Shown: piece by piece, positions 1 through 64,000 of the stretch | Layout: every line of letters begins with the position of its first letter | Position numbering within the stretch: the first letter of the stretch is position 1 | Assembly: GCA_040400605.1 (NCBI GenBank) | Contig: JBBAPZ010000017.1 | Span: forward strand, 2,903-66,902 | Direction: 5' to 3' | Length of the DNA stretch: 64,000 bases | Source of the DNA: Candidatus Sericytochromatia bacterium | GTDB lineage: Bacteria; Cyanobacteriota; Sericytochromatia; S15B-MN24; JAQBPE01 | Notes under the pieces: generated by a model | Databases searched by the model: none | Told to the model about the DNA's origin: nothing | Seen by the model: only the letters and a program-made list of their open reading frames with translations | Made by a program: the position numbers and the translations under genes

Positions 1-1106
1 GCGATTGCGGCGGCAGCGGTATGGGCAGTGCCGCACTGGCCGTCGTATCAATCTTCAACTGTGCGCCGGCTTGGTTCACAGACATCACTTCCAGCTTCAT
101 CGTTCCCGATAAAGCATTGCTCCCCACCTTTAACCCCATCACGTACTCCCACTTCTGACCCACCTGCGTAAAGGGGAAAGCCGTCGCATCCGCAACCGCC
201 GATGCTGATGCGGAAGGCCCCACAGACGGCATCACACTCGGTGAGGGATTGCCGGACGAAACCGGCGAGGGCGACACGACAGGGGCTAACGAAGGTCCAG
301 TGGAAACGTTCGGAACGGGCGTGCCAGAAGCATTACCCGGATTATAATCCTTCAATTCCAGGAGCGTGGTGGTCTTGCCCAGGGTCATTCCGGAGCCAAG
401 CAGCGTTCCCAAACTGGCTGGTGGTTTGTCGCTGCTGATGCTTTCTTTCACCATCCCAAGATCCTTCACCATCCACAAATTGAAATCAGCGGTGGTCCCC
501 CCTGAAACACTGCTGAATTTGGAACGCACCGCGTTCGGGTAAGTTCCGAAGGGAACGGTCACGGATTCTTTGGTGTTCTCGGGCGTCGTACTCGTGACCT
601 CTTGGGTACCGGACAGCACGGCGTTGATCTGCGCATACGGATTCCCACCCAAACGCGTGATGACCCGCTCAGCCTCCTGTGGCTTGCCAGCCAGATACGC
701 CACTTCAGTCTTGACCCTCACCCGCGCCCCAGTGGCCGTCAGCTCCAACACATCCAAGGTCAACACACCATCTACATCAAAATTACCAAGCTTGAACGTC
801 AGCTTGTATTCCCACTTCTGTCCCACCCGCGTAAAAGGAAATGCCGTCACCTCGTTCACCTCGGCATCCGTCGCAGGAGGCCCCGGCGTCGGCGTGGGGC
901 TCGGCGTGGGGCTCAGCCTCGGTGTCGGTGAGGCGGTTTTGATGGGCGAAGGCGACGCAGACGGCGACACAAGCGCAGAAACGGACGCAACAGGCGATTT
1001 GGAAAGCTTTTTACTCGGCGCAGACACAGGCGCAACCGTCACGTTACAAGCGTGGATCCCTATCCAGCCAAGCATCGCAACAACACCCATCCTGAATGCG
1101 CGCATC
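1..1106 (-). CDS. secreted/lipoprotein-like protein with two tandem homologous domains, partial (C-terminus runs off window start)
   Basis: Manual reverse translation gives MRAFRMGVVAMLGWIGIHAC signal/lipobox-like N-terminus. Start ATG at 1106 is preceded by a GGGGGAGG RBS. Two copies of a domain with the AFPFT(R/Q)VGQKWEY motif are joined by a Pro/Ser/Thr linker. Not in the ORF track because no stop lies inside the window. Confidence 0.55.
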
Positions 1107-1227
1107 GTGACCTCCCCCTACAACGCCTTATTGGCAGCATACCCGCCTGACATCACCCCCAAACCATCGAGCAACCAAAGGTTTCGCTACTCAGGCGTGC
1201 GCACTGACTGGCGCCTGACGCTGCGCA

Positions 1228-1740
1228 TCAGTGGCGGTGAGGCGCAGCGCCCGGAGGGGCGATCGCCTGACAAGGCTCGCACAGGCCCAAAAACTCCAAC
1301 CGATGCTGCTCAATGCGAAACCGTGACTGCGCCGTCAACACCTGCTCGATCAAATCCATACCCGGGCAATGGACCTCTTCAATACTGCCACAATGTCGAC
1401 AAACCAAATTATGGTGACAGTGCTGCAATTGATGCCGCTGACAATCGTGCTCGGGCGCCAGGTGACACTTTCGAAACTTGCCGGTGGAAAGCACCTTGTG
1501 CGCGAGATCATTTTCCTCAAGCGTCTGCAAAATACGATATACACTCACGACATCGCCTTTCTCACCCGTCGCGCGAATCGCTTCGGCAATCTCATAAGGC
1601 GATAAAGGTTGCAGCGCCGCATCCAGCACATCCAGCACCAAGCGACGCGGACGCGTCTGGCGGAAACCGCGCGCCTTCAAAAGCGCCATGGCCTGCTCAG
1701 GATATGACATATCCCATTGTAACAGGAACTCGTGCGTCAC
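1228..1740 (-). CDS. Fur-family metalloregulator (Fur/Zur/PerR-like)
   Basis: N-terminal winged-helix region plus HHNLVCRHCGSIEEV and CEPC metal-site motifs typical of the Fur family. The start may be an internal Met (MSYPEQ...). Confidence 0.8.
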   Translation of the reverse strand: MTHEFLLQWDMSYPEQAMALLKARGFRQTRPRRLVLDVLDAALQPLSPYEIAEAIRATGEKGDVVSVYRILQTLEENDLAHKVLSTGKFRKCHLAPEHDCQRHQLQHCHHNLVCRHCGSIEEVHCPGMDLIEQVLTAQSRFRIEQHRLEFLGLCEPCQAIAPPGAAPHRH

Positions 1741-2960
1741 TCATACCGCAAGGCATCCACGGGATCAAGACGCGCCGCCTGGTTGGCCGGATAAGCGCCA
1801 AAAAATACACCGACCGCAGCCGAGAAAACAAACGCGCCACAAACCGCCAGTGACGAGAACACAAACGGCAACTGCACAAGCCGCGCAACCGAAAAAGTCG
1901 CCAACAAACCCAGCAAAATACCCAAAGTCCCCCCGGCCAGGCTGATCGTCGCGGATTCCAGCAAAAATTGCGCCAAAATGTCCCGATGACGGGCTCCCAA
2001 TGCCTTGCGAATTCCAATTTCACGGGTACGTTCCGTCACCGACACCAACATGATGTTCATGATGCCAATACCACCCACCAACAACGAAATGGCCGCAATC
2101 CCAGCCAACAGTATCGTGAAAGCCGACGTCACCACGCCAATCGTTGACAGCAACTCCGACTGCGTCTGAATCTTGAAATCCGAATCCTCGTCCGGACGAA
2201 TGGCGTGGCGCTGACGCAAAATGGTGCTGACCTGGTTCTGAAGAACCGGCAGCAACTCATCACTTCCTGATTTGATGAAAATGGAATTGATGCGCTCGCC
2301 ACCTTTTAACAAACTCTGAAACGTCCGCGTCGGCATAATGGCCTGCTCATCCGTGGAACCAAACAACCCACCGCCTTGCTCCTCAAGCACCCCAATCACC
2401 CGAAAACGCTGCCCCTCAATGCGCACCTTGTCTCCTAGCGGCTCACGCAAAGTATTGACGAAAAGATCCTGTGCCAACTTACGCCCAAGCACGATCACCC
2501 GCGCACCCGTGCGTGCCTCTTGATCGTTAAAAAATCGACCGCTGCGCAGTTTGAACCCCCGCGCCACAGCCAGACTGGGACTCGTGCCAAGCACCATGCC
2601 GCCCACTGCATTCTTGTCAACCTTCAAGACCGCCTGAATGAATGCATTGGGTGAGACATAGCTGATACCGGGAATCGATTCAAGCGCCCGCGCGTCATTC
2701 AAGGTAAGGGTCATCGCCGTGGTCGTGCCGGGAGGACCAAACGACTTTTGGGTTTTGGGATTGCCCGGGGTGACAATCAACACACCCGCACCAAGTCCTC
2801 GCACCTGTTCCGTAATGTAGGCCTGTGACCCCTGCCCCATGCCAATCATCACGATGACCGAAAAAACGCCAATGATCATGCCCAACATGGTCAGCGCGCT
2901 TCGCACCTTGTTAAGCACCAAGGCCTCAAAGGCCATGCCAAAATACTTGCTGAACCTCAT
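1737..2960 (-). CDS. ABC transporter permease, MacB/FtsX family
   Basis: N-terminal TM helix, large periplasmic domain and C-terminal FtsX-like 3-TM bundle. The likely true start MRFSKYFG overlaps the stop of the upstream ATPase. The track ORF extends to 3035. Confidence 0.8.
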   Translation of the reverse strand: MRFSKYFGMAFEALVLNKVRSALTMLGMIIGVFSVIVMIGMGQGSQAYITEQVRGLGAGVLIVTPGNPKTQKSFGPPGTTTAMTLTLNDARALESIPGISYVSPNAFIQAVLKVDKNAVGGMVLGTSPSLAVARGFKLRSGRFFNDQEARTGARVIVLGRKLAQDLFVNTLREPLGDKVRIEGQRFRVIGVLEEQGGGLFGSTDEQAIMPTRTFQSLLKGGERINSIFIKSGSDELLPVLQNQVSTILRQRHAIRPDEDSDFKIQTQSELLSTIGVVTSAFTILLAGIAAISLLVGGIGIMNIMLVSVTERTREIGIRKALGARHRDILAQFLLESATISLAGGTLGILLGLLATFSVARLVQLPFVFSSLAVCGAFVFSAAVGVFFGAYPANQAARLDPVDALRYE

Positions 2961-3724
2961 AAACCAGCCTGCCTCGGCACAAGACGCACATCCTCGATTA
3001 CACGTCCATCCTGCATCCGTATCTGACGACCACAACAGGCTGCAACATCCGGTTCGTGGGTCACAATCACCATCGTGACGCCCTGACGGTTTAAATCCTG
3101 AAAAAGGGCCATAATTTCTTCACCCGTTCGTGTATCGAGCGCACCGGTCGGTTCATCCGCGAGAATCAAGCTGGGACGATTGACCACCGCCCGCGCGATC
3201 GCCACACGCTGCTTCTGACCACCGGAAAGCTCATTGGGGCGGTTGTGCAGGCGATCGCCCAAACCCACGCGCTCAAGCGCCGCACGGGCCCGCGCCTCAC
3301 CTTCCTTCGCACCAACACCCGCATAAATCAGCGGCAACGCCACGTTCTTTAACGCAGAATAACGCGCCAGCAACTGAAAACTCTGAAAAACAAATCCAAT
3401 CTGCCGGTTGCGCGCCCGCGCCAATTCATCATCACCCAACGTCGATACCCGCTCGCCCGACAAAAAGTAAGCACCGGATGTCGGACGATCCAGACACCCA
3501 ATCACGTTCATCAAAGTCGACTTACCCGTCCCGGATGCACCGACAATGGCCACCATCTCACCCGGCGCCACCACCAGACTCACATCCCGCAGCGCATGAT
3601 ATGGAACTGCGCCACCATAGACCTTGTTGATGGCTTCCAAGGCGATGACCGGTTCCGTCACGCCCACATCCTCACGGCTTGGGTGTTTCAACAACGGGTG
3701 CCTTCCAAACGATGCGATCGCCAA
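2957..3724 (-). CDS. ABC transporter ATP-binding protein (MacB/LolD-like)
   Basis: Walker [10 protein letters not shown], signature [14 protein letters not shown], Walker B ILADEPT, H-loop. The start may be an internal GTG (VTEPVIALE) near 3658. Confidence 0.85.
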
Positions 3725-4955
3725 GCTGCAAACCGGCTCGCACCTCCAGATGCGATAACGTGCTCACACCAGGCGTGATCGCCACGGCTTCGGGTCGGCC
3801 CTCCCGGACAACCGATACCGTCACCGCATCCCCCTCCCGACGAACAGCCCCGAGCGGTACCGCCAAAACATCCGGATGCGTCGCTGTTACAATTCGCACA
3901 TCACCACTCATGCCCGGTCGCACCACCCCACTCGGATCACTGAAATCAACATAAACCGGAAACACTTGCACATTGTTGGCCGTCGACGTGCTCGCCCGAC
4001 CAATGTCCCCAATCACACCTGCAAACTGTCGCTCCGGCAACGCATCGAAGGTGATCGAAACCGCACCGCCCCCACGCAATTTAGGAAGATCAAGCTCATC
4101 CACCGGCAAACGCATCCGCAAATGCGCCAGATCCTGATACACCCCGATCGCCATACCCGGCGTCAACAAAGCCCCCACTTCCGTATCCCAAGCCGTCACC
4201 GTGCCATCAAAAGGCGCCCGCAAAACCGTATCTGCCACAGCCTTTTGCGCCAATGCCAATGCAGCGCGCCGCTCGACTTCCAACTGCGTCTCGACCACCT
4301 TCGCCTGCGTCAACTGATTGCGCGCCTGCAACACCTCAGAACCTGCTTCAAGACGGTCGAGATTGTCTTGGGCCAAACTCACATCCCAACGCGCTTGCTG
4401 CAACTGTTGTTTCAAATTGGACAACGCCTGTTCACTCACACCCCCCGCCTTGGCCAATAGCGACTGTCTGCCCCATTCAGCTTCCAAAAACCGCAACTGC
4501 GCCTGACTCTTCGCCCTTTGCGTCCGCGCGGTGGCCAATTGCAACACCTGACGCTTTTGGGCATCCACCAGACTGGCTTGGGCCACCGTCAAGGCCGTCT
4601 GTGCCCTCGCCTGCTGAGAATCCCAATTGGCCCGTAACTGCGACAACTGTAACCGCGCCATCCGCCCATCCAGACGCAACAGCGGGTCACCACGCTTCGC
4701 ACGCCCGCCCTCATTCACCAAGAACGCTTCCACCTTAAGCGCCGCTTCCGCCTTCAAAGGCACCACACGCAACGATTCAACCGCCCCACTGACCTCGACA
4801 ATCTCTTCCAGGGTGCGGCGCTCAACCGGAATGGTGGGAACCGTCTGCGCACCCTGCCACAACCAAAAGCCACCCCCAACGCCCACGAGCGTCACGGATA
4901 CCAAACCCAGCCGCCACAACCATTGGCGTCCTGCTTGCCCTCGTTTGAACATCAA
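3672..4955 (-). CDS. HlyD-family membrane fusion protein (MacA-like periplasmic adaptor)
   Basis: N-terminal TM anchor, long coiled-coil hairpin and beta-barrel/lipoyl domains. First gene of a co-directional MFP-ATPase-permease operon. Confidence 0.8.
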   Translation of the reverse strand: MMFKRGQAGRQWLWRLGLVSVTLVGVGGGFWLWQGAQTVPTIPVERRTLEEIVEVSGAVESLRVVPLKAEAALKVEAFLVNEGGRAKRGDPLLRLDGRMARLQLSQLRANWDSQQARAQTALTVAQASLVDAQKRQVLQLATARTQRAKSQAQLRFLEAEWGRQSLLAKAGGVSEQALSNLKQQLQQARWDVSLAQDNLDRLEAGSEVLQARNQLTQAKVVETQLEVERRAALALAQKAVADTVLRAPFDGTVTAWDTEVGALLTPGMAIGVYQDLAHLRMRLPVDELDLPKLRGGGAVSITFDALPERQFAGVIGDIGRASTSTANNVQVFPVYVDFSDPSGVVRPGMSGDVRIVTATHPDVLAVPLGAVRREGDAVTVSVVREGRPEAVAITPGVSTLSHLEVRAGLQLGDRIVWKAPVVETPKP

Positions 4956-5044
4956 TTACCCCATCTCGTCGGACGCAACCATCATACACCCAACGAAACA
5001 CTCGCACCGGCCTGCCTGTCCGGTGCGAGCACAAAATTGTTGTC

Positions 5045-5389
5045 CTACTTTTGCTGCATCACCCATTGCGCGATGGCTTTCGCATCCGCCTCGGATATCT
5101 GCGGATACCCAGGCATCGGAATGGAACCAAACGAGCCGGCACCACCCTTGCGAATCTTGGTGGCCAGTTTGGCGATCGCCTTGCCATCCTTGGCATACTT
5201 GGCCGCAACAACCCCATAATTCGGCCCCATTTTCTTCGGCTCGGATGCACCAATGCCGTGACAGGCAAAGCAGGCATTCTTTTGCGCGATGGCCTTGCCA
5301 TCACGAGCTTCCGCCGCAGCTGTCCCCCACGTGACACCAGCCACAAGCACCACAGCCGCCAGCAAACGCGTACAAATTGTTGAATGCAT
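5045..5389 (-). CDS. class I c-type cytochrome (c551/c552-like), secreted
   Basis: Signal peptide, single CFACH haem-binding motif and a distal Met (PMPGY). Confidence 0.8.
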   Translation of the reverse strand: MHSTICTRLLAAVVLVAGVTWGTAAAEARDGKAIAQKNACFACHGIGASEPKKMGPNYGVVAAKYAKDGKAIAKLATKIRKGGAGSFGSIPMPGYPQISEADAKAIAQWVMQQK

Positions 5390-5628
5390 TGTCGAAACTC
5401 CTTGTTTTCAAACGGTGGGCAAGCCAGTTCATCACCCGGCACGCCAGGACTCCCGTAATATACCCGAACCGCAAAAAAGTACCATCCACGGATGGTGCAA
5501 CATTCAAAACGGATATTTGTACACTCAAGCAATTTATACCGCAAGACCAATGATTCATCGTTCGCTCGAAGTGATTTCAAGCGGGTTTCCGGGACTGGCA
5601 ACGTTTTGGTCAGTCTGAATACTCGAAG

Positions 5629-5652
5629 CCAGTTTCTTAAGTGATCACGCAT
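5629..5652 (+). promoter_or_regulatory. recurring motif TTTCTTAAGTGATCACGCATG (copy 1, upstream of panE)
   Basis: One of three near-identical 18-20-nt motifs with a GTGATCAC palindromic core. Each is oriented with its downstream gene and lies ~100-120 nt before the start. Confidence 0.4.
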
Positions 5653-5769
5653 GATTCAATACGATTGGGTATCAAACTCACTCCAGGCGCGTTCGGGATG
5701 GCGTGGGCGAATGCGTTGCGGGCGCGTAGAATGAAACCTGCGCGCGTGACGACAGAAAGAGGTCCTGGC

Positions 5770-6726
5770 GTGTTCAACAATCAGCCGACATCCGTCTACA
5801 TTGTGGGAGCAGGTGCGATCGGCCTTTACCTTGGCGCCCACCTGTCAGCCATTGCACATGTAACCCTCGTCGCGCGCGAGCCACGCGCGAGCCAACTCGA
5901 AACTGACGGTTTCACCCTCGCCGGAGCAGACACCGGGCATTACCGTTTGCCCATTCAACGGGTAAACAGTGCGCTCGTCATCCCTCCGGATGCGCTGGTA
6001 TTACTGGCAGTCAAGGCGACCGATCTCGAAAAACTGGTCGGACCACTCAGCCACATCCTTCACCCCGGACAAGCGGTCGGCTTGTTGCAAAACGGTTTGG
6101 GCGTCCACAAATTCGTTTCGACATACCTGCCCCATTGCCGCATGGTTCGAATCACCTGCTGGGTCGGTGTCAACCTGCAGACGCCGCGTGAAGCCGTGGT
6201 TGCTGGCGCACCGTTGTTTGAACTGGGCGTGGACCACCCCAATTGCAAAGACACTGAGGACAATTTCCTCAAATTGTTCAACCTCGCCAACTTGCGCGCG
6301 CGCGTCTCAGGAACTGTCGCTGAAGTTGAGTGGCGCAAAGCGCTGCTCAACCTGGCGGTCAGCGGCATTTGCTCGTTGGTGGACGAACGCAACGGGGCCA
6401 TCCTCGAATCACCGGAACTCCGTGAACTGGTCGAACAAATCCTGGAAGAGGCCTTGCCCGTCGCGCACGCCGAAGGCGTCGTGCTCGGAGCCGATGATAT
6501 CGAACGGGTCTTTACCGCCTTGCACAACACCCGCCACAATTGGAATGCCTTGTTGCAGGACCTCCGTCGCGGCCTTGATACGGAAATGCCCTTTCTCAAC
6601 GCAGCGGTGGAGCGCTTTGCCAAACGTCACAAGCTGCATGCCCCCGTTAATGGGGCGATCGCCCGATTAATCGCTCACGTGGCAAGGCGACAATCCCGCA
6701 CGGAAAGCCTCACACGGGCACACTGA
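5770..6726 (+). CDS. panE: 2-dehydropantoate 2-reductase (ketopantoate reductase, PanE/ApbA family)
   Basis: Rossmann motif IVGAGAIGLYLGAHL close to the proposed GTG start, which has a GAAAGAGG RBS 8 nt upstream. PanE C-terminal domain. The track ORF begins at 5641, so the start is uncertain. Confidence 0.65.
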   Translation: MFNNQPTSVYIVGAGAIGLYLGAHLSAIAHVTLVAREPRASQLETDGFTLAGADTGHYRLPIQRVNSALVIPPDALVLLAVKATDLEKLVGPLSHILHPGQAVGLLQNGLGVHKFVSTYLPHCRMVRITCWVGVNLQTPREAVVAGAPLFELGVDHPNCKDTEDNFLKLFNLANLRARVSGTVAEVEWRKALLNLAVSGICSLVDERNGAILESPELRELVEQILEEALPVAHAEGVVLGADDIERVFTALHNTRHNWNALLQDLRRGLDTEMPFLNAAVERFAKRHKLHAPVNGAIARLIAHVARRQSRTESLTRAH

Positions 6727-6773
6727 AGAATCGACGCCCTACAGCCACGCGCAGGTGCCTGTTCAAAACTTGT

Positions 6774-6860
6774 CGATACAGCGACGCATCGGTTTTCATT
6801 CAAAACCTGAGTGGCAAACTCAAAACATCAGGCACGGACTCGTTGTTTGTGACCTCACCA
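6774..6860 (+). mobile_element. MITE-like repeat family copy A (3' part degenerate)
   Basis: CGATACAGCGACGCATCGGTTTTCATTCAAAACCTGAGTGGCAAACTCAAAACATCAGGCAC... shares more than 80% identity with five other copies in the window. Confidence 0.6.
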
Positions 6861-6985
6861 CCCGAAGAGACCGGTGATTGCCCCTTGATTTGCGTTCCCC
6901 ACCGGTGAGCCTGGCAGATACTGGAACAATCGGCTTCGTGTTAGCATGGCGTTGGGCTTGAAGTTTTGAGGGTGGGGAGCAGACC

Positions 6986-7417
6986 GTGCAGAATTTTGCC
7001 AGTCAATGGGGTGCGATCGATCACGTGGGCATCGCGGTAAACGACCTTGCGAAGGCCCTGGAGTTCTATGTGAAGGTGTTAGGGCTTGATACGCCGACGA
7101 TTGAAGAAGTGGCGGATCAGAAGGTTAAAACAGCCATCTTTCCCACGAACGGTGGCCGTATCGAGTTACTCGAAACAACTGATCCAGACGGCCCAATTGC
7201 CAAATTCATTGCCAAACGCGGCGAAGGCATTCACCACGTTGCCTTGCGTGTCGACGATTTGGAGACCAAGTTAGCCGAACTCGCCAAGCAAGGGGTTCGT
7301 TTGATTGATACCAAACCACGCATCGGTGCAGGTGGCCATCTCATCGCATTCATTCACCCTGCCGCAACCGGCGGGGTCCTGCTTGAACTCTGCCAGCATC
7401 AAACGAGTCAAGCCTGA
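6986..7417 (+). CDS. methylmalonyl-CoA epimerase / VOC (glyoxalase) family protein
   Basis: IDHVGIAV...GEGIHHVAL motifs of the MCE/glyoxalase fold, ~140 aa. Confidence 0.7.
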   Translation: MQNFASQWGAIDHVGIAVNDLAKALEFYVKVLGLDTPTIEEVADQKVKTAIFPTNGGRIELLETTDPDGPIAKFIAKRGEGIHHVALRVDDLETKLAELAKQGVRLIDTKPRIGAGGHLIAFIHPAATGGVLLELCQHQTSQA

Positions 7418-7606
7418 TACACCACAGCCATTCGTGCCCTTGGGACGAACAATCAAACAAGCGGTCGATTTTGAGCGTACAACGCTTTTTCTGGCACCCT
7501 GTTTCCGCTTTGTGCTAGAATCCAACGTTTTGGGATTGCCTGATTGCGGTCAGTTTCCGAAGTGACGCTGGATATGGGTGTATTGTGAAATGGAGAACGG
7601 GTTTCG

Positions 7607-8746
7607 ATGAAGATTCACGAGTACCAGGGCAAACTGTTGATGGAAAAGTATCAGATTCCCACCACCAAGGGCAGCGTTGCGGACAATCCGGCGGATGCAA
7701 AGCGTATCGCGCAAGAAATCGGACGCAAAGTGGCCGTTAAGGCCCAGGTGCATGTCGGGGGTCGCGGGAAGGCGGGCGGCATCAAGATCGCCAACACGCC
7801 GGAAGAAGCTTACGAGGCGGCCAAAGCCATTCTTGGGATGAACATCAAGGGTTTGACGGTTAAAAAGGTGCTGGTCGAAGAAGCTGTGGATATTGCCACG
7901 GAGTATTATCTTGGCATGTTGGTGGATCGTGACAGCAAACGGGTCATCGTGATGGCCTCTGCGGAGGGTGGTGTCGAAATCGAGGAAGTCGCGGAGCGAT
8001 CGCCTGAGAAAATTGCAAAAGTATGGGTTGACCCCGCTGTCGGTCTCCAGGATTATCAAATTCGTCAACTGATTTTCGGGGCGGGTTTCGATCGCCGTTA
8101 TGTGAAAGAAGCAACGAGCTTCCTGCGTCATCTTTATGCGTGCATGATTGGCGCGGATGCAGACCTCGCAGAAATCAACCCGCTGGCCATCACGCAGGAT
8201 GGGCGAATGATTGCAGCGGATGCCAAGATCAACATCGACGAGAACAGCCTGTTCCGCCACCCGGATCTCGCAGGCTGGAAAGAGTCCGAAGATGGCCACG
8301 AAATCGAAGAAGAAGCGACCAGGCGGGGACTGACTTTCGTTCATCTCGGTGGCAACATCGGCATCATCGGAAATGGCGCCGGCCTCGTGATGACGAGTTT
8401 GGACGTGGTCAACCGTGAAGGCGGTAAACCTGCCAATTTCCTGGACATCGGTGGCGGCGCGAAAGCCGATGTGGTGAAGAATGCGTTGGAAATCGTGCTG
8501 ATGGAAGAAGGCCTCCAAGGCATCATGATCAATATTTTTGGTGGAATCACCCGCTGTGATGAGGTAGCCCGTGGCATCATCCATGCGACCGAAGGAATGG
8601 AGTTAAACATCCCTGTGGTCGTGCGTTTGTCAGGTACGGAAGAAGAAGCTGGCAGACGCATCCTGGAAGGCAGTGCCAAGTTCACCCCTGCCGCCAGCAT
8701 GCAGGAAGCGGCCCAAAAAGTGGTGTCACTGGCCGGCTTGAGATAA
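7607..8746 (+). CDS. sucC: succinate--CoA ligase [ADP-forming] beta subunit
   Basis: Canonical N-terminus MKIHEYQGK..., ATP-grasp fold, full length 379 aa. Confidence 0.95.
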   Translation: MKIHEYQGKLLMEKYQIPTTKGSVADNPADAKRIAQEIGRKVAVKAQVHVGGRGKAGGIKIANTPEEAYEAAKAILGMNIKGLTVKKVLVEEAVDIATEYYLGMLVDRDSKRVIVMASAEGGVEIEEVAERSPEKIAKVWVDPAVGLQDYQIRQLIFGAGFDRRYVKEATSFLRHLYACMIGADADLAEINPLAITQDGRMIAADAKINIDENSLFRHPDLAGWKESEDGHEIEEEATRRGLTFVHLGGNIGIIGNGAGLVMTSLDVVNREGGKPANFLDIGGGAKADVVKNALEIVLMEEGLQGIMINIFGGITRCDEVARGIIHATEGMELNIPVVVRLSGTEEEAGRRILEGSAKFTPAASMQEAAQKVVSLAGLR

Positions 8747-8796
8747 ACCGGTATTGGACCAAGAACCCATCACAATCACGCTGAGGAGCAAGTTTT

Positions 8797-9681
8797 ATGA
8801 GTATACTGGTCAACAAGCAGACCAAGCTGTTGGTGCAGGGCATCACGGGTCGTGAGGGTGCCTTTCACACGCAGAAGATGATCGAAGCCGGCACCCAGGT
8901 GGTAGCAGGCGTTACGCCGGGCAAGGGTGGCACACTTGACGCGAACGGGGTACCCATTTTCGATACGGTTGCGCAGGCGGTAGCCGCAACAGGCGCCAAT
9001 GCAAGCATTATTTTCGTGCCGCCGCCATTTGCGGCGGATGCGATGCTGGAATCGTTTGACGCGTTTGTGCCGTTGGTTGTGTGTATCACGGAAGGCATTC
9101 CTATTCATGACATGATCCGGGTCCACGATCGCCTGAAAACGAGTCAATCACGCTTGATTGGCCCCAACTGCCCTGGTTTGATCACCCCAGGCGAGGCCAA
9201 GCTTGGCATTATGCCCGCCCACATTTTCAAGCGCGGTAACGTCGGTATGATCAGCCGGTCCGGAACCCTTACTTATGAACTGGTTGCAGAGTTGTCGAGT
9301 CGAGGGCTCGGTATCTCGACGTGTGTGGGCATTGGTGGTGATCCCATCATCGGAACGCCGTTCATCGACTGCCTCAAACTTTTTGAGTCGGATCCCGAAA
9401 CAGAACTCGTGGTCATGGCCGGCGAAATCGGCGGGTCAGATGAAGAGACTGCCGCTGACTACATCAAATCGATGACCAAACCTGTTGTGGCCTTCATTTC
9501 CGGCCGAACAGCGCCGCCTGGCAAGCGCATGGGGCACGCGGGAGCGATCGTTTCAGGCAACAAGGGCACCGCTGAGGCAAAGGTCAAGGCACTGAGCGAA
9601 GCAGGCGTTCCTATTCCATTGAGAACGTATGAGGTGATCGACGAAGTCGAAAAACAGCTCAAACAGCTCGCCAAAGTGTAA
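8797..9681 (+). CDS. sucD: succinate--CoA ligase alpha subunit
   Basis: CoA-binding Rossmann N-terminus and the catalytic-His region (SRSGTLTYE). Directly downstream of sucC. Confidence 0.95.
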
Positions 9682-9901
9682 TTCCGCTTAAACGCATAAC
9701 TGGTTTCAGATGATGGGGTGCGCAAGAACAATCATGCGCACCCTTGCTGTATCTTGGGCAATAATGGACCTAAACAGTAAATTTTGATTATAATTTGATA
9801 AATTTACGCATAAATGATCAAGTGACTGTCGATAAGGTCTTTGGAAGAAGTAGCGCGTCAAGCGAAGCGATTGTGCCCCGAGCCCACGGAGAGACGTTTC
9901 A

Positions 9902-10414
9902 ATGAACAAGATGTTTGCCAGATATGCAGGGTGGTTGGGAACGGCATCCATGATTGTGCTTGCGGGTTGTGGTCGAGCGGCGACAGATGGGCAGGAGACC
10001 TTGATCTTGACGACGCTGGAGCGTCCGGCCTCAACCAAGACGGGTGTGATTGTCGACGGGCGTTGGTATCCCGCTGGCGAGGAGCCCATTGTGGAGGTAA
10101 CGCCACCGCCTGCAACCCCGCAAGCGGGTCGGGGGCACTTGCGGATGTTGGTTAATCTTAAAAAGTTGAGTGGGTTCGCCACGGCGATCACATTGAACGT
10201 ATCGACCAGCGAAAGCAAAGAATCGGTGATGACGATCAGATGGCAAGACGATCTGCGTCGTCGTGGCATCCAAACGGAATATACGGTCGAAAATCTCGCA
10301 CCAGGCGAATACGTGCTTGAGTTAAAAGAATTCAACGCCAGTGGCGGTTTCATTCGTTCTCACAAAAGCACCGGCAAGGTTGTTGCAGATTCCAGCCAAG
10401 AAACCCGTATCTAG
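9902..10414 (+). CDS. hypothetical lipoprotein
   Basis: Signal peptide with LAGC lipobox and no recognisable domain. A stem-loop follows at 10427-10470. Confidence 0.5.
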   Translation: MNKMFARYAGWLGTASMIVLAGCGRAATDGQETLILTTLERPASTKTGVIVDGRWYPAGEEPIVEVTPPPATPQAGRGHLRMLVNLKKLSGFATAITLNVSTSESKESVMTIRWQDDLRRRGIQTEYTVENLAPGEYVLELKEFNASGGFIRSHKSTGKVVADSSQETRI

Positions 10415-10771
10415 ACGAGTGAACCAAGGCTTGAGGCCAGCGTGCTGTCTGCCCGCTGGCCTCAAGTCTTGCTCCGTGCGCCAGGCATGATTTTGCCCAA
10501 GAATGATCGTGAGAGGATGTCGCGATGGTCTGCGGCATTGAATCAGACGCACTGTCGAATACCGATCATATATTTATGATGGTGATCACATCGATTATGT
10601 TATAATCCCGCTAAAGTGATTATGTTATGCCAACACACCCGTGATGGTCTGACAGATGCACGGATGGTGCGTCTGATAAAGGGGTTATCGATGATTTGGC
10701 TTGTCGTGACTCCCGGAGATCATCGCGTCCGGGCGCGCCTGAACCTGATTGATTGAGGGGGAATATCTCGG

Positions 10772-11452
10772 ATGGGAAACAGTCTTGTTTTTCTGCAACG
10801 CGTATCCATTTTCAGCGGCGTGGGCCAGGAGAGCCTTGAGCGCATTGCGAGCATTACACAGGAGAAAACCTATCCTAAAAAGAGCATCATTTTTCACGAG
10901 GGGGATCGTGGTGACACCTTGTACATTTTGAAGAGTGGGCGGGTCAAGATCTCAAAAATCACGGAAGATGGTCGTGAAAAGACTTTGGCGCTGATGCAAC
11001 CAGGTGAGTTCTTTGGTGAGATGGCTATTTTCGACGAGCAGCCGCGCTCCGCGACCGCGGAAGTGCTGGATGAGCAAGTGGTGGTTTATACGCTCAACAA
11101 ACGTGATTTCGAGCGATTGATCACGGGACATCCAACGATTGCATTAAAGATCATGCGTGATTTGACGCGTCGCATCCGACAGGTGAACCAGCAGGTTGAA
11201 GACCTCGCGTTCAAGGATGTGCACGAGCGCGTGGCGTCAACACTAAAAAACTTGGCGGAAGTGGAAGGGCGTCCGATTGGGTCAAAGGTTTTGATCAATT
11301 TGAAGATGACGCACCAGGATCTTGCGAACATGGTGGGTTCCTCGCGGGAAACGGTTACCCGAGCCTTGAATCGGCTACAGGATGAAGGAATCATTTCGAT
11401 TTCGCATCAGCAAATTACCATCAATCAGCCCAAGCAGTTGCAAATCTGGTAG
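10772..11452 (+). CDS. Crp/Fnr-family transcriptional regulator (cNMP-binding domain + C-terminal HTH)
   Basis: cNMP-binding beta-roll (GEFFGEMAIF...RSATA) and C-terminal HTH (QDLANMVGSSRETVTRAL). Confidence 0.8.
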   Translation: MGNSLVFLQRVSIFSGVGQESLERIASITQEKTYPKKSIIFHEGDRGDTLYILKSGRVKISKITEDGREKTLALMQPGEFFGEMAIFDEQPRSATAEVLDEQVVVYTLNKRDFERLITGHPTIALKIMRDLTRRIRQVNQQVEDLAFKDVHERVASTLKNLAEVEGRPIGSKVLINLKMTHQDLANMVGSSRETVTRALNRLQDEGIISISHQQITINQPKQLQIW

Positions 11453-11472
11453 TGCTGTGATCGACGGGCCCT

Positions 11473-11520
11473 CCTGCGCCAGTGACATGACGCAGGAGGG
11501 CTCAGGGTTTTGCACGGCAC
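11473..11520 (+). terminator. Rho-independent terminator downstream of the Crp-like gene
   Basis: GC-rich inverted repeat GCCCTCCTGCG...CGCAGGAGGGC followed by a GTTTTG run. Confidence 0.5.
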
Positions 11521-11561
11521 TTGGGTGACGTGGAACGGAACAGTTTTAAAAGGAGCCTGCC

Positions 11562-12869
11562 ATGCTCGACATTCGTATCATCCGACAGGAGCCCGATCGG
11601 GTGAAGGACAGTTTGAGGCGACGCTGTCACGACCTTGATCTGGATGACGTTTTGGCGTGTGACCGTTTGTTTCGGGAAACACAGACTGCGCTTGATGCGT
11701 TGCGTCATCGCAGAAATGACAGTTCCGAGCGCATCGCCCGTCTCAAAAAAGAGCAACGGCACGACGAAGCCGCGGCGCTCATCGTGGCGATGAAGGATGA
11801 CACCGCCCGCTTGAAGGCACTCGAAGCGGAGATGCCGCTCATTGAGCAGCGGCGTCAGGCGTTGTTGTTACGGATTCCCAATTTGTTGGACGTTTCGGTT
11901 CCAGATGGTGCAGATGAAGCATCAAATGTCGAAGTCCGTCGTTGGGGCACGCCGGTCGATTTTTCGTTTCCGGTAAAGGCGCATCATGAATTGGGAGAAA
12001 CGTTGGGGCTGTTGGATTTTGAGCGGGCGGCCAAACTGGTTGGTGCCCGTTTTGTGGTGATGCGTGATCTCGGTGCGCGTCTTGAACGCGCGGTCCTGAA
12101 TTTCATGTTGGATGTTCATACAACGCGTCATGGTTACACGGAAATACAGCCGCCGTATGTGGCCAATGCGGAAACATTGACCGCCAATGGCAACCTGCCC
12201 AAGTTTGCGGATCAGCTCTTCAAGCTCGAAGATACGGACTACTACCTGATCCCGACCGCCGAGATTCCACTGACAAACCTGTACCGCAATGAGATCTTGC
12301 CGGAAACGAGCTTGCCGCTGTACTTCACGGCAGGCACGCCTTGTTTCCGGTCCGAGGCAGGGGCGGCTGGACGAGACACCCGCGGCATCATTCGAATGCA
12401 CCAGTTTGACAAAGTTGAAATGGTAAAAATTGTCCATCCGGAAAACAGCATGGAGGAGTTGGATAAAATGGTTGCCAATGCCGAAACCATTCTGCAGGAA
12501 TTGGGGCTTCCTTATCGGGTGATACAGTTATGCGGGGGCGATACAGGCGCCAATGCAGCCAAAACCTATGATTTGGAGGTGTGGTTCCCATCTCAGGGCA
12601 AATACCGTGAAATTTCCAGTTGCTCGAATTGCACCGACTTTCAGGCTCGTCGCGGAAACATGCGTTTTCGTGACAGCGAGGGCAAACTGCAATGGCCCCA
12701 TACGTTGAATGGTTCCGGTTTGGCAGTTGGACGAACCGTGGCTGCCATTCTTGAAAACTGTCAAACGGCGTCGGGCGAGGTTCGTATTCCCGATGCGTTA
12801 AGGCCGTACTTGGGCGGGGTAGAATGGATTCGGTCTGGCCAATCGTTGGAAAAGGAAGTTGTGCGATGA
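11562..12869 (+). CDS. serS: serine--tRNA ligase
   Basis: N-terminal coiled-coil arm, class II aaRS motifs, 435 aa, canonical N-terminus MLDIRIIRQEP. Confidence 0.95.
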   Translation: MLDIRIIRQEPDRVKDSLRRRCHDLDLDDVLACDRLFRETQTALDALRHRRNDSSERIARLKKEQRHDEAAALIVAMKDDTARLKALEAEMPLIEQRRQALLLRIPNLLDVSVPDGADEASNVEVRRWGTPVDFSFPVKAHHELGETLGLLDFERAAKLVGARFVVMRDLGARLERAVLNFMLDVHTTRHGYTEIQPPYVANAETLTANGNLPKFADQLFKLEDTDYYLIPTAEIPLTNLYRNEILPETSLPLYFTAGTPCFRSEAGAAGRDTRGIIRMHQFDKVEMVKIVHPENSMEELDKMVANAETILQELGLPYRVIQLCGGDTGANAAKTYDLEVWFPSQGKYREISSCSNCTDFQARRGNMRFRDSEGKLQWPHTLNGSGLAVGRTVAAILENCQTASGEVRIPDALRPYLGGVEWIRSGQSLEKEVVR

Positions 12870-13411
12870 GTCAAACGGCTGCGAATGCGTATGCTCACCC
12901 CCGTTTGAATGAGCTGTTGCAGCGTGCGGCCCAATTGCCTTTCATTGGGCAATTGTTGATCAACACCGTCCGAGACTTGGTGCATCCGCAAGATCGTGTA
13001 CTTATCTGTTACCCTGTGATCGAAACATCCGGAGCCACAGCAGAAAAAGCCTTCACGTACTATTCAATCGACGTCGTCTTGGTGACCGCTGCGTTTTACA
13101 TTCGGATTCTTTTTTATCCCAAGACGCATACCTGCATCAAGAAACGCGTACACATGATTTCAGACGTTAAAATTGAATATCCCGCGCCACCGATGGAAGA
13201 GCTAGCGGTACTCAAAAGCGGTGAATTTTTGCCTTCACGCATCAAATTGGAGGCACGTCTGGTCAATGACAAGGCCGAGTCGGTTGATTCCTGGATGGCG
13301 GAGGCAAGTGATCCCGAAAGTGTGCGACTGCTGGTTGAGATCAATCGCCAAATGGGTCGGATGGTTGGTTTACCGCTGTCACAGTGCGCGTCTGGGGGAG
13401 TCTCAACGTAA
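12866..13411 (+). CDS. hypothetical protein
   Basis: ORF whose ATG overlaps the serS stop (ATGA). No recognisable domain and a lower-GC stretch, so weak. Confidence 0.35.
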   Translation: MSQTAANAYAHPRLNELLQRAAQLPFIGQLLINTVRDLVHPQDRVLICYPVIETSGATAEKAFTYYSIDVVLVTAAFYIRILFYPKTHTCIKKRVHMISDVKIEYPAPPMEELAVLKSGEFLPSRIKLEARLVNDKAESVDSWMAEASDPESVRLLVEINRQMGRMVGLPLSQCASGGVST

Positions 13412-13458
13412 TTCAGCAGATGCCGGTTCTTGCGCCGGTATCGTGAGGGGAATTCGCC

Positions 13459-14544
13459 TTGCATATTCTTGACTTTTTGCGTTCCGCCATTCACAAAGGG
13501 GCATCCGATATTCATATCAAGTCGGGTAATCCGCCGATGCTGCGCATCGATGGTCGTATCGTTCCGACCGAGTATAAGTCGTTATCACCTGATGAGACGC
13601 GACAGTCAATTTACGCCATTATGACATCGGAACAGCGGCGCATTTTTGAAGAGCGGCGCGAAATGGATCTCTCGCTTCAGTTGGATGGTCTGGCTCGGTT
13701 TCGAATGAATGTGTATTCCGAGTCAGGCAACATTGGGGCAGCGTTGCGGGTCATACCGATTGACCCCATTCCGCTTGACGAATTGGGTTTGCCGCCAGTG
13801 CTCAAAAAGCTGGCCCTCGAACGCCAGGGGTTGGTTTTGGTCACTGGGCCGACGGGTTCCGGCAAGTCGACCACGTTAGCGGCCATGGTTGATTTCATCA
13901 ATACCACCAAAGACGTTCACATCGTCACGGCAGAGGATCCGATCGAATTCTACTACACGAACAAAAAGTCCATTATCACACAGCGCGAATTGGGAACTGA
14001 CACCAAGGATTTTCCAAGTGCTCTCAAGTATGCACTTCGGCAGGATCCGGATGTCATTCTGATTGGTGAAATGCGTGACCAGGAGACCATCTTGTCTGCC
14101 ATGAAAGCAGCCGAAACTGGTCACTTGGTGTTCTCGACCCTGCACACGACCGATTCGGTGCAGACCATTAACCGTATTCTCAATTATTTTCCGCCTCACG
14201 AACGGGAGACACTGCGCCATGAACTAGCGATGGTGTTAAAAGGGTGCGTGGCACAGCGTCTGATTCAGCGGTCCGATGGTCCCGGTCGGGTCGCGTGCCA
14301 TGAGATTCTGATCGGCACACCGACAATTAGTGACCTGATTATGAAAAACGAACTTCACGGTTGTTACGAAATCATCGCCCAAGGCGGCATGGAAGGCATG
14401 CAATCCATGAATAGTGCCATTTTCCAACACTACCAGGATGAAATCATCTCACTGGATGACGCGCTCGGTTACTCTGATAACCCCAACGAATTGCAGCGCA
14501 TGATGCGCGGAGCGTTCCACGGTTCGGGCTTGGGCAAGAATTGA
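13459..14544 (+). CDS. pilT: type IV pilus retraction ATPase PilT
   Basis: Full-length near-colinear match to the PilT family: Walker A GPTGSGKSTT, Asp box, His box, and the PilT-specific AIRNLIRE-like region (ISDLIMKNE). Confidence 0.9.
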   Translation: MHILDFLRSAIHKGASDIHIKSGNPPMLRIDGRIVPTEYKSLSPDETRQSIYAIMTSEQRRIFEERREMDLSLQLDGLARFRMNVYSESGNIGAALRVIPIDPIPLDELGLPPVLKKLALERQGLVLVTGPTGSGKSTTLAAMVDFINTTKDVHIVTAEDPIEFYYTNKKSIITQRELGTDTKDFPSALKYALRQDPDVILIGEMRDQETILSAMKAAETGHLVFSTLHTTDSVQTINRILNYFPPHERETLRHELAMVLKGCVAQRLIQRSDGPGRVACHEILIGTPTISDLIMKNELHGCYEIIAQGGMEGMQSMNSAIFQHYQDEIISLDDALGYSDNPNELQRMMRGAFHGSGLGKN

Positions 14545-14629
14545 TCGGCAATCAAATGTAATCAAGAATGTAACCATTCCCGATTACAAAATTCGAGGTA
14601 GTAGACGCTCAACGATCCATTAAAATGCG

Positions 14630-16072
14630 TCAACTCATGCCCATTTGAGCCGACATCTGCTGACCTTGGCTGCGAATCGTTGAGATTGCTTTCTCCATGG
14701 CAGTAAACTGACTACGTAAAATCTTTTCACGTCTGCCCACACGGTCCTCCAGTGTCGCGACGCGCTTGTCGAAGTTGGAAATGGTCTCGTTCATGGCGTT
14801 AATGCGGGAAACCATGGCGCCTGTTGAGCGGGCACCATTTGCATCCAGACCATTGTATGCGGAACTGCGTGAGATCAGCATGTCGGCAAATGCACTCAAG
14901 CGGTTCGCAATGCCATCTCCCTGCGCCATCGTTGTCGTATTGCCGGCACTATTCAATTTGGTACTGCCGGACGTCGCACCATCCTCTCGTGCAAACAGGT
15001 TGTACACTGCAGACGGGTTAGCATCCAACGCAGTTCTTAATTTTGCGGTATCCAGATTCAACTTGCCGTCGCGACCCACGGACAGGCCAATCTTGGTGTA
15101 ATTTTCATAACCGCTGTTTCCACCAACATTTGGATCAAACGTATCGGTCACCTGACGGGTCAACTGGCCTGCAATGCTCGTAACAAAGGAATCTCCAAGC
15201 AACGGTCCGCCTTGCTTGGTTGCGACATCATATTTGGTGTCTTCCTGGATCTGGGAAATGATGTCATTCACCTTAGTCACCATGTCTTGAACCTTGTTGA
15301 CGGCACTGGCCGTGTCTGCCGTGACGCTCAGGTTCTTAGCCGTGCCAAGCGCCACGGCGGTAATTGAGACGCCGTTGATCGCATTGTTAAAAACATTGCT
15401 CGAACTGGTCACCGTAATTCCCGCAAGCGTGATTTGCGCGTCCTGCGCCGCCACATCCGATACCGACGCCTGCAAACCGAAATCGGTCAAAGTAGCGGGC
15501 CCCGAACTCATCGACAACGTATAATTCTCGGCAGACCCGGTACTCTTGCCGGTCAGAATCAACCGTCCGTTTACCACGGAACCGGTCAACCCGGACTCGC
15601 TGTCCGCATTAATCTTAGTGGCGATCGCCTGAGCGTCATCACCTGCTGTGACTGAGACGTTGGCTGTGCGCGAAGCTCCCGCAATTGTCAACGTACCACC
15701 CCCATGCGCCGCATTGAAAGCGTTGCCGCCCACCTTCTGACTCTTGGCCAACGCATTCACATCAACACTGAAAGAACCAGGGGATGCCGTATTCGAAGCG
15801 GTCACCGTAAAGGTCGCTGTATCGCTCGACGTGGCATTTTTCGCCGTAAACGGAGACGTATTGAGGCTACTGCCCTTCACCGCGTCAGCAGAAGAACGCA
15901 GCATCAACAATTTGGTATTCAAAGCCCGCATCCGAACCAACCGGGTTCTCTCGGTTGATTGCTGCTGCTTAACCTTGGTAATGGGACGCCGCTCAATGGC
16001 CATCAGCTGATCGACAATCGACGCCGTATCAATTCCTGAAGCCATACCAGAAAAGTTGATGCCGGTACCCAT
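14630..16072 (-). CDS. fliD: flagellar filament capping protein FliD (hook-associated protein 2)
   Basis: FliD N-terminal (GIDTASIVDQLMAIERRPI) and C-terminal (TAMEKAISTIRSQGQQM) conserved coiled-coil regions. Proposed ATG at 16072 has a GGGAGGG RBS. The track ORF starts at a TTG at 16141. Confidence 0.8.
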   Translation of the reverse strand: MGTGINFSGMASGIDTASIVDQLMAIERRPITKVKQQQSTERTRLVRMRALNTKLLMLRSSADAVKGSSLNTSPFTAKNATSSDTATFTVTASNTASPGSFSVDVNALAKSQKVGGNAFNAAHGGGTLTIAGASRTANVSVTAGDDAQAIATKINADSESGLTGSVVNGRLILTGKSTGSAENYTLSMSSGPATLTDFGLQASVSDVAAQDAQITLAGITVTSSSNVFNNAINGVSITAVALGTAKNLSVTADTASAVNKVQDMVTKVNDIISQIQEDTKYDVATKQGGPLLGDSFVTSIAGQLTRQVTDTFDPNVGGNSGYENYTKIGLSVGRDGKLNLDTAKLRTALDANPSAVYNLFAREDGATSGSTKLNSAGNTTTMAQGDGIANRLSAFADMLISRSSAYNGLDANGARSTGAMVSRINAMNETISNFDKRVATLEDRVGRREKILRSQFTAMEKAISTIRSQGQQMSAQMGMS

Positions 16073-16166
16073 CCCGAACCCTCCCACAACGCACGATGCC
16101 CAACGCGTCAAACGTTCATGATCATTATCGGTACAAATCAAGCATACCTTGAGTGCCCGAATGGAA

Positions 16167-16190
16167 ACACCCCATGCGTGATCACTTTAA
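16167..16190 (-). promoter_or_regulatory. recurring motif TTAAAGTGATCACGCATGGGG (copy 2, upstream of fliD, minus strand)
   Basis: Reverse complement of + strand CCCCATGCGTGATCACTTTAA. About 95-118 nt upstream of the fliD ATG at 16072. Confidence 0.4.
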
Positions 16191-16549
16191 CAGGCTGCTG
16201 AAAAAGTGCCTGAAAGACTCTTTTCTTCCAAATTGCTCAGGGCGGAATGCGGGTTTACAGTCTCGACAAGGAGCCTGGAGCGCGTAATTCAGCAGCCTGT
16301 TAAGAGCTGTTTCCAGGTTTTCCAGATAATTGCTGCTTCACCAAGTCCGAAGGGTCGCCTGAAGTCAATGTGATCCATACAGGAAAGCGTTGATTGCTGA
16401 TCAAACTTTGGATGTTTTTGAACAGAAACCCATGCGTCACGGTATAACAGTTTTTGGTATCGAGCCCCGGACGGTCAAAACAACAACGGATTTACCACAC
16501 CGCCAAGACCATCAGGCCGCACAAGATAAAATGCCGCCCTCAAACGCTT

Positions 16550-16930
16550 TCACAGGCTAGACGGCAACCGTTGTTGCAGCGCGATCCGGTTTCCTTCCGA
16601 GTCTTGAAATTCCGCCACCTTGAAGCGATTCATCACCGTGGTGACGGGATAAAGAGACCAGGCGCCAGCGTGCAAGGCCGACGCCATTGTCTGCTCAATA
16701 TCAGCCACTGAAAGGTAGATGCGCGCACCATCCAGGCTTGGAACATAGCTCTCCCCCTTGGCCAGAGCGCCGGAACAGCCATCCGCTTCCTCGCCGAACG
16801 GAAACAACGCCATGTCGTTGCCATCGATCGTCACCTGTTTGAATTCAACACCGAATACACGAGTGTAAAACGCCACGGCTCGTGTCATGTCAGTTACAGG
16901 GATTTCAAAATAAACGGCAATCATGATCAC
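16550..16930 (-). CDS. VOC/glyoxalase-family protein
   Basis: 126 aa with a glyoxalase/bleomycin-resistance-like fold pattern. Confidence 0.65.
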   Translation of the reverse strand: MIMIAVYFEIPVTDMTRAVAFYTRVFGVEFKQVTIDGNDMALFPFGEEADGCSGALAKGESYVPSLDGARIYLSVADIEQTMASALHAGAWSLYPVTTVMNRFKVAEFQDSEGNRIALQQRLPSSL

Positions 16931-17327
16931 CCGTTATCTCCTGGAATCATATTGTAGAAAGTCAGAACGGGCGCCGTTCCAACCGTTTTCACGAGCCCAG
17001 CAACCCTGCATTGCCCAGGTCAAACCTTTGTCTGTGATTGAAGGACGTGCAAAGTTGCTTCTTTGTGAGTAATCTCACCGGTCATCGTGTATCAAATCTT
17101 TATCGAATCCGCTGTCTCAAACCGGCAGCGAGGCGATCATAACAGGTCGCCCTGTTTTCCCTTTCTGTCAATTCGTACCCGGTTTCGGGTACAGGTTTAC
17201 ACACCTGCATTTTGGATCGGCCGTTCGTTGTGGTAGATGGTACGACGCTTTTCTACGATAACATGCTTCATCCAGGAGACCTTCCGGGCAACAACGCGCC
17301 CACTTTTCAAATGACGAAAGGCACACA

Positions 17328-17555
17328 ATGGAAACCAACAGTCCCACCGAATCCGCCCGCGAAGCCGCTCAATCGCCCGCGCCGATCATGGCGGTCAGCT
17401 TGGACAAAGACAATCGCAAGTGGGCCGAAAACTATGTCGCAACACTACGCGAACGCCTGCAACGAGAAGAATCGCAAGATGTACCTGATCCCGTCTGGCA
17501 AAACTACCTTCGGCACGAAATTACCAGCTATGAGGATCTACTCGACCGTCTCTGA
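17328..17555 (+). CDS. hypothetical small protein
   Basis: 75-aa acidic ORF, weak RBS. Confidence 0.3.
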   Translation: METNSPTESAREAAQSPAPIMAVSLDKDNRKWAENYVATLRERLQREESQDVPDPVWQNYLRHEITSYEDLLDRL

Positions 17556-17954
17556 ACCGTGTAACAACTGTTCCACCCAGGCCCCAGACATCTGGACCAA
17601 GAGTTGCCCATCCGCCATCTGAAACACAATACCCTGCCGAAACGCCGCAACCATTACACGCTCACCACGACCATCGGCAGCGTCACCCGCCACATATTTA
17701 ATCGATAACGTCTCACCATTATAAACGTGGGTGAGCCGTCCGCCTTCCAAGGCGCTCACACCCCACGCTCGCACCGTATCGCAAATCCGATCATACAACA
17801 CGCGATCCAACACCAGCGGCTCAGCTGTGGTCTCAGAAACGGCAGGCGACAAGGCCGTATCAAAATCACCCCGCGCTTGGGCCGCACGCGCACGCTGCTT
17901 TTTCTTGCTCTTGCTCATAGCCCCCATGATGGGGAGCCCTGACAATCCTGTCAA
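17538..17954 (-). CDS. hypothetical protein with Lys-rich N-terminus
   Basis: 138 aa (MSKSKKKQRARAAQ...) with no known domain. Confidence 0.35.
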   Translation of the reverse strand: MTGLSGLPIMGAMSKSKKKQRARAAQARGDFDTALSPAVSETTAEPLVLDRVLYDRICDTVRAWGVSALEGGRLTHVYNGETLSIKYVAGDAADGRGERVMVAAFRQGIVFQMADGQLLVQMSGAWVEQLLHGSETVE

Positions 17955-18253
17955 AGCGATCGTTCTTGACGGTGATGCGACCCGTCGACATCACAAAACA
18001 TGCTTGCAGTTGTTTTCAAATGATTGAATGCGACCTGTTGGCAAACGACCCAAGCATTGAAACGATAGCTGACGACACGTGTTGTTTCCCTGACGTGCCG
18101 AACTGGCGAAATAGGGTCTGCCAACCACCGTGTTTCAGTGTTGTTTGCAAAACTCACGGACTGAACAATCAGAGCTTCCGCCGGGATGATCAGGAACGCT
18201 GGCGTGATGCAGCGGAAAATGACATGATCATGTAAAAATCAACAGGTTTTGCG

Positions 18254-19183
18254 GTGGATTTTCTCAAAAACAAGAATAACGAGGTTACTTTGTCCATTCA
18301 AACCCCTTTTAAGCCGCGCTCCATTGCCGAGTTATTGGGTCATTTTGGCTTGGTGGAGTTGCCGTTTCAATTGAGTGAGGATCCCCGTTGGCAGTTTCTG
18401 ACGCCACATTTGAAGTCTTGTCTGAGTCGCACACTGATGGGAATCGAGTCCCGTCAGGGCATGGTCAGTGTTGTGGGTGCTTATGGGTCTGGCAAGTCGA
18501 TGATGGTGCGACGTCTCGTCACCATTTTGGATGAGGATCCCGATTATGATGTGCAGGTGATTGCCAACCCCAGTTATACGGGTTTGCAGTTACTCAAGTT
18601 GATTGGGGATTTATACGGAGTCAGTCGCAAAGGCACGAAATTGGCGCAATTCGATGCGTTCGCCCGTTACTTGATGGAGGCTTATCAAAACAATCGTCAT
18701 CCGGTTTTGTTGATTGACGAAGCCCAGTTGCTCAGCGACGGTACGCGTGGCAATGGGGGCTTGCCTGTATTGAAGCAGATTAATAATTTTTCGGCACTTG
18801 ATGAGAAGTCAATTTCGATTGTGCTCGTGGGGCAAGAGACGTTGCGTCACAATTTGGCACGCCATCCTGAAATTGAAAGTCGTATTTTTACCAGCTCCAC
18901 GCTGGATCCATTGAACCGCGAGGAGGTAACGGACCTGGTTGAATTCCGTTTGCGGGTGGCAGGATGGGGTGGTGCACCGCTGTTTGCGCCGGAAGCGCTT
19001 GAGGCGTTGTATGTGGGCTCGCGCGGGGTCCCGCGTCGCGTGTGCACACTGGCATTCAACATGATGCAGGCAGCCTTTGCCGAGGGAGCGTTTTTCATAT
19101 CCGGTGCGCGCGCGCAGGAGGTGGTCGCCCGTGAAGCGAGCAATCGTGGTTTGAATCTCGAACCTGCCGTGATGGAGGAATAG
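18254..19183 (+). CDS. ExeA/GspA/MshM-like AAA ATPase (AAA_22/TniB-like)
   Basis: GTG start. ExeA-type N-terminus (FGLVELPFQLSEDPRWQFLTPHLKSCLSRTL), Walker A GAYGSGKS, Walker B LLIDEAQ. Confidence 0.7.
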   Translation: MDFLKNKNNEVTLSIQTPFKPRSIAELLGHFGLVELPFQLSEDPRWQFLTPHLKSCLSRTLMGIESRQGMVSVVGAYGSGKSMMVRRLVTILDEDPDYDVQVIANPSYTGLQLLKLIGDLYGVSRKGTKLAQFDAFARYLMEAYQNNRHPVLLIDEAQLLSDGTRGNGGLPVLKQINNFSALDEKSISIVLVGQETLRHNLARHPEIESRIFTSSTLDPLNREEVTDLVEFRLRVAGWGGAPLFAPEALEALYVGSRGVPRRVCTLAFNMMQAAFAEGAFFISGARAQEVVAREASNRGLNLEPAVMEE

Positions 19184-19189
19184 GCTGCC

Positions 19190-20218
19190 ATGACCACGTC
19201 GTCACTTAAAAAGTTCGATGAGCTGGCCATGAGTCGGAGGCAGCAGCGTGGCACGCCGTTGCCTCAGATTCCCCTCGCACAGATTGCACCGTTGCCCAAT
19301 CAGCCCAGACAGGCGATCGACCCCGACAAACTGAATGAACTGGCGACAAGCATCCGGATGCATGGCGTGATTCAACCCATCATTGTGATGGTCAGACAAA
19401 ACGTCACGGATTCCGATCCTATCCGTTACAGCATTGTTTGTGGCGAGCGTCGTTTTCGCGCAGCCCGGTTGGCCGGCCTCGATGCGATTCCGGCAGTCGT
19501 CCGTGACTACGCGGATGACGAAGTGGCCGTTTTAGCGCTACTTGAAAATTTACAAAGGGAGGATCTCACACCACTTGAAGAAGCGGAATACCTGGCGCAA
19601 TTGAAACAAAAGTATGCATTTACGGAGGAACAACTGGGCGAACGCCTGGGCAAGAGTCGTGATTACATCCATATGCGCACCCGTCTTCTCAATCTGAGTC
19701 CAGACCTCATTGAGACGTGGAAATCCGCTTCGACACCCCGCGTATTCGAAAAACTGACCCCCTCCCACGCCATTCTGCTCAACCAGGTGAAAGATGATGA
19801 TCTCCGTCAAACACTGATTCAACTCATCGTTGATGAACCAATCACCGTGGCGGAAACCCGCCGCCGTATCGACATGATCAAACAAGCCACCGAAAGTGAC
19901 GACGTAAACACCACAGAAACGGGTCAACGATTGTTGCAATCAGCGGTGAAGGGTATCAGTGACGCCGAGTTCCGGCTACGGTTACAGCAAGTTGCACCAA
20001 AACCGGCCCAATGCCTGGAGCCTGTCAGGGGGCCGGAGCCCACCTTGGTTCTTCAAGATCTGGCCATGCACCGTCTGCTCGCACCCTTGATCGCGCAAGG
20101 GGCGACATCCGTGGCCTTTCAGGAACTCGAACTTGCGCTCAAAAAAGATCTGACCTGGGTACGTCGCATTCATCGCGACAATCTGGCTGGCGGCCAAACG
20201 GGGACCAATGACGCTTGA
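19190..20218 (+). CDS. ParB/Srx-fold (ParB N-terminal nuclease-like) domain protein
   Basis: ParB-box motifs GERRFRAA and ENLQREDL. Long helical C-terminal extension. Lies 7 bp downstream of the AAA gene. Confidence 0.7.
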   Translation: MTTSSLKKFDELAMSRRQQRGTPLPQIPLAQIAPLPNQPRQAIDPDKLNELATSIRMHGVIQPIIVMVRQNVTDSDPIRYSIVCGERRFRAARLAGLDAIPAVVRDYADDEVAVLALLENLQREDLTPLEEAEYLAQLKQKYAFTEEQLGERLGKSRDYIHMRTRLLNLSPDLIETWKSASTPRVFEKLTPSHAILLNQVKDDDLRQTLIQLIVDEPITVAETRRRIDMIKQATESDDVNTTETGQRLLQSAVKGISDAEFRLRLQQVAPKPAQCLEPVRGPEPTLVLQDLAMHRLLAPLIAQGATSVAFQELELALKKDLTWVRRIHRDNLAGGQTGTNDA

Positions 20219-20272
20219 CGCGACCGGACAAGATTTATAGGATGACAACTGCGACAACATGAAAGGGATCCG

Positions 20273-21490
20273 ATGGCCACGTTAAACGTGTCTTATCCTG
20301 CTACTCAGGCGGACTGGGAAAAATTGATGGCGTTTGCCAAGCTTGTCCGTCCGCAGGATTCCGAGGGTCATTTTTTACATCAATTTCGTGAACGCCCGGA
20401 TCTCTCCGCGACTGACCACGCATTGTTGCTCGAAGATGACCAAATCATCGCAACGACTTCAATGGTGCCCCATCGGCACTATTTTGGCGATGGGGAACTC
20501 GAAGTCGGTGAATTGACCATGATGGCCACACACCCTGAGCGACGCCTGGAAGGACACGCCCGTCGTTTATATGAGCATTGGCTGGATGAAGCCCAGTCGC
20601 GCAATTATGCATATCTGTACATGTATGGCCCTGCGCGGGTGTATGAGACCATGGGTTTCGTGGCTTCTGCACCTGCCCATCACTTCCCGGTCATGCAAAT
20701 GAGCCGCGAGGTGCTCACCTCGGTCATGTCACCCTATCGGGTGCGCCCCTTGATCAAATCAGATTGTTCGATGCTGGAGGAGTTGTATGACCTCGCCAAT
20801 TGTCGAACGCCGATGGCAGAAGTTCGGTCACCCGCCTACTGGACCTATCGGTTGTCACAGACTCATCGTGACGGCTTTGGCTGGTGGGTGGTCGTGGATG
20901 AAAACAATATCCCACAAGGTTATGCGTGGGCGGATCTCCCCCACGCACGCCTGCGCGAAGTCATAGCCGGCAACGAAGAAGCCGCACGCGCCATCCTGCA
21001 ATGGATGCGCTGGGAATTGATGGAGCGCAAGTTACCCCATTTCACAGCCCAAGTGCCACTAAACCAACGTTTTGCCCAGTATGCAATCAAGGCAGGGGCA
21101 ATGGTCGCAAACCCCCACCATCACTACCCCGGAAACGGGTACGCCACCGTTAAACTACTGCGCCTGCAACCCCTGCTGCAAGCCCTCAAGACCGATTTTG
21201 AAAAACACCTCTGTGAGTCACACTATGCCGACAAAGGCTTTGATTTCACCTTTTTGATGGGCGATGAAGCAGTCAGTTTGCGCTGGTGGCGCCAACAACT
21301 TCGTATCGCACCCGGTTCGGTTGGACACGAGATTCGCCTGAACGAGACACAATGGGCACCTTTGCTCACCGGCTACCGTTCGATCAACGATTGCGAAAAC
21401 CTTGAGTTGACACCCGCGGAACGCCCCTTGATGAAAGTTCTTTTCCCAGGTGGCTACCCCCATATCTGGGATCTTGAGCACATCGATTGA
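20273..21490 (+). CDS. GNAT N-acetyltransferase, Eis-like (GNAT + SCP2-like C-terminal domain)
   Basis: GNAT motif A region followed by a C-terminal sterol-carrier-like domain. ~405 aa, typical of Eis-family enzymes. Confidence 0.65.
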   Translation: MATLNVSYPATQADWEKLMAFAKLVRPQDSEGHFLHQFRERPDLSATDHALLLEDDQIIATTSMVPHRHYFGDGELEVGELTMMATHPERRLEGHARRLYEHWLDEAQSRNYAYLYMYGPARVYETMGFVASAPAHHFPVMQMSREVLTSVMSPYRVRPLIKSDCSMLEELYDLANCRTPMAEVRSPAYWTYRLSQTHRDGFGWWVVVDENNIPQGYAWADLPHARLREVIAGNEEAARAILQWMRWELMERKLPHFTAQVPLNQRFAQYAIKAGAMVANPHHHYPGNGYATVKLLRLQPLLQALKTDFEKHLCESHYADKGFDFTFLMGDEAVSLRWWRQQLRIAPGSVGHEIRLNETQWAPLLTGYRSINDCENLELTPAERPLMKVLFPGGYPHIWDLEHID

Positions 21491-21776
21491 CATAGGGTTC
21501 CCCAACCACGAATGTGAAATGAGCAAAGCACAATAAAACATCAACACCATCGGCAAATCCAAACCCGCACACCGTTTTTGGTTGCCTGCATCGCTACCTG
21601 GGCCAAGCCTTCTGTTTGCCACTTCGCAAACACGGTTGTCATCACCCATTGAGCCTTTTTTATCATTTTTTTCCAGCGATGACGTTGTAGAATGTTTTAG
21701 ATGGGTATATTATGGGTAACTGGCATTATCTCTTTGTTTCGCGTGGTTTGCAGAAACCTTTGGGAAGGAGATGACC

Positions 21777-21947
21777 ATGAACATTGACAGTCTGGCATCC
21801 GCTGCAAGTCTTGAAAACACACGCTCCTTATTGACCTTCAAGACAGGACTCGACATTCAAAAGGCACAGATGGACCAAATCCTCCAGACGATGCCGGAAG
21901 CGCCAAAGCCTGCCCACTTGGGTCAAAACTTTGATGTTTATGCGTGA
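21777..21947 (+). CDS. YjfB-like putative motility protein (56 aa)
   Basis: Found manually because it is below the 60-aa track cutoff. GGAAGGAG RBS 6 nt upstream. The C-terminal HLGQNFDVYA resembles the HLGxNIDI signature of the YjfB motility family. Confidence 0.5.
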   Translation: MNIDSLASAASLENTRSLLTFKTGLDIQKAQMDQILQTMPEAPKPAHLGQNFDVYA

Positions 21948-21999
21948 ACGGTGTTTCGTTTCATTTGTGGGTTGATCCATGGCATGTAGTGCTCAAGTA

Positions 22000-22785
22000 A
22001 TGAAGATTTTTTTGGGTGTGGAATTATTGCTGGCATTGGGCGCATGTCGTCCCAAACCAGACAAAGCGGTTTCGCCGTCACCCTCCGCGCGTGTCGTGAT
22101 TCCAATCGGTGAACCGGTGGTGGTTTCAGGCATACCCAAGGTGACTTGCGAAGCGGTGCAGTCTTGGCAACAATCGAAGAAAAAGATGCTGCTGGTGGAT
22201 GTCCGTGCACGCGAACCATTTGATAGCGAGCACATCAGCGGTGCCGTCAATCGACCGTGGGCGGTGTTGAATGAGACGTCGACCGATCTTCCGCGTAATC
22301 ACCCCATCGTTTTTTACTGTGCGTGTCCGGATGACCACAGCAGCATTGGTGCGGCCGAGACAATGCGCGACAAACATGGTTACAGGAATGTTTACGTGAT
22401 GACCGGTGGTTTGCGAGAATGGCGTGAAAAAGGTTATCCGCTCACGCAGAAAAGACAGAAGATCAAAAGTGGTGCCGATCTATACGTGCAGCACTGCGCC
22501 GGCTGTCACGGCCTTGCGGGTCAAGGAATGAAAAATGAATACCCACCGCTGGCCAAAGATCCCATCATCAATGCACCGGACCCGGAAGGTGCCATTAACA
22601 TCACCCTGTATGGCTTGATGGGTCGCCCCATACAGGGTAAACGCTATGACGCGGCCATGCCGCATTTTCATCAATTACTGAATGATCACGAAGTCGCCAG
22701 CCTGTTGACACACGTGCGTACTCACTACGGTAACCAAGCCCGGGCCGTCACACCGGCAGACGTGCGCCGCCAACGCCTGCCTTAA
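22000..22785 (+). CDS. rhodanese-domain / mono-haem cytochrome c fusion lipoprotein
   Basis: Lipobox LALGAC. Rhodanese fold with active-site Cys (FYCACPDDHSS), then a CAGCH haem-binding motif with distal Met. The track ORF starts at 21979. Confidence 0.7.
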   Translation: MKIFLGVELLLALGACRPKPDKAVSPSPSARVVIPIGEPVVVSGIPKVTCEAVQSWQQSKKKMLLVDVRAREPFDSEHISGAVNRPWAVLNETSTDLPRNHPIVFYCACPDDHSSIGAAETMRDKHGYRNVYVMTGGLREWREKGYPLTQKRQKIKSGADLYVQHCAGCHGLAGQGMKNEYPPLAKDPIINAPDPEGAINITLYGLMGRPIQGKRYDAAMPHFHQLLNDHEVASLLTHVRTHYGNQARAVTPADVRRQRLP

Positions 22786-22931
22786 CCCAGCGATAACGGG
22801 CTGCCGTCAGGCCGTGTTCGTGACGATTGCTCGGTGAAGCGCAAAAAAGGCCCGATAGACAAGCACGCGCCACATTGATCACGTGCTACTCTATGCGGGC
22901 CCGATTCCGTCTCATTGCGACGGATCGTGGG

Positions 22932-23303
22932 TTACTTGCTGCGACGTCCTGTACGCGGTGTTTCAAGTACTACCGTTGTCTGCGCATCCGCGGCTGACAA
23001 CGTGCGATCACGCAACTGTTTGTAATACTGGGGATTCAGGTTCTCCCTCACACCCAACTCCTCCTGCTCAGCCTTCCACTCGCGATACTCAGTTCGCGTC
23101 ACACCTGCGGGCCAACCCACGCGAGTACTCGAAACACGCTTGCGACGCTTTCGGGTCACCGGTTCCATTTCAACATGAAAATGCTGATTATATATCGTCA
23201 TGATATCATTCCAAATTTTCGGAACATCTTCAATACGAGATTCCGGCTTTTTGATCAGCTCCGCCAAAATATCGAGCGCACGATCCTCAGAAATAGGCAT
23301 CAT
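22932..23303 (-). CDS. hypothetical basic protein in a low-GC islet
   Basis: 123 aa with an RKRRKR stretch. Local GC is clearly below the window average. Confidence 0.35.
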   Translation of the reverse strand: MMPISEDRALDILAELIKKPESRIEDVPKIWNDIMTIYNQHFHVEMEPVTRKRRKRVSSTRVGWPAGVTRTEYREWKAEQEELGVRENLNPQYYKQLRDRTLSAADAQTTVVLETPRTGRRSK

Positions 23304-23834
23304 TCAATCCTCCACTATCATTCTAAAACAAATAGACCATCACTCAATACGCATTTGAACAAAATATGTTTCTATAACGGTCATTTTAAAAATAAAAATC
23401 TTCAAAACGATCAGCCCGACAATCGCTGGTGTTTAAAATGACCAAAATTGATGATTGGGCCTTGCTACCAGTTTGACTGAAGATCCGAAAACGAAAAGCC
23501 AGCGTGTTGTTGCCCGCCTGGCTTTGAACCCGAAACGGGGTGATCGTTTTTTCCTCCGCGACAGTGCGGATGGCTCCCACAAGGCCGAAAAACCTAAGGT
23601 CATCGCCACGCATTCAATGACCTGCTATCCACCCTACATGGGTGAACCAGAAACTGGGCTTGAGGCATCATTAGGCGTCCATCAGATGATGGACAAGCAA
23701 GCGTCTTGATGTTACAGTGACGCGGAAGATGGTAGCCAGGCACCCTGGTTACGGTGGGTCAATCACAGTCATATTGGTTGTCGTAATCGAACTGAAACGT
23801 CGCAAGTTCCTAATTTCAATTGCAGCCGACCCAC

Positions 23835-23880
23835 ACTGGGGCCCCCTTTATAGAGGGCCCCACCATCTTTTTTAAAGATA
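23835..23880 (+). terminator. orphan plus-strand Rho-independent terminator in a gene-poor low-GC region
   Basis: TGGGGCCC-CCTTTATAGA-GGGCCCCA hairpin followed by CCATCTTTTTT. No credible + strand CDS lies upstream. Confidence 0.45.
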
Positions 23881-24097
23881 CCCAGCCTATACCGTTAAAC
23901 AGGGAGTCTGGCAGAACCACCTGGGTTGGCAACCAATTCTTGGGTTGGATCTGACCACAAACCCCTGTTTCCAGGGTGCAAGCACATCGACGAGAGAATT
24001 TCAGACTGACAAGGGACGCACCATTGTATAAACAGTGCGCATAACGAAATCCTGGAAATCAAAAAACACAATCATCGTAAAAGATATTCGAGACGCA

Positions 24098-24135
24098 CAA
24101 AAAAGGCTGCCTCATACGAGGCAGCCAACCTTGAT
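24098..24135 (-). terminator. Rho-independent terminator for the lipoprotein gene 24144-24578
   Basis: On the minus strand, the hairpin GGCTGCCTCGTATGAGGCAGCC is followed by TTTTTTGTG, 10 nt after the stop. Confidence 0.6.
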
Positions 24136-24143
24136 AAGAACGA

Positions 24144-24578
24144 TTACTTGGCGGAAGGCGAAGCAGAAGGAGCCGGGGTGCTGGTACCCTTCTTCGCCTT
24201 GTAAATGTCAACGGCGCCCTTCCAGAAAGACTGGAAGCAAGGCCAATCCGCAACCTTCGCTTCCATGTCGCCAATTGCCTTGGTGACCGCGGCTTCATCC
24301 TTCAATGATTCCCAATCCTTAGGCAAGCGCTGATTGTTGTAAGCGCCCATCTCCTTGGTACCAACCGTGAATACGGCAGGCGGCGTCCGCGTGCAACCCG
24401 TTGCAGGATCCACCACACTAGGCGCTGCACTGGGCAAGGCTGACGCGCCCGCTATCGGTTGCGGATTCAACAAGTCACCACCCGTCATACCCGGCACCTG
24501 TGCACCAGGACATCCCACCAACGACAAAGAAACGGCACAAACCGCCGCACCAACCAAGCCACGCAAAATCTGGGTCAT
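24144..24578 (-). CDS. hypothetical lipoprotein
   Basis: Signal peptide with LVGC lipobox, then a Pro/Ala linker and a small domain. The track ORF starts at 24602. Confidence 0.5.
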   Translation of the reverse strand: MTQILRGLVGAAVCAVSLSLVGCPGAQVPGMTGGDLLNPQPIAGASALPSAAPSVVDPATGCTRTPPAVFTVGTKEMGAYNNQRLPKDWESLKDEAAVTKAIGDMEAKVADWPCFQSFWKGAVDIYKAKKGTSTPAPSASPSAK

Positions 24579-24697
24579 ATCGTCATCCTTCCACTCTTGC
24601 AACGAGCAACCTGCGCAAAAAGCGACGTAGCGCTTGCATGCTAGGGCCTAATTAACCATGATGGTTAATTTATGTCAAGCGATCGCCCCAATACGAC

Positions 24698-25792
24698 CTA
24701 TTTGTTGAAGCGGTATTGGTGCACCGCCGGGGTGCGTTCATCAAGGATGAGCAGGAGCCCATCCTCATCAAGGCCAAGAACGCGACCAAATCCCACATCA
24801 CGCAAGTCAACAAGAATCGCCGCTTGACCGTCAAGCTTCACTTCAAGCTTATGCCCGGTTTTGAGGGTGTAGGTGATGCCGTTGATCGCATCACGCACTT
24901 CCGTCAGACGCTCAAACGACCCGCCTGTAGACTTCCCTTTAAACTGCCCCTGACTGTCAAAAGTCCAACGGCTCGTCCCATCTGACACCACGACCCGATT
25001 GTCAATAATGTCCAAGGTTTCAGCCGCCTTCGGTAAACCATTAAACAATCCACCCGTAATCTCACGCAGAACTGTTCCTGAACGCACATCCATCACAACA
25101 ACGGCCTTGCGATCAACCAGAAAACGATCACGCACTCCCAACACATAGATCTGTCCACCGGAGACCACCATCGCATCAACACTGGCGAATTTGAGCTTAT
25201 CCCACTTCCCTTGATAAACCAGTCCTGTCTTAACAGCAGGCGGCAGTGGCGACACGGAAGGCACAGGTGACGCGCTCGGGAGCGGCGAAGCCGTTAACGG
25301 CACCAACGTAAAAATCTTGTCTACCGTGGGAGCCGTGTTCGAAAACGTGATCACATAATTGATGATGGCGTCATACCCGCTCTTGCTCACTTCAACCGAC
25401 AACTGCGCATCCGTAATCCCCTTGAACTCAAACTCCCCCTTCTCATCCGCCATCATCGTCTGCGCCCCGATGCTCACGCGTGCGCCTGCCAAAGGCTTAT
25501 CCGCAGCATTCGTCACCACCCCACGAAACACGAAACCCGCGGACGCGACAGCAGAAGGCGAAGCCGACGGCAACACACTAGCCGCTGGAATGGGCGACAA
25601 TTCCGGAATTGACGCGGGGTCATCGAAACCAAACGCATCCGACTCACCGGGAGCAGGCACTGAATCAAAATCATCCGACGCTGCCATTCCGGAACCATCA
25701 TCCGGCACAACAGGTGGCAACGGCTGATTACCCCCACACGCAGCCAAAACAGCCAGCGTCACGACCAGGGTTGAAACACGCTTCCAGGGCAT
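24698..25792 (-). CDS. secreted lipoprotein with carboxypeptidase-regulatory-like (CarboxypepD_reg) domain
   Basis: LAACGG lipobox, a low-complexity linker, a FRGVVTNAADKPLAGARVSI...GEFEFKGI motif typical of CarboxypepD_reg, and a probable beta-rich C-terminal domain. Confidence 0.5.
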   Translation of the reverse strand: MPWKRVSTLVVTLAVLAACGGNQPLPPVVPDDGSGMAASDDFDSVPAPGESDAFGFDDPASIPELSPIPAASVLPSASPSAVASAGFVFRGVVTNAADKPLAGARVSIGAQTMMADEKGEFEFKGITDAQLSVEVSKSGYDAIINYVITFSNTAPTVDKIFTLVPLTASPLPSASPVPSVSPLPPAVKTGLVYQGKWDKLKFASVDAMVVSGGQIYVLGVRDRFLVDRKAVVVMDVRSGTVLREITGGLFNGLPKAAETLDIIDNRVVVSDGTSRWTFDSQGQFKGKSTGGSFERLTEVRDAINGITYTLKTGHKLEVKLDGQAAILVDLRDVGFGRVLGLDEDGLLLILDERTPAVHQYRFNK

Positions 25793-25921
25793 CGCCACTC
25801 TCCCGTCACCCACCATCAATAAACTGTTCATTGCGCAGCATGGGTGTTATAGGCGTTACGCAAACCAAAGTTGACTCAATCAAGACCAAGTATAGTTTAA
25901 ATCTTGGTAAAGATCATCCGT

Positions 25922-26015
25922 CAAGGCAGAGATTTCGCCCCGGTTGTGCTCAGCAACTTATGAACCTGCCGGAAGGCGTAACTGCTTGCAGTGGTTAAGC
26001 CTGTGACAGCAGCCA
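25922..26015 (+). ncRNA. conserved ~95-nt intergenic element, copy 1 (unknown function; candidate structured RNA or protein-binding site)
   Basis: AAGGCAGAGATTTCGCCCCGGTTG...CAGCAACTTATGAACCTGCCGGAAGGCGTAACTGCTTGCAGTGGTT is ~85% identical to 61497-61590. Potential helices are GGCAG/CTGCC and ACTGC/GCAGT. Confidence 0.35.
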
Positions 26016-26245
26016 TTCCCCCTCGGTTTGAGGATGTAATGGGCGGTCTATAGCTTTGGGAGTGAACGAATCAGCCCGGAATCAGACGGTTTGGGGTCGT
26101 GGGCCAGTGGCGTTTGCTTCCACTTGGTCACAAAGCCGATAAAAAAGTGAAATTGGCAAGGCATGCATAATATGCAGCTCAAAAATGAACGTTCCACGTT
26201 AGTCTATACTGTTTGTCATTGAGACACGGTGCAGGCCGCCTGTTT

Positions 26246-28087
26246 CTATTCGCTGACCGGGCCTTGCAGCAATTCATGAACGGTTTGCATTGAAGGCGCT
26301 GTTGTGTCTGTATCGCCTGACGCTTGCAAACCACGTACGATGGTGTCGATCCGGTGGGCGAGCAAGGCGAGATCAACGGCATCGGCAGCGCGTTGACGCT
26401 GCTGTTCGGCCTGATGGCTAAAAGACAGCACTTGGGCGGGATCGACCAAAGTTTGTTTGAGGGCGATCGCATTCAAGCGAGCCAGTTTGCCGCTCACCAA
26501 ATCGTGCGCCTGGGCATCGGCATCACGTTCATGCAAAGCAAGTTTGTCAGGCATCCGATGCCCATCGCCACGCAATGCCGGACGCTGCGACACCAAGGAA
26601 GCGTTCGAGGATGCCGCCGACAGTTGGAGGCTGTCTTGCTGCCAATCCAAGGTCGGCTGCTGTACGGGTTGTGCCCGTTGCCACGCTTGCCATGCAAGCT
26701 GTTTGGCAACCGGGTCTTTGGCATCTTGCCACTGCGCAAGCATTGAATTGGCACTCACCAGGCTGCGGTCGATCGCAAGCAGTTCATCCGGTGACGAGGC
26801 CGTATCACGCTTTTTCGCCAAATCGGCCAAAAAGGCTTTAAATGCCTTCGCCTGCTCGGGTGACGCTTCAGCCAACACACGATCACCCAAACGCTGGACC
26901 TGTGAATCCAAATGACGCTTCAAACGGGTCATTTGATCCATACGCGATACCAAACTGCCAGCCTCTTGCAACGCTTGATCCAACTGATTCTGACCGGCTA
27001 AATCCAATATCCGTTTCATGGCAGACTGAAACTCAGGCCCCTGTGCCCCGGTTTCAATCCCCTGCAACAACACCTGTTCCAGTTGCGCCAAGCGTTTGCG
27101 ATCGCCCCCCGCCGGCAACCGCGCCCCCAAGTCAGCCACCCCCTGCATCGCCTGCATCGACAACTCAAAACCCGTGCGAAGCTGCCCACGTAACCCGGCA
27201 TCCGGCACCCGGTCTAACAAATCACTGACAACTGGTCCAAAATCACGCATTAACCGGCGATAAGCCAAAGAACCTGGCTCCAGGCCATGGAAACGCCGTG
27301 AAATCTCTAACGCACGCGCCCCGAGCGACTCAATGGCATTCAGGTCATCCAGCGACTGCGCGCCACCAATCGCCGCCTGCAACCACTGCCCCATCTGCGC
27401 TAACAAACGTCCCGCAGGACCCGGCAAACCATTACCCGTCAACGCCTCGCTCTGCTTCCGAAGGCGCAAAAGTACCTTGTCTGCCTCATTGAGAAAACGC
27501 TCAGCAGTACCCAACAAGGCCTGCGCTGCAGCGAAATCACCTTGACGCGCACTGTCGAATGCGCGATGCAAATAAGCGCCCACCACACGTTGAAGCTCCG
27601 GGCTTGGAATGTGAGCGATGCGCTGCGAAAGCGCTGTCATCCAATCACGCAACTGTGTCAGTTTTTTGCGATCGTTGGGCGATCGCACAGCAGCCAGCAT
27701 AGCTGTCCACTCAAAATCAAACGCAATGTTCCCGGTCATCAACCGCTCAAGCGCAGCATCATTGGTCTTGGCAGCACGCGTTGACATCGCCAACGACCAC
27801 ATCCTCAAAACGCGCCGACGCTTCTCAGCTTCAGGATCGTTGATGTTGCCCCAATCCGCCACCGGCAACGGCAATGGTTGCGGCTCAGGCGACCCGACCG
27901 TGTAACGCGACATTAAAGCGCCTTGGCCATTGAAGACTTCAATGCGTCTGATCACGCAAAACCCTCCCACAAGGTCAAATCGGCCTTCGACAGCCTGATC
28001 AAAATTCCCGAAAGCCTTACCCCGGTCTGATCCTGAATACCGGAATCGTTCCTCAAAACCGGCTGTCAGGCGTTGTAAAAAAGTCAA
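26246..28087 (-). CDS. large hypothetical alpha-helical protein
   Basis: 613-aa Ala/Leu/Gln-rich ORF with coherent coding statistics and no recognisable domain. Confidence 0.5.
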   Translation of the reverse strand: MTFLQRLTAGFEERFRYSGSDRGKAFGNFDQAVEGRFDLVGGFCVIRRIEVFNGQGALMSRYTVGSPEPQPLPLPVADWGNINDPEAEKRRRVLRMWSLAMSTRAAKTNDAALERLMTGNIAFDFEWTAMLAAVRSPNDRKKLTQLRDWMTALSQRIAHIPSPELQRVVGAYLHRAFDSARQGDFAAAQALLGTAERFLNEADKVLLRLRKQSEALTGNGLPGPAGRLLAQMGQWLQAAIGGAQSLDDLNAIESLGARALEISRRFHGLEPGSLAYRRLMRDFGPVVSDLLDRVPDAGLRGQLRTGFELSMQAMQGVADLGARLPAGGDRKRLAQLEQVLLQGIETGAQGPEFQSAMKRILDLAGQNQLDQALQEAGSLVSRMDQMTRLKRHLDSQVQRLGDRVLAEASPEQAKAFKAFLADLAKKRDTASSPDELLAIDRSLVSANSMLAQWQDAKDPVAKQLAWQAWQRAQPVQQPTLDWQQDSLQLSAASSNASLVSQRPALRGDGHRMPDKLALHERDADAQAHDLVSGKLARLNAIALKQTLVDPAQVLSFSHQAEQQRQRAADAVDLALLAHRIDTIVRGLQASGDTDTTAPSMQTVHELLQGPVSE

Positions 28088-28462
28088 TCAAAACAAGCGT
28101 AAAAAAAACCGTTTCTGTTATTCAGTCACAACGCCATCATCGAACAAACATCAAACGTCATCGTCGTTCCATCGTTGATTTCACTTGCGACATTCAACAA
28201 ACATTTAAAAATACAAAATGTACAGACAATAAACGCTAAACCGATAATTGACGGTTTGCCTGACAAAATCGTGGAAGTTTGGTGACGGCCTTGAACACCA
28301 GACAGCAACACTGTGGTTGGTGATCTCACGTTTGATTGAAGCGAAACATCAACGTGGCTTCTGGCATCGACGCACGGAAGCTGAAAAAATTGTGGCACGG
28401 AAGCGATGTGCCGCGGCATCACACGAATTCGCGCACAAAATGCATCCTCGGACTCGCAGCAC

Positions 28463-28590
28463 GAATGATGCGGAAACGCGGTTCTTGGTGATCAAATTTT
28501 AGCAATTGTTCATTAACAAGGCGTGAGTGCCTGATACTTTTGAGTTTGCCACACAAATTTTGAACAGAAACCAAGGTGTCACTGTATAGC
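28463..28590 (-). mobile_element. MITE-like repeat family copy B (inverted orientation)
   Basis: Reverse complement reads CTATACAGTGACACCTTGGTTTCTGTTCAAAATTTGTGTGGCAAACTCAAAAGTATCAGGCACTCACGCC...GATCACCAAGAACCGCGTTTCCGCATC. Confidence 0.6.
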
Positions 28591-28684
28591 ACCACCAAGG
28601 ATGGTGGGTCTCCCCCTGTTTGGCTGTGACGACCTAACGCGTGTCGGCGAAACAAAGTGATCAGCGGCATGCTACGATAAACGC

Positions 28685-29527
28685 ATGTCAGATGCGATTT
28701 GGCGCCCATTGAATCAAATCGATCCCCACTTTGTCAAAGCGGCGTTAGCCGCCAATCCCGTGCGCGCGTGCGCACTGCTCGACGCCCTGCGGATTGGGGA
28801 AGCAATGGGCTTTTTGCATCTGTTGGACATGGAGGTGCTGACCGTCCAGGATGAAATCAAGGCGGTGGTTTGGTATGACAACTGGCTGAAACCGTGGGTT
28901 GCAGGCACCAACTGGATCCCGGATTTGGCCAAACATGCGGCGGATCGCTTCGCGCCGATACAACAGATTCATGGTCCCGCTGACACGGTGGAGGGGTTGG
29001 CGCTTGCGTGGTCACTGGGCGCACCGCACCAACAACAACGCTTTTTGATTTACGAAATGAACAGCGACTACCTGAATGCCCATGTCGATGCCGAAGGATG
29101 CCGTCCGGCGCGCACTGACGAACTGCTGACCATCGCCAAACAAGAAGCCGTGATGATTTTTGAAGAAACCGGTATCAACCCCATGGATTCAGATGCTCAT
29201 CCCCATCTGATGCGGGTGGCTCGCGGGATCGATGAGCAACGCTACCACGTACTGGAAGTCGATGGCGTGATCCGCTTCCAGTTGGCTCTGGACTCGTTTG
29301 GTGATAATTGGGGCGAACTGGCCTACGGATTCACACCAACAGCATTCAGAAAGCAGGGGTATGCAGCCAGAGGGCTTGGCGGTATCAGCAAACAACTGCT
29401 GCAACGGTTGCCCATCCTGTTTGGCAGGGTGCGACCCGAAAACCTGGCAGCCAGAGCGATGCACGGACGTGTCAACTCACACCTCAGAAACTGGGAATAC
29501 TTAGAGGCCAGCTGGCGCCCAATATGA
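28685..29527 (+). CDS. hypothetical protein, possible GNAT-like C-terminal domain
   Basis: The C-terminal FRKQGYAARGLGGISKQLL resembles GNAT motif A. Weak. Confidence 0.4.
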   Translation: MSDAIWRPLNQIDPHFVKAALAANPVRACALLDALRIGEAMGFLHLLDMEVLTVQDEIKAVVWYDNWLKPWVAGTNWIPDLAKHAADRFAPIQQIHGPADTVEGLALAWSLGAPHQQQRFLIYEMNSDYLNAHVDAEGCRPARTDELLTIAKQEAVMIFEETGINPMDSDAHPHLMRVARGIDEQRYHVLEVDGVIRFQLALDSFGDNWGELAYGFTPTAFRKQGYAARGLGGISKQLLQRLPILFGRVRPENLAARAMHGRVNSHLRNWEYLEASWRPI

Positions 29528-29602
29528 CGCGTCTGCGACACGTCATCGAGCCAAATCGTGCCGCTGCGTATAGATCGTTGCCTGTTCGACACTTCAACCA
29601 AT

Positions 29603-29728
29603 CGATTACACCGTGACGAATGGGTTTTTGTTCAAACATTGTGTAGCAAACTTAAAACATCAGGCGCTGACTCGCTGTTGTCGACCATCCGCAAAGATTT
29701 AATCGCCAATCAACGCGTTTCTGTATCG
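29603..29728 (+). mobile_element. MITE-like repeat family copy C
   Basis: CGATTACACCGTGACGAATGGGTTTTTGTTCAAACATTGTGTAGCAAACTTAAAACATCAGGCGCTGACTCGCTGTTG...CCAATCAACGCGTTTCTGTATCG. Confidence 0.65.
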
Positions 29729-29931
29729 TGATTCAAACAGCGTTGTAATACTTGTTTGAGTTTACTTCGCCTGCAAATCAAAACAGTCCGTTTTGCGGAT
29801 CGGATATTTTTCAGTGGCAAAACTATCACTTGATTCTCAGGAATTCGTGCGGTGAACGGTCGAACACCTTTTCAAGCAAGCTCAGACAGGCATCACAACA
29901 GCACGCCCAATCGTTTCGAGCCGAACAGGCG

Positions 29932-31515
29932 TCAATGCGCTTGATGCGCCGCAAACTGTGGTGCAACCATTCGCAACACCATTCGAACAAAGTTAATGTT
30001 GGTAAACTCGTCACGTAAAAATGGTGCCACCTGAAAAAACAGTTTCAACAAGTCAAGCAAACCTTTATGGGAACTCAATGTGCCCAAGATACGCCAATGC
30101 GCATCCAGCGCCTCTTGCGATTGGTGCTTTTCCAATTCGAGCACCACCACGTAAAGGGTCACCAGCGTCGCATGCGCCGTGAGCAGGTCATAGTGAAACG
30201 ACAATTCTTTGGCAAAAAGCAGGTGATCCAACCATTGCGTCATCTGAGCATGGGCACGCAATTCACCGGGCATCGGCTTGCATCCATCCAAACACGCAAA
30301 TTCTGGCGACACATTCGAGAAGCCTTTAAAAAGGAACGACAGGTAAATTTCAGCCAACATTCGTTCCGCATCGGTCAAAGGGGTGAAATCATGCGCCTCA
30401 GACGGCTTCTTTAAAGGCTCGGCCAACACATCGGTCATCATCCACAAACGCTCATGGAGTGGCGAGGCATCATCGTTGAGTATGCGCCGCAACCGGCTCT
30501 CCATCTGCTTGAACTCATCCCATGTGACCGGATGATCCGGTGTCAACAGGAACTGTTCAGGCGGGGTCCACGGACGAGACAAAATCAAGCGTGTCCGAAT
30601 ATCCGCTGAGTGCGCAGCCAAAGGTAAACCAATTCCCTTACGCGCGCTATCACAAAAATGGCTGGTGGTAACCGCCACGCCATCCGGCGTTTCAACAAAT
30701 CGATACGGGTAAACGATACATGTATGGAAAACCGGTGTTCCCAAAAAAAGATGCAGGCGACAGCGATTTTGGGTATCGAGAAATCGACATGTTTCATCAG
30801 GTTTTTTAACGTATAAGGTATCGTCGTCACAGGGTTCCAATTGTAAACCCTCGAACTCGGGCGCAAACTCGGACCAAGGCAGTTGATCCAAAAGACGCTG
30901 CGTTGCCCGCTCGGTCGTCACCTCCCATTTCATTTTGCAACACGCACCCGAACCTTGACACGAAAAACGCGCATCTTCCTGAAACAACAAGGGCTGGTCA
31001 CCAGGCTGGTAACGTCGCCGATAAGCCAAATCGAGCCAATCACGATACGAATGCGCCGATGTCCGTAAAAATGGAATATCGCTTAACGCCATTGCACGCC
31101 CTTTGCCGAAACTCCACGCCTCGACACAAGCAGCCAACGTCAGCCAAACCAACTCGAGACGCGCTTCGACAACCCGAACCCCAAAAGCCAACCACAGAGG
31201 CTGATTCTGACCCTCCGTCAAAAAACGCGCCCACACAACGCCTTCCGACGCACCGTCGTCAAGACCACTCACCCACTCACACGTACCCTGAGCGGGAAAA
31301 GCCCACAATTCCTCCAAACAAGACACCACACGGTCATGATGCGCCCGCGCGAATTGAACCGGGTCTACCTCACGCTTGGTGACAACCTCATTACCCAGCA
31401 ATAAATCAGCATCCGATGCCCAAAAATCAAGGTATGCAAGGCCTTCTGAAGGCTGATTACGCAGCTCGAAAAACCGAACGAGCAATCGCTCGGCATCCAC
31501 CCTCGTCAACATCAC
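29932..31515 (-). CDS. YkgJ/FliB-family (CxxCxxCC zinc/iron-chelating domain) protein
   Basis: CQGSGACC followed by additional Cys (CRFLDTQNRCRLH), as in the flagellin lysine-N-methylase/YkgJ family. 527 aa. Confidence 0.5.
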   Translation of the reverse strand: MMLTRVDAERLLVRFFELRNQPSEGLAYLDFWASDADLLLGNEVVTKREVDPVQFARAHHDRVVSCLEELWAFPAQGTCEWVSGLDDGASEGVVWARFLTEGQNQPLWLAFGVRVVEARLELVWLTLAACVEAWSFGKGRAMALSDIPFLRTSAHSYRDWLDLAYRRRYQPGDQPLLFQEDARFSCQGSGACCKMKWEVTTERATQRLLDQLPWSEFAPEFEGLQLEPCDDDTLYVKKPDETCRFLDTQNRCRLHLFLGTPVFHTCIVYPYRFVETPDGVAVTTSHFCDSARKGIGLPLAAHSADIRTRLILSRPWTPPEQFLLTPDHPVTWDEFKQMESRLRRILNDDASPLHERLWMMTDVLAEPLKKPSEAHDFTPLTDAERMLAEIYLSFLFKGFSNVSPEFACLDGCKPMPGELRAHAQMTQWLDHLLFAKELSFHYDLLTAHATLVTLYVVVLELEKHQSQEALDAHWRILGTLSSHKGLLDLLKLFFQVAPFLRDEFTNINFVRMVLRMVAPQFAAHQAH

Positions 31516-31542
31516 GCCTCCCTTTTACCCTTACACCAAATC

Positions 31543-32292
31543 TCACGCCCTCGGCGAAGTGGTCACACCCTCGTCACTCGTTTTGGGTGGTTCTGTAAAA
31601 CCCTTGCACAATGCGTCGAAAACACTTTCGGCACCATCCAGCAATTTGAGCGCCGTATGCGCCCGATAAACCAAACCACTCAACTGCGGCACTTTCAATG
31701 CCTTCATGTTTGCCAGATACTCGACCCCCGTGGCAGGCACTTCCTGGGCCTCTTTTTGTGCCAAAAGCGCCTGAAGCGCCGTATCGAGATTGGCAAAATC
31801 CTGTCTGAAGCGCTCCCAAGCCAACAAACGTTCGGGATCATGCAAACACCGCTCACGCTCTGCCAACCACGCATCAGGTACACTCCTTGGCGGCGCCTTG
31901 CCGGCTTGGGCCGCTGGAATATCACGCCGCAACAAACCGTCAAGACGCGCCAACAACAGATAATCCATTTGAGCAGTGACCAACGCAATCTCCAACGTCC
32001 GTGCCTCAAAAGCCGGCGTCAAAGCTTGGGTAGGCACCTGAAAAACGGGTGAGTCAACCGCGTAACACTCAATCTGAGCCAAACCCAATTCAGCAAGGCG
32101 CAACTGTAGGACAAGAAATTCGCGTGCACGGCTCGCAGTGCGCGTCCCATGACGAGACAGTTTTTGACGACTGACCTTGAGCAACTCGCCAAGCTCTTTA
32201 CGCTTCTGAACCATTTTCAACTGCGTTTGGCGGTACTCCTTGCTGATACGCTCCCATTGCGCTTGATCCTCGGGCGTCAACTTTTTCGTCAT
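31543..32292 (-). CDS. hypothetical helical protein
   Basis: Start MTKKLTPEDQ sits 8 bp after the upstream stop and has an AGGA RBS. The track ORF (to 32424) overlaps the upstream gene. Confidence 0.45.
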   Translation of the reverse strand: MTKKLTPEDQAQWERISKEYRQTQLKMVQKRKELGELLKVSRQKLSRHGTRTASRAREFLVLQLRLAELGLAQIECYAVDSPVFQVPTQALTPAFEARTLEIALVTAQMDYLLLARLDGLLRRDIPAAQAGKAPPRSVPDAWLAERERCLHDPERLLAWERFRQDFANLDTALQALLAQKEAQEVPATGVEYLANMKALKVPQLSGLVYRAHTALKLLDGAESVFDALCKGFTEPPKTSDEGVTTSPRA

Positions 32293-32299
32293 GGCTCGC

Positions 32300-33358
32300 C
32301 TAATTCCTGAACAACGACTTAAACCGTGAACCCAAAACACCATCGGCAGGTGACGCTTGCTCAGGCTCAGATATCGCCTGCGCGATGTAGGCCTTGACTG
32401 CTGGGTCCGCCGGGGCCTGATCAAAACTCAATGGCCCGGACAATGGTCCAAGATCGGAAACGGCACGGTTCAAATAGTAAACCTTTCCCGCAACCTGCCG
32501 AATAAAGGGTGCCGCCGTCGCCATGTCCATCGACAAGGTCCCTGTCTCAAAACCCCGCAACGACTTCAACATCTCTTCCAATTCCCTGAAATGGTTGAGC
32601 AACACCGTCAGCTTCGTCCGCATCCCTTTATCCCTTGCCGATTCTGCCACCTGTTGCAGCAAACCCGTATCCGGTTCAGGCGCACTGACTTTAGCAGGCG
32701 ACATCCCCGGTCGCGTCAAAGAAGGTGACTTACCGACAGGAGCACCGGGAACTGGACGAGCGCCAACAGCAGGCGGCCGTCCAACCCCCACAACGGGCGC
32801 AGCAGGAGCCGCAGGACGTGGAACGCCTGGCAAAGGCTTGCCTGGTACGCTTCGCCCCGGCAAGCCCGGTATGGACGGTAAACTGGGTTTGGTTTCAGCC
32901 AATTGGGCAGTTCCGAGAGACGCGCTCCCCTGCCCCGAAGCCTCGGCCGGTTCCGTCACTTTTTGAGCCAAGGCCTGCTCAATGATGCCCGCAGTCCGCT
33001 GATAATGCGCCACATAATACTCGGTGGTCAAATACTGGGTTTTCAAAGCGATCAACTCAACCTTGCCCGATATCGCCGAAAAGCCGCCCCCCGCCCGCTC
33101 GGTCTGCGCAAGCAACATCATCATCTCCAACGTGCACAAAGCAGCCTGACGACGTAGCTCATTTTTTTGAACCTGGATATCCCGAGTGGGCGACGCAGGC
33201 TCTCTGGCAAGACGCTCCAATTCTTTTGACGCAAACTGCACCATGGCCTGCGCGTTCTTCATATACCCCTGGGATTCGTTCATCACTTCCCGGCGGCGTT
33301 GCTCAATTTTTTCGATCTCACGCTCGATCTGTTTGATCTGCTGCTCAGGGGTCAACAC
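32300..33358 (-). CDS. hypothetical coiled-coil protein with central Pro-rich linker
   Basis: N-terminal coiled coil (EQQIKQIEREIEKIEQRRRE), then a PGxPxP-rich region and a C-terminal helical domain. Confidence 0.5.
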   Translation of the reverse strand: MLTPEQQIKQIEREIEKIEQRRREVMNESQGYMKNAQAMVQFASKELERLAREPASPTRDIQVQKNELRRQAALCTLEMMMLLAQTERAGGGFSAISGKVELIALKTQYLTTEYYVAHYQRTAGIIEQALAQKVTEPAEASGQGSASLGTAQLAETKPSLPSIPGLPGRSVPGKPLPGVPRPAAPAAPVVGVGRPPAVGARPVPGAPVGKSPSLTRPGMSPAKVSAPEPDTGLLQQVAESARDKGMRTKLTVLLNHFRELEEMLKSLRGFETGTLSMDMATAAPFIRQVAGKVYYLNRAVSDLGPLSGPLSFDQAPADPAVKAYIAQAISEPEQASPADGVLGSRFKSLFRN

Positions 33359-33384
33359 ACGTTATACCTTTCTGAAATCATCAC

Positions 33385-33612
33385 TTAAACTTGCAGATCC
33401 CTCAACGTTTTCAAAATAATCTGATTAAGAATGTCATTCGTGAAGGCCAACTCCTGTAGCGCCTTGTTCAACCTGATTTGGCTACGGATCAGATCCTCCG
33501 ACGTTCCTCCCTGCTGAAAAACATTCGTCGCCTCAACGGTCTCCCCAGACCACTTGCGCAAATTCACGCTGCTCGCATAAGCCCCGTTGGCCACCACGCC
33601 ATATAAACTCAT
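33385..33612 (-). CDS. small helical protein (75 aa), weak FliE/inner-rod-like C-terminus
   Basis: The C-terminal ...NDILNQIILKTLRDLQV loosely resembles the FliE C-terminal helix (...RNKLVAAYQEVMSMQV). The N-terminus is paralogous to ORF 36328-36582. Confidence 0.4.
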   Translation of the reverse strand: MSLYGVVANGAYASSVNLRKWSGETVEATNVFQQGGTSEDLIRSQIRLNKALQELAFTNDILNQIILKTLRDLQV

Positions 33613-33748
33613 TCGCAGCCCCCCAAGAAATATCCGACTCCATCAATAGTCATACCCGGACATTCCACAATTCTCACCGAGAACAAAAGGGTGCCAGCAC
33701 AAGCCAACACCCTTTCATTTCCAAAAACGAAACGCCGAGTAGACCGAC

Positions 33749-34003
33749 TTAGCGAGGCATCTCGTTGATTTTTTCCATCGCCTTCTTGAGTGATTCCAAA
33801 GCCTGCTTGGCTGCTTCAAGATCACGCTGCAACTCTTGCATCAGCATATTAATCTCTTGCAGACGCTGCGAAGTCACGTTGCCTCGCCGAATCTCATCGG
33901 TCAGGCCCTTCATTCCACCAATAATGTCACTGATCTTACCGTTCAGATTGTACTGGGCCTGAAGCATATCAAGCTGAGTACTTGCCGGATTTCCAACTCC
34001 CAT
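33749..34003 (-). CDS. small coiled-coil protein (84 aa)
   Basis: Heptad-rich C-terminal half (QRLQEINMLMQELQRDLEAAKQALESLKKAMEKI). Confidence 0.4.
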   Translation of the reverse strand: MGVGNPASTQLDMLQAQYNLNGKISDIIGGMKGLTDEIRRGNVTSQRLQEINMLMQELQRDLEAAKQALESLKKAMEKINEMPR

Positions 34004-34807
34004 GTTCTTGCTCCTTCTCGTTTCAATTCACTGCCTGCGTGTTGGGGTTAAATGACCGAATCGCCCGTCGCTCCCCCATCCTGAAAGCTATATACCAAGC
34101 TCTTTGACGTTGCTTGTCGTATTTAAAAAATATTTAATGAAACCGGAATAAAAAACAAACAGTTTGACCGAATCATCCACCGTGATCGTACCTTGAGAGA
34201 TGGCTTGGGTACCGCGCGAGAGACTGGTGTTGGCACTCATACGGCACGTCATAAAAAATGTTTCAGTGTTGATTTGAGTTTGCTCAATCGCTGAACACGC
34301 GTCACGCGTTTTGTGGATCAAATCTTTTTTGAAACAGCAGGATAACTTGCTATCCGAAAGATTATAAGATGGACTATCAAACGCCCATTAACCCTTGAGC
34401 GGGCATTCGACAGTCCACCATGCGAAATCCTGGAAATTAAGTCGTAGCCTTTTCAAAGAAAAATCTTCGTTCCGCAAAACGAGCTGTTTCGGTTTGTAGG
34501 CGACGCATTCTCAAGCAAGCATCGCAACGACGTTTCAAACACAGTTCGATTTGATGAAACGTCGAAACAGCGTTGCGAGTGACAGTAGAAAGTTAGGCTA
34601 AAAAATTTAAATATTATATTAATATTTTTAGTCTTATTATTTTGGCAACCTGGTCCTTGTCGCATGGTGGGTCGGAGCAAAAAATCTCAAAGGAAATGGG
34701 GTGATCCGCCATCTCAGTGCGAATCACCCTAAGAGAGAATGCCACAAACGAAAAGCATCAAAGCAAGTCAAGCGCATCCGCTCAAACTCACACGGGCAAG
34801 AGGAACC

Positions 34808-36274
34808 TCATCCTCCCATTGCAATCGTACGAACAGCGGTTTTCGCCACTTCACGCGTCTGATCCAGCAATCCAGGTTGCCGCGAAACCCAATCCAAATA
34901 CGGCAACGCTTCCCGTGAGCGCATTTCTGTCAGTAACTGAATGGCCGCGTTCATCGTCGAACACTCCGCCCCTGTTCGCAGGTAGGTCAACAAGGCCCGC
35001 GTCACTTCATTACGCGCCGCAGAGGGTTGAGCCGGGTTGGGTGCGAGGGCTTGTCGCATCTCGGCCACAGCCGCGATGCCATCTGGACCACCCTTGCGTA
35101 ACTCAAGCTCCATGGTTCGCAAATATTCAATCGATGCCCGACCATTGGAAACCACGCCAGACACTCCCGACGTGGCTGTCTGCTGTTGTGCCATCACTTT
35201 CATGGCATTGAGCGCGACATCGCGGGTTGCATCCAATAAACCCGGCTTCCGTGCGACCGCTGCGATATAAGGCGCGGAACGCGGATCATTCATCGCAACC
35301 AAAGCATTGACCGCCTCACCCACACTCACATCTTCCTTATGATAAATGTGATTCACCAACAAACGAAACACGTTCTCACGCGATTCCGGATTGGTCTGAG
35401 CAATCTGCGCCATCTGCCTGATGGCCATCGCACCCTTTTGCCCACCAGCATTCAGATCATCACGCAACACCTGCAAAACGATCGCCGAATCCTCAGGACG
35501 CATCCCCATACCAGGCATCACCTGCGCAGTCGGCTGGGCCGCAAAGGTACCGGGCTGCATCACTTGCGTCGGTTGAGTCGCGAACGTGCCTGGCTGCATG
35601 ACCTGTGTCGGCTGAGCCGCAAACGTGCCAGGCTGCATCACCTGCGTCGGCTGAGTCGCAAAGGTACCGGGCTGCATCACCTGCGTCGGCTGAGTCGCAA
35701 AGGTACCGGGCTGCATCACCTGCGTCGGCTGAGTCGCAAAGGTACCGGGCTGCATCACTTGCGTCGGTTGAGTCGCAAAGGTACCGGGCTGCATCACTTG
35801 CGTCGGTTGAGTCGCAAACGTGCCAGGCTGCATCACCTGAGGGGAGCCAAAACCCTGGTTCTGTGACGCGCCCGCCCCTTGACCCAGTGTGTGAATGCCG
35901 GAAGCTGTCGGACTTGCTTGCAATGCATTGAGATACCGCGTTGCAAAGGCAACCACTTGCGGATCCTGTCCGGGAACATTGGCAACTTGTTGCAGACGCA
36001 TCATGCCCGCAGTGGGATCAACCTGGGCGAGACGAGCAGCGGCCAGCAAACCTGCATAGCGATCTTGAGGGTTGGATGAGGCAAGCAACTGGTCAGCCTG
36101 CGCGGCCATCACCGCAGCATTTCCAGCTCCAGCGGAGCCTCCCGTCAATCTCATCTGATCCTGGACCATGGCAGGCGCACTCGGAGGCATGCTCTGCACG
36201 GCCGCCAGCATAGGAGAAAAGACAGGCTGTACGCTCCCAAGGGGTGCGATCGATAAGTGATTGCCTGACATCAC
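34808..36274 (-). CDS. HEAT-repeat protein with internal 13-aa tandem repeats
   Basis: About 9 copies of QVMQPGTFATQPT, then PBS-lyase/HEAT-like repeats (PYIAAVARKPGLLDATRDVALNAM; PYLDWVSRQPGLLDQTREVAKTAV). Paralogous to 36718-38154. Confidence 0.6.
   Translation of the reverse strand: MMSGNHLSIAPLGSVQPVFSPMLAAVQSMPPSAPAMVQDQMRLTGGSAGAGNAAVMAAQADQLLASSNPQDRYAGLLAAARLAQVDPTAGMMRLQQVANVPGQDPQVVAFATRYLNALQASPTASGIHTLGQGAGASQNQGFGSPQVMQPGTFATQPTQVMQPGTFATQPTQVMQPGTFATQPTQVMQPGTFATQPTQVMQPGTFATQPTQVMQPGTFAAQPTQVMQPGTFATQPTQVMQPGTFAAQPTAQVMPGMGMRPEDSAIVLQVLRDDLNAGGQKGAMAIRQMAQIAQTNPESRENVFRLLVNHIYHKEDVSVGEAVNALVAMNDPRSAPYIAAVARKPGLLDATRDVALNAMKVMAQQQTATSGVSGVVSNGRASIEYLRTMELELRKGGPDGIAAVAEMRQALAPNPAQPSAARNEVTRALLTYLRTGAECSTMNAAIQLLTEMRSREALPYLDWVSRQPGLLDQTREVAKTAVRTIAMGG
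35490..35850. repeat. ~9 tandem copies of a 39-bp repeat (CTGCATCACCTGCGTCGGCTGAGTCGCAAAGGTACCGGG)
   Basis: Near-perfect tandem copies are visible directly in the sequence. They lie in frame inside CDS 34808-36274. Confidence 0.85.
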
Positions 36275-36327
36275 GGTTTCTCCCTCACCCGCACACGGGT
36301 CTCAAACCAGTTACCTGGCCAGTTGAC

Positions 36328-36582
36328 TCAAGTGGCCCGATTGGCCAAATCCTGCGCTTTGGATATCTGCGCGAGAACCTGATTCATTGCATCTCGAAAT
36401 GCCGATACTTCATCCATGGCCTTGCGCTGATCAGCCGTTCGCAAATCCAATGGCCCAAGCTGATTGGGTAACTCCAACGGCCCAAGCTTGACCAAGTGGG
36501 AGGCATTCTCGCCCGCCTCCCGCACCCGCGCCTGATCAGCATAAAGCGCCCGCACCACACTCACGTTATCAATTGAGCTCAT
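36328..36582 (-). CDS. small helical protein (84 aa)
   Basis: ATG at 36582 has an AGAGGAGG RBS 6 nt upstream. N-terminus MSSIDNVSVVRALYA is similar to MSLYGVVANGAYA of ORF 33385-33612. Confidence 0.45.
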   Translation of the reverse strand: MSSIDNVSVVRALYADQARVREAGENASHLVKLGPLELPNQLGPLDLRTADQRKAMDEVSAFRDAMNQVLAQISKAQDLANRAT

Positions 36583-36717
36583 CTGCGCCTCCTCTAAACC
36601 TGAACCAAGAATCAGATCAATTAGTACCTTTGATGTTCTTTTCCCCGACTTTGCGCTCAATCTTGCGGCTTTCGAACAAGCTTTAAACGAAGATTAATCT
36701 CACGCGACCCACCATCA

Positions 36718-38154
36718 TTACGCTTTTTTCCCAAAAGGCCACCAACTGAACCACCCGCCGCCGCCGCCCTGCCCAAGCAAAGCCTTCGCCTCCTTTGCGA
36801 TCGCCGGATCACCATCACCTGCAACAACTTTCAGCTTCGCCAGCGTTGCCTCCGAATAAGGCTTCGGAAAACCTGCCAGAATCTTCAGTGCCTCAATTCG
36901 CTCTTGCGCATGATAAGAGCCACTAGTCAAAATTGGCGCCTCACCGATGATATCCCGCGCCTTGGGTGTCTTCAATGCACCAAGAATGCGCATGGCAACC
37001 AAGCCAACCGTACTCGTGTTGCGGTCGTAAAGCAACGCCTTGAGCAACGCCACCGTCGCCGGATCCTCCAGAAATTCCCGCCGTTTCGCCAGACACTCCA
37101 GCACGACCTCTTTATGAAGAACCATCAAACCTGCCCGAGCCGCAAGGAACTTTTGAATCGCAGGCAAATCATCCTTGGTCCCAAAACAGGTCAACGCCAC
37201 CGCCGCACGAGCCTTCGCCGTGCCACTAACATGGTACCCATCCGACGCAACCACCGCCCGCATGAAATCCATCACGCCCGGTTCCTTGATCCGCTGATTC
37301 AATGCCGCAATAATCGCTTCCAAGCTCTGGGGCCGAATGCGTCCGTCCCCATGCGCAGTCTGTGCGACTGCCAACAACTGCGCAGTCGACATTTTCGGTA
37401 ATTCGGACTCGGCCTGCACGGAAGAAGAAAACTCGCGCAAGCGCGCCATAAAAGCCTCGACCTCCGGTGTTGATGCCGCAGGTGCCGCACCGGGTGTCCC
37501 GTTGGCCACTCCTGGCGCCGTCGGCTGCAACCCCGGTGCCATGGCCCCCGCCGCACCTGTTTGAGGCACACTGCCCGGCACGACCGATTGAGCGCCAATG
37601 GGCGATGAAGCAACCCCAGGGGCAACAGAACCGGGCCCCTGTGCAGCCTGGGTTACCGGTGGGGTCACCATCTTCGCATACGCGCTGCTTGCGATCGCAC
37701 GCATCTGCGGATTCACATCCTGACTCAGCATCTGCAACTTTTGCGCCGCACCCGCTACCTGGTTTCGGATCAGGTAATCACTCAACTCCTGGAGCGTAAT
37801 CGGATCCACACCCGAACGCATCGCCTGCATGACAGCCCCATTGACCTCCTGCCGATACACCGGTCCGAGACCTTCCAACGCCGACAACGCCATCGTCACA
37901 TCCACAGGATTGGTGGACTGCAACTGCTGCGCGTAATGCCCCACCGCCTGCAACACGGCAGGATCTTTCTGCTGTGTGGTACCAAACTGATCCGCACCAT
38001 ATACAGGCGTCGCCGCAACCTGGTTCAAAGGCTGCAATTGCGACAAGGCAGCCTGAAGGCCCGGTGTCACCAGGCGACTCGGTTGATTGATCGGAAAATT
38101 ACTCATCGGCACCCTCGGGTCTTGCCCATTCGAATCATCCCATTTTTCAAACAA
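36718..38154 (-). CDS. HEAT-repeat protein (PBS lyase HEAT-like repeats) with Gln/Pro-rich N-terminal half
   Basis: C-terminal repeated helical pairs (DDLPAIQKFLAARAG..., DPATVALLKALLYD..., DGDPAIAKEAKALLG). Ends in GGGGGWFSWWPFGKKA. The start is uncertain: the track uses TTG, and ATG/GTG alternatives lie near 38106-38112. Confidence 0.55.
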   Translation of the reverse strand: MFEKWDDSNGQDPRVPMSNFPINQPSRLVTPGLQAALSQLQPLNQVAATPVYGADQFGTTQQKDPAVLQAVGHYAQQLQSTNPVDVTMALSALEGLGPVYRQEVNGAVMQAMRSGVDPITLQELSDYLIRNQVAGAAQKLQMLSQDVNPQMRAIASSAYAKMVTPPVTQAAQGPGSVAPGVASSPIGAQSVVPGSVPQTGAAGAMAPGLQPTAPGVANGTPGAAPAASTPEVEAFMARLREFSSSVQAESELPKMSTAQLLAVAQTAHGDGRIRPQSLEAIIAALNQRIKEPGVMDFMRAVVASDGYHVSGTAKARAAVALTCFGTKDDLPAIQKFLAARAGLMVLHKEVVLECLAKRREFLEDPATVALLKALLYDRNTSTVGLVAMRILGALKTPKARDIIGEAPILTSGSYHAQERIEALKILAGFPKPYSEATLAKLKVVAGDGDPAIAKEAKALLGQGGGGGWFSWWPFGKKA

Positions 38155-38188
38155 AATCTGACGTTAAGTTTTAACTTAATCGACACAA

Positions 38189-39847
38189 TCAACGCGGCTC
38201 ATAACGATACAACGCATTGCCGATCCCCAAACCCCAACCCCGAAAATCACCCGACGACACCTGATTCAACGCCACATCCTCAAAATACCCTGACACCAAA
38301 CCCCGCCATTGCCCTCCCCCATCCAGCGAGTCATAAACATTGCCCGACTGATAGATAAATGCGGTCATCCGGTTGAGATCACCAGCCACATCAAACACCG
38401 CCATCTGCCTGACGCCACCCAGTACCGGTAAAAATGGCCCCAAAAACTGATTGGTCACAACCGGACTGCCGTTATGCTCCCGATTGCGAAAGGCCGTTCG
38501 TGCCAAACGATTCCAACTGCGGCCAAAATCAAAGCTACGCAGCAAAGTGCCCCCTTCCGTCGCAACCCAAATCACCCCCGGCAAAGGTACCTTCACAACC
38601 GTTGCAAAACCATCCGTGCCAATTTGCGACGCCAGATTGAGCGAAAAAAGCTTGCTCCACACCGGCTGCTCATTGACCGCATCAGTATCAAGCTGATAAA
38701 CCCCATCCCCGACAAAATACACCAGGGTTGGATCATTCGCAGGCCCCGCTGCCGCATTGAGACGGGTCGTCCAAACCTCGGGGCGATCGCCCGGTCGCGT
38801 ATTGAACTCCGACCAAAACACCGACGCCGCATTTACCGCATCCGCATTCTGCGTCCGATACACCCGCCCCTGCACATCCGCGATCGTCACCGTTTTCGCG
38901 CCTTGCACCACCAAGGCACTGATGCTAACCGTACCCGGTAACCCAGGCGCAATCTCCTCCCATACCCCCCCACCATCCCGGGTACGAAAGACTTGATTGC
39001 CACCCGCCACAAAACCCGTCGTATCATCCACAAAGCGCACCTGCGACAAATTGACCGTCGCAGGTAAAGTCGCATTGCGAAACACCAAACTCGGTTGCGC
39101 ATCCGCATTCGCCCGCGTCAACAACAACACCGCCTTTTGCGCGCCAACGAGCCACCCCCGATTGTCACTGCTGAAATTCAACGCCTTCAAGTTACCAATA
39201 TTCGGTGGCATCAGCGCGGGATCAACCTGTTTCCAGACGGTCGCAGGCAAAAGCGGCACCCCGGGTTCAGCAGGAGGCGGCGTCACCGTCGGCAACGGTG
39301 ATACACCCGTTGGTGACATAGCAGGCACAGGCAACGGCGAACCAAACACCGGCCGCGGCACAGGCGTAATCTCACCCGCAGGCACAGGTGTGGCGAACAC
39401 GGGTCGCCCACTAACCGTCAACGTTGAAGCAACCCCAGGATCCACTGTCGGAATCGAGCGACTAACTTCCTTTACAACACCATCCGCCCCCACAACAAAG
39501 GTTTGAGTCGCAATTCGCTTGCCACCCCGACTGCTCCCAACCTCGACTTGAGCCTTGTAAGTCCCCGGCTTCTTTGGAGGTTGCCACTGAACAGTCATCC
39601 CCGTACGGCCAAGCAAGGTGCCCTCATCCACGCTCCACGCATAGGTCAATCCCGAGTTGGCGGGATCCGTCGCGCGAACGCGCAAGGTTACAATCCCATT
39701 GCCCTCATCCCGTGCCTCCAGATTGGTGATGACGGGTGCTTGATCCCCACCCTGCGCCACATTCGCCCCGACGCCCGATGCTTCTTCCACGCAAGACCAC
39801 AGACCCAGCAGCCCCAGACATAGCCAAACCCGTGCCCAAACCATCAA
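38189..39847 (-). CDS. secreted protein: N-terminal Ig-like domain + BNR/Ycf48-like beta-propeller
   Basis: Signal peptide, Ig-like region, a Pro-rich linker, then repeated DGGxxW/SxDxGxSW propeller motifs (RDGGGVWEEI, FDFGRSWNRL, LDGGGQWRGL). Confidence 0.6.
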   Translation of the reverse strand: MMVWARVWLCLGLLGLWSCVEEASGVGANVAQGGDQAPVITNLEARDEGNGIVTLRVRATDPANSGLTYAWSVDEGTLLGRTGMTVQWQPPKKPGTYKAQVEVGSSRGGKRIATQTFVVGADGVVKEVSRSIPTVDPGVASTLTVSGRPVFATPVPAGEITPVPRPVFGSPLPVPAMSPTGVSPLPTVTPPPAEPGVPLLPATVWKQVDPALMPPNIGNLKALNFSSDNRGWLVGAQKAVLLLTRANADAQPSLVFRNATLPATVNLSQVRFVDDTTGFVAGGNQVFRTRDGGGVWEEIAPGLPGTVSISALVVQGAKTVTIADVQGRVYRTQNADAVNAASVFWSEFNTRPGDRPEVWTTRLNAAAGPANDPTLVYFVGDGVYQLDTDAVNEQPVWSKLFSLNLASQIGTDGFATVVKVPLPGVIWVATEGGTLLRSFDFGRSWNRLARTAFRNREHNGSPVVTNQFLGPFLPVLGGVRQMAVFDVAGDLNRMTAFIYQSGNVYDSLDGGGQWRGLVSGYFEDVALNQVSSGDFRGWGLGIGNALYRYEPR

Positions 39848-39858
39848 GACATCTCCGG

Positions 39859-49245: not shown

Positions 49246-49535
49246 ATAAAACATGTATTACAAAACTGCGGGCAATCTGTCAACAAAAATTTTTCTGTCC
49301 TTCACACCTTTGCGTAAGGGACGCGGTTGGATGGATCGGCGATAGCCCGATTACCGACCGGCATGTTTCATTCTCGTCATCTCACAATGTGCAGTTCTCG
49401 CACAATGCGGGACAAACAAGCAACCAGGCCGACCCCCGAATCCCATCGGATTGACAAAGCAGGCATCGGCCGTTTCGCCAACAATCGGACACGTGACGGT
49501 CTGACAATGCCTCCAGTTGACTGATTGATATTTAT

Positions 49536-49560
49536 TGAAATAATATTGCTTTATTATGGA
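49536..49560. promoter_or_regulatory. second related box GAAATAATATTGCTTTATTATGG; candidate metalloregulator site upstream of the L33 paralogue/ZIP
   Basis: Shares the GCAATATTATT core (as reverse complement) with the 49231 palindrome. About 195 bp upstream of rpmG2. Confidence 0.4.
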
Positions 49561-49754
49561 AACATAAGTGTTCAGGGTTACCGAAAAGTTACCCGTTGAA
49601 ACGGATCCGGCTGCGGGGTTGAGGGCTGGCAAACTTGCTCGGCTGGTGGTTTTGGGTGAACGCCGCTCGAACGATGCAGCCATCCTGTGCCAGCAAAACC
49701 GTTGCCAATCGTCATCCCAGTCATGCCAACCCGCACATTCAGAAAGCGATCATC

Positions 49755-49901
49755 ATGCGCATCATCATCAAACTCAAGAGCACGGAAAGTTCTCACCACT
49801 ACGTCACCACAAAAAACAAGAAGAACAACCCGGAACGTCTTGAGCTTCGCAAATACGATCCCATCCTGCGCCGCCACGCGCTATACAAGGAATCCAAATA
49901 A
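49755..49901 (+). CDS. rpmG2: 50S ribosomal protein L33 paralogue lacking the Zn-ribbon cysteines (C- form)
   Basis: [48 protein letters not shown] aligns with E. coli L33 (...[45 protein letters not shown]). The CxxC positions are replaced by S/H. In the track it is hidden inside a longer spurious ORF (49635-49901). Confidence 0.7.
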
Positions 49902-49945
49902 CGGTCGCCTAAACGTCAGACCCGACATACACAGGAGCGCGCATC

Positions 49946-50815
49946 GTGAATGTGATCATCTTCGGCTTCGTCTGTGCCAGCATCATGGTCGGCGGGGGTT
50001 ACTGGGTGGCGACACGCTCGCCTGCCTGGTTATCGGGACACAGGCTCGGGCTGTTGATGGCCGTCGGCAGTGCCTTGTTACTCACCACCTTGTGTCTTGA
50101 GATGCTGCCGACGGCCAGCGAGGTGCTCGGGCACCAGGCATTTGTCTGGGTTCTGGTCGGGATCGTCGCGGTCGTGTTGCTGGAACAGCACCTGGCCCCC
50201 CGGCTCGACAGATGGCTCACACAGCAGCCGGCAGACGAGTTCAGCATGGCAGAAGCCCATCACCATGGTCGTCACCATGATCACGATGCGTGCGATCACG
50301 CAACGGAAGCCTGTTCCACTCACCGTATTGACCCAATGAGCCACATCCACGCACTGCACCACCATGGCCATCTTCACCATGGCACCGCCTGCACCGCAGT
50401 GGGTTGTCTCGTCGTATGTACCTTTTTCGACGGACTGAGTCTGGCTGCCGGTTTCTCAACCAGTGCCCATTTGGGTATCGTGCTGAGCATCGGACTGCTC
50501 TTGCACCTCTTGCCGGAAGGACTCGTCGCAGCAAGTATTCTGCTCGCAGCTGGCGCCCGGCGTGCGACGGCACAAGGTGCAGCCATCGTCATCGGACTCG
50601 CACTGCTGGCAGGCATCGGAACCGCAAAAACGCTCGGCGTCGCCATCGGCGCCTCCGCAGTCGTGCTGGCCCTGGCATCAGGGGTCATCGCCTATGTTGC
50701 GCTCGGGCAGTTGTTGCCCCTCGTGATGCGCACACCAGGCGGACTACGGCTAATGCTCGCCACCATCGGCATCCTGGCACTCCTGGAAACCACCTGGCCT
50801 CACAGCCACCACTGA
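49946..50815 (+). CDS. ZIP-family zinc transporter (ZupT-like) with His-rich loop
   Basis: About 8 TM segments. His-rich cytoplasmic loop (HHHGRHHDHDACDH...HALHHHGHLHHG). ZIP signature helices (LLHLLPEG). Confidence 0.8.
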   Translation: MNVIIFGFVCASIMVGGGYWVATRSPAWLSGHRLGLLMAVGSALLLTTLCLEMLPTASEVLGHQAFVWVLVGIVAVVLLEQHLAPRLDRWLTQQPADEFSMAEAHHHGRHHDHDACDHATEACSTHRIDPMSHIHALHHHGHLHHGTACTAVGCLVVCTFFDGLSLAAGFSTSAHLGIVLSIGLLLHLLPEGLVAASILLAAGARRATAQGAAIVIGLALLAGIGTAKTLGVAIGASAVVLALASGVIAYVALGQLLPLVMRTPGGLRLMLATIGILALLETTWPHSHH

Positions 50816-50968
50816 CCCAAACTGTTGGATGAGACAAGCGTTACTCTCTGCACGCCAGTTTGCCACCAACGGCAGCACATAACGGCATACAGGGTAGGTC
50901 CACCATTCCGAGACTCGGGGGCAAAAACGTTTCGCCTGGAATCAAAGGGCATCCAGCCCCGACCATCA

Positions 50969-51070
50969 CGATACAGCAACGCATCGCTTTTTGTTCAAAA
51001 CATCAGGCACTGACGGGTTGTTACTGTATCACAGCCAAAATTTGATTACCAATCAACGCGTTCGAATAAT
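50969..51070 (+). mobile_element. MITE-like repeat family copy E (internal ~25-bp deletion, degenerate 3' end)
   Basis: CGATACAGCAACGCATCGCTTTTTGTTCAAAACATCAGGCACTGACGGGTTGTTACTGTATCACAGCCAAAATTTGATTACCAATCAACGCGTTCG. Confidence 0.6.
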
Positions 51071-51179
51071 AGACACTTTTTTTAAATTGAATTATAAACC
51101 AAAAATTAGGCATAAGTTAACGTCATTTTCGCATCACATCAGTGCATAAGCCGTTAGTGAAATCATCACGAAAGGGTTT

Positions 51180-52430
51180 TTGAGCATGCAGCGTGATTCG
51201 TGGCAACGGGCGATTCAATCCATTCAAGGTTTGAGTTTGTTATTGCTTGTTGGGTGTGGATGGGTGGCGGCCCCATCGCGGACGCCTGTTTTGCTTCAGG
51301 CGCGTCTTGATGGCGGTTTTGAGGCGGAAGCGACCAAAGTTGGTTACCGTGCGTTTATGGGAATTCAGCACACCCACGTGGCGGAGGGTGGCGATGATGG
51401 TCAGGGGACGCTGGCGGAGGCTTATACCTTTGCGCGCGAGCGGGCGCGGCTTGATTTTATGGGGGTTTCTTCGCATTCGCATATGATTTCGGATGCGGGG
51501 TATCGCAATTTGGCGAAGGCTGCGGAGGCGTTTACCGAGCCGGGGCGTTTCGTGGCGTTGGTGGCGCAGGAGTGGAGTTCGATTTCAAAAGGTGGCCATA
51601 TCAACATATTGGAGGCGCGGGAGCGTTGTGGATTGGAAAACGGGGCGTGGGACGATTTTTACAGGCATTGGCTGCCAAATCATCCTGAGGTGGCGGCGGT
51701 GCAGTTCAATCATCCCCATCCAACGAATCCGCTCGAGTTTGGTGGCCTTCGTTTTTCGCCGACGCTGGAGTCGCGGCCATCAGTGGTGGCGCACGACAAA
51801 GTGACGGGAATTGCTTTGTTGAATGGTCCAGGCAAGTATGAGAAGCCGGATATGGCTGGAGAGCCTGAGGAATGGGATCGGGGTGTGAACGGGTTGAATT
51901 ATGAAGCGGAATATTTGGATTTTCTGAATCGCGGATGGCGCATTGGCGCGGTGGCTGATCAAGACAACCATGTGAAGAACTGGGGTTTGGCGTGTCCGAC
52001 GCGAACGGGCGTTTGGGCCAAGTCTTTGAATCGGGGCGAGATTTTGGATGCGTTCCGCGCCCGGCGGACCTTTGCTGCGATCGACCCCAACGTGAAGCTC
52101 TGGTTCGGTATCAATGGGCAAGACATGGGTGCTGAGATACTGGGCACCAAGGAGTTACAGGTTCGGATAGCGGCCAGTGATCCAGATACGGTCATCCAAC
52201 GCTTGGAGTTGTATGGCGATACCGACGGAGTGGGCGGCAAGCCCGCACAGATCATCGCAAGCACAAAAGTCGGCCAAAAAGTGGCACGCTGGGTGTTAAA
52301 TGTTCCTGCTCCTGACGGCGATGCCTATTATTTCGCAAAACTGATTATTAACGACCAGAAAGCCTGGGCGTGGAGCAGCCCAATCTGGATCACCGACAGC
52401 CAAACAAAAGCCAAGCGCCAGCGCCGATAA
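51180..52430 (+). CDS. lipoprotein, PHP/CehA-McbA-like metallohydrolase domain (tentative)
   Basis: Lipobox LLVGCG. GIQHTHV...SSHSH His-rich motifs are reminiscent of PHP-domain metal sites. Confidence 0.45.
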   Translation: MSMQRDSWQRAIQSIQGLSLLLLVGCGWVAAPSRTPVLLQARLDGGFEAEATKVGYRAFMGIQHTHVAEGGDDGQGTLAEAYTFARERARLDFMGVSSHSHMISDAGYRNLAKAAEAFTEPGRFVALVAQEWSSISKGGHINILEARERCGLENGAWDDFYRHWLPNHPEVAAVQFNHPHPTNPLEFGGLRFSPTLESRPSVVAHDKVTGIALLNGPGKYEKPDMAGEPEEWDRGVNGLNYEAEYLDFLNRGWRIGAVADQDNHVKNWGLACPTRTGVWAKSLNRGEILDAFRARRTFAAIDPNVKLWFGINGQDMGAEILGTKELQVRIAASDPDTVIQRLELYGDTDGVGGKPAQIIASTKVGQKVARWVLNVPAPDGDAYYFAKLIINDQKAWAWSSPIWITDSQTKAKRQRR

Positions 52431-52528
52431 TGCGCGCGCGAGGTTTAACACCCAAGATTTCGTTCACCCGTCTCCGGTTTCCTGCTTGCGAAATAAATTA
52501 TATTCTGTTAAAATTGCCTCTACGGTTT

Positions 52529-52601
52529 GGCCTGGTAGCTCAGTTGGTAGAGCATGCGACTGAAAATCGCAGTGTCGGCAGTTCGATTCTGCCCTAGGCC
52601 A
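52529..52601 (+). tRNA. tRNA-Phe (anticodon GAA)
   Basis: Cloverleaf parsed manually: acceptor GGCCTGG/CTAGGCC (one G-U pair), D-arm GCTCAGTTGGTAGAGC, anticodon loop CTGAAAA, T-arm GGCAG-TTCGATT-CTGCC, discriminator A. CCA is not fully encoded. Confidence 0.9.
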
Positions 52602-52605
52602 CCTG

Positions 52606-52645
52606 AAATGAAGCCGGTTTCCAGTTTTGGAAGCTGGCTTCTTTT
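52606..52645 (+). terminator. Rho-independent terminator after tRNA-Phe
   Basis: Hairpin AAGCCGGTTTCCAG...TTGGAAGCTGGCTT followed by CTTTTTTGTTTGG. Confidence 0.7.
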
Positions 52646-53014
52646 TTGTTTGGTTTACCACTGTGGGTACCAGATTAACGAAGATCATTTAAGTGACGTG
52701 TGCAGGATAAGTGACACTTTGAACTAAACTACTCCTGACTCAACTCGTGCCGAAAAGTGAACACCCGGCCTCACAGAGAATGCCGGGTGTCGTGAGGCGA
52801 GCTTACGATGATCAAGGTTGAGGATGGATAAAAGCCTGGTAGCTCCTGGACCCCGAAGCTCCGGGGGGACGCCCTGCCAGTTCAAGTCGAGCAGCGTGTC
52901 AGGCATGCCTGGAACCACGCCGTGGTGAACCGCCCCCCGCGAAGGCGCCCATGCTGTCGTGGAAAATGTCAGGGCCGCCACTGATCCCCTATAGCCTCGC
53001 CCACCACACCAATT

Positions 53015-54298
53015 CTATGGTTTCGGTGAAGGAGACGCTTTCTTGGTGCCGGTGATCCTGAAATCAATGCGTCTAAAAGACAAATTTGACGTGAAGTTGA
53101 CATTCTCTTTCGCAAAGACATCAGTGCCTGAACGGATCACCAACACAATCGAGCAAGCAGGTGGCAACTTCACTTTCCATTTTTTGCTCGCCGCATCAAA
53201 TCCAAGAACACTCCCTTCAATGGGAATAAAACTGTTAAGCTCAGCACTTTTGCTAATCTCATAGCGACAAATTTGCATTTCATCGACTACAAACGCTTCG
53301 TTGGTTACCGAATCCGGCAAAAATTCGATGGTCGTTCCGCTTAACTGTTGCTTGCCGAGTTCTTCAGCGGAACACTCGGCAGCCTGCCCTTCAAAGGGTG
53401 GAAAATCATAGATACTAACCAGATTCGAACCCGACCCCGGCGCATCAGAAGGAGCACCGGGAGCAGGTTCCACGCCACTTGGTGCGCCCGGCGGCAAGGG
53501 TGCAGGTGTGCTGGGCACGGCTGGCGCGCCATCCGGTGGCGCAAACCTTTCTCTTCTGGGTACCAGTACTTCCTCAATACGTACCATCAATCGCCGGATC
53601 CCGGCGGATGCCCCCTCCAAGGTTTCCATTTGCTTGGCAAGGGATGTCTCACTTGAGAAATCTGGCAATTTATCCGATGCCAGACCATTCTCAACCAAAC
53701 CTGCCACTTCCCGAAAAAGTGACATATCCAACGACCCAAAGTCTTTGGCTTCAACCGCTTTTAAGCGGGATAGCAAGCAAGTCGATACAATCGTACCCGC
53801 GGAATTGATGTCAACAACCTCTAACCCCGCTCGCGCTTTGGCTAAACTCTGAAAATAACACGTTTTACCATCACTGGTTTTTAACGTGGTGGTCATCAAG
53901 ACGGTTTCGCCTCTCGGAACCCTGTCAAAACGAAAATTCCCCTTGCTATCCGTGACGACCGTTTTGATGCCAGGCAAAGGTTCGCGTTTAAGATTCGTCA
54001 AAGTGATCGATGCACTGACGACCGGCACCTCATTAATCGCCAATAACCCAAATCTCGCGACCAAATTGCCACCACCCGTCGCAACAAGATTTCCTCCGCC
54101 GGTCGCCACCAAGTTTCCACCACCGGTCGCAACGATACCCCCCGGTGCTTTCAAAACCCCGCCAAGACTACTCGTCGCGACAAACTGATTGTTATCGAGT
54201 TTGATGAATGAAGAAAGCGCTGACTCCGTCACCTTGTTGGTCTCGGATGCACAGGCGTTGAGTAAAAACAACATACACAGTGTGTAATAACGGCGCAC
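53015..54298 (-). CDS. lipoprotein with GGGNLVAT repeats and CarboxypepD_reg-like domain
   Basis: LNAC lipobox, three GGGNLVATGGGNLVAT repeats, a TVVTDSKGNFRFDRVPRGETVL motif, and a Pro-rich linker. Confidence 0.55.
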   Translation of the reverse strand: MRRYYTLCMLFLLNACASETNKVTESALSSFIKLDNNQFVATSSLGGVLKAPGGIVATGGGNLVATGGGNLVATGGGNLVARFGLLAINEVPVVSASITLTNLKREPLPGIKTVVTDSKGNFRFDRVPRGETVLMTTTLKTSDGKTCYFQSLAKARAGLEVVDINSAGTIVSTCLLSRLKAVEAKDFGSLDMSLFREVAGLVENGLASDKLPDFSSETSLAKQMETLEGASAGIRRLMVRIEEVLVPRRERFAPPDGAPAVPSTPAPLPPGAPSGVEPAPGAPSDAPGSGSNLVSIYDFPPFEGQAAECSAEELGKQQLSGTTIEFLPDSVTNEAFVVDEMQICRYEISKSAELNSFIPIEGSVLGFDAASKKWKVKLPPACSIVLVIRSGTDVFAKENVNFTSNLSFRRIDFRITGTKKASPSPKP

Positions 54299-54500
54299 GG
54301 CAATATCCTCGTTGCAGGATTCACGTCATCTCTTACAACATACCCGGGTGAAGAATGTTTATTCAACCACTCAAAGATGAATTGGTTGATGGTTAAATTT
54401 ACCCGAGAGCCAAACAGAAAGCTCTACAATCAGGATTTATAACCATTTTAAAAAATTTCGCTACACATCAGACGATTTTGACGCATTTAAAATTTCAAAG

Positions 54501-54572
54501 TGGGCGGTACGTGATTCGAACACGTGACCCCTTCGGTGTGAACGAAGTGCTCTACCACTGAGCCAACCGCCC
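54501..54572 (-). tRNA. tRNA-Val (anticodon CAC)
   Basis: Reverse complement folds as acceptor GGGCGGT/ACCGCCC, D-arm GCTCAGTGGTAGAGC, anticodon stem CTTCG/CGAAG with loop TTCACAC, T-arm ACGTG-TTCGAAT-CACGT, discriminator A. Confidence 0.9.
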
Positions 54573-54621
54573 GGGAATTTTAGTATAACAGGCAGTATCG
54601 CAAACTTGTCAAGAAAAAGGC

Positions 54622-56010
54622 CTACTTACCCACCTCGATAATCAAACCCTGATAATTGGCACCACCAAACAAAGGCAAATTGGCCAAACTCGGGGACTGC
54701 CACATTGCGAAGAACTGATCCTCATCAAGCTGCTGATAAGGGCCGTCAATGGAGTCATGAAAAATGATCTTGCCACTCAGGTTGTTATAACCCACCACCG
54801 TCACATAGTGCTGCTGAAAGAGATCCTGGTTGAATTCAAGCAACACGATCGGCGGCTTGCCTTGATCGATTAACGATTTGAGAAAACCAAGATTGCCCCC
54901 TCGATACGCCTTGGCCTTTAAACCCTTACTGCCAATGTAACCAACGATATTATTGTGATGAGTCGCCAAATTGAGACGATTCTGCTCCATCACCAACGCC
55001 TGATAATCCTGCTTGACACCCCAATAATTAAGCACGACCGTCGTCACCGCCTGCGCACACGTATTGTCGTTAGCCTGCTTGAAAAACGGCACATCCTTGA
55101 TCACCCGGCTGCCATCCGCGAAACTCATCAACTGTCGCCCACCCGGCAAACTGGCCACCTTGTAAGTAGCCTTTGTGGGATCATAAACACGCCCAACCCC
55201 CGCGCGGGGATTCACCGCCTGATAACTGCTGTTCTTTAAAAAATCCGGCGTATGTGGAACTGTCGGCGCCCCACAACCAGTCAAGAACATCGCACCCATC
55301 ATCGCCATCAAACCCGCCGCCACCATTTTGGACTGAATTTTCAAAGCGTTGCGAATGTCCCACTTGCTGACCATGCCGGCATCTTGCAAAACCTGGCCTA
55401 ACTGACGCCGCGTCAACTTCTGCTCTTCAAGCGCCGCAACCAGTTGCCGTCGGTTCAACCGCTTGGTCGCCACCAGAATCTCACCCAGCAACAAACGCAC
55501 CGCCAGGGGGTCCGAACTCTTGAAATCATCCTGCCAAGCCAATACTGCAGACAGTTCCGATGGATCAAGCAAATTCAACCGCAACAGCACCTCGCCCAAT
55601 TTTTCATTGGTGCGCTTCTGCTCCTCCACCGCCAAACTCAACTGCCGCGGACTCAAACGTTTCGATTTTTTCAGAATATCCCCAAGCCGTTGCTGGACAT
55701 TGTCCGCCTCACCGGTAACGGTGTTACCGGTTTGCTGAGCCAGAATAAAATCCAGCTCCATCGCGCTCAAGTGCCCCAAACGCAACAGAATCGCACCCAG
55801 TTTTTCATTCGTGCGCCGCTTTTCAGCTAACGCTTTCTCCAGATCCGAAGGACTCACCCACTGCTGGGAAATCAAAATCTCCCCCATCAGCTGACTGGTT
55901 GGATTGTGATGCTCAAATAACAGACTCACCGCAACAGCCCCCCGATTGAATCTTGCGAACGCCCCAAGTACAATCCCACCAAATATTGATGATCGCCTCG
56001 CAACAGCCAA
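54622..56010 (-). CDS. three MshEN (T2SS-E N-terminal, c-di-GMP-binding type) domains + TM + C-terminal papain-like (C39-like) peptidase-like domain
   Basis: Six copies of the ~24-aa MshEN motif (e.g. KLGAILLRLGHLSAMELDFILAQQ; KLGEVLLRLNLLDPSELSAVLAWQ). Hydrophobic segment MVAAGLMAMMGAMFLTGC. The C-terminal domain has a Cys (NDNTCAQAV) and a downstream His. The true start may be the internal Met at 55887. Confidence 0.6.
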   Translation of the reverse strand: MAVARRSSIFGGIVLGAFARFNRGAVAVSLLFEHHNPTSQLMGEILISQQWVSPSDLEKALAEKRRTNEKLGAILLRLGHLSAMELDFILAQQTGNTVTGEADNVQQRLGDILKKSKRLSPRQLSLAVEEQKRTNEKLGEVLLRLNLLDPSELSAVLAWQDDFKSSDPLAVRLLLGEILVATKRLNRRQLVAALEEQKLTRRQLGQVLQDAGMVSKWDIRNALKIQSKMVAAGLMAMMGAMFLTGCGAPTVPHTPDFLKNSSYQAVNPRAGVGRVYDPTKATYKVASLPGGRQLMSFADGSRVIKDVPFFKQANDNTCAQAVTTVVLNYWGVKQDYQALVMEQNRLNLATHHNNIVGYIGSKGLKAKAYRGGNLGFLKSLIDQGKPPIVLLEFNQDLFQQHYVTVVGYNNLSGKIIFHDSIDGPYQQLDEDQFFAMWQSPSLANLPLFGGANYQGLIIEVGK

Positions 56011-56017
56011 GCCACGA

Positions 56018-57013
56018 TCACATCACATCCTGCGGCACACACACCGTCACGCCCTGACGCCCATCCACTGTCTTCATACCCCAAGCCCAAGCCATTTTGC
56101 CGTTTTGCGCGCGAAAAATTACAGGCGATCGCCCGCCACCACCCAAAAAGCCAGGCTCCACAGCCACCTCTAAACGTCTATCCTCACCAAAACGCCGAAT
56201 GCGTATCCGATCCTCACTGCCCGTTCTTTCGACAAAACTCAGCAGGCCCTCTGACTCTGACCAAGACACCACAGGCTCCCGCAAACGATTGTTCGATTCC
56301 AGCCAGCGTTCCTCCGGCAACCACTGCCCCTTGGCCCCCATCTCACGCCGGTACAACACACCCGCCCGATGATACACCGCAAGCAAGCCAGTCTCACCCA
56401 CTTCGCCCAAGCTTGGCTCAAACCCAGCCTCGGCAACCTGTGTCACGGCTCCAAACGTCTCACCATCCCCGGAAGATGCAACCACCAACCCCTCACCCAT
56501 GATTTCCGCAAGCAGCCAAAATCGACCGGCGTGACGCGTTAACGCTAAATCCTGGATACCGCCAAAGCCAGCAACCATGCGCGCCCCGTCCCACCACGTC
56601 GCCCCTTTGGGCCACTTGGCATGATACAACTCGAACTGATCCCCGTCACGATTGGAAGCCAGATACAGATGCAATGTTCCAGATGTATCCTCAAGAAAAA
56701 CAGGCGCTTGATCACTTAACCCAGACTGCCCAATCCGCCGCGGCTCCGTCCAGTGACGACCATCTTGTGACACGGCTGAAAATAACTGCCGCGAACCTGA
56801 ACGTGTCCCGACAAACACCACCACCCAACTGCCATCTTGCCTCTGCAACAAAGCAGGCTGCGCACCACCAATACCGCCGACACCGAACGCAACTTGCGCA
56901 TACCCCGCCTGAGTGACCGCCTGAACCGAACCAACCACCGCGGGCAAAGCCCCACACCCGCTCAATACGCCCATTATCAAAAGAGCGACAAACAAAACCC
57001 TCATCCGTCGCAA
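56018..57013 (-). CDS. BNR/sialidase-like beta-propeller lipoprotein
   Basis: LSGCG lipobox. Repeated SxDxGxxW-type motifs (SQDGRHWTEP; SSGDGETFG). Confidence 0.55.
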   Translation of the reverse strand: MRRMRVLFVALLIMGVLSGCGALPAVVGSVQAVTQAGYAQVAFGVGGIGGAQPALLQRQDGSWVVVFVGTRSGSRQLFSAVSQDGRHWTEPRRIGQSGLSDQAPVFLEDTSGTLHLYLASNRDGDQFELYHAKWPKGATWWDGARMVAGFGGIQDLALTRHAGRFWLLAEIMGEGLVVASSGDGETFGAVTQVAEAGFEPSLGEVGETGLLAVYHRAGVLYRREMGAKGQWLPEERWLESNNRLREPVVSWSESEGLLSFVERTGSEDRIRIRRFGEDRRLEVAVEPGFLGGGGRSPVIFRAQNGKMAWAWGMKTVDGRQGVTVCVPQDVM

Positions 57014-57501
57014 CCCCCAACTCGCTGAAATGGACTCCAGGCTCCCCGCACGTTCGCCTGCAAGTCCTCACGACTGTACGCACTGCCAAAAAAGCAATCA
57101 AATACTTCCTTAAACCATCCCAACCCAACAACCAAAGCCACCGCCACACGTTCTTCCAAACGACCGGGCAAAAACGACAAACGACCACCCAGCCAAGCAC
57201 TCAGATAGCCACTCAGAAAAAAATGCTTGGCCTTGTCGCTTCCCGATGGCAAATCCACCAAATAATAAGGATGCTCACTCGCAGCCACGGCCGCAGCCAA
57301 ATAGGCCCGCTCCCGGTTACGTCCGACATCCCCAAAACCAAAAGCCTGACAACTCAATCGCAAGGACTCCCTCACCAGATCAACGGAGCGCAGGCCAGAT
57401 ACTTCACGCGAGGACGCCAATGCATCAACCACCGACCGATAACGTTCATCACGACCCACCACCCGCAAACGCGCCTCAATTCGGTCGTTGATGGCACTCA
57501 C
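57001..57501 (-). CDS. hypothetical protein
   Basis: 166-aa ORF that overlaps the downstream gene start by 13 bp. Confidence 0.4.
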   Translation of the reverse strand: MSAINDRIEARLRVVGRDERYRSVVDALASSREVSGLRSVDLVRESLRLSCQAFGFGDVGRNRERAYLAAAVAASEHPYYLVDLPSGSDKAKHFFLSGYLSAWLGGRLSFLPGRLEERVAVALVVGLGWFKEVFDCFFGSAYSREDLQANVRGAWSPFQRVGGCDG

Positions 57502-57602
57502 GCAAAATCCCTCTCAAATCCGTCGTACCAAGGCTTATCAATGATCCAAACCAACGACTTGCGTCAGCGGGTGTTATCATTATATTAAAATTTGGAGGAA
57601 GC

Positions 57603-58607
57603 ATGCCCAAAGTGCGAGAGATGGGCGAATGGCGTTTGATCGCAGCCTTGCAAACGCGACTGGAATCCCCCGCATCCGACCGCCTTGGTATCGGGGATGA
57701 TACCGCCATCACACATTTACCAGAGGACGTGCAGGTTTTGACCACTGTGGATGCACTGGTTGAAGGTATTCATTTCCGATGCACAACCACTTCACCCGAA
57801 GCATTGGGCTGGAAAGCCCTGATGGTCAGTCTCAGTGACATCGCTGCAATGGGAGGCACCCCTGCCTGGGCAGTCATCAGTCTAGCCGTGCCACCTGAAA
57901 CCGAGGAAGAATGGGTCCTGAAACTCTACGACGGCTTGCGCGACGCCGCGATGGCAGGCGCGTGCCCCTTGGTGGGCGGTGATACCACCGGCTCACGCGG
58001 CACGATCATGCTCAGTCTCACAGTGGTAGGCTACACAAAAAATCCCCTCTACCGCCACACGGTTGTGGCCGGCGATATACTCTTTACAACCGGACCCATG
58101 GGACGCTCGGCTGCGGGACTGTGGTGTCTTGAAAATCCAGACAAAGCCTCGAAATTACCCCTTTCCATTCGCCAACTGGCAATTTCTGCCCATACCCTGC
58201 CACACGCACAACTCCCAGCCGGCAAAGCCTTGGGTGCGTTACCCTTTCGTGTGAGTTTGATGGACAACAGCGACGGGCTTGGCGTGAGCGTGCGGTTGTT
58301 GGCCGAATCATCCAAGACAGGGATGATGCTCACGCTTGATGATTCCAACCTCGACCCGGTCACACAGGCGGTGGCCACGCTGGCCGGTCAATGTCCGTGG
58401 AAGTGGGTGCTCGAAGGCGGCGAGGATTATCATCTCGTGGGCGCTACCGCGCCAGCGCACTGGGATGAATTGTGCCACGCTTTGGCTCAGCAAGGCGTGA
58501 TTGCTCACGTCATCGGACACGCCACCGAACAAATGACACTCACCGTGAGCTTGAACCAACAACCACCACAACCCCTCAGCCAGACACACGGCTACCGGCA
58601 CTTTTAA
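57603..58607 (+). CDS. thiL: thiamine-monophosphate kinase
   Basis: AIR-synthase-related fold with ThiL N-terminal motifs (GIGDDTA...VEGIHF) and the ~330 aa length. Confidence 0.85.
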   Translation: MPKVREMGEWRLIAALQTRLESPASDRLGIGDDTAITHLPEDVQVLTTVDALVEGIHFRCTTTSPEALGWKALMVSLSDIAAMGGTPAWAVISLAVPPETEEEWVLKLYDGLRDAAMAGACPLVGGDTTGSRGTIMLSLTVVGYTKNPLYRHTVVAGDILFTTGPMGRSAAGLWCLENPDKASKLPLSIRQLAISAHTLPHAQLPAGKALGALPFRVSLMDNSDGLGVSVRLLAESSKTGMMLTLDDSNLDPVTQAVATLAGQCPWKWVLEGGEDYHLVGATAPAHWDELCHALAQQGVIAHVIGHATEQMTLTVSLNQQPPQPLSQTHGYRHF

Positions 58608-58735
58608 GAAGACCTTGGCTCAAGGTCCATCACAATCAAAACCAGCCCCAACACTCAGTTGCAGGTGTGAGTAAGTGATGCCGAGATACCAAGGAAACGC
58701 GTGAGTCGCCCTCCGAGCAATATCCCCAGGCAAAC

Positions 58736-58875
58736 ACGATATGCCATACGGTGACGCATCGGTTTCCGTTCAAAACTTGTTTAGCAAACTGCAAAATATC
58801 ACGCACTCACGCGCTGTTTATCAAAAAAGTCAAAAATTGATCACCAATCAACGCGTTTCTGTATAAAACTATCGT
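58736..58875 (+). mobile_element. MITE-like repeat family copy F
   Basis: CACGATATGCCATACGGTGACGCATCGGTTTCCGTTCAAAACTTGTTTAGCAAACTGCAAAATATCACGCACTCACGCGCTGTTTATC...GATCACCAATCAACGCGTTTCTGTATAAAACTATCG. Confidence 0.65.
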
Positions 58876-59108
58876 CTATCACGTATTTTTCGATTTCGCG
58901 AGGCGCCAAACAGGTATCTCGAAGTGGACTTGCTCACTGCAAAACAAGGGTCTACAAAAGCCAGTCTACTGGCGATCGGCATCACCCACGACGCCACGCC
59001 AATTGATGCTGGATGCCATTTTCGCAACAGACAAGAATCAGACCATCCGTACGCCGATGGATAACCCGACACCCAACAAACCAACCCCAAACCATCCTGT
59101 AACCTTGA

Positions 59109-59333
59109 TCACGAACCCGTCCGGCTCAAGTTGTTGAAACGCACCCTTAGCAAACACTCGCCCGCCGTGTTAAGCTGCTCGCTCACCACATACATCTCCA
59201 ATTGCTTCAAAACCGCCTCAAGCGACAACGAGGGCTCACTGTACGTGCGTTGCATCAACAACTGATCGTTGCGATGAACCTCTGCCTCAATCATGATACC
59301 CCTCCTTTGTAAACTTTTATTAAGCTTACTCAT
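59109..59333 (-). CDS. hypothetical small protein
   Basis: ORF only. Weak. Confidence 0.25.
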   Translation of the reverse strand: MSKLNKSLQRRGIMIEAEVHRNDQLLMQRTYSEPSLSLEAVLKQLEMYVVSEQLNTAGECLLRVRFNNLSRTGS

Positions 59334-59796
59334 CCTAAGCGTGATTGGGCATGAGTGAGAGTGGCAATTGGCCCAAAAAATTCGGGCATATCGAGAATGG
59401 GTAGCCCGGCAGCACGATGAATGTTGATGAGGCGTTCACTTAAACGCTTGTTCGACACGTCATCAAATCAGATTGTGCGTGAAACATCTTTTGGATGATT
59501 GTTTACGCGCACCTTGCCAGCAAAATGGTCCAGATTGTTTCCTGGATCGCATATTTTTTGACAGATAACGCGATGGTTCGAGTTACAGGATTTTTTGCCG
59601 CGAACTGTCGAATGCCTGCTTCATGGTGCTTGGAACGACGCCTAGTCGTCTCGATCAATGAATGGGTGGCACCTGTCATGGTGCAGCGCTACGGCTGTCT
59701 GATCCGCGAATCCGGTGGTTTTAAGATTCGCGTCGGGGCGTTTAAAAGCGGGTATAAACATGAAGCAATGGGCGTGGTGCAGCAGGGGAGATTGCG

Positions 59797-60519
59797 GTGA
59801 GCAAGCAAGCGTTGGGCGTGTTGATTCTGCATGGTTTTACTGGCAGTTTGGATACAGTGAAGGCGGTGGTACCGGTTGCAGAGGAATTGGGATTGCCGTA
59901 TCGGATGCCGGTGATGCGCGGCCATGGTACCCGATTTGAGGACCTGAACGGTGTGCGGGCTGATGACTGGTACACCGATGCACGTGAGGCCTTGCTTGAT
60001 TTGTTAAATGAGGTTGAATCGGTTGTTGTGGTCGGTTTGTCGATGGGTGGGCTTGTGGCGTTAAATCTGGGTATTGAGTTTCGCAGGCAATTAAAGGGCT
60101 TGATTTTATTGGCGCCGGCTTTGCGTTATTGTGATCCGATGAGTGCTTTGACGCCCCTATTGTGTGTATTGTTCAAATATTGGAATACACCAAGCGGTTT
60201 CAATGACAAGCAATTGGAACGTGAACGCTGTACGAATTACAAGCGTTTTCCAACGCGTGCGTATCAAGAGTTATTGAATTATTCGATACGAACGGAAAAG
60301 CGTTTGAAAGAAGTTTTGCTTCCGACGCGGGTGATTTATAGTATGAAGGATACGATTGTTTCTCCGACGATCTTAAACGTGCTGAAGTCCGGTTTAGGTA
60401 CAAAGGATCAGCACTATGACATTTTCGAGCGTTCGGGGCATGAATTGTTGCAAGACAATGAGGCGGAGGCTGTGCTTGCGGTCGTCAAAAAGCATCTTCT
60501 GGCGCTGCAATTCGTTTGA
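59797..60519 (+). CDS. alpha/beta-hydrolase carboxylesterase/lipase
   Basis: GTG start. HGFTGS oxyanion region, nucleophile elbow GLSMGG, C-terminal His. About 240 aa, as in Est/YvaK-like esterases. Confidence 0.75.
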   Translation: MSKQALGVLILHGFTGSLDTVKAVVPVAEELGLPYRMPVMRGHGTRFEDLNGVRADDWYTDAREALLDLLNEVESVVVVGLSMGGLVALNLGIEFRRQLKGLILLAPALRYCDPMSALTPLLCVLFKYWNTPSGFNDKQLERERCTNYKRFPTRAYQELLNYSIRTEKRLKEVLLPTRVIYSMKDTIVSPTILNVLKSGLGTKDQHYDIFERSGHELLQDNEAEAVLAVVKKHLLALQFV

Positions 60520-60716
60520 GATGGTGTTCAAGTGCGGCCGAAGCGCGTTTGAATCGAATATCAAGCGCGGGTGCTCATAGGTAACTCACGCATGCGTGCC
60601 TACTTAAGCAACTCGTGCACAAAAAAACCCATGTTTCATCGTTGGCTTACATTTTCCGTATGCGGGTTACCGGGATTTGCTCAAGGTTGATTGTTTGGAA
60701 AAACCGAAAACGATTT

Positions 60717-60742
60717 CTTAAGTGATCACACATGGTAACTCA
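60717..60742 (+). promoter_or_regulatory. recurring motif TTTCTTAAGTGATCACACATGG (copy 3, upstream of the CYTH gene)
   Basis: Lies ~100 nt upstream of the 60838 start. Confidence 0.4.
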
Positions 60743-60837
60743 TGTTTAAACGCTTGGACATTCTGGCATTCAACATCAGTGAAACAAATCGTTAAAATAC
60801 AAGCGGCATCGCGGGTGTACAGTCAATAAAAAAGGGT

Positions 60838-61419
60838 GTGGTTGTGGAAATTGAAGCGAAATTCAAATTACGTCCTGTGTTGCGGCGATCGCTCGAAGCC
60901 ATGCTAGGCAGTCCGATTGCGTGCAAGCGGCAAGTGGACTTCTATTTTGATGTGGGGGCATTGCCCGTGGCCTTGCGGATGCGACGCGATGGCGATGCAG
61001 GCTATGTCACCTTGAAAAGTGGTATGACCAAAGAAGCGGGGATTCGCGTCAGAGAGGAATTTGAGCCGTCCATTTCTCCGACGGATTGGGACACCTGGTT
61101 GACTTTGTTTGCGCGTCTTGGCTTTGCAAGCAATGAACAGGTGAACAAAACGCGTACGGTTTATGAGTTTCAGGATATCTGCGTGGTGATTGACGACGTG
61201 GATGATTTGGGAGATTACTGTGAAGTTGAAGTAGTCAGTGATACGATTGACGACGCCTTGCAACGATTGGAGATTGTTATCACGAGTCTGGGTTTGGCAA
61301 ATGAGTTACGCCTGACGGATAGCTACCGTGATTTGTTGCGGTTTGCGGCGACAACACAGGCTTCATCCAAGTGTGTTGAGGATGTGTCAAAAGAAAAAAG
61401 CGGCGAATCACGACTCTGA
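60838..61419 (+). CDS. CYTH-domain protein (class IV adenylyl cyclase / triphosphatase CyaB-like)
   Basis: EIEAKFKL start and acidic motifs (REEFE; DDVDDLGDYCEVE) of the CYTH triphosphate tunnel fold. Confidence 0.7.
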   Translation: MVVEIEAKFKLRPVLRRSLEAMLGSPIACKRQVDFYFDVGALPVALRMRRDGDAGYVTLKSGMTKEAGIRVREEFEPSISPTDWDTWLTLFARLGFASNEQVNKTRTVYEFQDICVVIDDVDDLGDYCEVEVVSDTIDDALQRLEIVITSLGLANELRLTDSYRDLLRFAATTQASSKCVEDVSKEKSGESRL

Positions 61420-61496
61420 ATGCGGAAATTCATCTTCAAAGGGGGTAAAATCGTGATGGGCTTTCCGTGAAAGCCAGTCAGGGTGAACCAGTTAAG

Positions 61497-61590
61497 GCAG
61501 AGATTTCGCTCCAGTTGATTTCAGCATCCCATGAAACTGCCGGAAACCGTAACTGCCTGCAGTGATTGTGCGTTAAACAGCAAGGAACCG
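61497..61590 (+). ncRNA. conserved ~95-nt intergenic element, copy 2 (in the 5' leader of the PilZ gene)
   Basis: AAGGCAGAGATTTCGCTCCAGTTG...CAGCATCCCATGAAACTGCCGGAAACCGTAACTGCCTGCAGTGATT lies 55-150 nt upstream of the PilZ start and has the same orientation as the gene. Confidence 0.35.
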
Positions 61591-61643
61591 TGCCTGGATT
61601 ATGCGACATATCAAGCAGACATCAGATGATGAGGTAAAACGCC

Positions 61644-62312
61644 GTGGCGACCCGTGAAATGCCCTTGATGACGGGGGACCCCATCGACATCATCTTGACA
61701 AATCCCGGAACTGATAGCAAAGAGCTTGTGTATGTCAGCAAATTGCGCAACTGGGATGACCGTCACATGATGATCACGGTCCCGTTGCTGAAGGATCAGC
61801 AACTTGTTTGTCCCAAGCTTCCTTTTAATGTGGCGTGTCGGCTCAGAAACGGCGCACTGTTATGGGGTTTTCAAAGCAGCATTGTGCACGTCACGAGTAC
61901 AGCTTTCACACTGCTTCGGCCCGACCCAAAATTCGTCAAAATTGAACAACGGCGAGCCTATGTCCGCGCTAGCGTCAAAATCAAAGCCAAAGGCTATCTA
62001 GTGATGGCTAACCGTTATTTTTCTGAGACTGAGTATGAAATCATCAACCTGAGCGGGGGTGGCTGTCGATTGCAGGGCCCTCAACCATTCATTCCGAACA
62101 CGGTGATGCGCCTGTTGATCCCAACGAATCGGGGTATTGTGGAAGTTCACGGTAAAGTGGTGCGAACAAACCCCTTTCCCGTCGATGAAGCAGAAACGCT
62201 TTACACGACGGGCTTTACCTTTACGAAAATTTCGGAAAACGATCGCGAACTGCTCATCAAATTTGTATTTGAAAAGATGCGTGAGGATCTCAAACAAGGA
62301 AAATTTTTCTAA
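61644..62312 (+). CDS. PilZ-domain (c-di-GMP-binding) protein, YcgR-like architecture
   Basis: GTG start. N-terminal PilZN-like domain, then QRRAYVR (RxxxR) and NLSGGGCRL (D/NxSxGG) PilZ motifs. Confidence 0.75.
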   Translation: MATREMPLMTGDPIDIILTNPGTDSKELVYVSKLRNWDDRHMMITVPLLKDQQLVCPKLPFNVACRLRNGALLWGFQSSIVHVTSTAFTLLRPDPKFVKIEQRRAYVRASVKIKAKGYLVMANRYFSETEYEIINLSGGGCRLQGPQPFIPNTVMRLLIPTNRGIVEVHGKVVRTNPFPVDEAETLYTTGFTFTKISENDRELLIKFVFEKMREDLKQGKFF

Positions 62313-62469
62313 ACGGTGCAACAACCAATCCCGAATTATTGATTCGCCCCGCTTCATGACCACCTTTCGACGGGTAGTCAACTTCATAAACGGATAGCAA
62401 ACAATCAACGGGCTGCCTTAACAGGCAGCCCGTGATTGTCATCTTAACCGCTAGGTCAGATGGCCGGTT

Positions 62470-64000
62470 TTACATCATGCCACCCATGCCGCCCATGTCT
62501 GCGGGCGAAGGAGCCGCAGATTTCTTCTCGACCTTTTCAACCACGAGGGCTTCGGTAGTGAGAAGCATGCTGGCGATCGAAGCCGCATTCTGAAGAGCCG
62601 AACGCGTCACCTTGGCCGGATCGACGATGCCTGCATCAATCATGTTCACAAACTCACCGGTCAAGGCATTGTAACCGATACCCGCGGCACTGTTACGAAC
62701 CTGCTCAAGAATGACAGCACCTTCAATACCCGCGTTTTCAGCAATCTGACGCAAGGGCGCCTCAAGTGCCTTCTTCACGATGTCAACACCCGTGCGCTCA
62801 TCACCGGAAACGCTCTCTGCCACTTTATCCAGAGCGCGAATCAGGTTAACCAGGGTAGTGCCACCACCAGCCACGATACCCTCTTCAACAGCTGCTTTGG
62901 TTGCAGACAAGGCATCTTCGATGCGCAACTTGCGATCCTTCAGCTCGGTTTCAGTGGCCGCACCTACTTGAATCACAGCCACGCCACCAGCCAGCTTCGC
63001 CAACCGCTCTTGCAGCTTCTCGCGGTCAAATTCGGAATCCGTTTCTTCGATTTGACGCCGAATCTGAGCCACTCGAGCTTCAACAGCTGACTTGTGCTCC
63101 GTACCAGCAACAATGGTCGTCTTCTCGCGACCAACGCGCACTTGACGGGCACGGCCGAGCAACTGCTCGGTCACGTTTTCGAGCTTGAGGCCCTTGTCTT
63201 CAGAGATGACTTCACCGCCGGTCAACACCGCAATATCATCCAACATGGCCTTGCGGCGATCGCCAAAGCCAGGTGCCTTGACCGCGACAGCAGTCAAAAT
63301 GCCACGCAATTTGTTCACAACCAAAGTTGCCAACGCTTCGCCTTCGACATCTTCCGCGATAATCAACAAACCACGACCGGACCGTGCAACCTTCTCCAAA
63401 CAAGGAATCAAATCCGCCACGGAAGTGATCTTCTTGTCCGTCAGCAACACGAAAGGTTCGTCAAAAACCGCTTCCATGCGCTCAGAATCTGTCACCATAT
63501 ATGGCGAAATGTAACCCTTGTCAAACTGCATCCCTTCGACGACATCCAAGGTGGTGCCCATGGTCTTGGACTCTTCGACAGTGATCACACCATCTTTGCC
63601 AACCTTTTCCATCGCGTCGGCAATCAAGCCACCAATAAAGGTATCGTTACCCGCCGAAATGGTCGCAACCTGTGCGATCGCGTTACGATTCTCAACCGGC
63701 TTTGCCAACGACTTGATCTCGTCAACCGCCGCGCGAACAGCCTTGTCAATACCATGACGAATGATCATCGGATTGGCACCGGCCGCCACGTTCCGCAAAC
63801 CCTCACGGGTCATCGCCTGTGCCAAAACAGTCGCTGTGGTGGTACCATCACCCGCCACATCATTAGTCTTGGTCGCAACTTCCTTCACCAACTGAGCGCC
63901 CGTGTTTTCAATCGGATCTTCAAGTTCGATTTCCTTGGCAATCGTCACACCATCATTAACAATCTGAGGCGCACCAAACTTCTTTTCCAAAACCACATTG
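62470..64000 (-). CDS. groEL: chaperonin GroEL, N-terminal ~30 aa beyond window end
   Basis: GroEL sequence throughout, C-terminal GGMGGMM tail. The track ORF starts at the first in-window Met. Confidence 0.95.

Follow-up and report, generated by a model that had tools for sequence, protein, structure and literature searches.

The 64-kb stretch of DNA analyzed here (the window) contains a real family of short repeats, with seven recognizable copies plus one or two fragments, all of them intergenic, which very probably are the relics of an old, decaying, ordinary, lineage-specific family of non-autonomous MITEs, a type of genomic parasite that is common. The host is an uncultured, probably Sericytochromatia-like and non-photosynthetic relative of cyanobacteria. 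An earlier reading of the window, made from the sequence only, had called the repeat MITE-like, and this stands: it is a short, non-coding, AT-rich fold-back unit with imperfect terminal inverted repeats (TIRs) and a consensus hairpin, it is found in multiple copies dispersed at unrelated loci, and one copy carries a nested sister element flanked by TA.

The six copies of the sequence-only reading all exist where it had placed them, with E = 5e-41 to 1.7e-27 in a profile search of the window, although a seventh (copy G) had been missed (Table 1). A 24-nt degenerate pattern taken from the 5' part matched six sites in the window versus none in 100 shuffles. Five copies are on the + strand and two on the - strand, and adjacent ones are spaced 1.0 to 21.8 kb apart. 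Fragment A0 abuts copy A, ending exactly where the latter starts. Copy A, with its 3' end lost or diverged, lies 48 nt past the stop codon of a panE-like gene and is followed by a glyoxalase-fold gene of the same strand. Copy G is flanked by the glyoxalase-like gene and fliD, two - strand genes. Copies B and C, inverted relative to each other, flank a single 280-aa ORF. In the case of copy D, the repeat supplies the stop codons of two convergent genes, an ORF at 41844-42563 (+) and a lytR-like gene at 42657-43643 (-), and possibly indicates where a lytR-family gene was truncated. We considered that copy D had split lytR and rejected it, as a LytR_C domain is missing from the ORF beyond D and no remnant was found by tblastn. 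Copy E, flanked by genes for a ZIP transporter and a DUF3604 protein (both +), does have the deletion described before, only that 20-21 bp rather than ~25 bp are gone, between two CAAAAC direct repeats. The insertion postulated in the 3' TIR of copy F is unneeded, its end being CTGTATAA, as in the majority of copies.

Table 1. Copies and fragments of the repeat family in the 64-kb window
Feature	Position	Strand	State and context	E value
Fragment A0	6740..6774	+	5' 35 nt of a copy, TACAGCCACGCGCAGGTGCCTGTTCAAAACTTGTC	0.074
Copy A	6775..6868	+	5' three quarters, model positions 2-92	
Copy G	16376..16445	-	both ends kept; ~50 bp of interior deleted	
Doubtful fragment	28300-28356			0.04
Copy B	28467..28588	-	full length; divergent intergenic region	
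Copy C	29607..29727	+	full length; between convergent genes	
Copy D	42554..42674	+	full length; fills convergent gap	
Copy E	50970..51070	+	internal deletion, decayed 3' end	
Copy F	58745..58865	+	full length; 137 nt past thiL-like stop codon	

Full-length copies measure 122-125 bp (n = 15; unit of ~123 bp), with a GC content of 34-47% in all but one decayed copy (56%) and a median of ca. 42%, compared to 53.6% for the window. Their ends are, overall, imperfect inverted repeats, TATACAGTGACGC...GCGTTTCTGTATA, with a terminal consensus TATACAG.GACGC / GCGT..CTGTATA (78% of the cells paired across the 15 copies) and an imperfect inverted similarity that runs to ~31 bp (22/33 by direct reading of the consensus). 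Inverted ends had been recognized before, as 8-bp repeats; the consensus of the 15 copies is (T)TATACAG...CTGTATA(G), and the CGATACAG/CTGTATCG ends then proposed turned out to be a minority variant. The consensus folds into a hairpin of -30.8 kcal/mol versus -19.2 +/- 3.0 for shuffles (z = -3.9), and the two best-preserved copies still give z values of -3.8 and -2.5. The window copies (z from -1.7 to +2.3) fold no better than shuffles, and the majority of the diverged copies have lost the hairpin. Pairwise identity ranges from 49 to 90% (mean, 68%), and among the four full-length copies of the window it is 71-78%, instead of the 80-90% first estimated.

The copies cluster at the 3' ends of genes. 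That five of the first six lie downstream of a co-oriented gene is confirmed (A, C, D, E, and F); G also fits, and B, between divergent genes, is the exception. Taking 19 copies together, 16 follow a co-oriented gene, at -21 to ~140 nt from its stop codon, nine are located between convergent genes, and three between divergent ones; in the co-directional contexts the element is always oriented as the genes (7/7; two-sided p ~0.016). The same convergent-gene pattern has been described in Streptococcus pneumoniae for parasitic small repeats (RUP, BOX, and SPRITE) and IS elements (PMC3049150). A symmetric element mobilized by a DDE enzyme does not predict co-orientation, and this bias and the odd flank pattern described below are the only two points that the MITE reading does not account for. 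The bias, together with the 16 copies that follow a co-oriented gene, the tightly conserved length, and the weak hairpin and T-rich motifs that copies D and F have close to their 5' end, would be in line with a former MITE having been domesticated as an orientation-dependent 3'-UTR or intergenic element (stabilizer, attenuator, or processing or protein-binding site) acting on the transcript of the upstream gene. Several results make this unlikely. RNAalifold predicted no consensus pairs on the 15 copies, there were no compensatory changes, covariation did not exceed the level of shuffles, and double changes were fewer than in shuffles (3 versus 7.4). Searches against Rfam, both at gathering thresholds and at E <= 5, gave nothing on the repeats, and scans for terminators and promoters gave nothing consistent, only weak, non-conserved 5-bp terminator-like hairpins. 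Besides, three copies (A, E, and G) are truncated, and the three between divergent genes do not fit. Finally, between two lineages that are 96% identical, the differences amount to 3.4% in coding and 3.9% in intergenic DNA, versus 5.6% in copy D and 14% in copy E, whose ortholog has suffered an extra deletion; the copies evolve no more slowly than the rest of the intergenic DNA. Nothing points to a conserved role as RNA or terminator, and the function as terminator or sRNA source suggested by the sequence-only reading, which is also countered by the poor folding of the window copies, is not supported.

An indication of how the repeat moved comes from a second family of 110 bp (ends TACAGATTC...GAATCTGTA; hairpin z = -5), one copy of which interrupts a copy of the first family in a metagenome contig (L022), with another at positions 4155-4263 of the same contig. 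Both families share TACAG...CTGTA ends. The nested insertion took place at a CTAG site and has TA on both sides; its junctions read CTTGTC-TA-(110 bp)-TA-GCAAC where the intact copies have CTTGTnTAGCAAAC, so that the net gain is the element plus TA. Both clean insertions of the sister family, nested and solo, are flanked by TA on both sides. The junction between A0 and A in the window falls at the same internal site (CTTGTC/TA/GCAA), and this junction, the nesting, and side-by-side copies on contig L026 are evidence of past mobility. Nesting at CTAG with TA on both sides points to mobilization of the IS630/Tc1-mariner type; ISY100, a cyanobacterial element of the IS630 family, duplicates TA (PMC2170065).

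In the flanks of the first family, position -2 is a pyrimidine in 15/15 cases and position +2 a purine in 13/14, with TA as the most common dinucleotide, which matches a YTAR target. TA is found on both sides in only 2 of ~13 copies; the base adjoining the element (A...T) is nearly invariant, and the outer one matches T/A at just 15 of the 29 ends, never A/T-swapped, a frequency below that predicted by neutral decay of a TA. No target duplications of 2-9 bp appear further out. For this family itself, a TA duplication is weakly supported, and the nested case is equally compatible with an A-TACAG...CTGTA-T unit inserted between T and A with no duplication. Such a unit might have been put into a Y-N/N-R site by an enzyme other than IS630 (IS200/IS605-like, REP/RAYT-like, or a site-specific recombinase), which would account for the near-invariant A...T pair, the outer bases, and the lack of any other direct repeat, and an orientation bias is typical of strand-specific elements. 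We consider this quite improbable. The repeat has long TIRs, not the subterminal hairpins and asymmetric ends of IS200/IS605 derivatives, and is about four times the length of a REP; the clean sister insertions are TA-flanked, and orientation in the window tracks the neighboring gene, not one strand. ISY100 also yields this type of product: in vitro, 3 of 39 had TA at one end and a lone A at the opposite one (PMC2170065). Overall, we see little chance that the family is something other than a plain IS630-type parasite, be it an orientation-selected element or the outcome of an unrecognized mechanism that carries the A...T pair without true target duplication. If it were, it would represent the first small mobile repeat to be described from the Sericytochromatia-like relatives of cyanobacteria, with unusual end chemistry or a transcript-level role and, as with Correia elements, no transposase identifiable in the genome.

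Neither the window nor ~200 kb of related sequence contained an autonomous element or cognate transposase with matching TIRs, a partner that the sequence-only reading had envisaged; TACAG/CTGTA ends gave there a single pair at chance level. No transposase domain was detected in 43 ORFs scanned against Pfam (33 in the window), nor any RAYT-like (Y1 transposase) domain, and the precomputed gene annotations of related contigs include no transposase. There were no empty sites or presence-absence differences either: B, C, D, E, F, and G are all present in strains or lineages with 96-99.9% identity, copy G in the strain contig L045 and copies D and E in the 96% relative.

Outside the window, related copies occur on at least eight unlinked metagenome contigs of the same population. 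They amount to ~12 copies on eight unlinked contigs, additional to the seven in the window, with full-length ones on L018, L021, L022, L026, L029, L032, L034, and L039 (two metagenomes); the source metagenomes also contain contigs 99-99.5% identical to the window. Those copies have unrelated housekeeping genes as neighbors (FTHFS, hemC, selO, an aminoacyl-tRNA synthetase, lipoamide dehydrogenase, an amylase, and others). Leaving out the copy by which each locus was found, there are ~4 full and two partial extra copies in 87 kb, a density similar to the seven per 64 kb of the window. Three metagenome contigs end inside a copy. Local segmental duplication, the alternative that the sequence-only reading had set against its own interpretation, is excluded, and so, practically, are promoter or regulatory boxes conserved among related genes: the presence of seven copies within 64 kb and of the pair B and C around one gene might suggest either, but the flanks are dissimilar, the neighbor genes are functionally unrelated, the copies extend to the unlinked contigs, and nine of them are between convergent genes, where promoters are not expected. 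Integron attC sites are imperfect palindromes of ~60-140 bp located just after cassette ORFs and in the same orientation. The repeats resemble them in size (~123 bp, as the VCRs of Vibrio), in being imperfect palindromes, and in following stop codons in gene orientation, but the chance that they are attC sites is minute, given copies 1-22 kb apart among core housekeeping genes (serS, sucC, thiL, and fliD) with no cassette array, TATACAG/CTGTATA ends that do not fit the RYYYAAC...GTTRRRY core sites, no integrase among the scanned ORFs, and both orientations present.

The family appears restricted to this lineage. A pattern scan with GTGACNNNTNGGTTTYNGTTCAAA revealed no family member in the GTDB representative genomes (the source genome is not among them); 15 single matches (Mycobacterium, Acinetobacter, Bacillaceae, and others) were limited to the pattern region and were judged chance or coding. 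A comparable metagenome match, on contig L037, falls within coding DNA whose end is just upstream of an aldehyde-oxidoreductase-like gene. Two patterns gave no matches in viral contigs, blastn of the consensus none in the 72,556 plasmids of PLSDB, and 54 kb from relatives at 69-73% SerRS identity contain no copy of either family even at E <= 10. A literature search for MITEs in Sericytochromatia gave nothing relevant. Absent from GTDB representatives, plasmids, viral contigs, and these 54 kb of the nearest sequenced relatives, the repeat can serve as a lineage-specific marker. It also breaks metagenome assemblies of the source organism, and its importance is mostly practical, with no new mechanism opened. 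The abundance in a lineage with 54% GC, when the nearest relatives have 65-72%, hints at a past transposon burst in a poorly known, uncultured branch adjacent to the cyanobacteria.

We propose, for the MITE relics, that a ~123-bp non-coding, AT-rich fold-back unit would have multiplied through the chromosome of this lineage with a transposase borrowed from another part of the genome, most likely an enzyme of the IS630/Tc1-mariner type, which inserts at TA (here within YTAR, for instance CTAG) and duplicates it. The survivors would be those that sit where they are harmless, mainly just past stop codons and between convergent genes, and would subsequently have decayed by substitution and deletion, neither sequence nor structure being under selection. 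At present, the family is presumably inactive.

Several known systems resemble this one. REP/BIME and ERIC/IRU of enterobacteria are also located between genes, are often cotranscribed with the gene upstream, and have effects that depend on orientation (background in PMC3049150). However, REPs are 20-40-bp palindromes mobilized by RAYT, unlike the ~123-bp repeat with TIRs found here, and ERIC is conserved at orthologous sites with stable RNA hairpins, whereas here the structure is not maintained and the copies decay. The Correia elements of Neisseria (NEMIS/CREE) are similar in size and ends, with units of 100-155 bp and TIRs of ~26 bp (background in PMC3049150). They differ in that they lack sequence homology to our repeat, are confined to Neisseria, and have promoter, RNase III, and IHF functions that are well documented there but not evident here. 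Correia elements begin with TATAG..., are TA-flanked, and affect transcripts by context, and we know of no transposase for them. Nezha and other IS630-linked cyanobacterial MITEs share with our family a host within the Cyanobacteriota; the mobilizer proposed for Nezha is ISNpu3-like elements (as cited in PMC3049150), while ISY100 targets TA and a 24-bp imperfect TIR is sufficient in cis (PMC2170065). In contrast to these systems, the host here is probably non-photosynthetic and Sericytochromatia-like, and the TA duplication is not clean for the first family. RUP of S. pneumoniae, a MITE related to IS630-Spn1, has no sequence similarity to our repeat, belongs to another phylum, and has a known candidate partner IS in its genome, whereas none was found in the sequence searched here; the present copies are also far more diverged, with the hairpin mostly lost. 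RUP inserts at TA. Like our family, it is a non-coding, high-copy fold-back element with TIRs, of ~107 bp, for which mobilization in trans by a transposase of the IS630 family has been proposed and whose enrichment between convergent genes is significant (PMC3049150).

The ~123-bp AT-rich repeats found in the window (family 1) are very probably relics of a lineage-specific miniature inverted-repeat transposable element (MITE), now decaying. The six copies (A to F) described in the sequence-only reading were all located at the positions given there and could be aligned over about 125 bp. A profile built from them recovered all six in the window (E = 5e-41 to 1.7e-27), together with a seventh (G), which has lost its interior (E = 1.6e-9), and a weak 5′ fragment (A0) directly upstream of copy A. 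A 24-nt degenerate pattern, taken from the 5′ part of the repeat, had six sites in the window and none in 100 dinucleotide shuffles, so both searches place the family far beyond chance. The 15 full-length copies known to us measure 122-125 bp, align with few gaps, and have a GC content of about 41% (53.6% in the window). They are 62-90% identical to the consensus, TTATACAGTGACGCATCGGTTTTTGTTCAAAACTTGTGTAGCAAACTCAAAACATCAGGCACTCACTCGCTGTTTTTGAACAACAGCCAAAATTTGATCACCAATCAACGCGTTTCTGTATAG, with a mean pairwise identity of 68%. Pairwise values among the four intact copies of the window (71-78%) are lower than the 80-90% first proposed. Copy E does carry the deletion attributed to it, but of 20-21 bp, between two CAAAAC repeats, rather than ~25 bp, and there is no need to invoke an insertion in the 3′ inverted repeat of copy F, whose end is the same as that of most members. 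The inverted-repeat ends were confirmed (TATACAG.GACGC / GCGT..CTGTATA), and an imperfect match between them extends to about 31 bp (22/33 positions by direct reading).

Scanning metagenomes with the 24-nt pattern and then with the profile, we found that contigs of two JGI metagenomes carry full-length copies. Two of these contigs overlap the window at 99-99.5% identity, and the rest are unlinked regions of 54-58% GC in which the genes beside the repeats are unrelated, housekeeping ones. When the copy through which each locus was retrieved is left out, 87 kb contain about four more full copies and two partial ones, a density of about one per 15-20 kb, near that of the window (one per 9 kb). 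Local segmental duplication is thus ruled out by the unlinked contigs, the unrelated neighbors, and the similar density. Extrapolation suggests hundreds of copies per genome. Three assemblies (L001, L025, and L026) break off within a copy, as expected for a dispersed repeat. Among the GTDB representatives, a set without this species, the only hits were 15 single ones in unrelated taxa, limited to the pattern region, and neither plasmids nor viral contigs had any match to family 1. No trace of it, or of the second family described below, appeared at E <= 10 in 54 kb of the nearest sequenced relatives (SerRS 69-73% identical, local gene order conserved, 65-72% GC), which makes family 1 lineage specific.

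The window is ordinary chromosome, with panE, sucC, serS, fliD, a ParB-like gene, thiL, groEL, ribosomal protein genes, and two tRNAs. Among named sequences, its LytR-family protein (45-57% identity) and its SerRS (60-73%) find their best homologues in “Candidatus Sericytochromatia” and unclassified Cyanobacteria MAGs, and the host is, from these similarities, probably an uncultured member of the nonphotosynthetic sister lineages of cyanobacteria. Contigs 96-99.9% identical to the window are present in several metagenome assemblies. Metagenomes in which the organism is represented include Ga0079301, Ga0208788, ERZ27245772, and ERZ28593844. The nearest sequenced relatives (L047-L049, from GCA_036675505.1 and GCA_036703175.1) share the local arrangement of genes (crp-like, serS, T2SSE ATPase, fliD, and AAA_22/ParB) at 65-72% GC versus 53.6%, a large compositional shift in the lineage of the window. 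The adjoining genes for an AAA_22/TniB-like ATPase and a ParB_N/HTH_ParB protein are also paired in the distant relative L047.

Positions of family 1 copies and other features in the window and in related loci
Feature	Sequence	Positions	Strand
37-nt stretch	window	5617-5653 and 60698-60734	
Fragment A0	window	6740-6774	
Copy G	window	about 16372-16454	-
AAA_22/TniB-like and ParB_N/HTH_ParB genes	window	18254-20218	
GACACGTCATCRAAYCAGATTGTGC motif (~26-48 nt)	window	20741-20770, 29514-29561, and 59431-59478	
~100-nt sequence	window	25913-26015 and 61484-61586	+
Copies B and C with the ORF between them	window	28467-29727	
Copy B	window	28467-28588	-
280-aa ORF	window	28685-29527	
Copy C	window	29607-29727	+
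ORF of the 488-aa protein	window	34808-36274	-
39-nt tandem repeat	window	35470-35898	
Copy D	window	42554-42674	+
LytR_cpsA_psr protein	window	42657-43643	-
End of LytR_cpsA_psr homology	window	42687	
13 nt replaced in L025	window	58717-58729	
Copy F	window	58745-58865	+
Second family, two copies	L022	4155-4263 and 10849-10958	
1216-bp segment	L025	7446-8661	
Pentapeptide-repeat-like ORF	L025	7610-8563	

Copies B to G are all present in strain contigs 99-99.9% identical to the window, and orthologous D and E also exist in a lineage that is 96% identical. Substitutions between the two lineages amount to 3.4% in coding and 3.9% in other intergenic sequence, and, with the small number of elements compared, to 5.6% in copy D and 14% in copy E, which has a further 18-column deletion. 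These rates, the truncation of A, E, and G, and the distance of 10-38% from the consensus point to a burst long ago and to neutral decay since then. The consensus forms a long hairpin, with base pairing of its ends and of GGTT.TTGTTCAAAA with TTTTTGAACAA.CAGCC (-30.8 kcal/mol versus -19.2 +/- 3.0 in shuffles; z = -3.9). For the least diverged pair of copies z is -3.8 and -2.5, and the window copies show no gain in folding over shuffles (z from -1.7 to +2.3). Scored over the copies, the consensus hairpin has 74% of cells paired, with 3 double changes versus 7.4 in shuffles. Poor folding of the copies and the lack of a compensatory excess show that the hairpin is ancestral and being eroded by mutation, a structure not kept by selection. 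The terminator or sRNA role once suggested for these repeats is unsupported, with no consensus pair from RNAalifold on the 15 copies, no convincing terminator, and no Rfam match even at E <= 5.

One family 1 copy, in locus L022, is split by a 110-bp sequence with the ends TACAGATTC...GAATCTGTA. This belongs to a second MITE family, which folds into a near-perfect hairpin (z = -5), has another copy 6.7 kb away in the same locus, and has none in the window. The junctions read CTTGTC-TA-[110 bp]-TA-GCAAC, and intact family 1 copies have CTTGTnTAGCAAAC at that point, gap-free, so the insertion, made into CTAG, brought a net gain of the element and two bases. The other copy of the second family is likewise flanked by TA on both sides. 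Fragment A0 stops at the same internal site, where copy A begins (CTTGTC-GA-TACAG), and two copies adjoin in L026. Being dispersed, with inverted-repeat ends, a consensus hairpin, and nesting, family 1 was correctly recognized in kind as MITE-like from the sequence.

Insertion at TA in a YTAR context, with duplication of the TA, is the signature of IS630/Tc1-mariner transposases. The flanks of family 1 resemble this target: there is a pyrimidine at -2 in 15/15 cases and a purine at +2 in 13/14, and, over all ends, the base beside TACAG/CTGTA is nearly always A/T (A before TACAG, T after CTGTA), TA being the commonest flank. Family 1, now decaying, was most likely mobilized in the past by a transposase of IS630/Tc1-mariner type; a mobilizer specifically of the IS630 type is a plausible, if tentative, assignment. 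Insertion of this kind, with duplication of the TA, has been demonstrated in vitro with ISY100, a cyanobacterial element (PMC2170065). However, only 15/29 ends have T/A (T on the 5′ side, A on the 3′ side) at the outer position of the putative TA, TA is found on both sides in only two copies, and the flanks contain no other direct repeat. The nested case of L022 fits equally well with a unit A-TACAG...CTGTA-T inserted between T and A, without duplication. ISY100 itself, on the other hand, yields products with TA on one side and A only on the other, though just 3/39, far rarer than here (PMC2170065). No transposase domain was detected in the 33 window ORFs scanned or among the annotated genes of related contigs, nor any long element with matching ends in the window and about 200 kb of related sequence. 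Overall, an orientation-selected or duplication-free element, without identifiable transposase, seems improbable.

Several other features lie near the copies or are repeated in the window. Copies B and C, in inverted orientation with their 5′ ends inward, bracket a single ORF without Pfam match, which resembles a composite-like arrangement. Similarity between the LytR_cpsA_psr protein and its homologues from Sericytochromatia ends at the edge of copy D; these run about 100 aa further, with a LytR_C domain (PF13399) missing in the window protein. Copy D contains the last codons and the stop codons of both convergent ORFs, and insertion-associated gene truncation may have taken place here. The 96%-identical lineage has the same configuration. 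A strain-level indel adjoins copy F: in the 99.5%-identical strain of L025, 1216 bp, with a pentapeptide-repeat-like ORF, stand in for 13 window nucleotides, at a site that precedes the 5′ end of the copy by 16 nt. A ~100-nt sequence (GTYAAGGCAGAGATTTCGC...CTGCCGGAA..CGTAACTGC.TGCAGTG) occurs twice (78% identity), the second time 58 nt upstream of a PilZ-domain ORF; its predicted fold is modest, nothing in Rfam matches it at E <= 5, and it may represent either a further repeat family or an unknown RNA. The 39-nt tandem repeat, with about 8-11 units (13-aa repeats), is inside the gene of a protein without Pfam match, and comparison with the related strains L040 and L041 suggests that the number of units differs. 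One site of the GACACGTCATCRAAYCAGATTGTGC motif is just upstream of copy C and another about 560 nt downstream of copy F. Finally, the panE-like and CYTH-domain genes share, at or ahead of their starts, the 37-nt stretch ending ...TTCTTAAGTGATCACRCATG (78%), perhaps a leader or start region common to both.

All 19 placed copies of family 1 are intergenic, with nine between convergent genes, seven between co-directional ones, and three in divergent settings or at a contig end; the ORFs beside them were checked against Pfam. In 7/7 co-directional settings the element has the orientation of the genes (two-sided p about 0.016), and it is usually nearer the upstream stop (5-142 nt) than the next start. 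Orientation tracks the neighboring gene, not one strand of the window. This bias is not predicted for a symmetric DDE-mobilized element and is the main unexplained point; promoter and terminator scans gave no promoter or convincing terminator that accounts for it, and chance or selection against one of the orientations may lie behind it. A promoter box is ruled out by the copies between convergent genes, and an integron attC site by core sites that do not fit and the lack of a cassette array. Family 1 also differs from REP units, being about four times their length and bounded by terminal inverted repeats. In Streptococcus pneumoniae, parasitic small repeats and IS elements are enriched between convergent genes (PMC3049150), and the enrichment of family 1 in such settings is like theirs.

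Follow-up and report, generated by a model that had tools for sequence, protein, structure and literature searches.

The ATPase-parB locus

The DNA analysed here is a 64-kb stretch, hereafter the window, from a Candidatus Sericytochromatia bacterium. Sericytochromatia are an uncultured, non-photosynthetic sister lineage of Cyanobacteria. The locus is built around two adjacent genes. The upstream gene (18254-19183, + strand) encodes a soluble AAA+ ATPase of the ExeA/GspA family (309 aa) with an ORC/Cdc6/TnsC-like fold, and the downstream gene (19190-20218, + strand) encodes an orphan ParB (342 aa) composed of a ParB_N CTPase domain and an HTH. Both open reading frames agree with a preliminary description of this DNA, which reported an ExeA/MshM-like ATPase with an FGLxxxPF-type motif, Walker A GAYGSGKS and Walker B LLIDEAQ. 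All three motifs are present (the first as FGLVELPF), and the protein matches AAA_22 (1.2e-16). No account of an ATPase-ParB pairing was found in the literature.

The ATPase stop codon and the ParB start are separated by 6 nt. The spacing had been given as 7 bp; the tight coupling stands and only the exact value changes. A Shine-Dalgarno sequence for parB, read from the sequence as GGAGGA (19175-19180, + strand), falls within the final codons of the ATPase gene. This embedding of the parB ribosome-binding site in the ATPase coding sequence shows the two genes to be translationally coupled. The preliminary description had proposed co-occurrence in other genomes as a check, and the adjacency recurs at no fewer than seven distinct orthologous loci (type 1) and at least six loci of a paralogous pair (type 2). 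The overlap or gap is always 0-8 bp, with overlapping or abutting pairs in relatives at 10915/10915 (L001), 3188/3188 (L002), 1774/1781 (L008) and 10896/10903 (L177).

The true start of the ATPase is probably the TTG at 18290, which would yield a protein of 297 aa, the same as in relatives. A conserved GAGG lies 5 nt before this codon. Further upstream, a promoter-like block (18217-18236, + strand) is the only well-conserved stretch in an alignment of five orthologous upstream regions. It contains an extended -10-like element, TGACATGAT, at 18220-18228, and is followed by conserved GGTTTTTC and GAGG. This conservation suggests that the block may act as the ATPase promoter. A generic sigma-70 scan raised no flag at 18217-18236.

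Two further genes accompany the pair. Divergently upstream is a small basic ORF (17538-17954, - strand), first described as Lys-rich. It is real and conserved, since a homologue occupies the same position upstream of the ATPase in every type 1 locus (E 1e-16 to 1e-20; 46-49% identity to relatives). It is missing from type 2 loci. Its start is likely the methionine of MSKSKKK, at about 17918, and it has no Pfam, NCBIfam or PADLOC match. Downstream of parB is a GNAT acetyltransferase (20273-21490, + strand) with an Acetyltransf_9/Eis-type N-terminal domain (Pfam 1.8e-13). The GNAT assignment made earlier is sound; its qualifier "Eis-like" is tentative, drawing on the family and on a weak PDB match to 3n7z (8.7e-4). 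Every type 1 locus has the GNAT after ParB (E 1e-137 to 1e-176), and no type 2 locus has it. The parB-GNAT gap measures 54 nt, with a weak promoter-like site at 20215-20243, and membership of the GNAT in the ATPase-ParB module is uncertain.

Features of the two proteins

In 47 ATPase homologues, the Walker A and B motifs, N178, R210 and R261 are invariant, and G32, L33, P37, F38, G78, G80, K81 and D155 are invariant or nearly so. Judged by these residues, the ATPase is catalytically intact. It is also more conserved across relatives (78-80% identity) than ParB (59-60%) or SerRS (71%). A motor that is more conserved than its adaptor is the usual pattern.

The AF2 model of the ATPase has a pLDDT of 91.7. 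Profile searches of the PDB matched ORC1, Cdc6, MuB and TnsC (VchTnsC and ShTnsC), and Foldseek matched ORC2, Cdc6, ORC1 and ShCAST TnsC (TM 0.74). In these profile and structure comparisons, the dsDNA-binding AAA+ proteins ORC, Cdc6, TnsC and MuB are structurally closest to the ATPase. The TnsC/TniB/MuB and ORC/Cdc6 groups supply its closest solved structures, yet the identity to them is 15-18%. With ATP, members of both groups form oligomers on dsDNA, and a partner protein that binds specific DNA sequences controls them; this behaviour serves as the working analogy for a possible cooperation of the ATPase with ParB. Their genomic contexts differ from that of the ATPase. TnsC, TniB and MuB have an adjoining transposase (TnsB, TniA or MuA) and a target selector (TniQ or TnsD) between element ends; domains of these transposases and selectors are missing from the neighbours in the window and in relatives. 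The match to Pfam TniB (PF05621, 26.4 bits; cut-off 22.4) is marginal and far weaker than that to AAA_22. ORC and Cdc6 have a winged-helix domain and an origin context, both missing here. The model of the XrtA/PEP-CTERM system ATPase, TIGR03015, scores 140.5 bits, below its cut-off of 324.5, and no EPS genes adjoin the ATPase among the window neighbours checked.

The partner had been labelled a ParB/Srx-fold nuclease-domain protein carrying GERRFRAA and ENLQREDL. Both motifs are there. The nuclease label understates the protein, which is instead a full CTPase-HTH ParB, because it matches HTH_ParB (PF17762, 1.6e-16) as well as ParB_N (PF02195, 6.8e-30) and scores 150.6 bits with TIGR00180, above the cut-off of 58.45. 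With canonical ParABS ParB (Spo0J), the window ParB shares Box I (QPR), Box II (GERRxRA), Box III (ENLQRE) and the HTH, at 35-47% core identity. QPR, GERRxRA and ENxxR are invariant, and both the type 1 and type 2 clades keep all CTP-binding boxes. PDB profile searches matched Noc (7nfu, 1.9e-35) and Spo0J (6sdk, 3.8e-35), and Foldseek matched Caulobacter ParB-parS (TM 0.83-0.85) and also KorB. ParB is a CTP-gated DNA clamp (PMC7053999, PMC8494293). Conserved motifs and structural similarity to CDP/CTPgammaS-bound ParB suggest that the window ParB would bind CTP and form such a clamp.

Unlike canonical ParB, the window ParB lacks the ParA-binding motif, the C-terminal domain and the KSRPxIANxLRLL helix. 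The N-terminal motif for ParA binding and ATPase stimulation, [LIFVM]G[KR]G[LIFVM], occurs in 0 of 40 type 1 and 0 of 5 type 2 proteins, versus 76 of 77 other ParB matches. Both clades also lack the canonical dimerisation domain at the C-terminus (PF23552-type, 'KGxIxIxY..DLxRI'): it is unrecorded in them though recorded in many other matches, and their C-termini differ. Lineage-specific termini common to both clades replace the motif and the domain. In the AF2 model (pLDDT 86.5), these are an N-terminal helix (SLKKFDELA) and a two-helix C-terminal module (helices 292-329, pLDDT >90). The N-terminal helix is predicted at residues 5-18 with a pLDDT of about 52 and is rich in charged residues (SLKKFDELAMSRRQ). 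The DNA-recognition helix is altered to KSRDYIHMRTRLL from the canonical KSRPxIANxLRLL. As a side observation, the sole motif-less protein among the 77 other ParB matches is named Noc by its source. That the N-terminal peptide shares a docking motif with the N-termini conserved in GspB-type partners was also considered and, at the level of profiles, rejected, as a profile of 46 GspB-type peptides gave the ParB N-termini about 0 bits, which is background.

Canonical ParB has parS nearby, whereas the canonical parS sequence (TGTTNCACGTGAAACA) has no match at three or fewer mismatches in the 64-kb window around the window ParB. A de novo search for a ParB site among palindromes, recurrent or cross-locus, yielded no candidate. 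The palindromes seen are HIP1-type GCGATCGC repeats, GC-rich noise or conserved-codon effects.

Canonical parB sits in a parAB operon, whereas the window parB is preceded by the AAA_22 ATPase gene. No ParA (Soj) homologue was found at E<=10 in the 64-kb window, nor was a ParA homologue found in any fetched Sericytochromatia locus. An ordinary ParB with a ParA nearby, which the preliminary description had set against its own reading, is therefore not what the locus holds. Orphan ParBs have been characterised by TIGR00180-type domains, a position outside a parAB operon and the lack of the ParA-binding motif (10.1101/2025.10.10.680097). The window ParB has all three properties. The survey finds such ParBs to be enriched on mobile elements; its emphasis is on domain fusions and on MGE-borne orphans that diversify rapidly, and it describes no AAA+/ExeA-like partner (10.1101/2025.10.10.680097). 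In contrast to the surveyed orphans, the window ParB is core-chromosomal, syntenic, duplicated and translationally coupled to a conserved ATPase.

Genomic setting and relatives

The type 1 cluster occupies a conserved housekeeping-gene setting and no island. The order Crp, SerRS, PilT, FliD, small ORF, ATPase, ParB and GNAT is kept in several MAGs. The variable (island) context that had been suspected was not found; the pairs sit at syntenic core-genome positions. Neither an integrase nor a transposase nor a tRNA is found at the cluster borders, and the base composition there is without anomaly. Likewise, no transposase, integrase or GspB/MshN gene lies beside the pair in the window or in the relatives' loci. 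The window has no dnaA, dnaN or other origin marker, and its GC skew has no inflection. The judgement that the two-gene architecture is no standard partition, secretion or transposition module is borne out by the lack of ParA, GspB/MshN, transposase and integrase. Conservation at a syntenic position within a known pathway had been named as evidence to the contrary; the position is conserved, and no known pathway goes with it.

A second, paralogous ATPase-ParB pair (type 2) lies at another conserved chromosomal site, and four MAGs contain type 1 and type 2 together. Between the types, the ATPases are 33-37% and the ParBs 31-36% identical. Type 2 loci keep the ParB adjacency and have no pilus or flagellar genes. 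Each family is monophyletic in NJ trees (100/100). The same trees leave a sister relationship of type 1 and type 2 unsupported (bootstraps 31/100 and 10/100), and co-duplication as a single origin of both pairs was set aside on these values. In a database of 5.8 billion proteins, all named members of both families come from Sericytochromatia-type MAGs. Both families are discrete: in type 1, identity falls from 75% to 40%, and in type 2 the fall is from 66% to 37%. The ATPase-ParB pairs are two ancient paralogous pairs per genome.

Outside the lineage, the nearest ATPase relatives are 38-50% identical, and their partners are HTH or winged-helix proteins with weak RepO- and LexA-like matches or HTH_36. 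Other near relatives adjoin DnaA_N and ParA genes on plasmids or MGEs. GspB-like partners accompany only more distant relatives, and the ATPases of types 1 and 2 both branch outside the GspB/ExeA/MshM cluster in the NJ tree. In one Anaerolineae species, the ATPase gene is directly upstream of parA-parB, with ParA between the ATPase and parB. Because this link is already gone in relatives that are 75-78% identical, the association may be accidental. The 324-aa protein that pairs with ATPase homologues in Pyrinomonadaceae was considered as a cryptic ParB and rejected (hhalign probability 0.2%); a weak Phage_rep_O match is all that it shows.

No phage homologues were found in 50,697 phage records, and PLSDB contains no plasmid ATPase-ParB pair of this type. 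The PLSDB matches are EPS/PEP-CTERM loci, transposase-linked AAA ATPases and a Leptolinea replicon region, where the ATPase relative has a DnaA_N-domain neighbour and no ParB. Four IMG/VR loci carry ATPase relatives, all without ParB.

A proposed role in DNA handling

The chances are fairly good that the ATPase and ParB are a functionally coupled module that acts on DNA. We give slightly better than even chances to the fuller proposal, a chromosomal, Sericytochromatia-specific two-protein DNA-handling module in which a soluble AAA+ ATPase from the ExeA/GspA family has taken the place of ParA as the partner of an orphan ParB. The narrower version, with the ATPase as a specific replacement for ParA in driving segregation, is doubtful.

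In such a module, ParB dimers would recognise a non-canonical centromere-like site through the altered recognition helix, as the HTH motifs suggest. Boxes I-III and established ParB biochemistry predict that ParB would bind CTP, close into a sliding clamp and spread on DNA. The co-translated AAA+ ATPase, given its ORC/Cdc6/TnsC/MuB fold, would assemble on dsDNA in the ATP state. We know of no demonstration of DNA binding by an ExeA-family protein. The ATPase may contact ParB via the lineage-specific N-terminal helix, the C-terminal module or both. More speculatively, ParB-controlled ATP hydrolysis could position, move or remodel the ParB-DNA complex. The ATPase might then serve as a ParA substitute, by analogy with the MuA-stimulated release of MuB, or as a loader or unloader of the ParB clamp.

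The known partition-motor classes are ParA, ParM and TubZ. It is unlikely that the AAA+ ATPase serves as segregation NTPase in a new ParB-based partition class. If it were, a DNA-bound ORC/TnsC/MuB-like oligomer, patterned by the CTP-loaded ParB clamp, would move or position chromosomal loci. Sericytochromatia would then run two orthogonal partition systems per cell, and an AAA+ type would be added to the three motor classes. The absence of the pair from the PLSDB plasmids and the phage records counts against a self-sufficient partition cassette, which would be expected to spread there.

ParB is the founding CTP-dependent DNA clamp; the effectors known for it are ParA, SMC, KorA and, in the case of Noc, the membrane. 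An AAA+ partner that is conserved and translationally coupled would add a new class to these effectors and could show how another kind of NTPase reads out a ParB clamp. The soluble branch of ExeA/GspA, a poorly understood family, would at the same time gain its first DNA-related function. The DNA-handling module bears on chromosome biology in Sericytochromatia and hints at an undescribed mode of chromosome organisation or segregation. If the pair is only a co-transcribed accident, what is left is an ordinary orphan ParB.

Noc and KorB are CTP-dependent clamps; like the window ParB, they are paralogues of ParB whose work does not involve stimulation of ParA. The window ParB could be a nucleoid-occlusion or transcriptional silencing clamp of this kind, with the ATPase as a co-regulator and no motor, comparable to KorA locking KorB. 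The two pairs would then control different regulons or functions. We consider this improbable, though several features agree with it. Noc is the best NCBIfam match of the window ParB (TIGR04285, 174.1 bits) and its best PDB sequence match, while KorB is a structural match. The ParA motif is missing, as in Noc, and a short, putatively amphipathic N-terminal helix is predicted where Noc has its membrane helix. The locus has no surrounding parS cluster, and non-segregation orphan ParBs are common, with about 23% of chromosomal parB genes outside parAB operons (10.1101/2025.10.10.680097). However, the Noc score is far below the cut-off of 315, Noc belongs to another phylum (Bacillota), and its membrane helix is hydrophobic, whereas the N-terminal helix of the window ParB is highly charged. 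The partners also differ, being the membrane for Noc, KorA for KorB (RK2) and an AAA+ ATPase here. To our knowledge, no Noc or KorB system has an AAA+ partner, and the high conservation of an intact ATPase suggests energy-dependent work over simple co-repression.

A role in replication is quite unlikely. Under it, the ATPase would be an ORC/Cdc6/DnaC-type initiator or helicase-loader accessory that is recruited by a site-specific ParB. The fold and profile of the ATPase are nearest to ORC1/Cdc6. Its closest homologues adjoin either a weak Phage_rep_O-like protein, in integrase-bearing elements, or an HTH_36 protein; others adjoin DnaA_N-domain proteins, in one case on a Leptolinea plasmid. However, with E about 2e-3 and scores under the Pfam cut-offs, the Rep-like assignments are weak. 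The window has neither origin markers nor a GC-skew inflection, and two chromosomal copies at ordinary metabolic loci are unlike origins. We know of no initiator role for ParB proteins.

It is very unlikely that the ATPase is an ordinary GspA/ExeA/MshM assembly factor for a pilus or secretin and that it adjoins parB by an accident of operon structure, with no functional coupling. Its homologues are named GspA, ExeA or MshM by their sources, with full-length homology. The AAA+ core is homologous to those of the ExeA-ExeB, GspA-GspB and MshM-MshN systems and has the family-wide FGLxExPF motif and the GxPR lid motif in common with them. PilT (3.7 kb upstream of the ATPase) and FliD are neighbours. 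The ExeA/GspA pairs also have a coupled downstream partner gene, although theirs is of the GspB type and here it is parB. The ATPase domain of ExeA is required for the complex with ExeB, which the downstream gene encodes, and the classical 60-kDa ExeA has a TM segment and a periplasmic peptidoglycan-binding domain (PMC4098917). In contrast, no TM segment was found in the window ATPase by Kyte-Doolittle analysis (maximum over 19 residues 1.22, versus 2.89 in the classical ExeA-like protein P0120), and Pfam records no PF01471 peptidoglycan-binding domain in it. A GspB/MshN-like partner and a T2SS/MSHA cluster are missing too. The position of both types outside the GspB/ExeA/MshM cluster, the type 2 loci without pilus or flagellar genes, and an RBS-in-gene coupling that is kept across paralogues of about 35% identity also stand against the envelope reading.

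The preliminary description had suggested an anti-phage, addiction or MGE-borne system, in which the AAA+ ATPase would work with an effector of the ParB/Srx fold. Conflict systems do contain ParB-fold domains as well as AAA+/STAND-like ATPases, and the closest extra-lineage ATPase relatives are on MGEs, as orphan ParBs tend to be, but the core-genome synteny of both pairs, their clean borders and normal base composition, the housekeeping-level conservation of the ATPase, the lack of phage homologues and a full HTH centromere-binding ParB architecture with no nuclease fusion make a defence role highly improbable. PADLOC (PADLOC-DB v2), proposed earlier as a check, gave no match for the ATPase and, for ParB, a weak and irrelevant MTase_II match (9e-5) that arises through the ParB_N domain.

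Gene arrangement and the two proteins

The AAA+ ATPase gene (18254-19183, + strand, 309 aa) and the ParB gene (19190-20218, + strand, 342 aa) are separated by a 6-nt gap, and the ParB Shine-Dalgarno sequence, GGAGGA (19175-19180, + strand), lies within the last ATPase codons. A GNAT protein gene (20273-21490, + strand, 405 aa; Pfam Acetyltransf_9) follows ParB, and a small divergent ORF (17538-17954, − strand, 138 aa) precedes the ATPase. The ORF listing recovers all of these genes in the arrangement reported in the preliminary description. The ATPase probably starts at the in-frame TTG at 18290, judging from an upstream alignment with relatives, in which GAGG is conserved 5 nt before this codon. 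This start is more likely because the annotated GTG at 18254 stands before the conserved Shine-Dalgarno sequence, and it would yield a protein of 297 aa, the same length as the relatives. Upstream of the operon, an extended −10-like element, TGACATGAT (18217-18236), is conserved among relatives. At 18220, TGACATGATCATGTAA forms a 16-bp near-palindrome that is specific to the window; the palindrome is not kept in relatives.

The ATPase is a soluble, DNA-type AAA+ protein of the ExeA family. By its AF2 model (pLDDT 91.7) and sequence profile, it is nearest to ORC1/ORC2/Cdc6, the TnsC of CRISPR-associated transposons, and MuB, all of them AAA+ proteins that form oligomers on double-stranded DNA. 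In Pfam, its main match is AAA_22 (1.2e-16), followed by weaker ones to TniB, AAA_16, and STAND-type families, and its sole NCBIfam match, the PEP-CTERM ATPase model TIGR03015, is far below the cut-off (140 versus 324 bits). The ExeA-family N-terminal FGLxExPF motif, Walker A and B, a conserved Asn (N178), and conserved arginines R210 and R261 are present. Unlike the classical 60-kDa ExeA, the protein lacks transmembrane and peptidoglycan-binding parts (PMC4098917). Identity to relatives is 78-80% for the ATPase, which is comparable to SerRS (71%) and PilT (85%), 59-60% for ParB, 57-59% for the GNAT protein, and 46-49% for the small ORF.

The second protein had been described as a ParB/Srx-fold nuclease-domain protein. 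It is instead a complete ParB/Spo0J-type protein, since it matches ParB_N (6.8e-30) and the ParB HTH domain (1.6e-16) in Pfam and passes NCBIfam TIGR00180 (150.6 bits; cut-off 58.45). All of these ParBs keep Box I (QPR), Box II (GERRxRA), and Box III (ENxxR) without change. The core matches the sequences of solved CDP- and CTPgammaS-bound ParB and Noc, and the predicted structure (pLDDT 86.5) has TM scores of 0.83-0.85 to Caulobacter ParB-parS. The ParA-binding motif, [LIF]G[KR]G[LIF] (10.1101/2025.10.10.680097), is absent from 40/40 ParBs of the window's own family (type 1) and 5/5 of a paralogous family at a second chromosomal site (type 2). Of 77 other ParB hits, 76 have it, and the sole exception is a protein that its source names Noc. 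By the definition in the same work, the window protein is an orphan ParB. Orphan status alone is not unusual because about 23% of chromosomal parB genes lie outside parAB operons; no AAA+ partner of an orphan ParB is described in that survey (10.1101/2025.10.10.680097).

In place of the canonical C-terminal dimerisation domain, these ParBs carry a confidently predicted two-helix module. The N-terminal helix is also conserved within each type but differs between the two, reading SLKAFDxLA for type 1 and GTWDQLL for type 2. The recognition helix reads KSRDY[IV]H[MN]RTRLL in type 1 and KNKA[YW]VDHRVRLL in type 2, whereas the canonical form is KSRPx[IV]ANxLRLL. Consistent with this altered helix, no canonical parS with up to 3 mismatches occurs in the 64-kb window. 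De novo searches found no ParB-binding site.

Genomic setting and distribution

The neighbouring genes are housekeeping genes, encoding a MacB-type ABC exporter, PanE, SucCD, Crp, SerRS, PilT, FliD, a glyoxalase, and a rhodanese-cytochrome c protein. There is no integrase or transposase around the cluster in the window, no tRNA at the cluster borders, and neither a compositional anomaly nor a GC-skew inflection in the window. Other MAGs keep the order Crp, SerRS, x, PilT, FliD(−), small ORF(−), ATPase, ParB, GNAT, with synteny lost only past GNAT, and the small ORF is present at every type 1 locus. The conserved gene order and small ORF place the pair in the core genome rather than in an island.

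The rhodanese and c-type cytochrome domains are fused in one ORF (21979-22785, + strand), which occupies the spot just past GNAT where two homologous loci (L001, L002) carry giant Ser/Thr-kinase/AAA_16/GAF genes. Between 26246 and 38154, mostly on the minus strand, seven large ORFs (613, 280, 527, 293, 352, 488, and 478 aa) have no Pfam match at 1e-5. They adjoin a BNR/Ycf48-like protein (38189-39847) and a FlgE/F/G-like protein (39859-40668), and the block may comprise lineage-specific surface or motility genes. The HIP1 octamer of cyanobacteria, GCGATCGC, is found at 22 sites across the 64 kb (for example, at 1259, 3195, 6655, 37691, 38783, and 47505) versus 1.2 expected and at most 4 in 200 shuffles. 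HIP1-type enrichment therefore reaches this non-photosynthetic Sericytochromatia genome.

The ATPase-ParB pairing is ancient and duplicated. All named close homologues come from Candidatus Sericytochromatia MAGs or MAGs labelled Cyanobacteria/Oscillatoriaceae. Type 1 is discrete for both the ATPase (75-86% identity, then a fall to 40%) and ParB (51-63%, then 40%). The next-best Sericytochromatia ParB (P0162, 40% identical) likewise has an AAA_22 gene in front of it, and the two genes overlap. Type 2 is likewise discrete (66-92%, then 37%) and has its own syntenic chromosomal position on contigs of 187-233 kb, with the order TldD/PmbA, MalK-like ABC protein, SLH-like protein, ATPase, ParB, ETF-alpha/beta, urocanase. 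The two types occur together in four MAGs (isolate 454980, SMAG_U16484/DATNPP01, RYN_339/JAQBPE01, and LC083); GCA_035284745.1 and GCA_036675505.1 are among the assemblies with both pairs. In the NJ trees of the ATPase and of ParB alike, 100/100 bootstraps support each type as monophyletic; their sisterhood is recovered in only 31/100 (ATPase) and 10/100 (ParB).

An ATPase-pattern scan of 185,579 species, one genome per species, found ParB directly downstream of the ATPase only in Sericytochromatia; about 70 other ExeA-like loci carried no ParB. One Anaerolineae MAG has ATPase, a 111-aa ORF, ParA, and ParB in that order. When metagenomes were scanned with the Anaerolineae protein as seed, this arrangement turned up only in 95%-identical copies and not in relatives of 75-78% identity. 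Three further direct ATPase-ParB pairs came from the metagenome scan. Among mobile replicons (PLSDB plasmids, phage records, and IMG/VR), no such pair was found. The literature searched holds no description of ParB with ExeA/GspA or of ParB in Sericytochromatia, which is not proof of absence. The Anaerolineae ParB (L016, 2345-3361) has ParA directly upstream, yet its Box II reads GSRR instead of GERR, and it lacks the LG[KR]GL ParA-binding motif despite the adjoining ParA.

Function of the pair and partners of related ATPases

On balance, the evidence leans towards an ATPase-ParB module that is fixed in the chromosome, functionally coupled, and active on DNA. From the parallel with MuB/MuA, TnsC/TniQ, and ParA/ParB, we infer that ParB-CTP clamps would load at a non-canonical site, that the AAA+ protein, with ATP, would assemble on DNA, and that ParB's new termini would control this protein. 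The stronger version, in which the AAA+ protein substitutes for ParA, is unlikely. We also consider it improbable that ParB is a regulatory clamp like Noc/KorB with the ATPase as co-factor; ParB scores 174 bits against the NCBIfam Noc model, below the cut-off of 315. A replication-related recruiter is quite doubtful. Directly downstream of the nearest ATPase homologues (38-50% identical) are genes for HTH or winged-helix proteins, namely a weak Phage_rep_O-like protein, an HTH_36 protein, and a LexA-like protein, and downstream of other near homologues is a gene for a protein of about 110 aa beside DnaA_N-domain and ParA genes. Even less credible is a GspA-like envelope function with accidental adjacency to ParB; distant ATPase homologues have a GspB-like (T2SSB) gene downstream or are located in EPS loci. 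The defence or mobile-element role first proposed is very unlikely, as the conserved synteny of this core locus and the PADLOC and phage results speak against it.

The weak Phage_rep_O-like match comes from Pyrinomonadaceae elements that bear an integrase and from one IMG/VR contig. These loci (L005-L007 and L173, 8001-9774) hold the closest non-Sericytochromatia ATPase homologues, in which the ATPase gene overlaps that of the 324-aa partner with the Phage_rep_O-like region. The elements carry integrase and tail/baseplate genes, with a ThiF/Prok-E2 cluster nearby. The Anaerolineae ATPase homologue and its partner of about 110 aa recur beside DnaA_N-domain proteins and ParA/Soj genes, as at L094 (2214-6145) and on the 212-kb Leptolinea sp. 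HRD-7 plasmid AP024711.1 (L170, 189793-202515). This suggests a replicon-maintenance role for that ATPase subclade.

Across loci L018-L169, nearly all GspB/MshN-like partners begin with the conserved peptide MS[LYI]I[LN][DEQ][AM]L[KR][KD], which may be an ATPase-docking element of the whole ExeA family. The idea that the ParB N-terminus is equivalent to this GspB-type peptide failed a profile test. Partners linked to DNA-binding proteins have different, also conserved N-terminal peptides, such as TFAxLYDxQEEL, GYAALYDIS, and AGFEALY.
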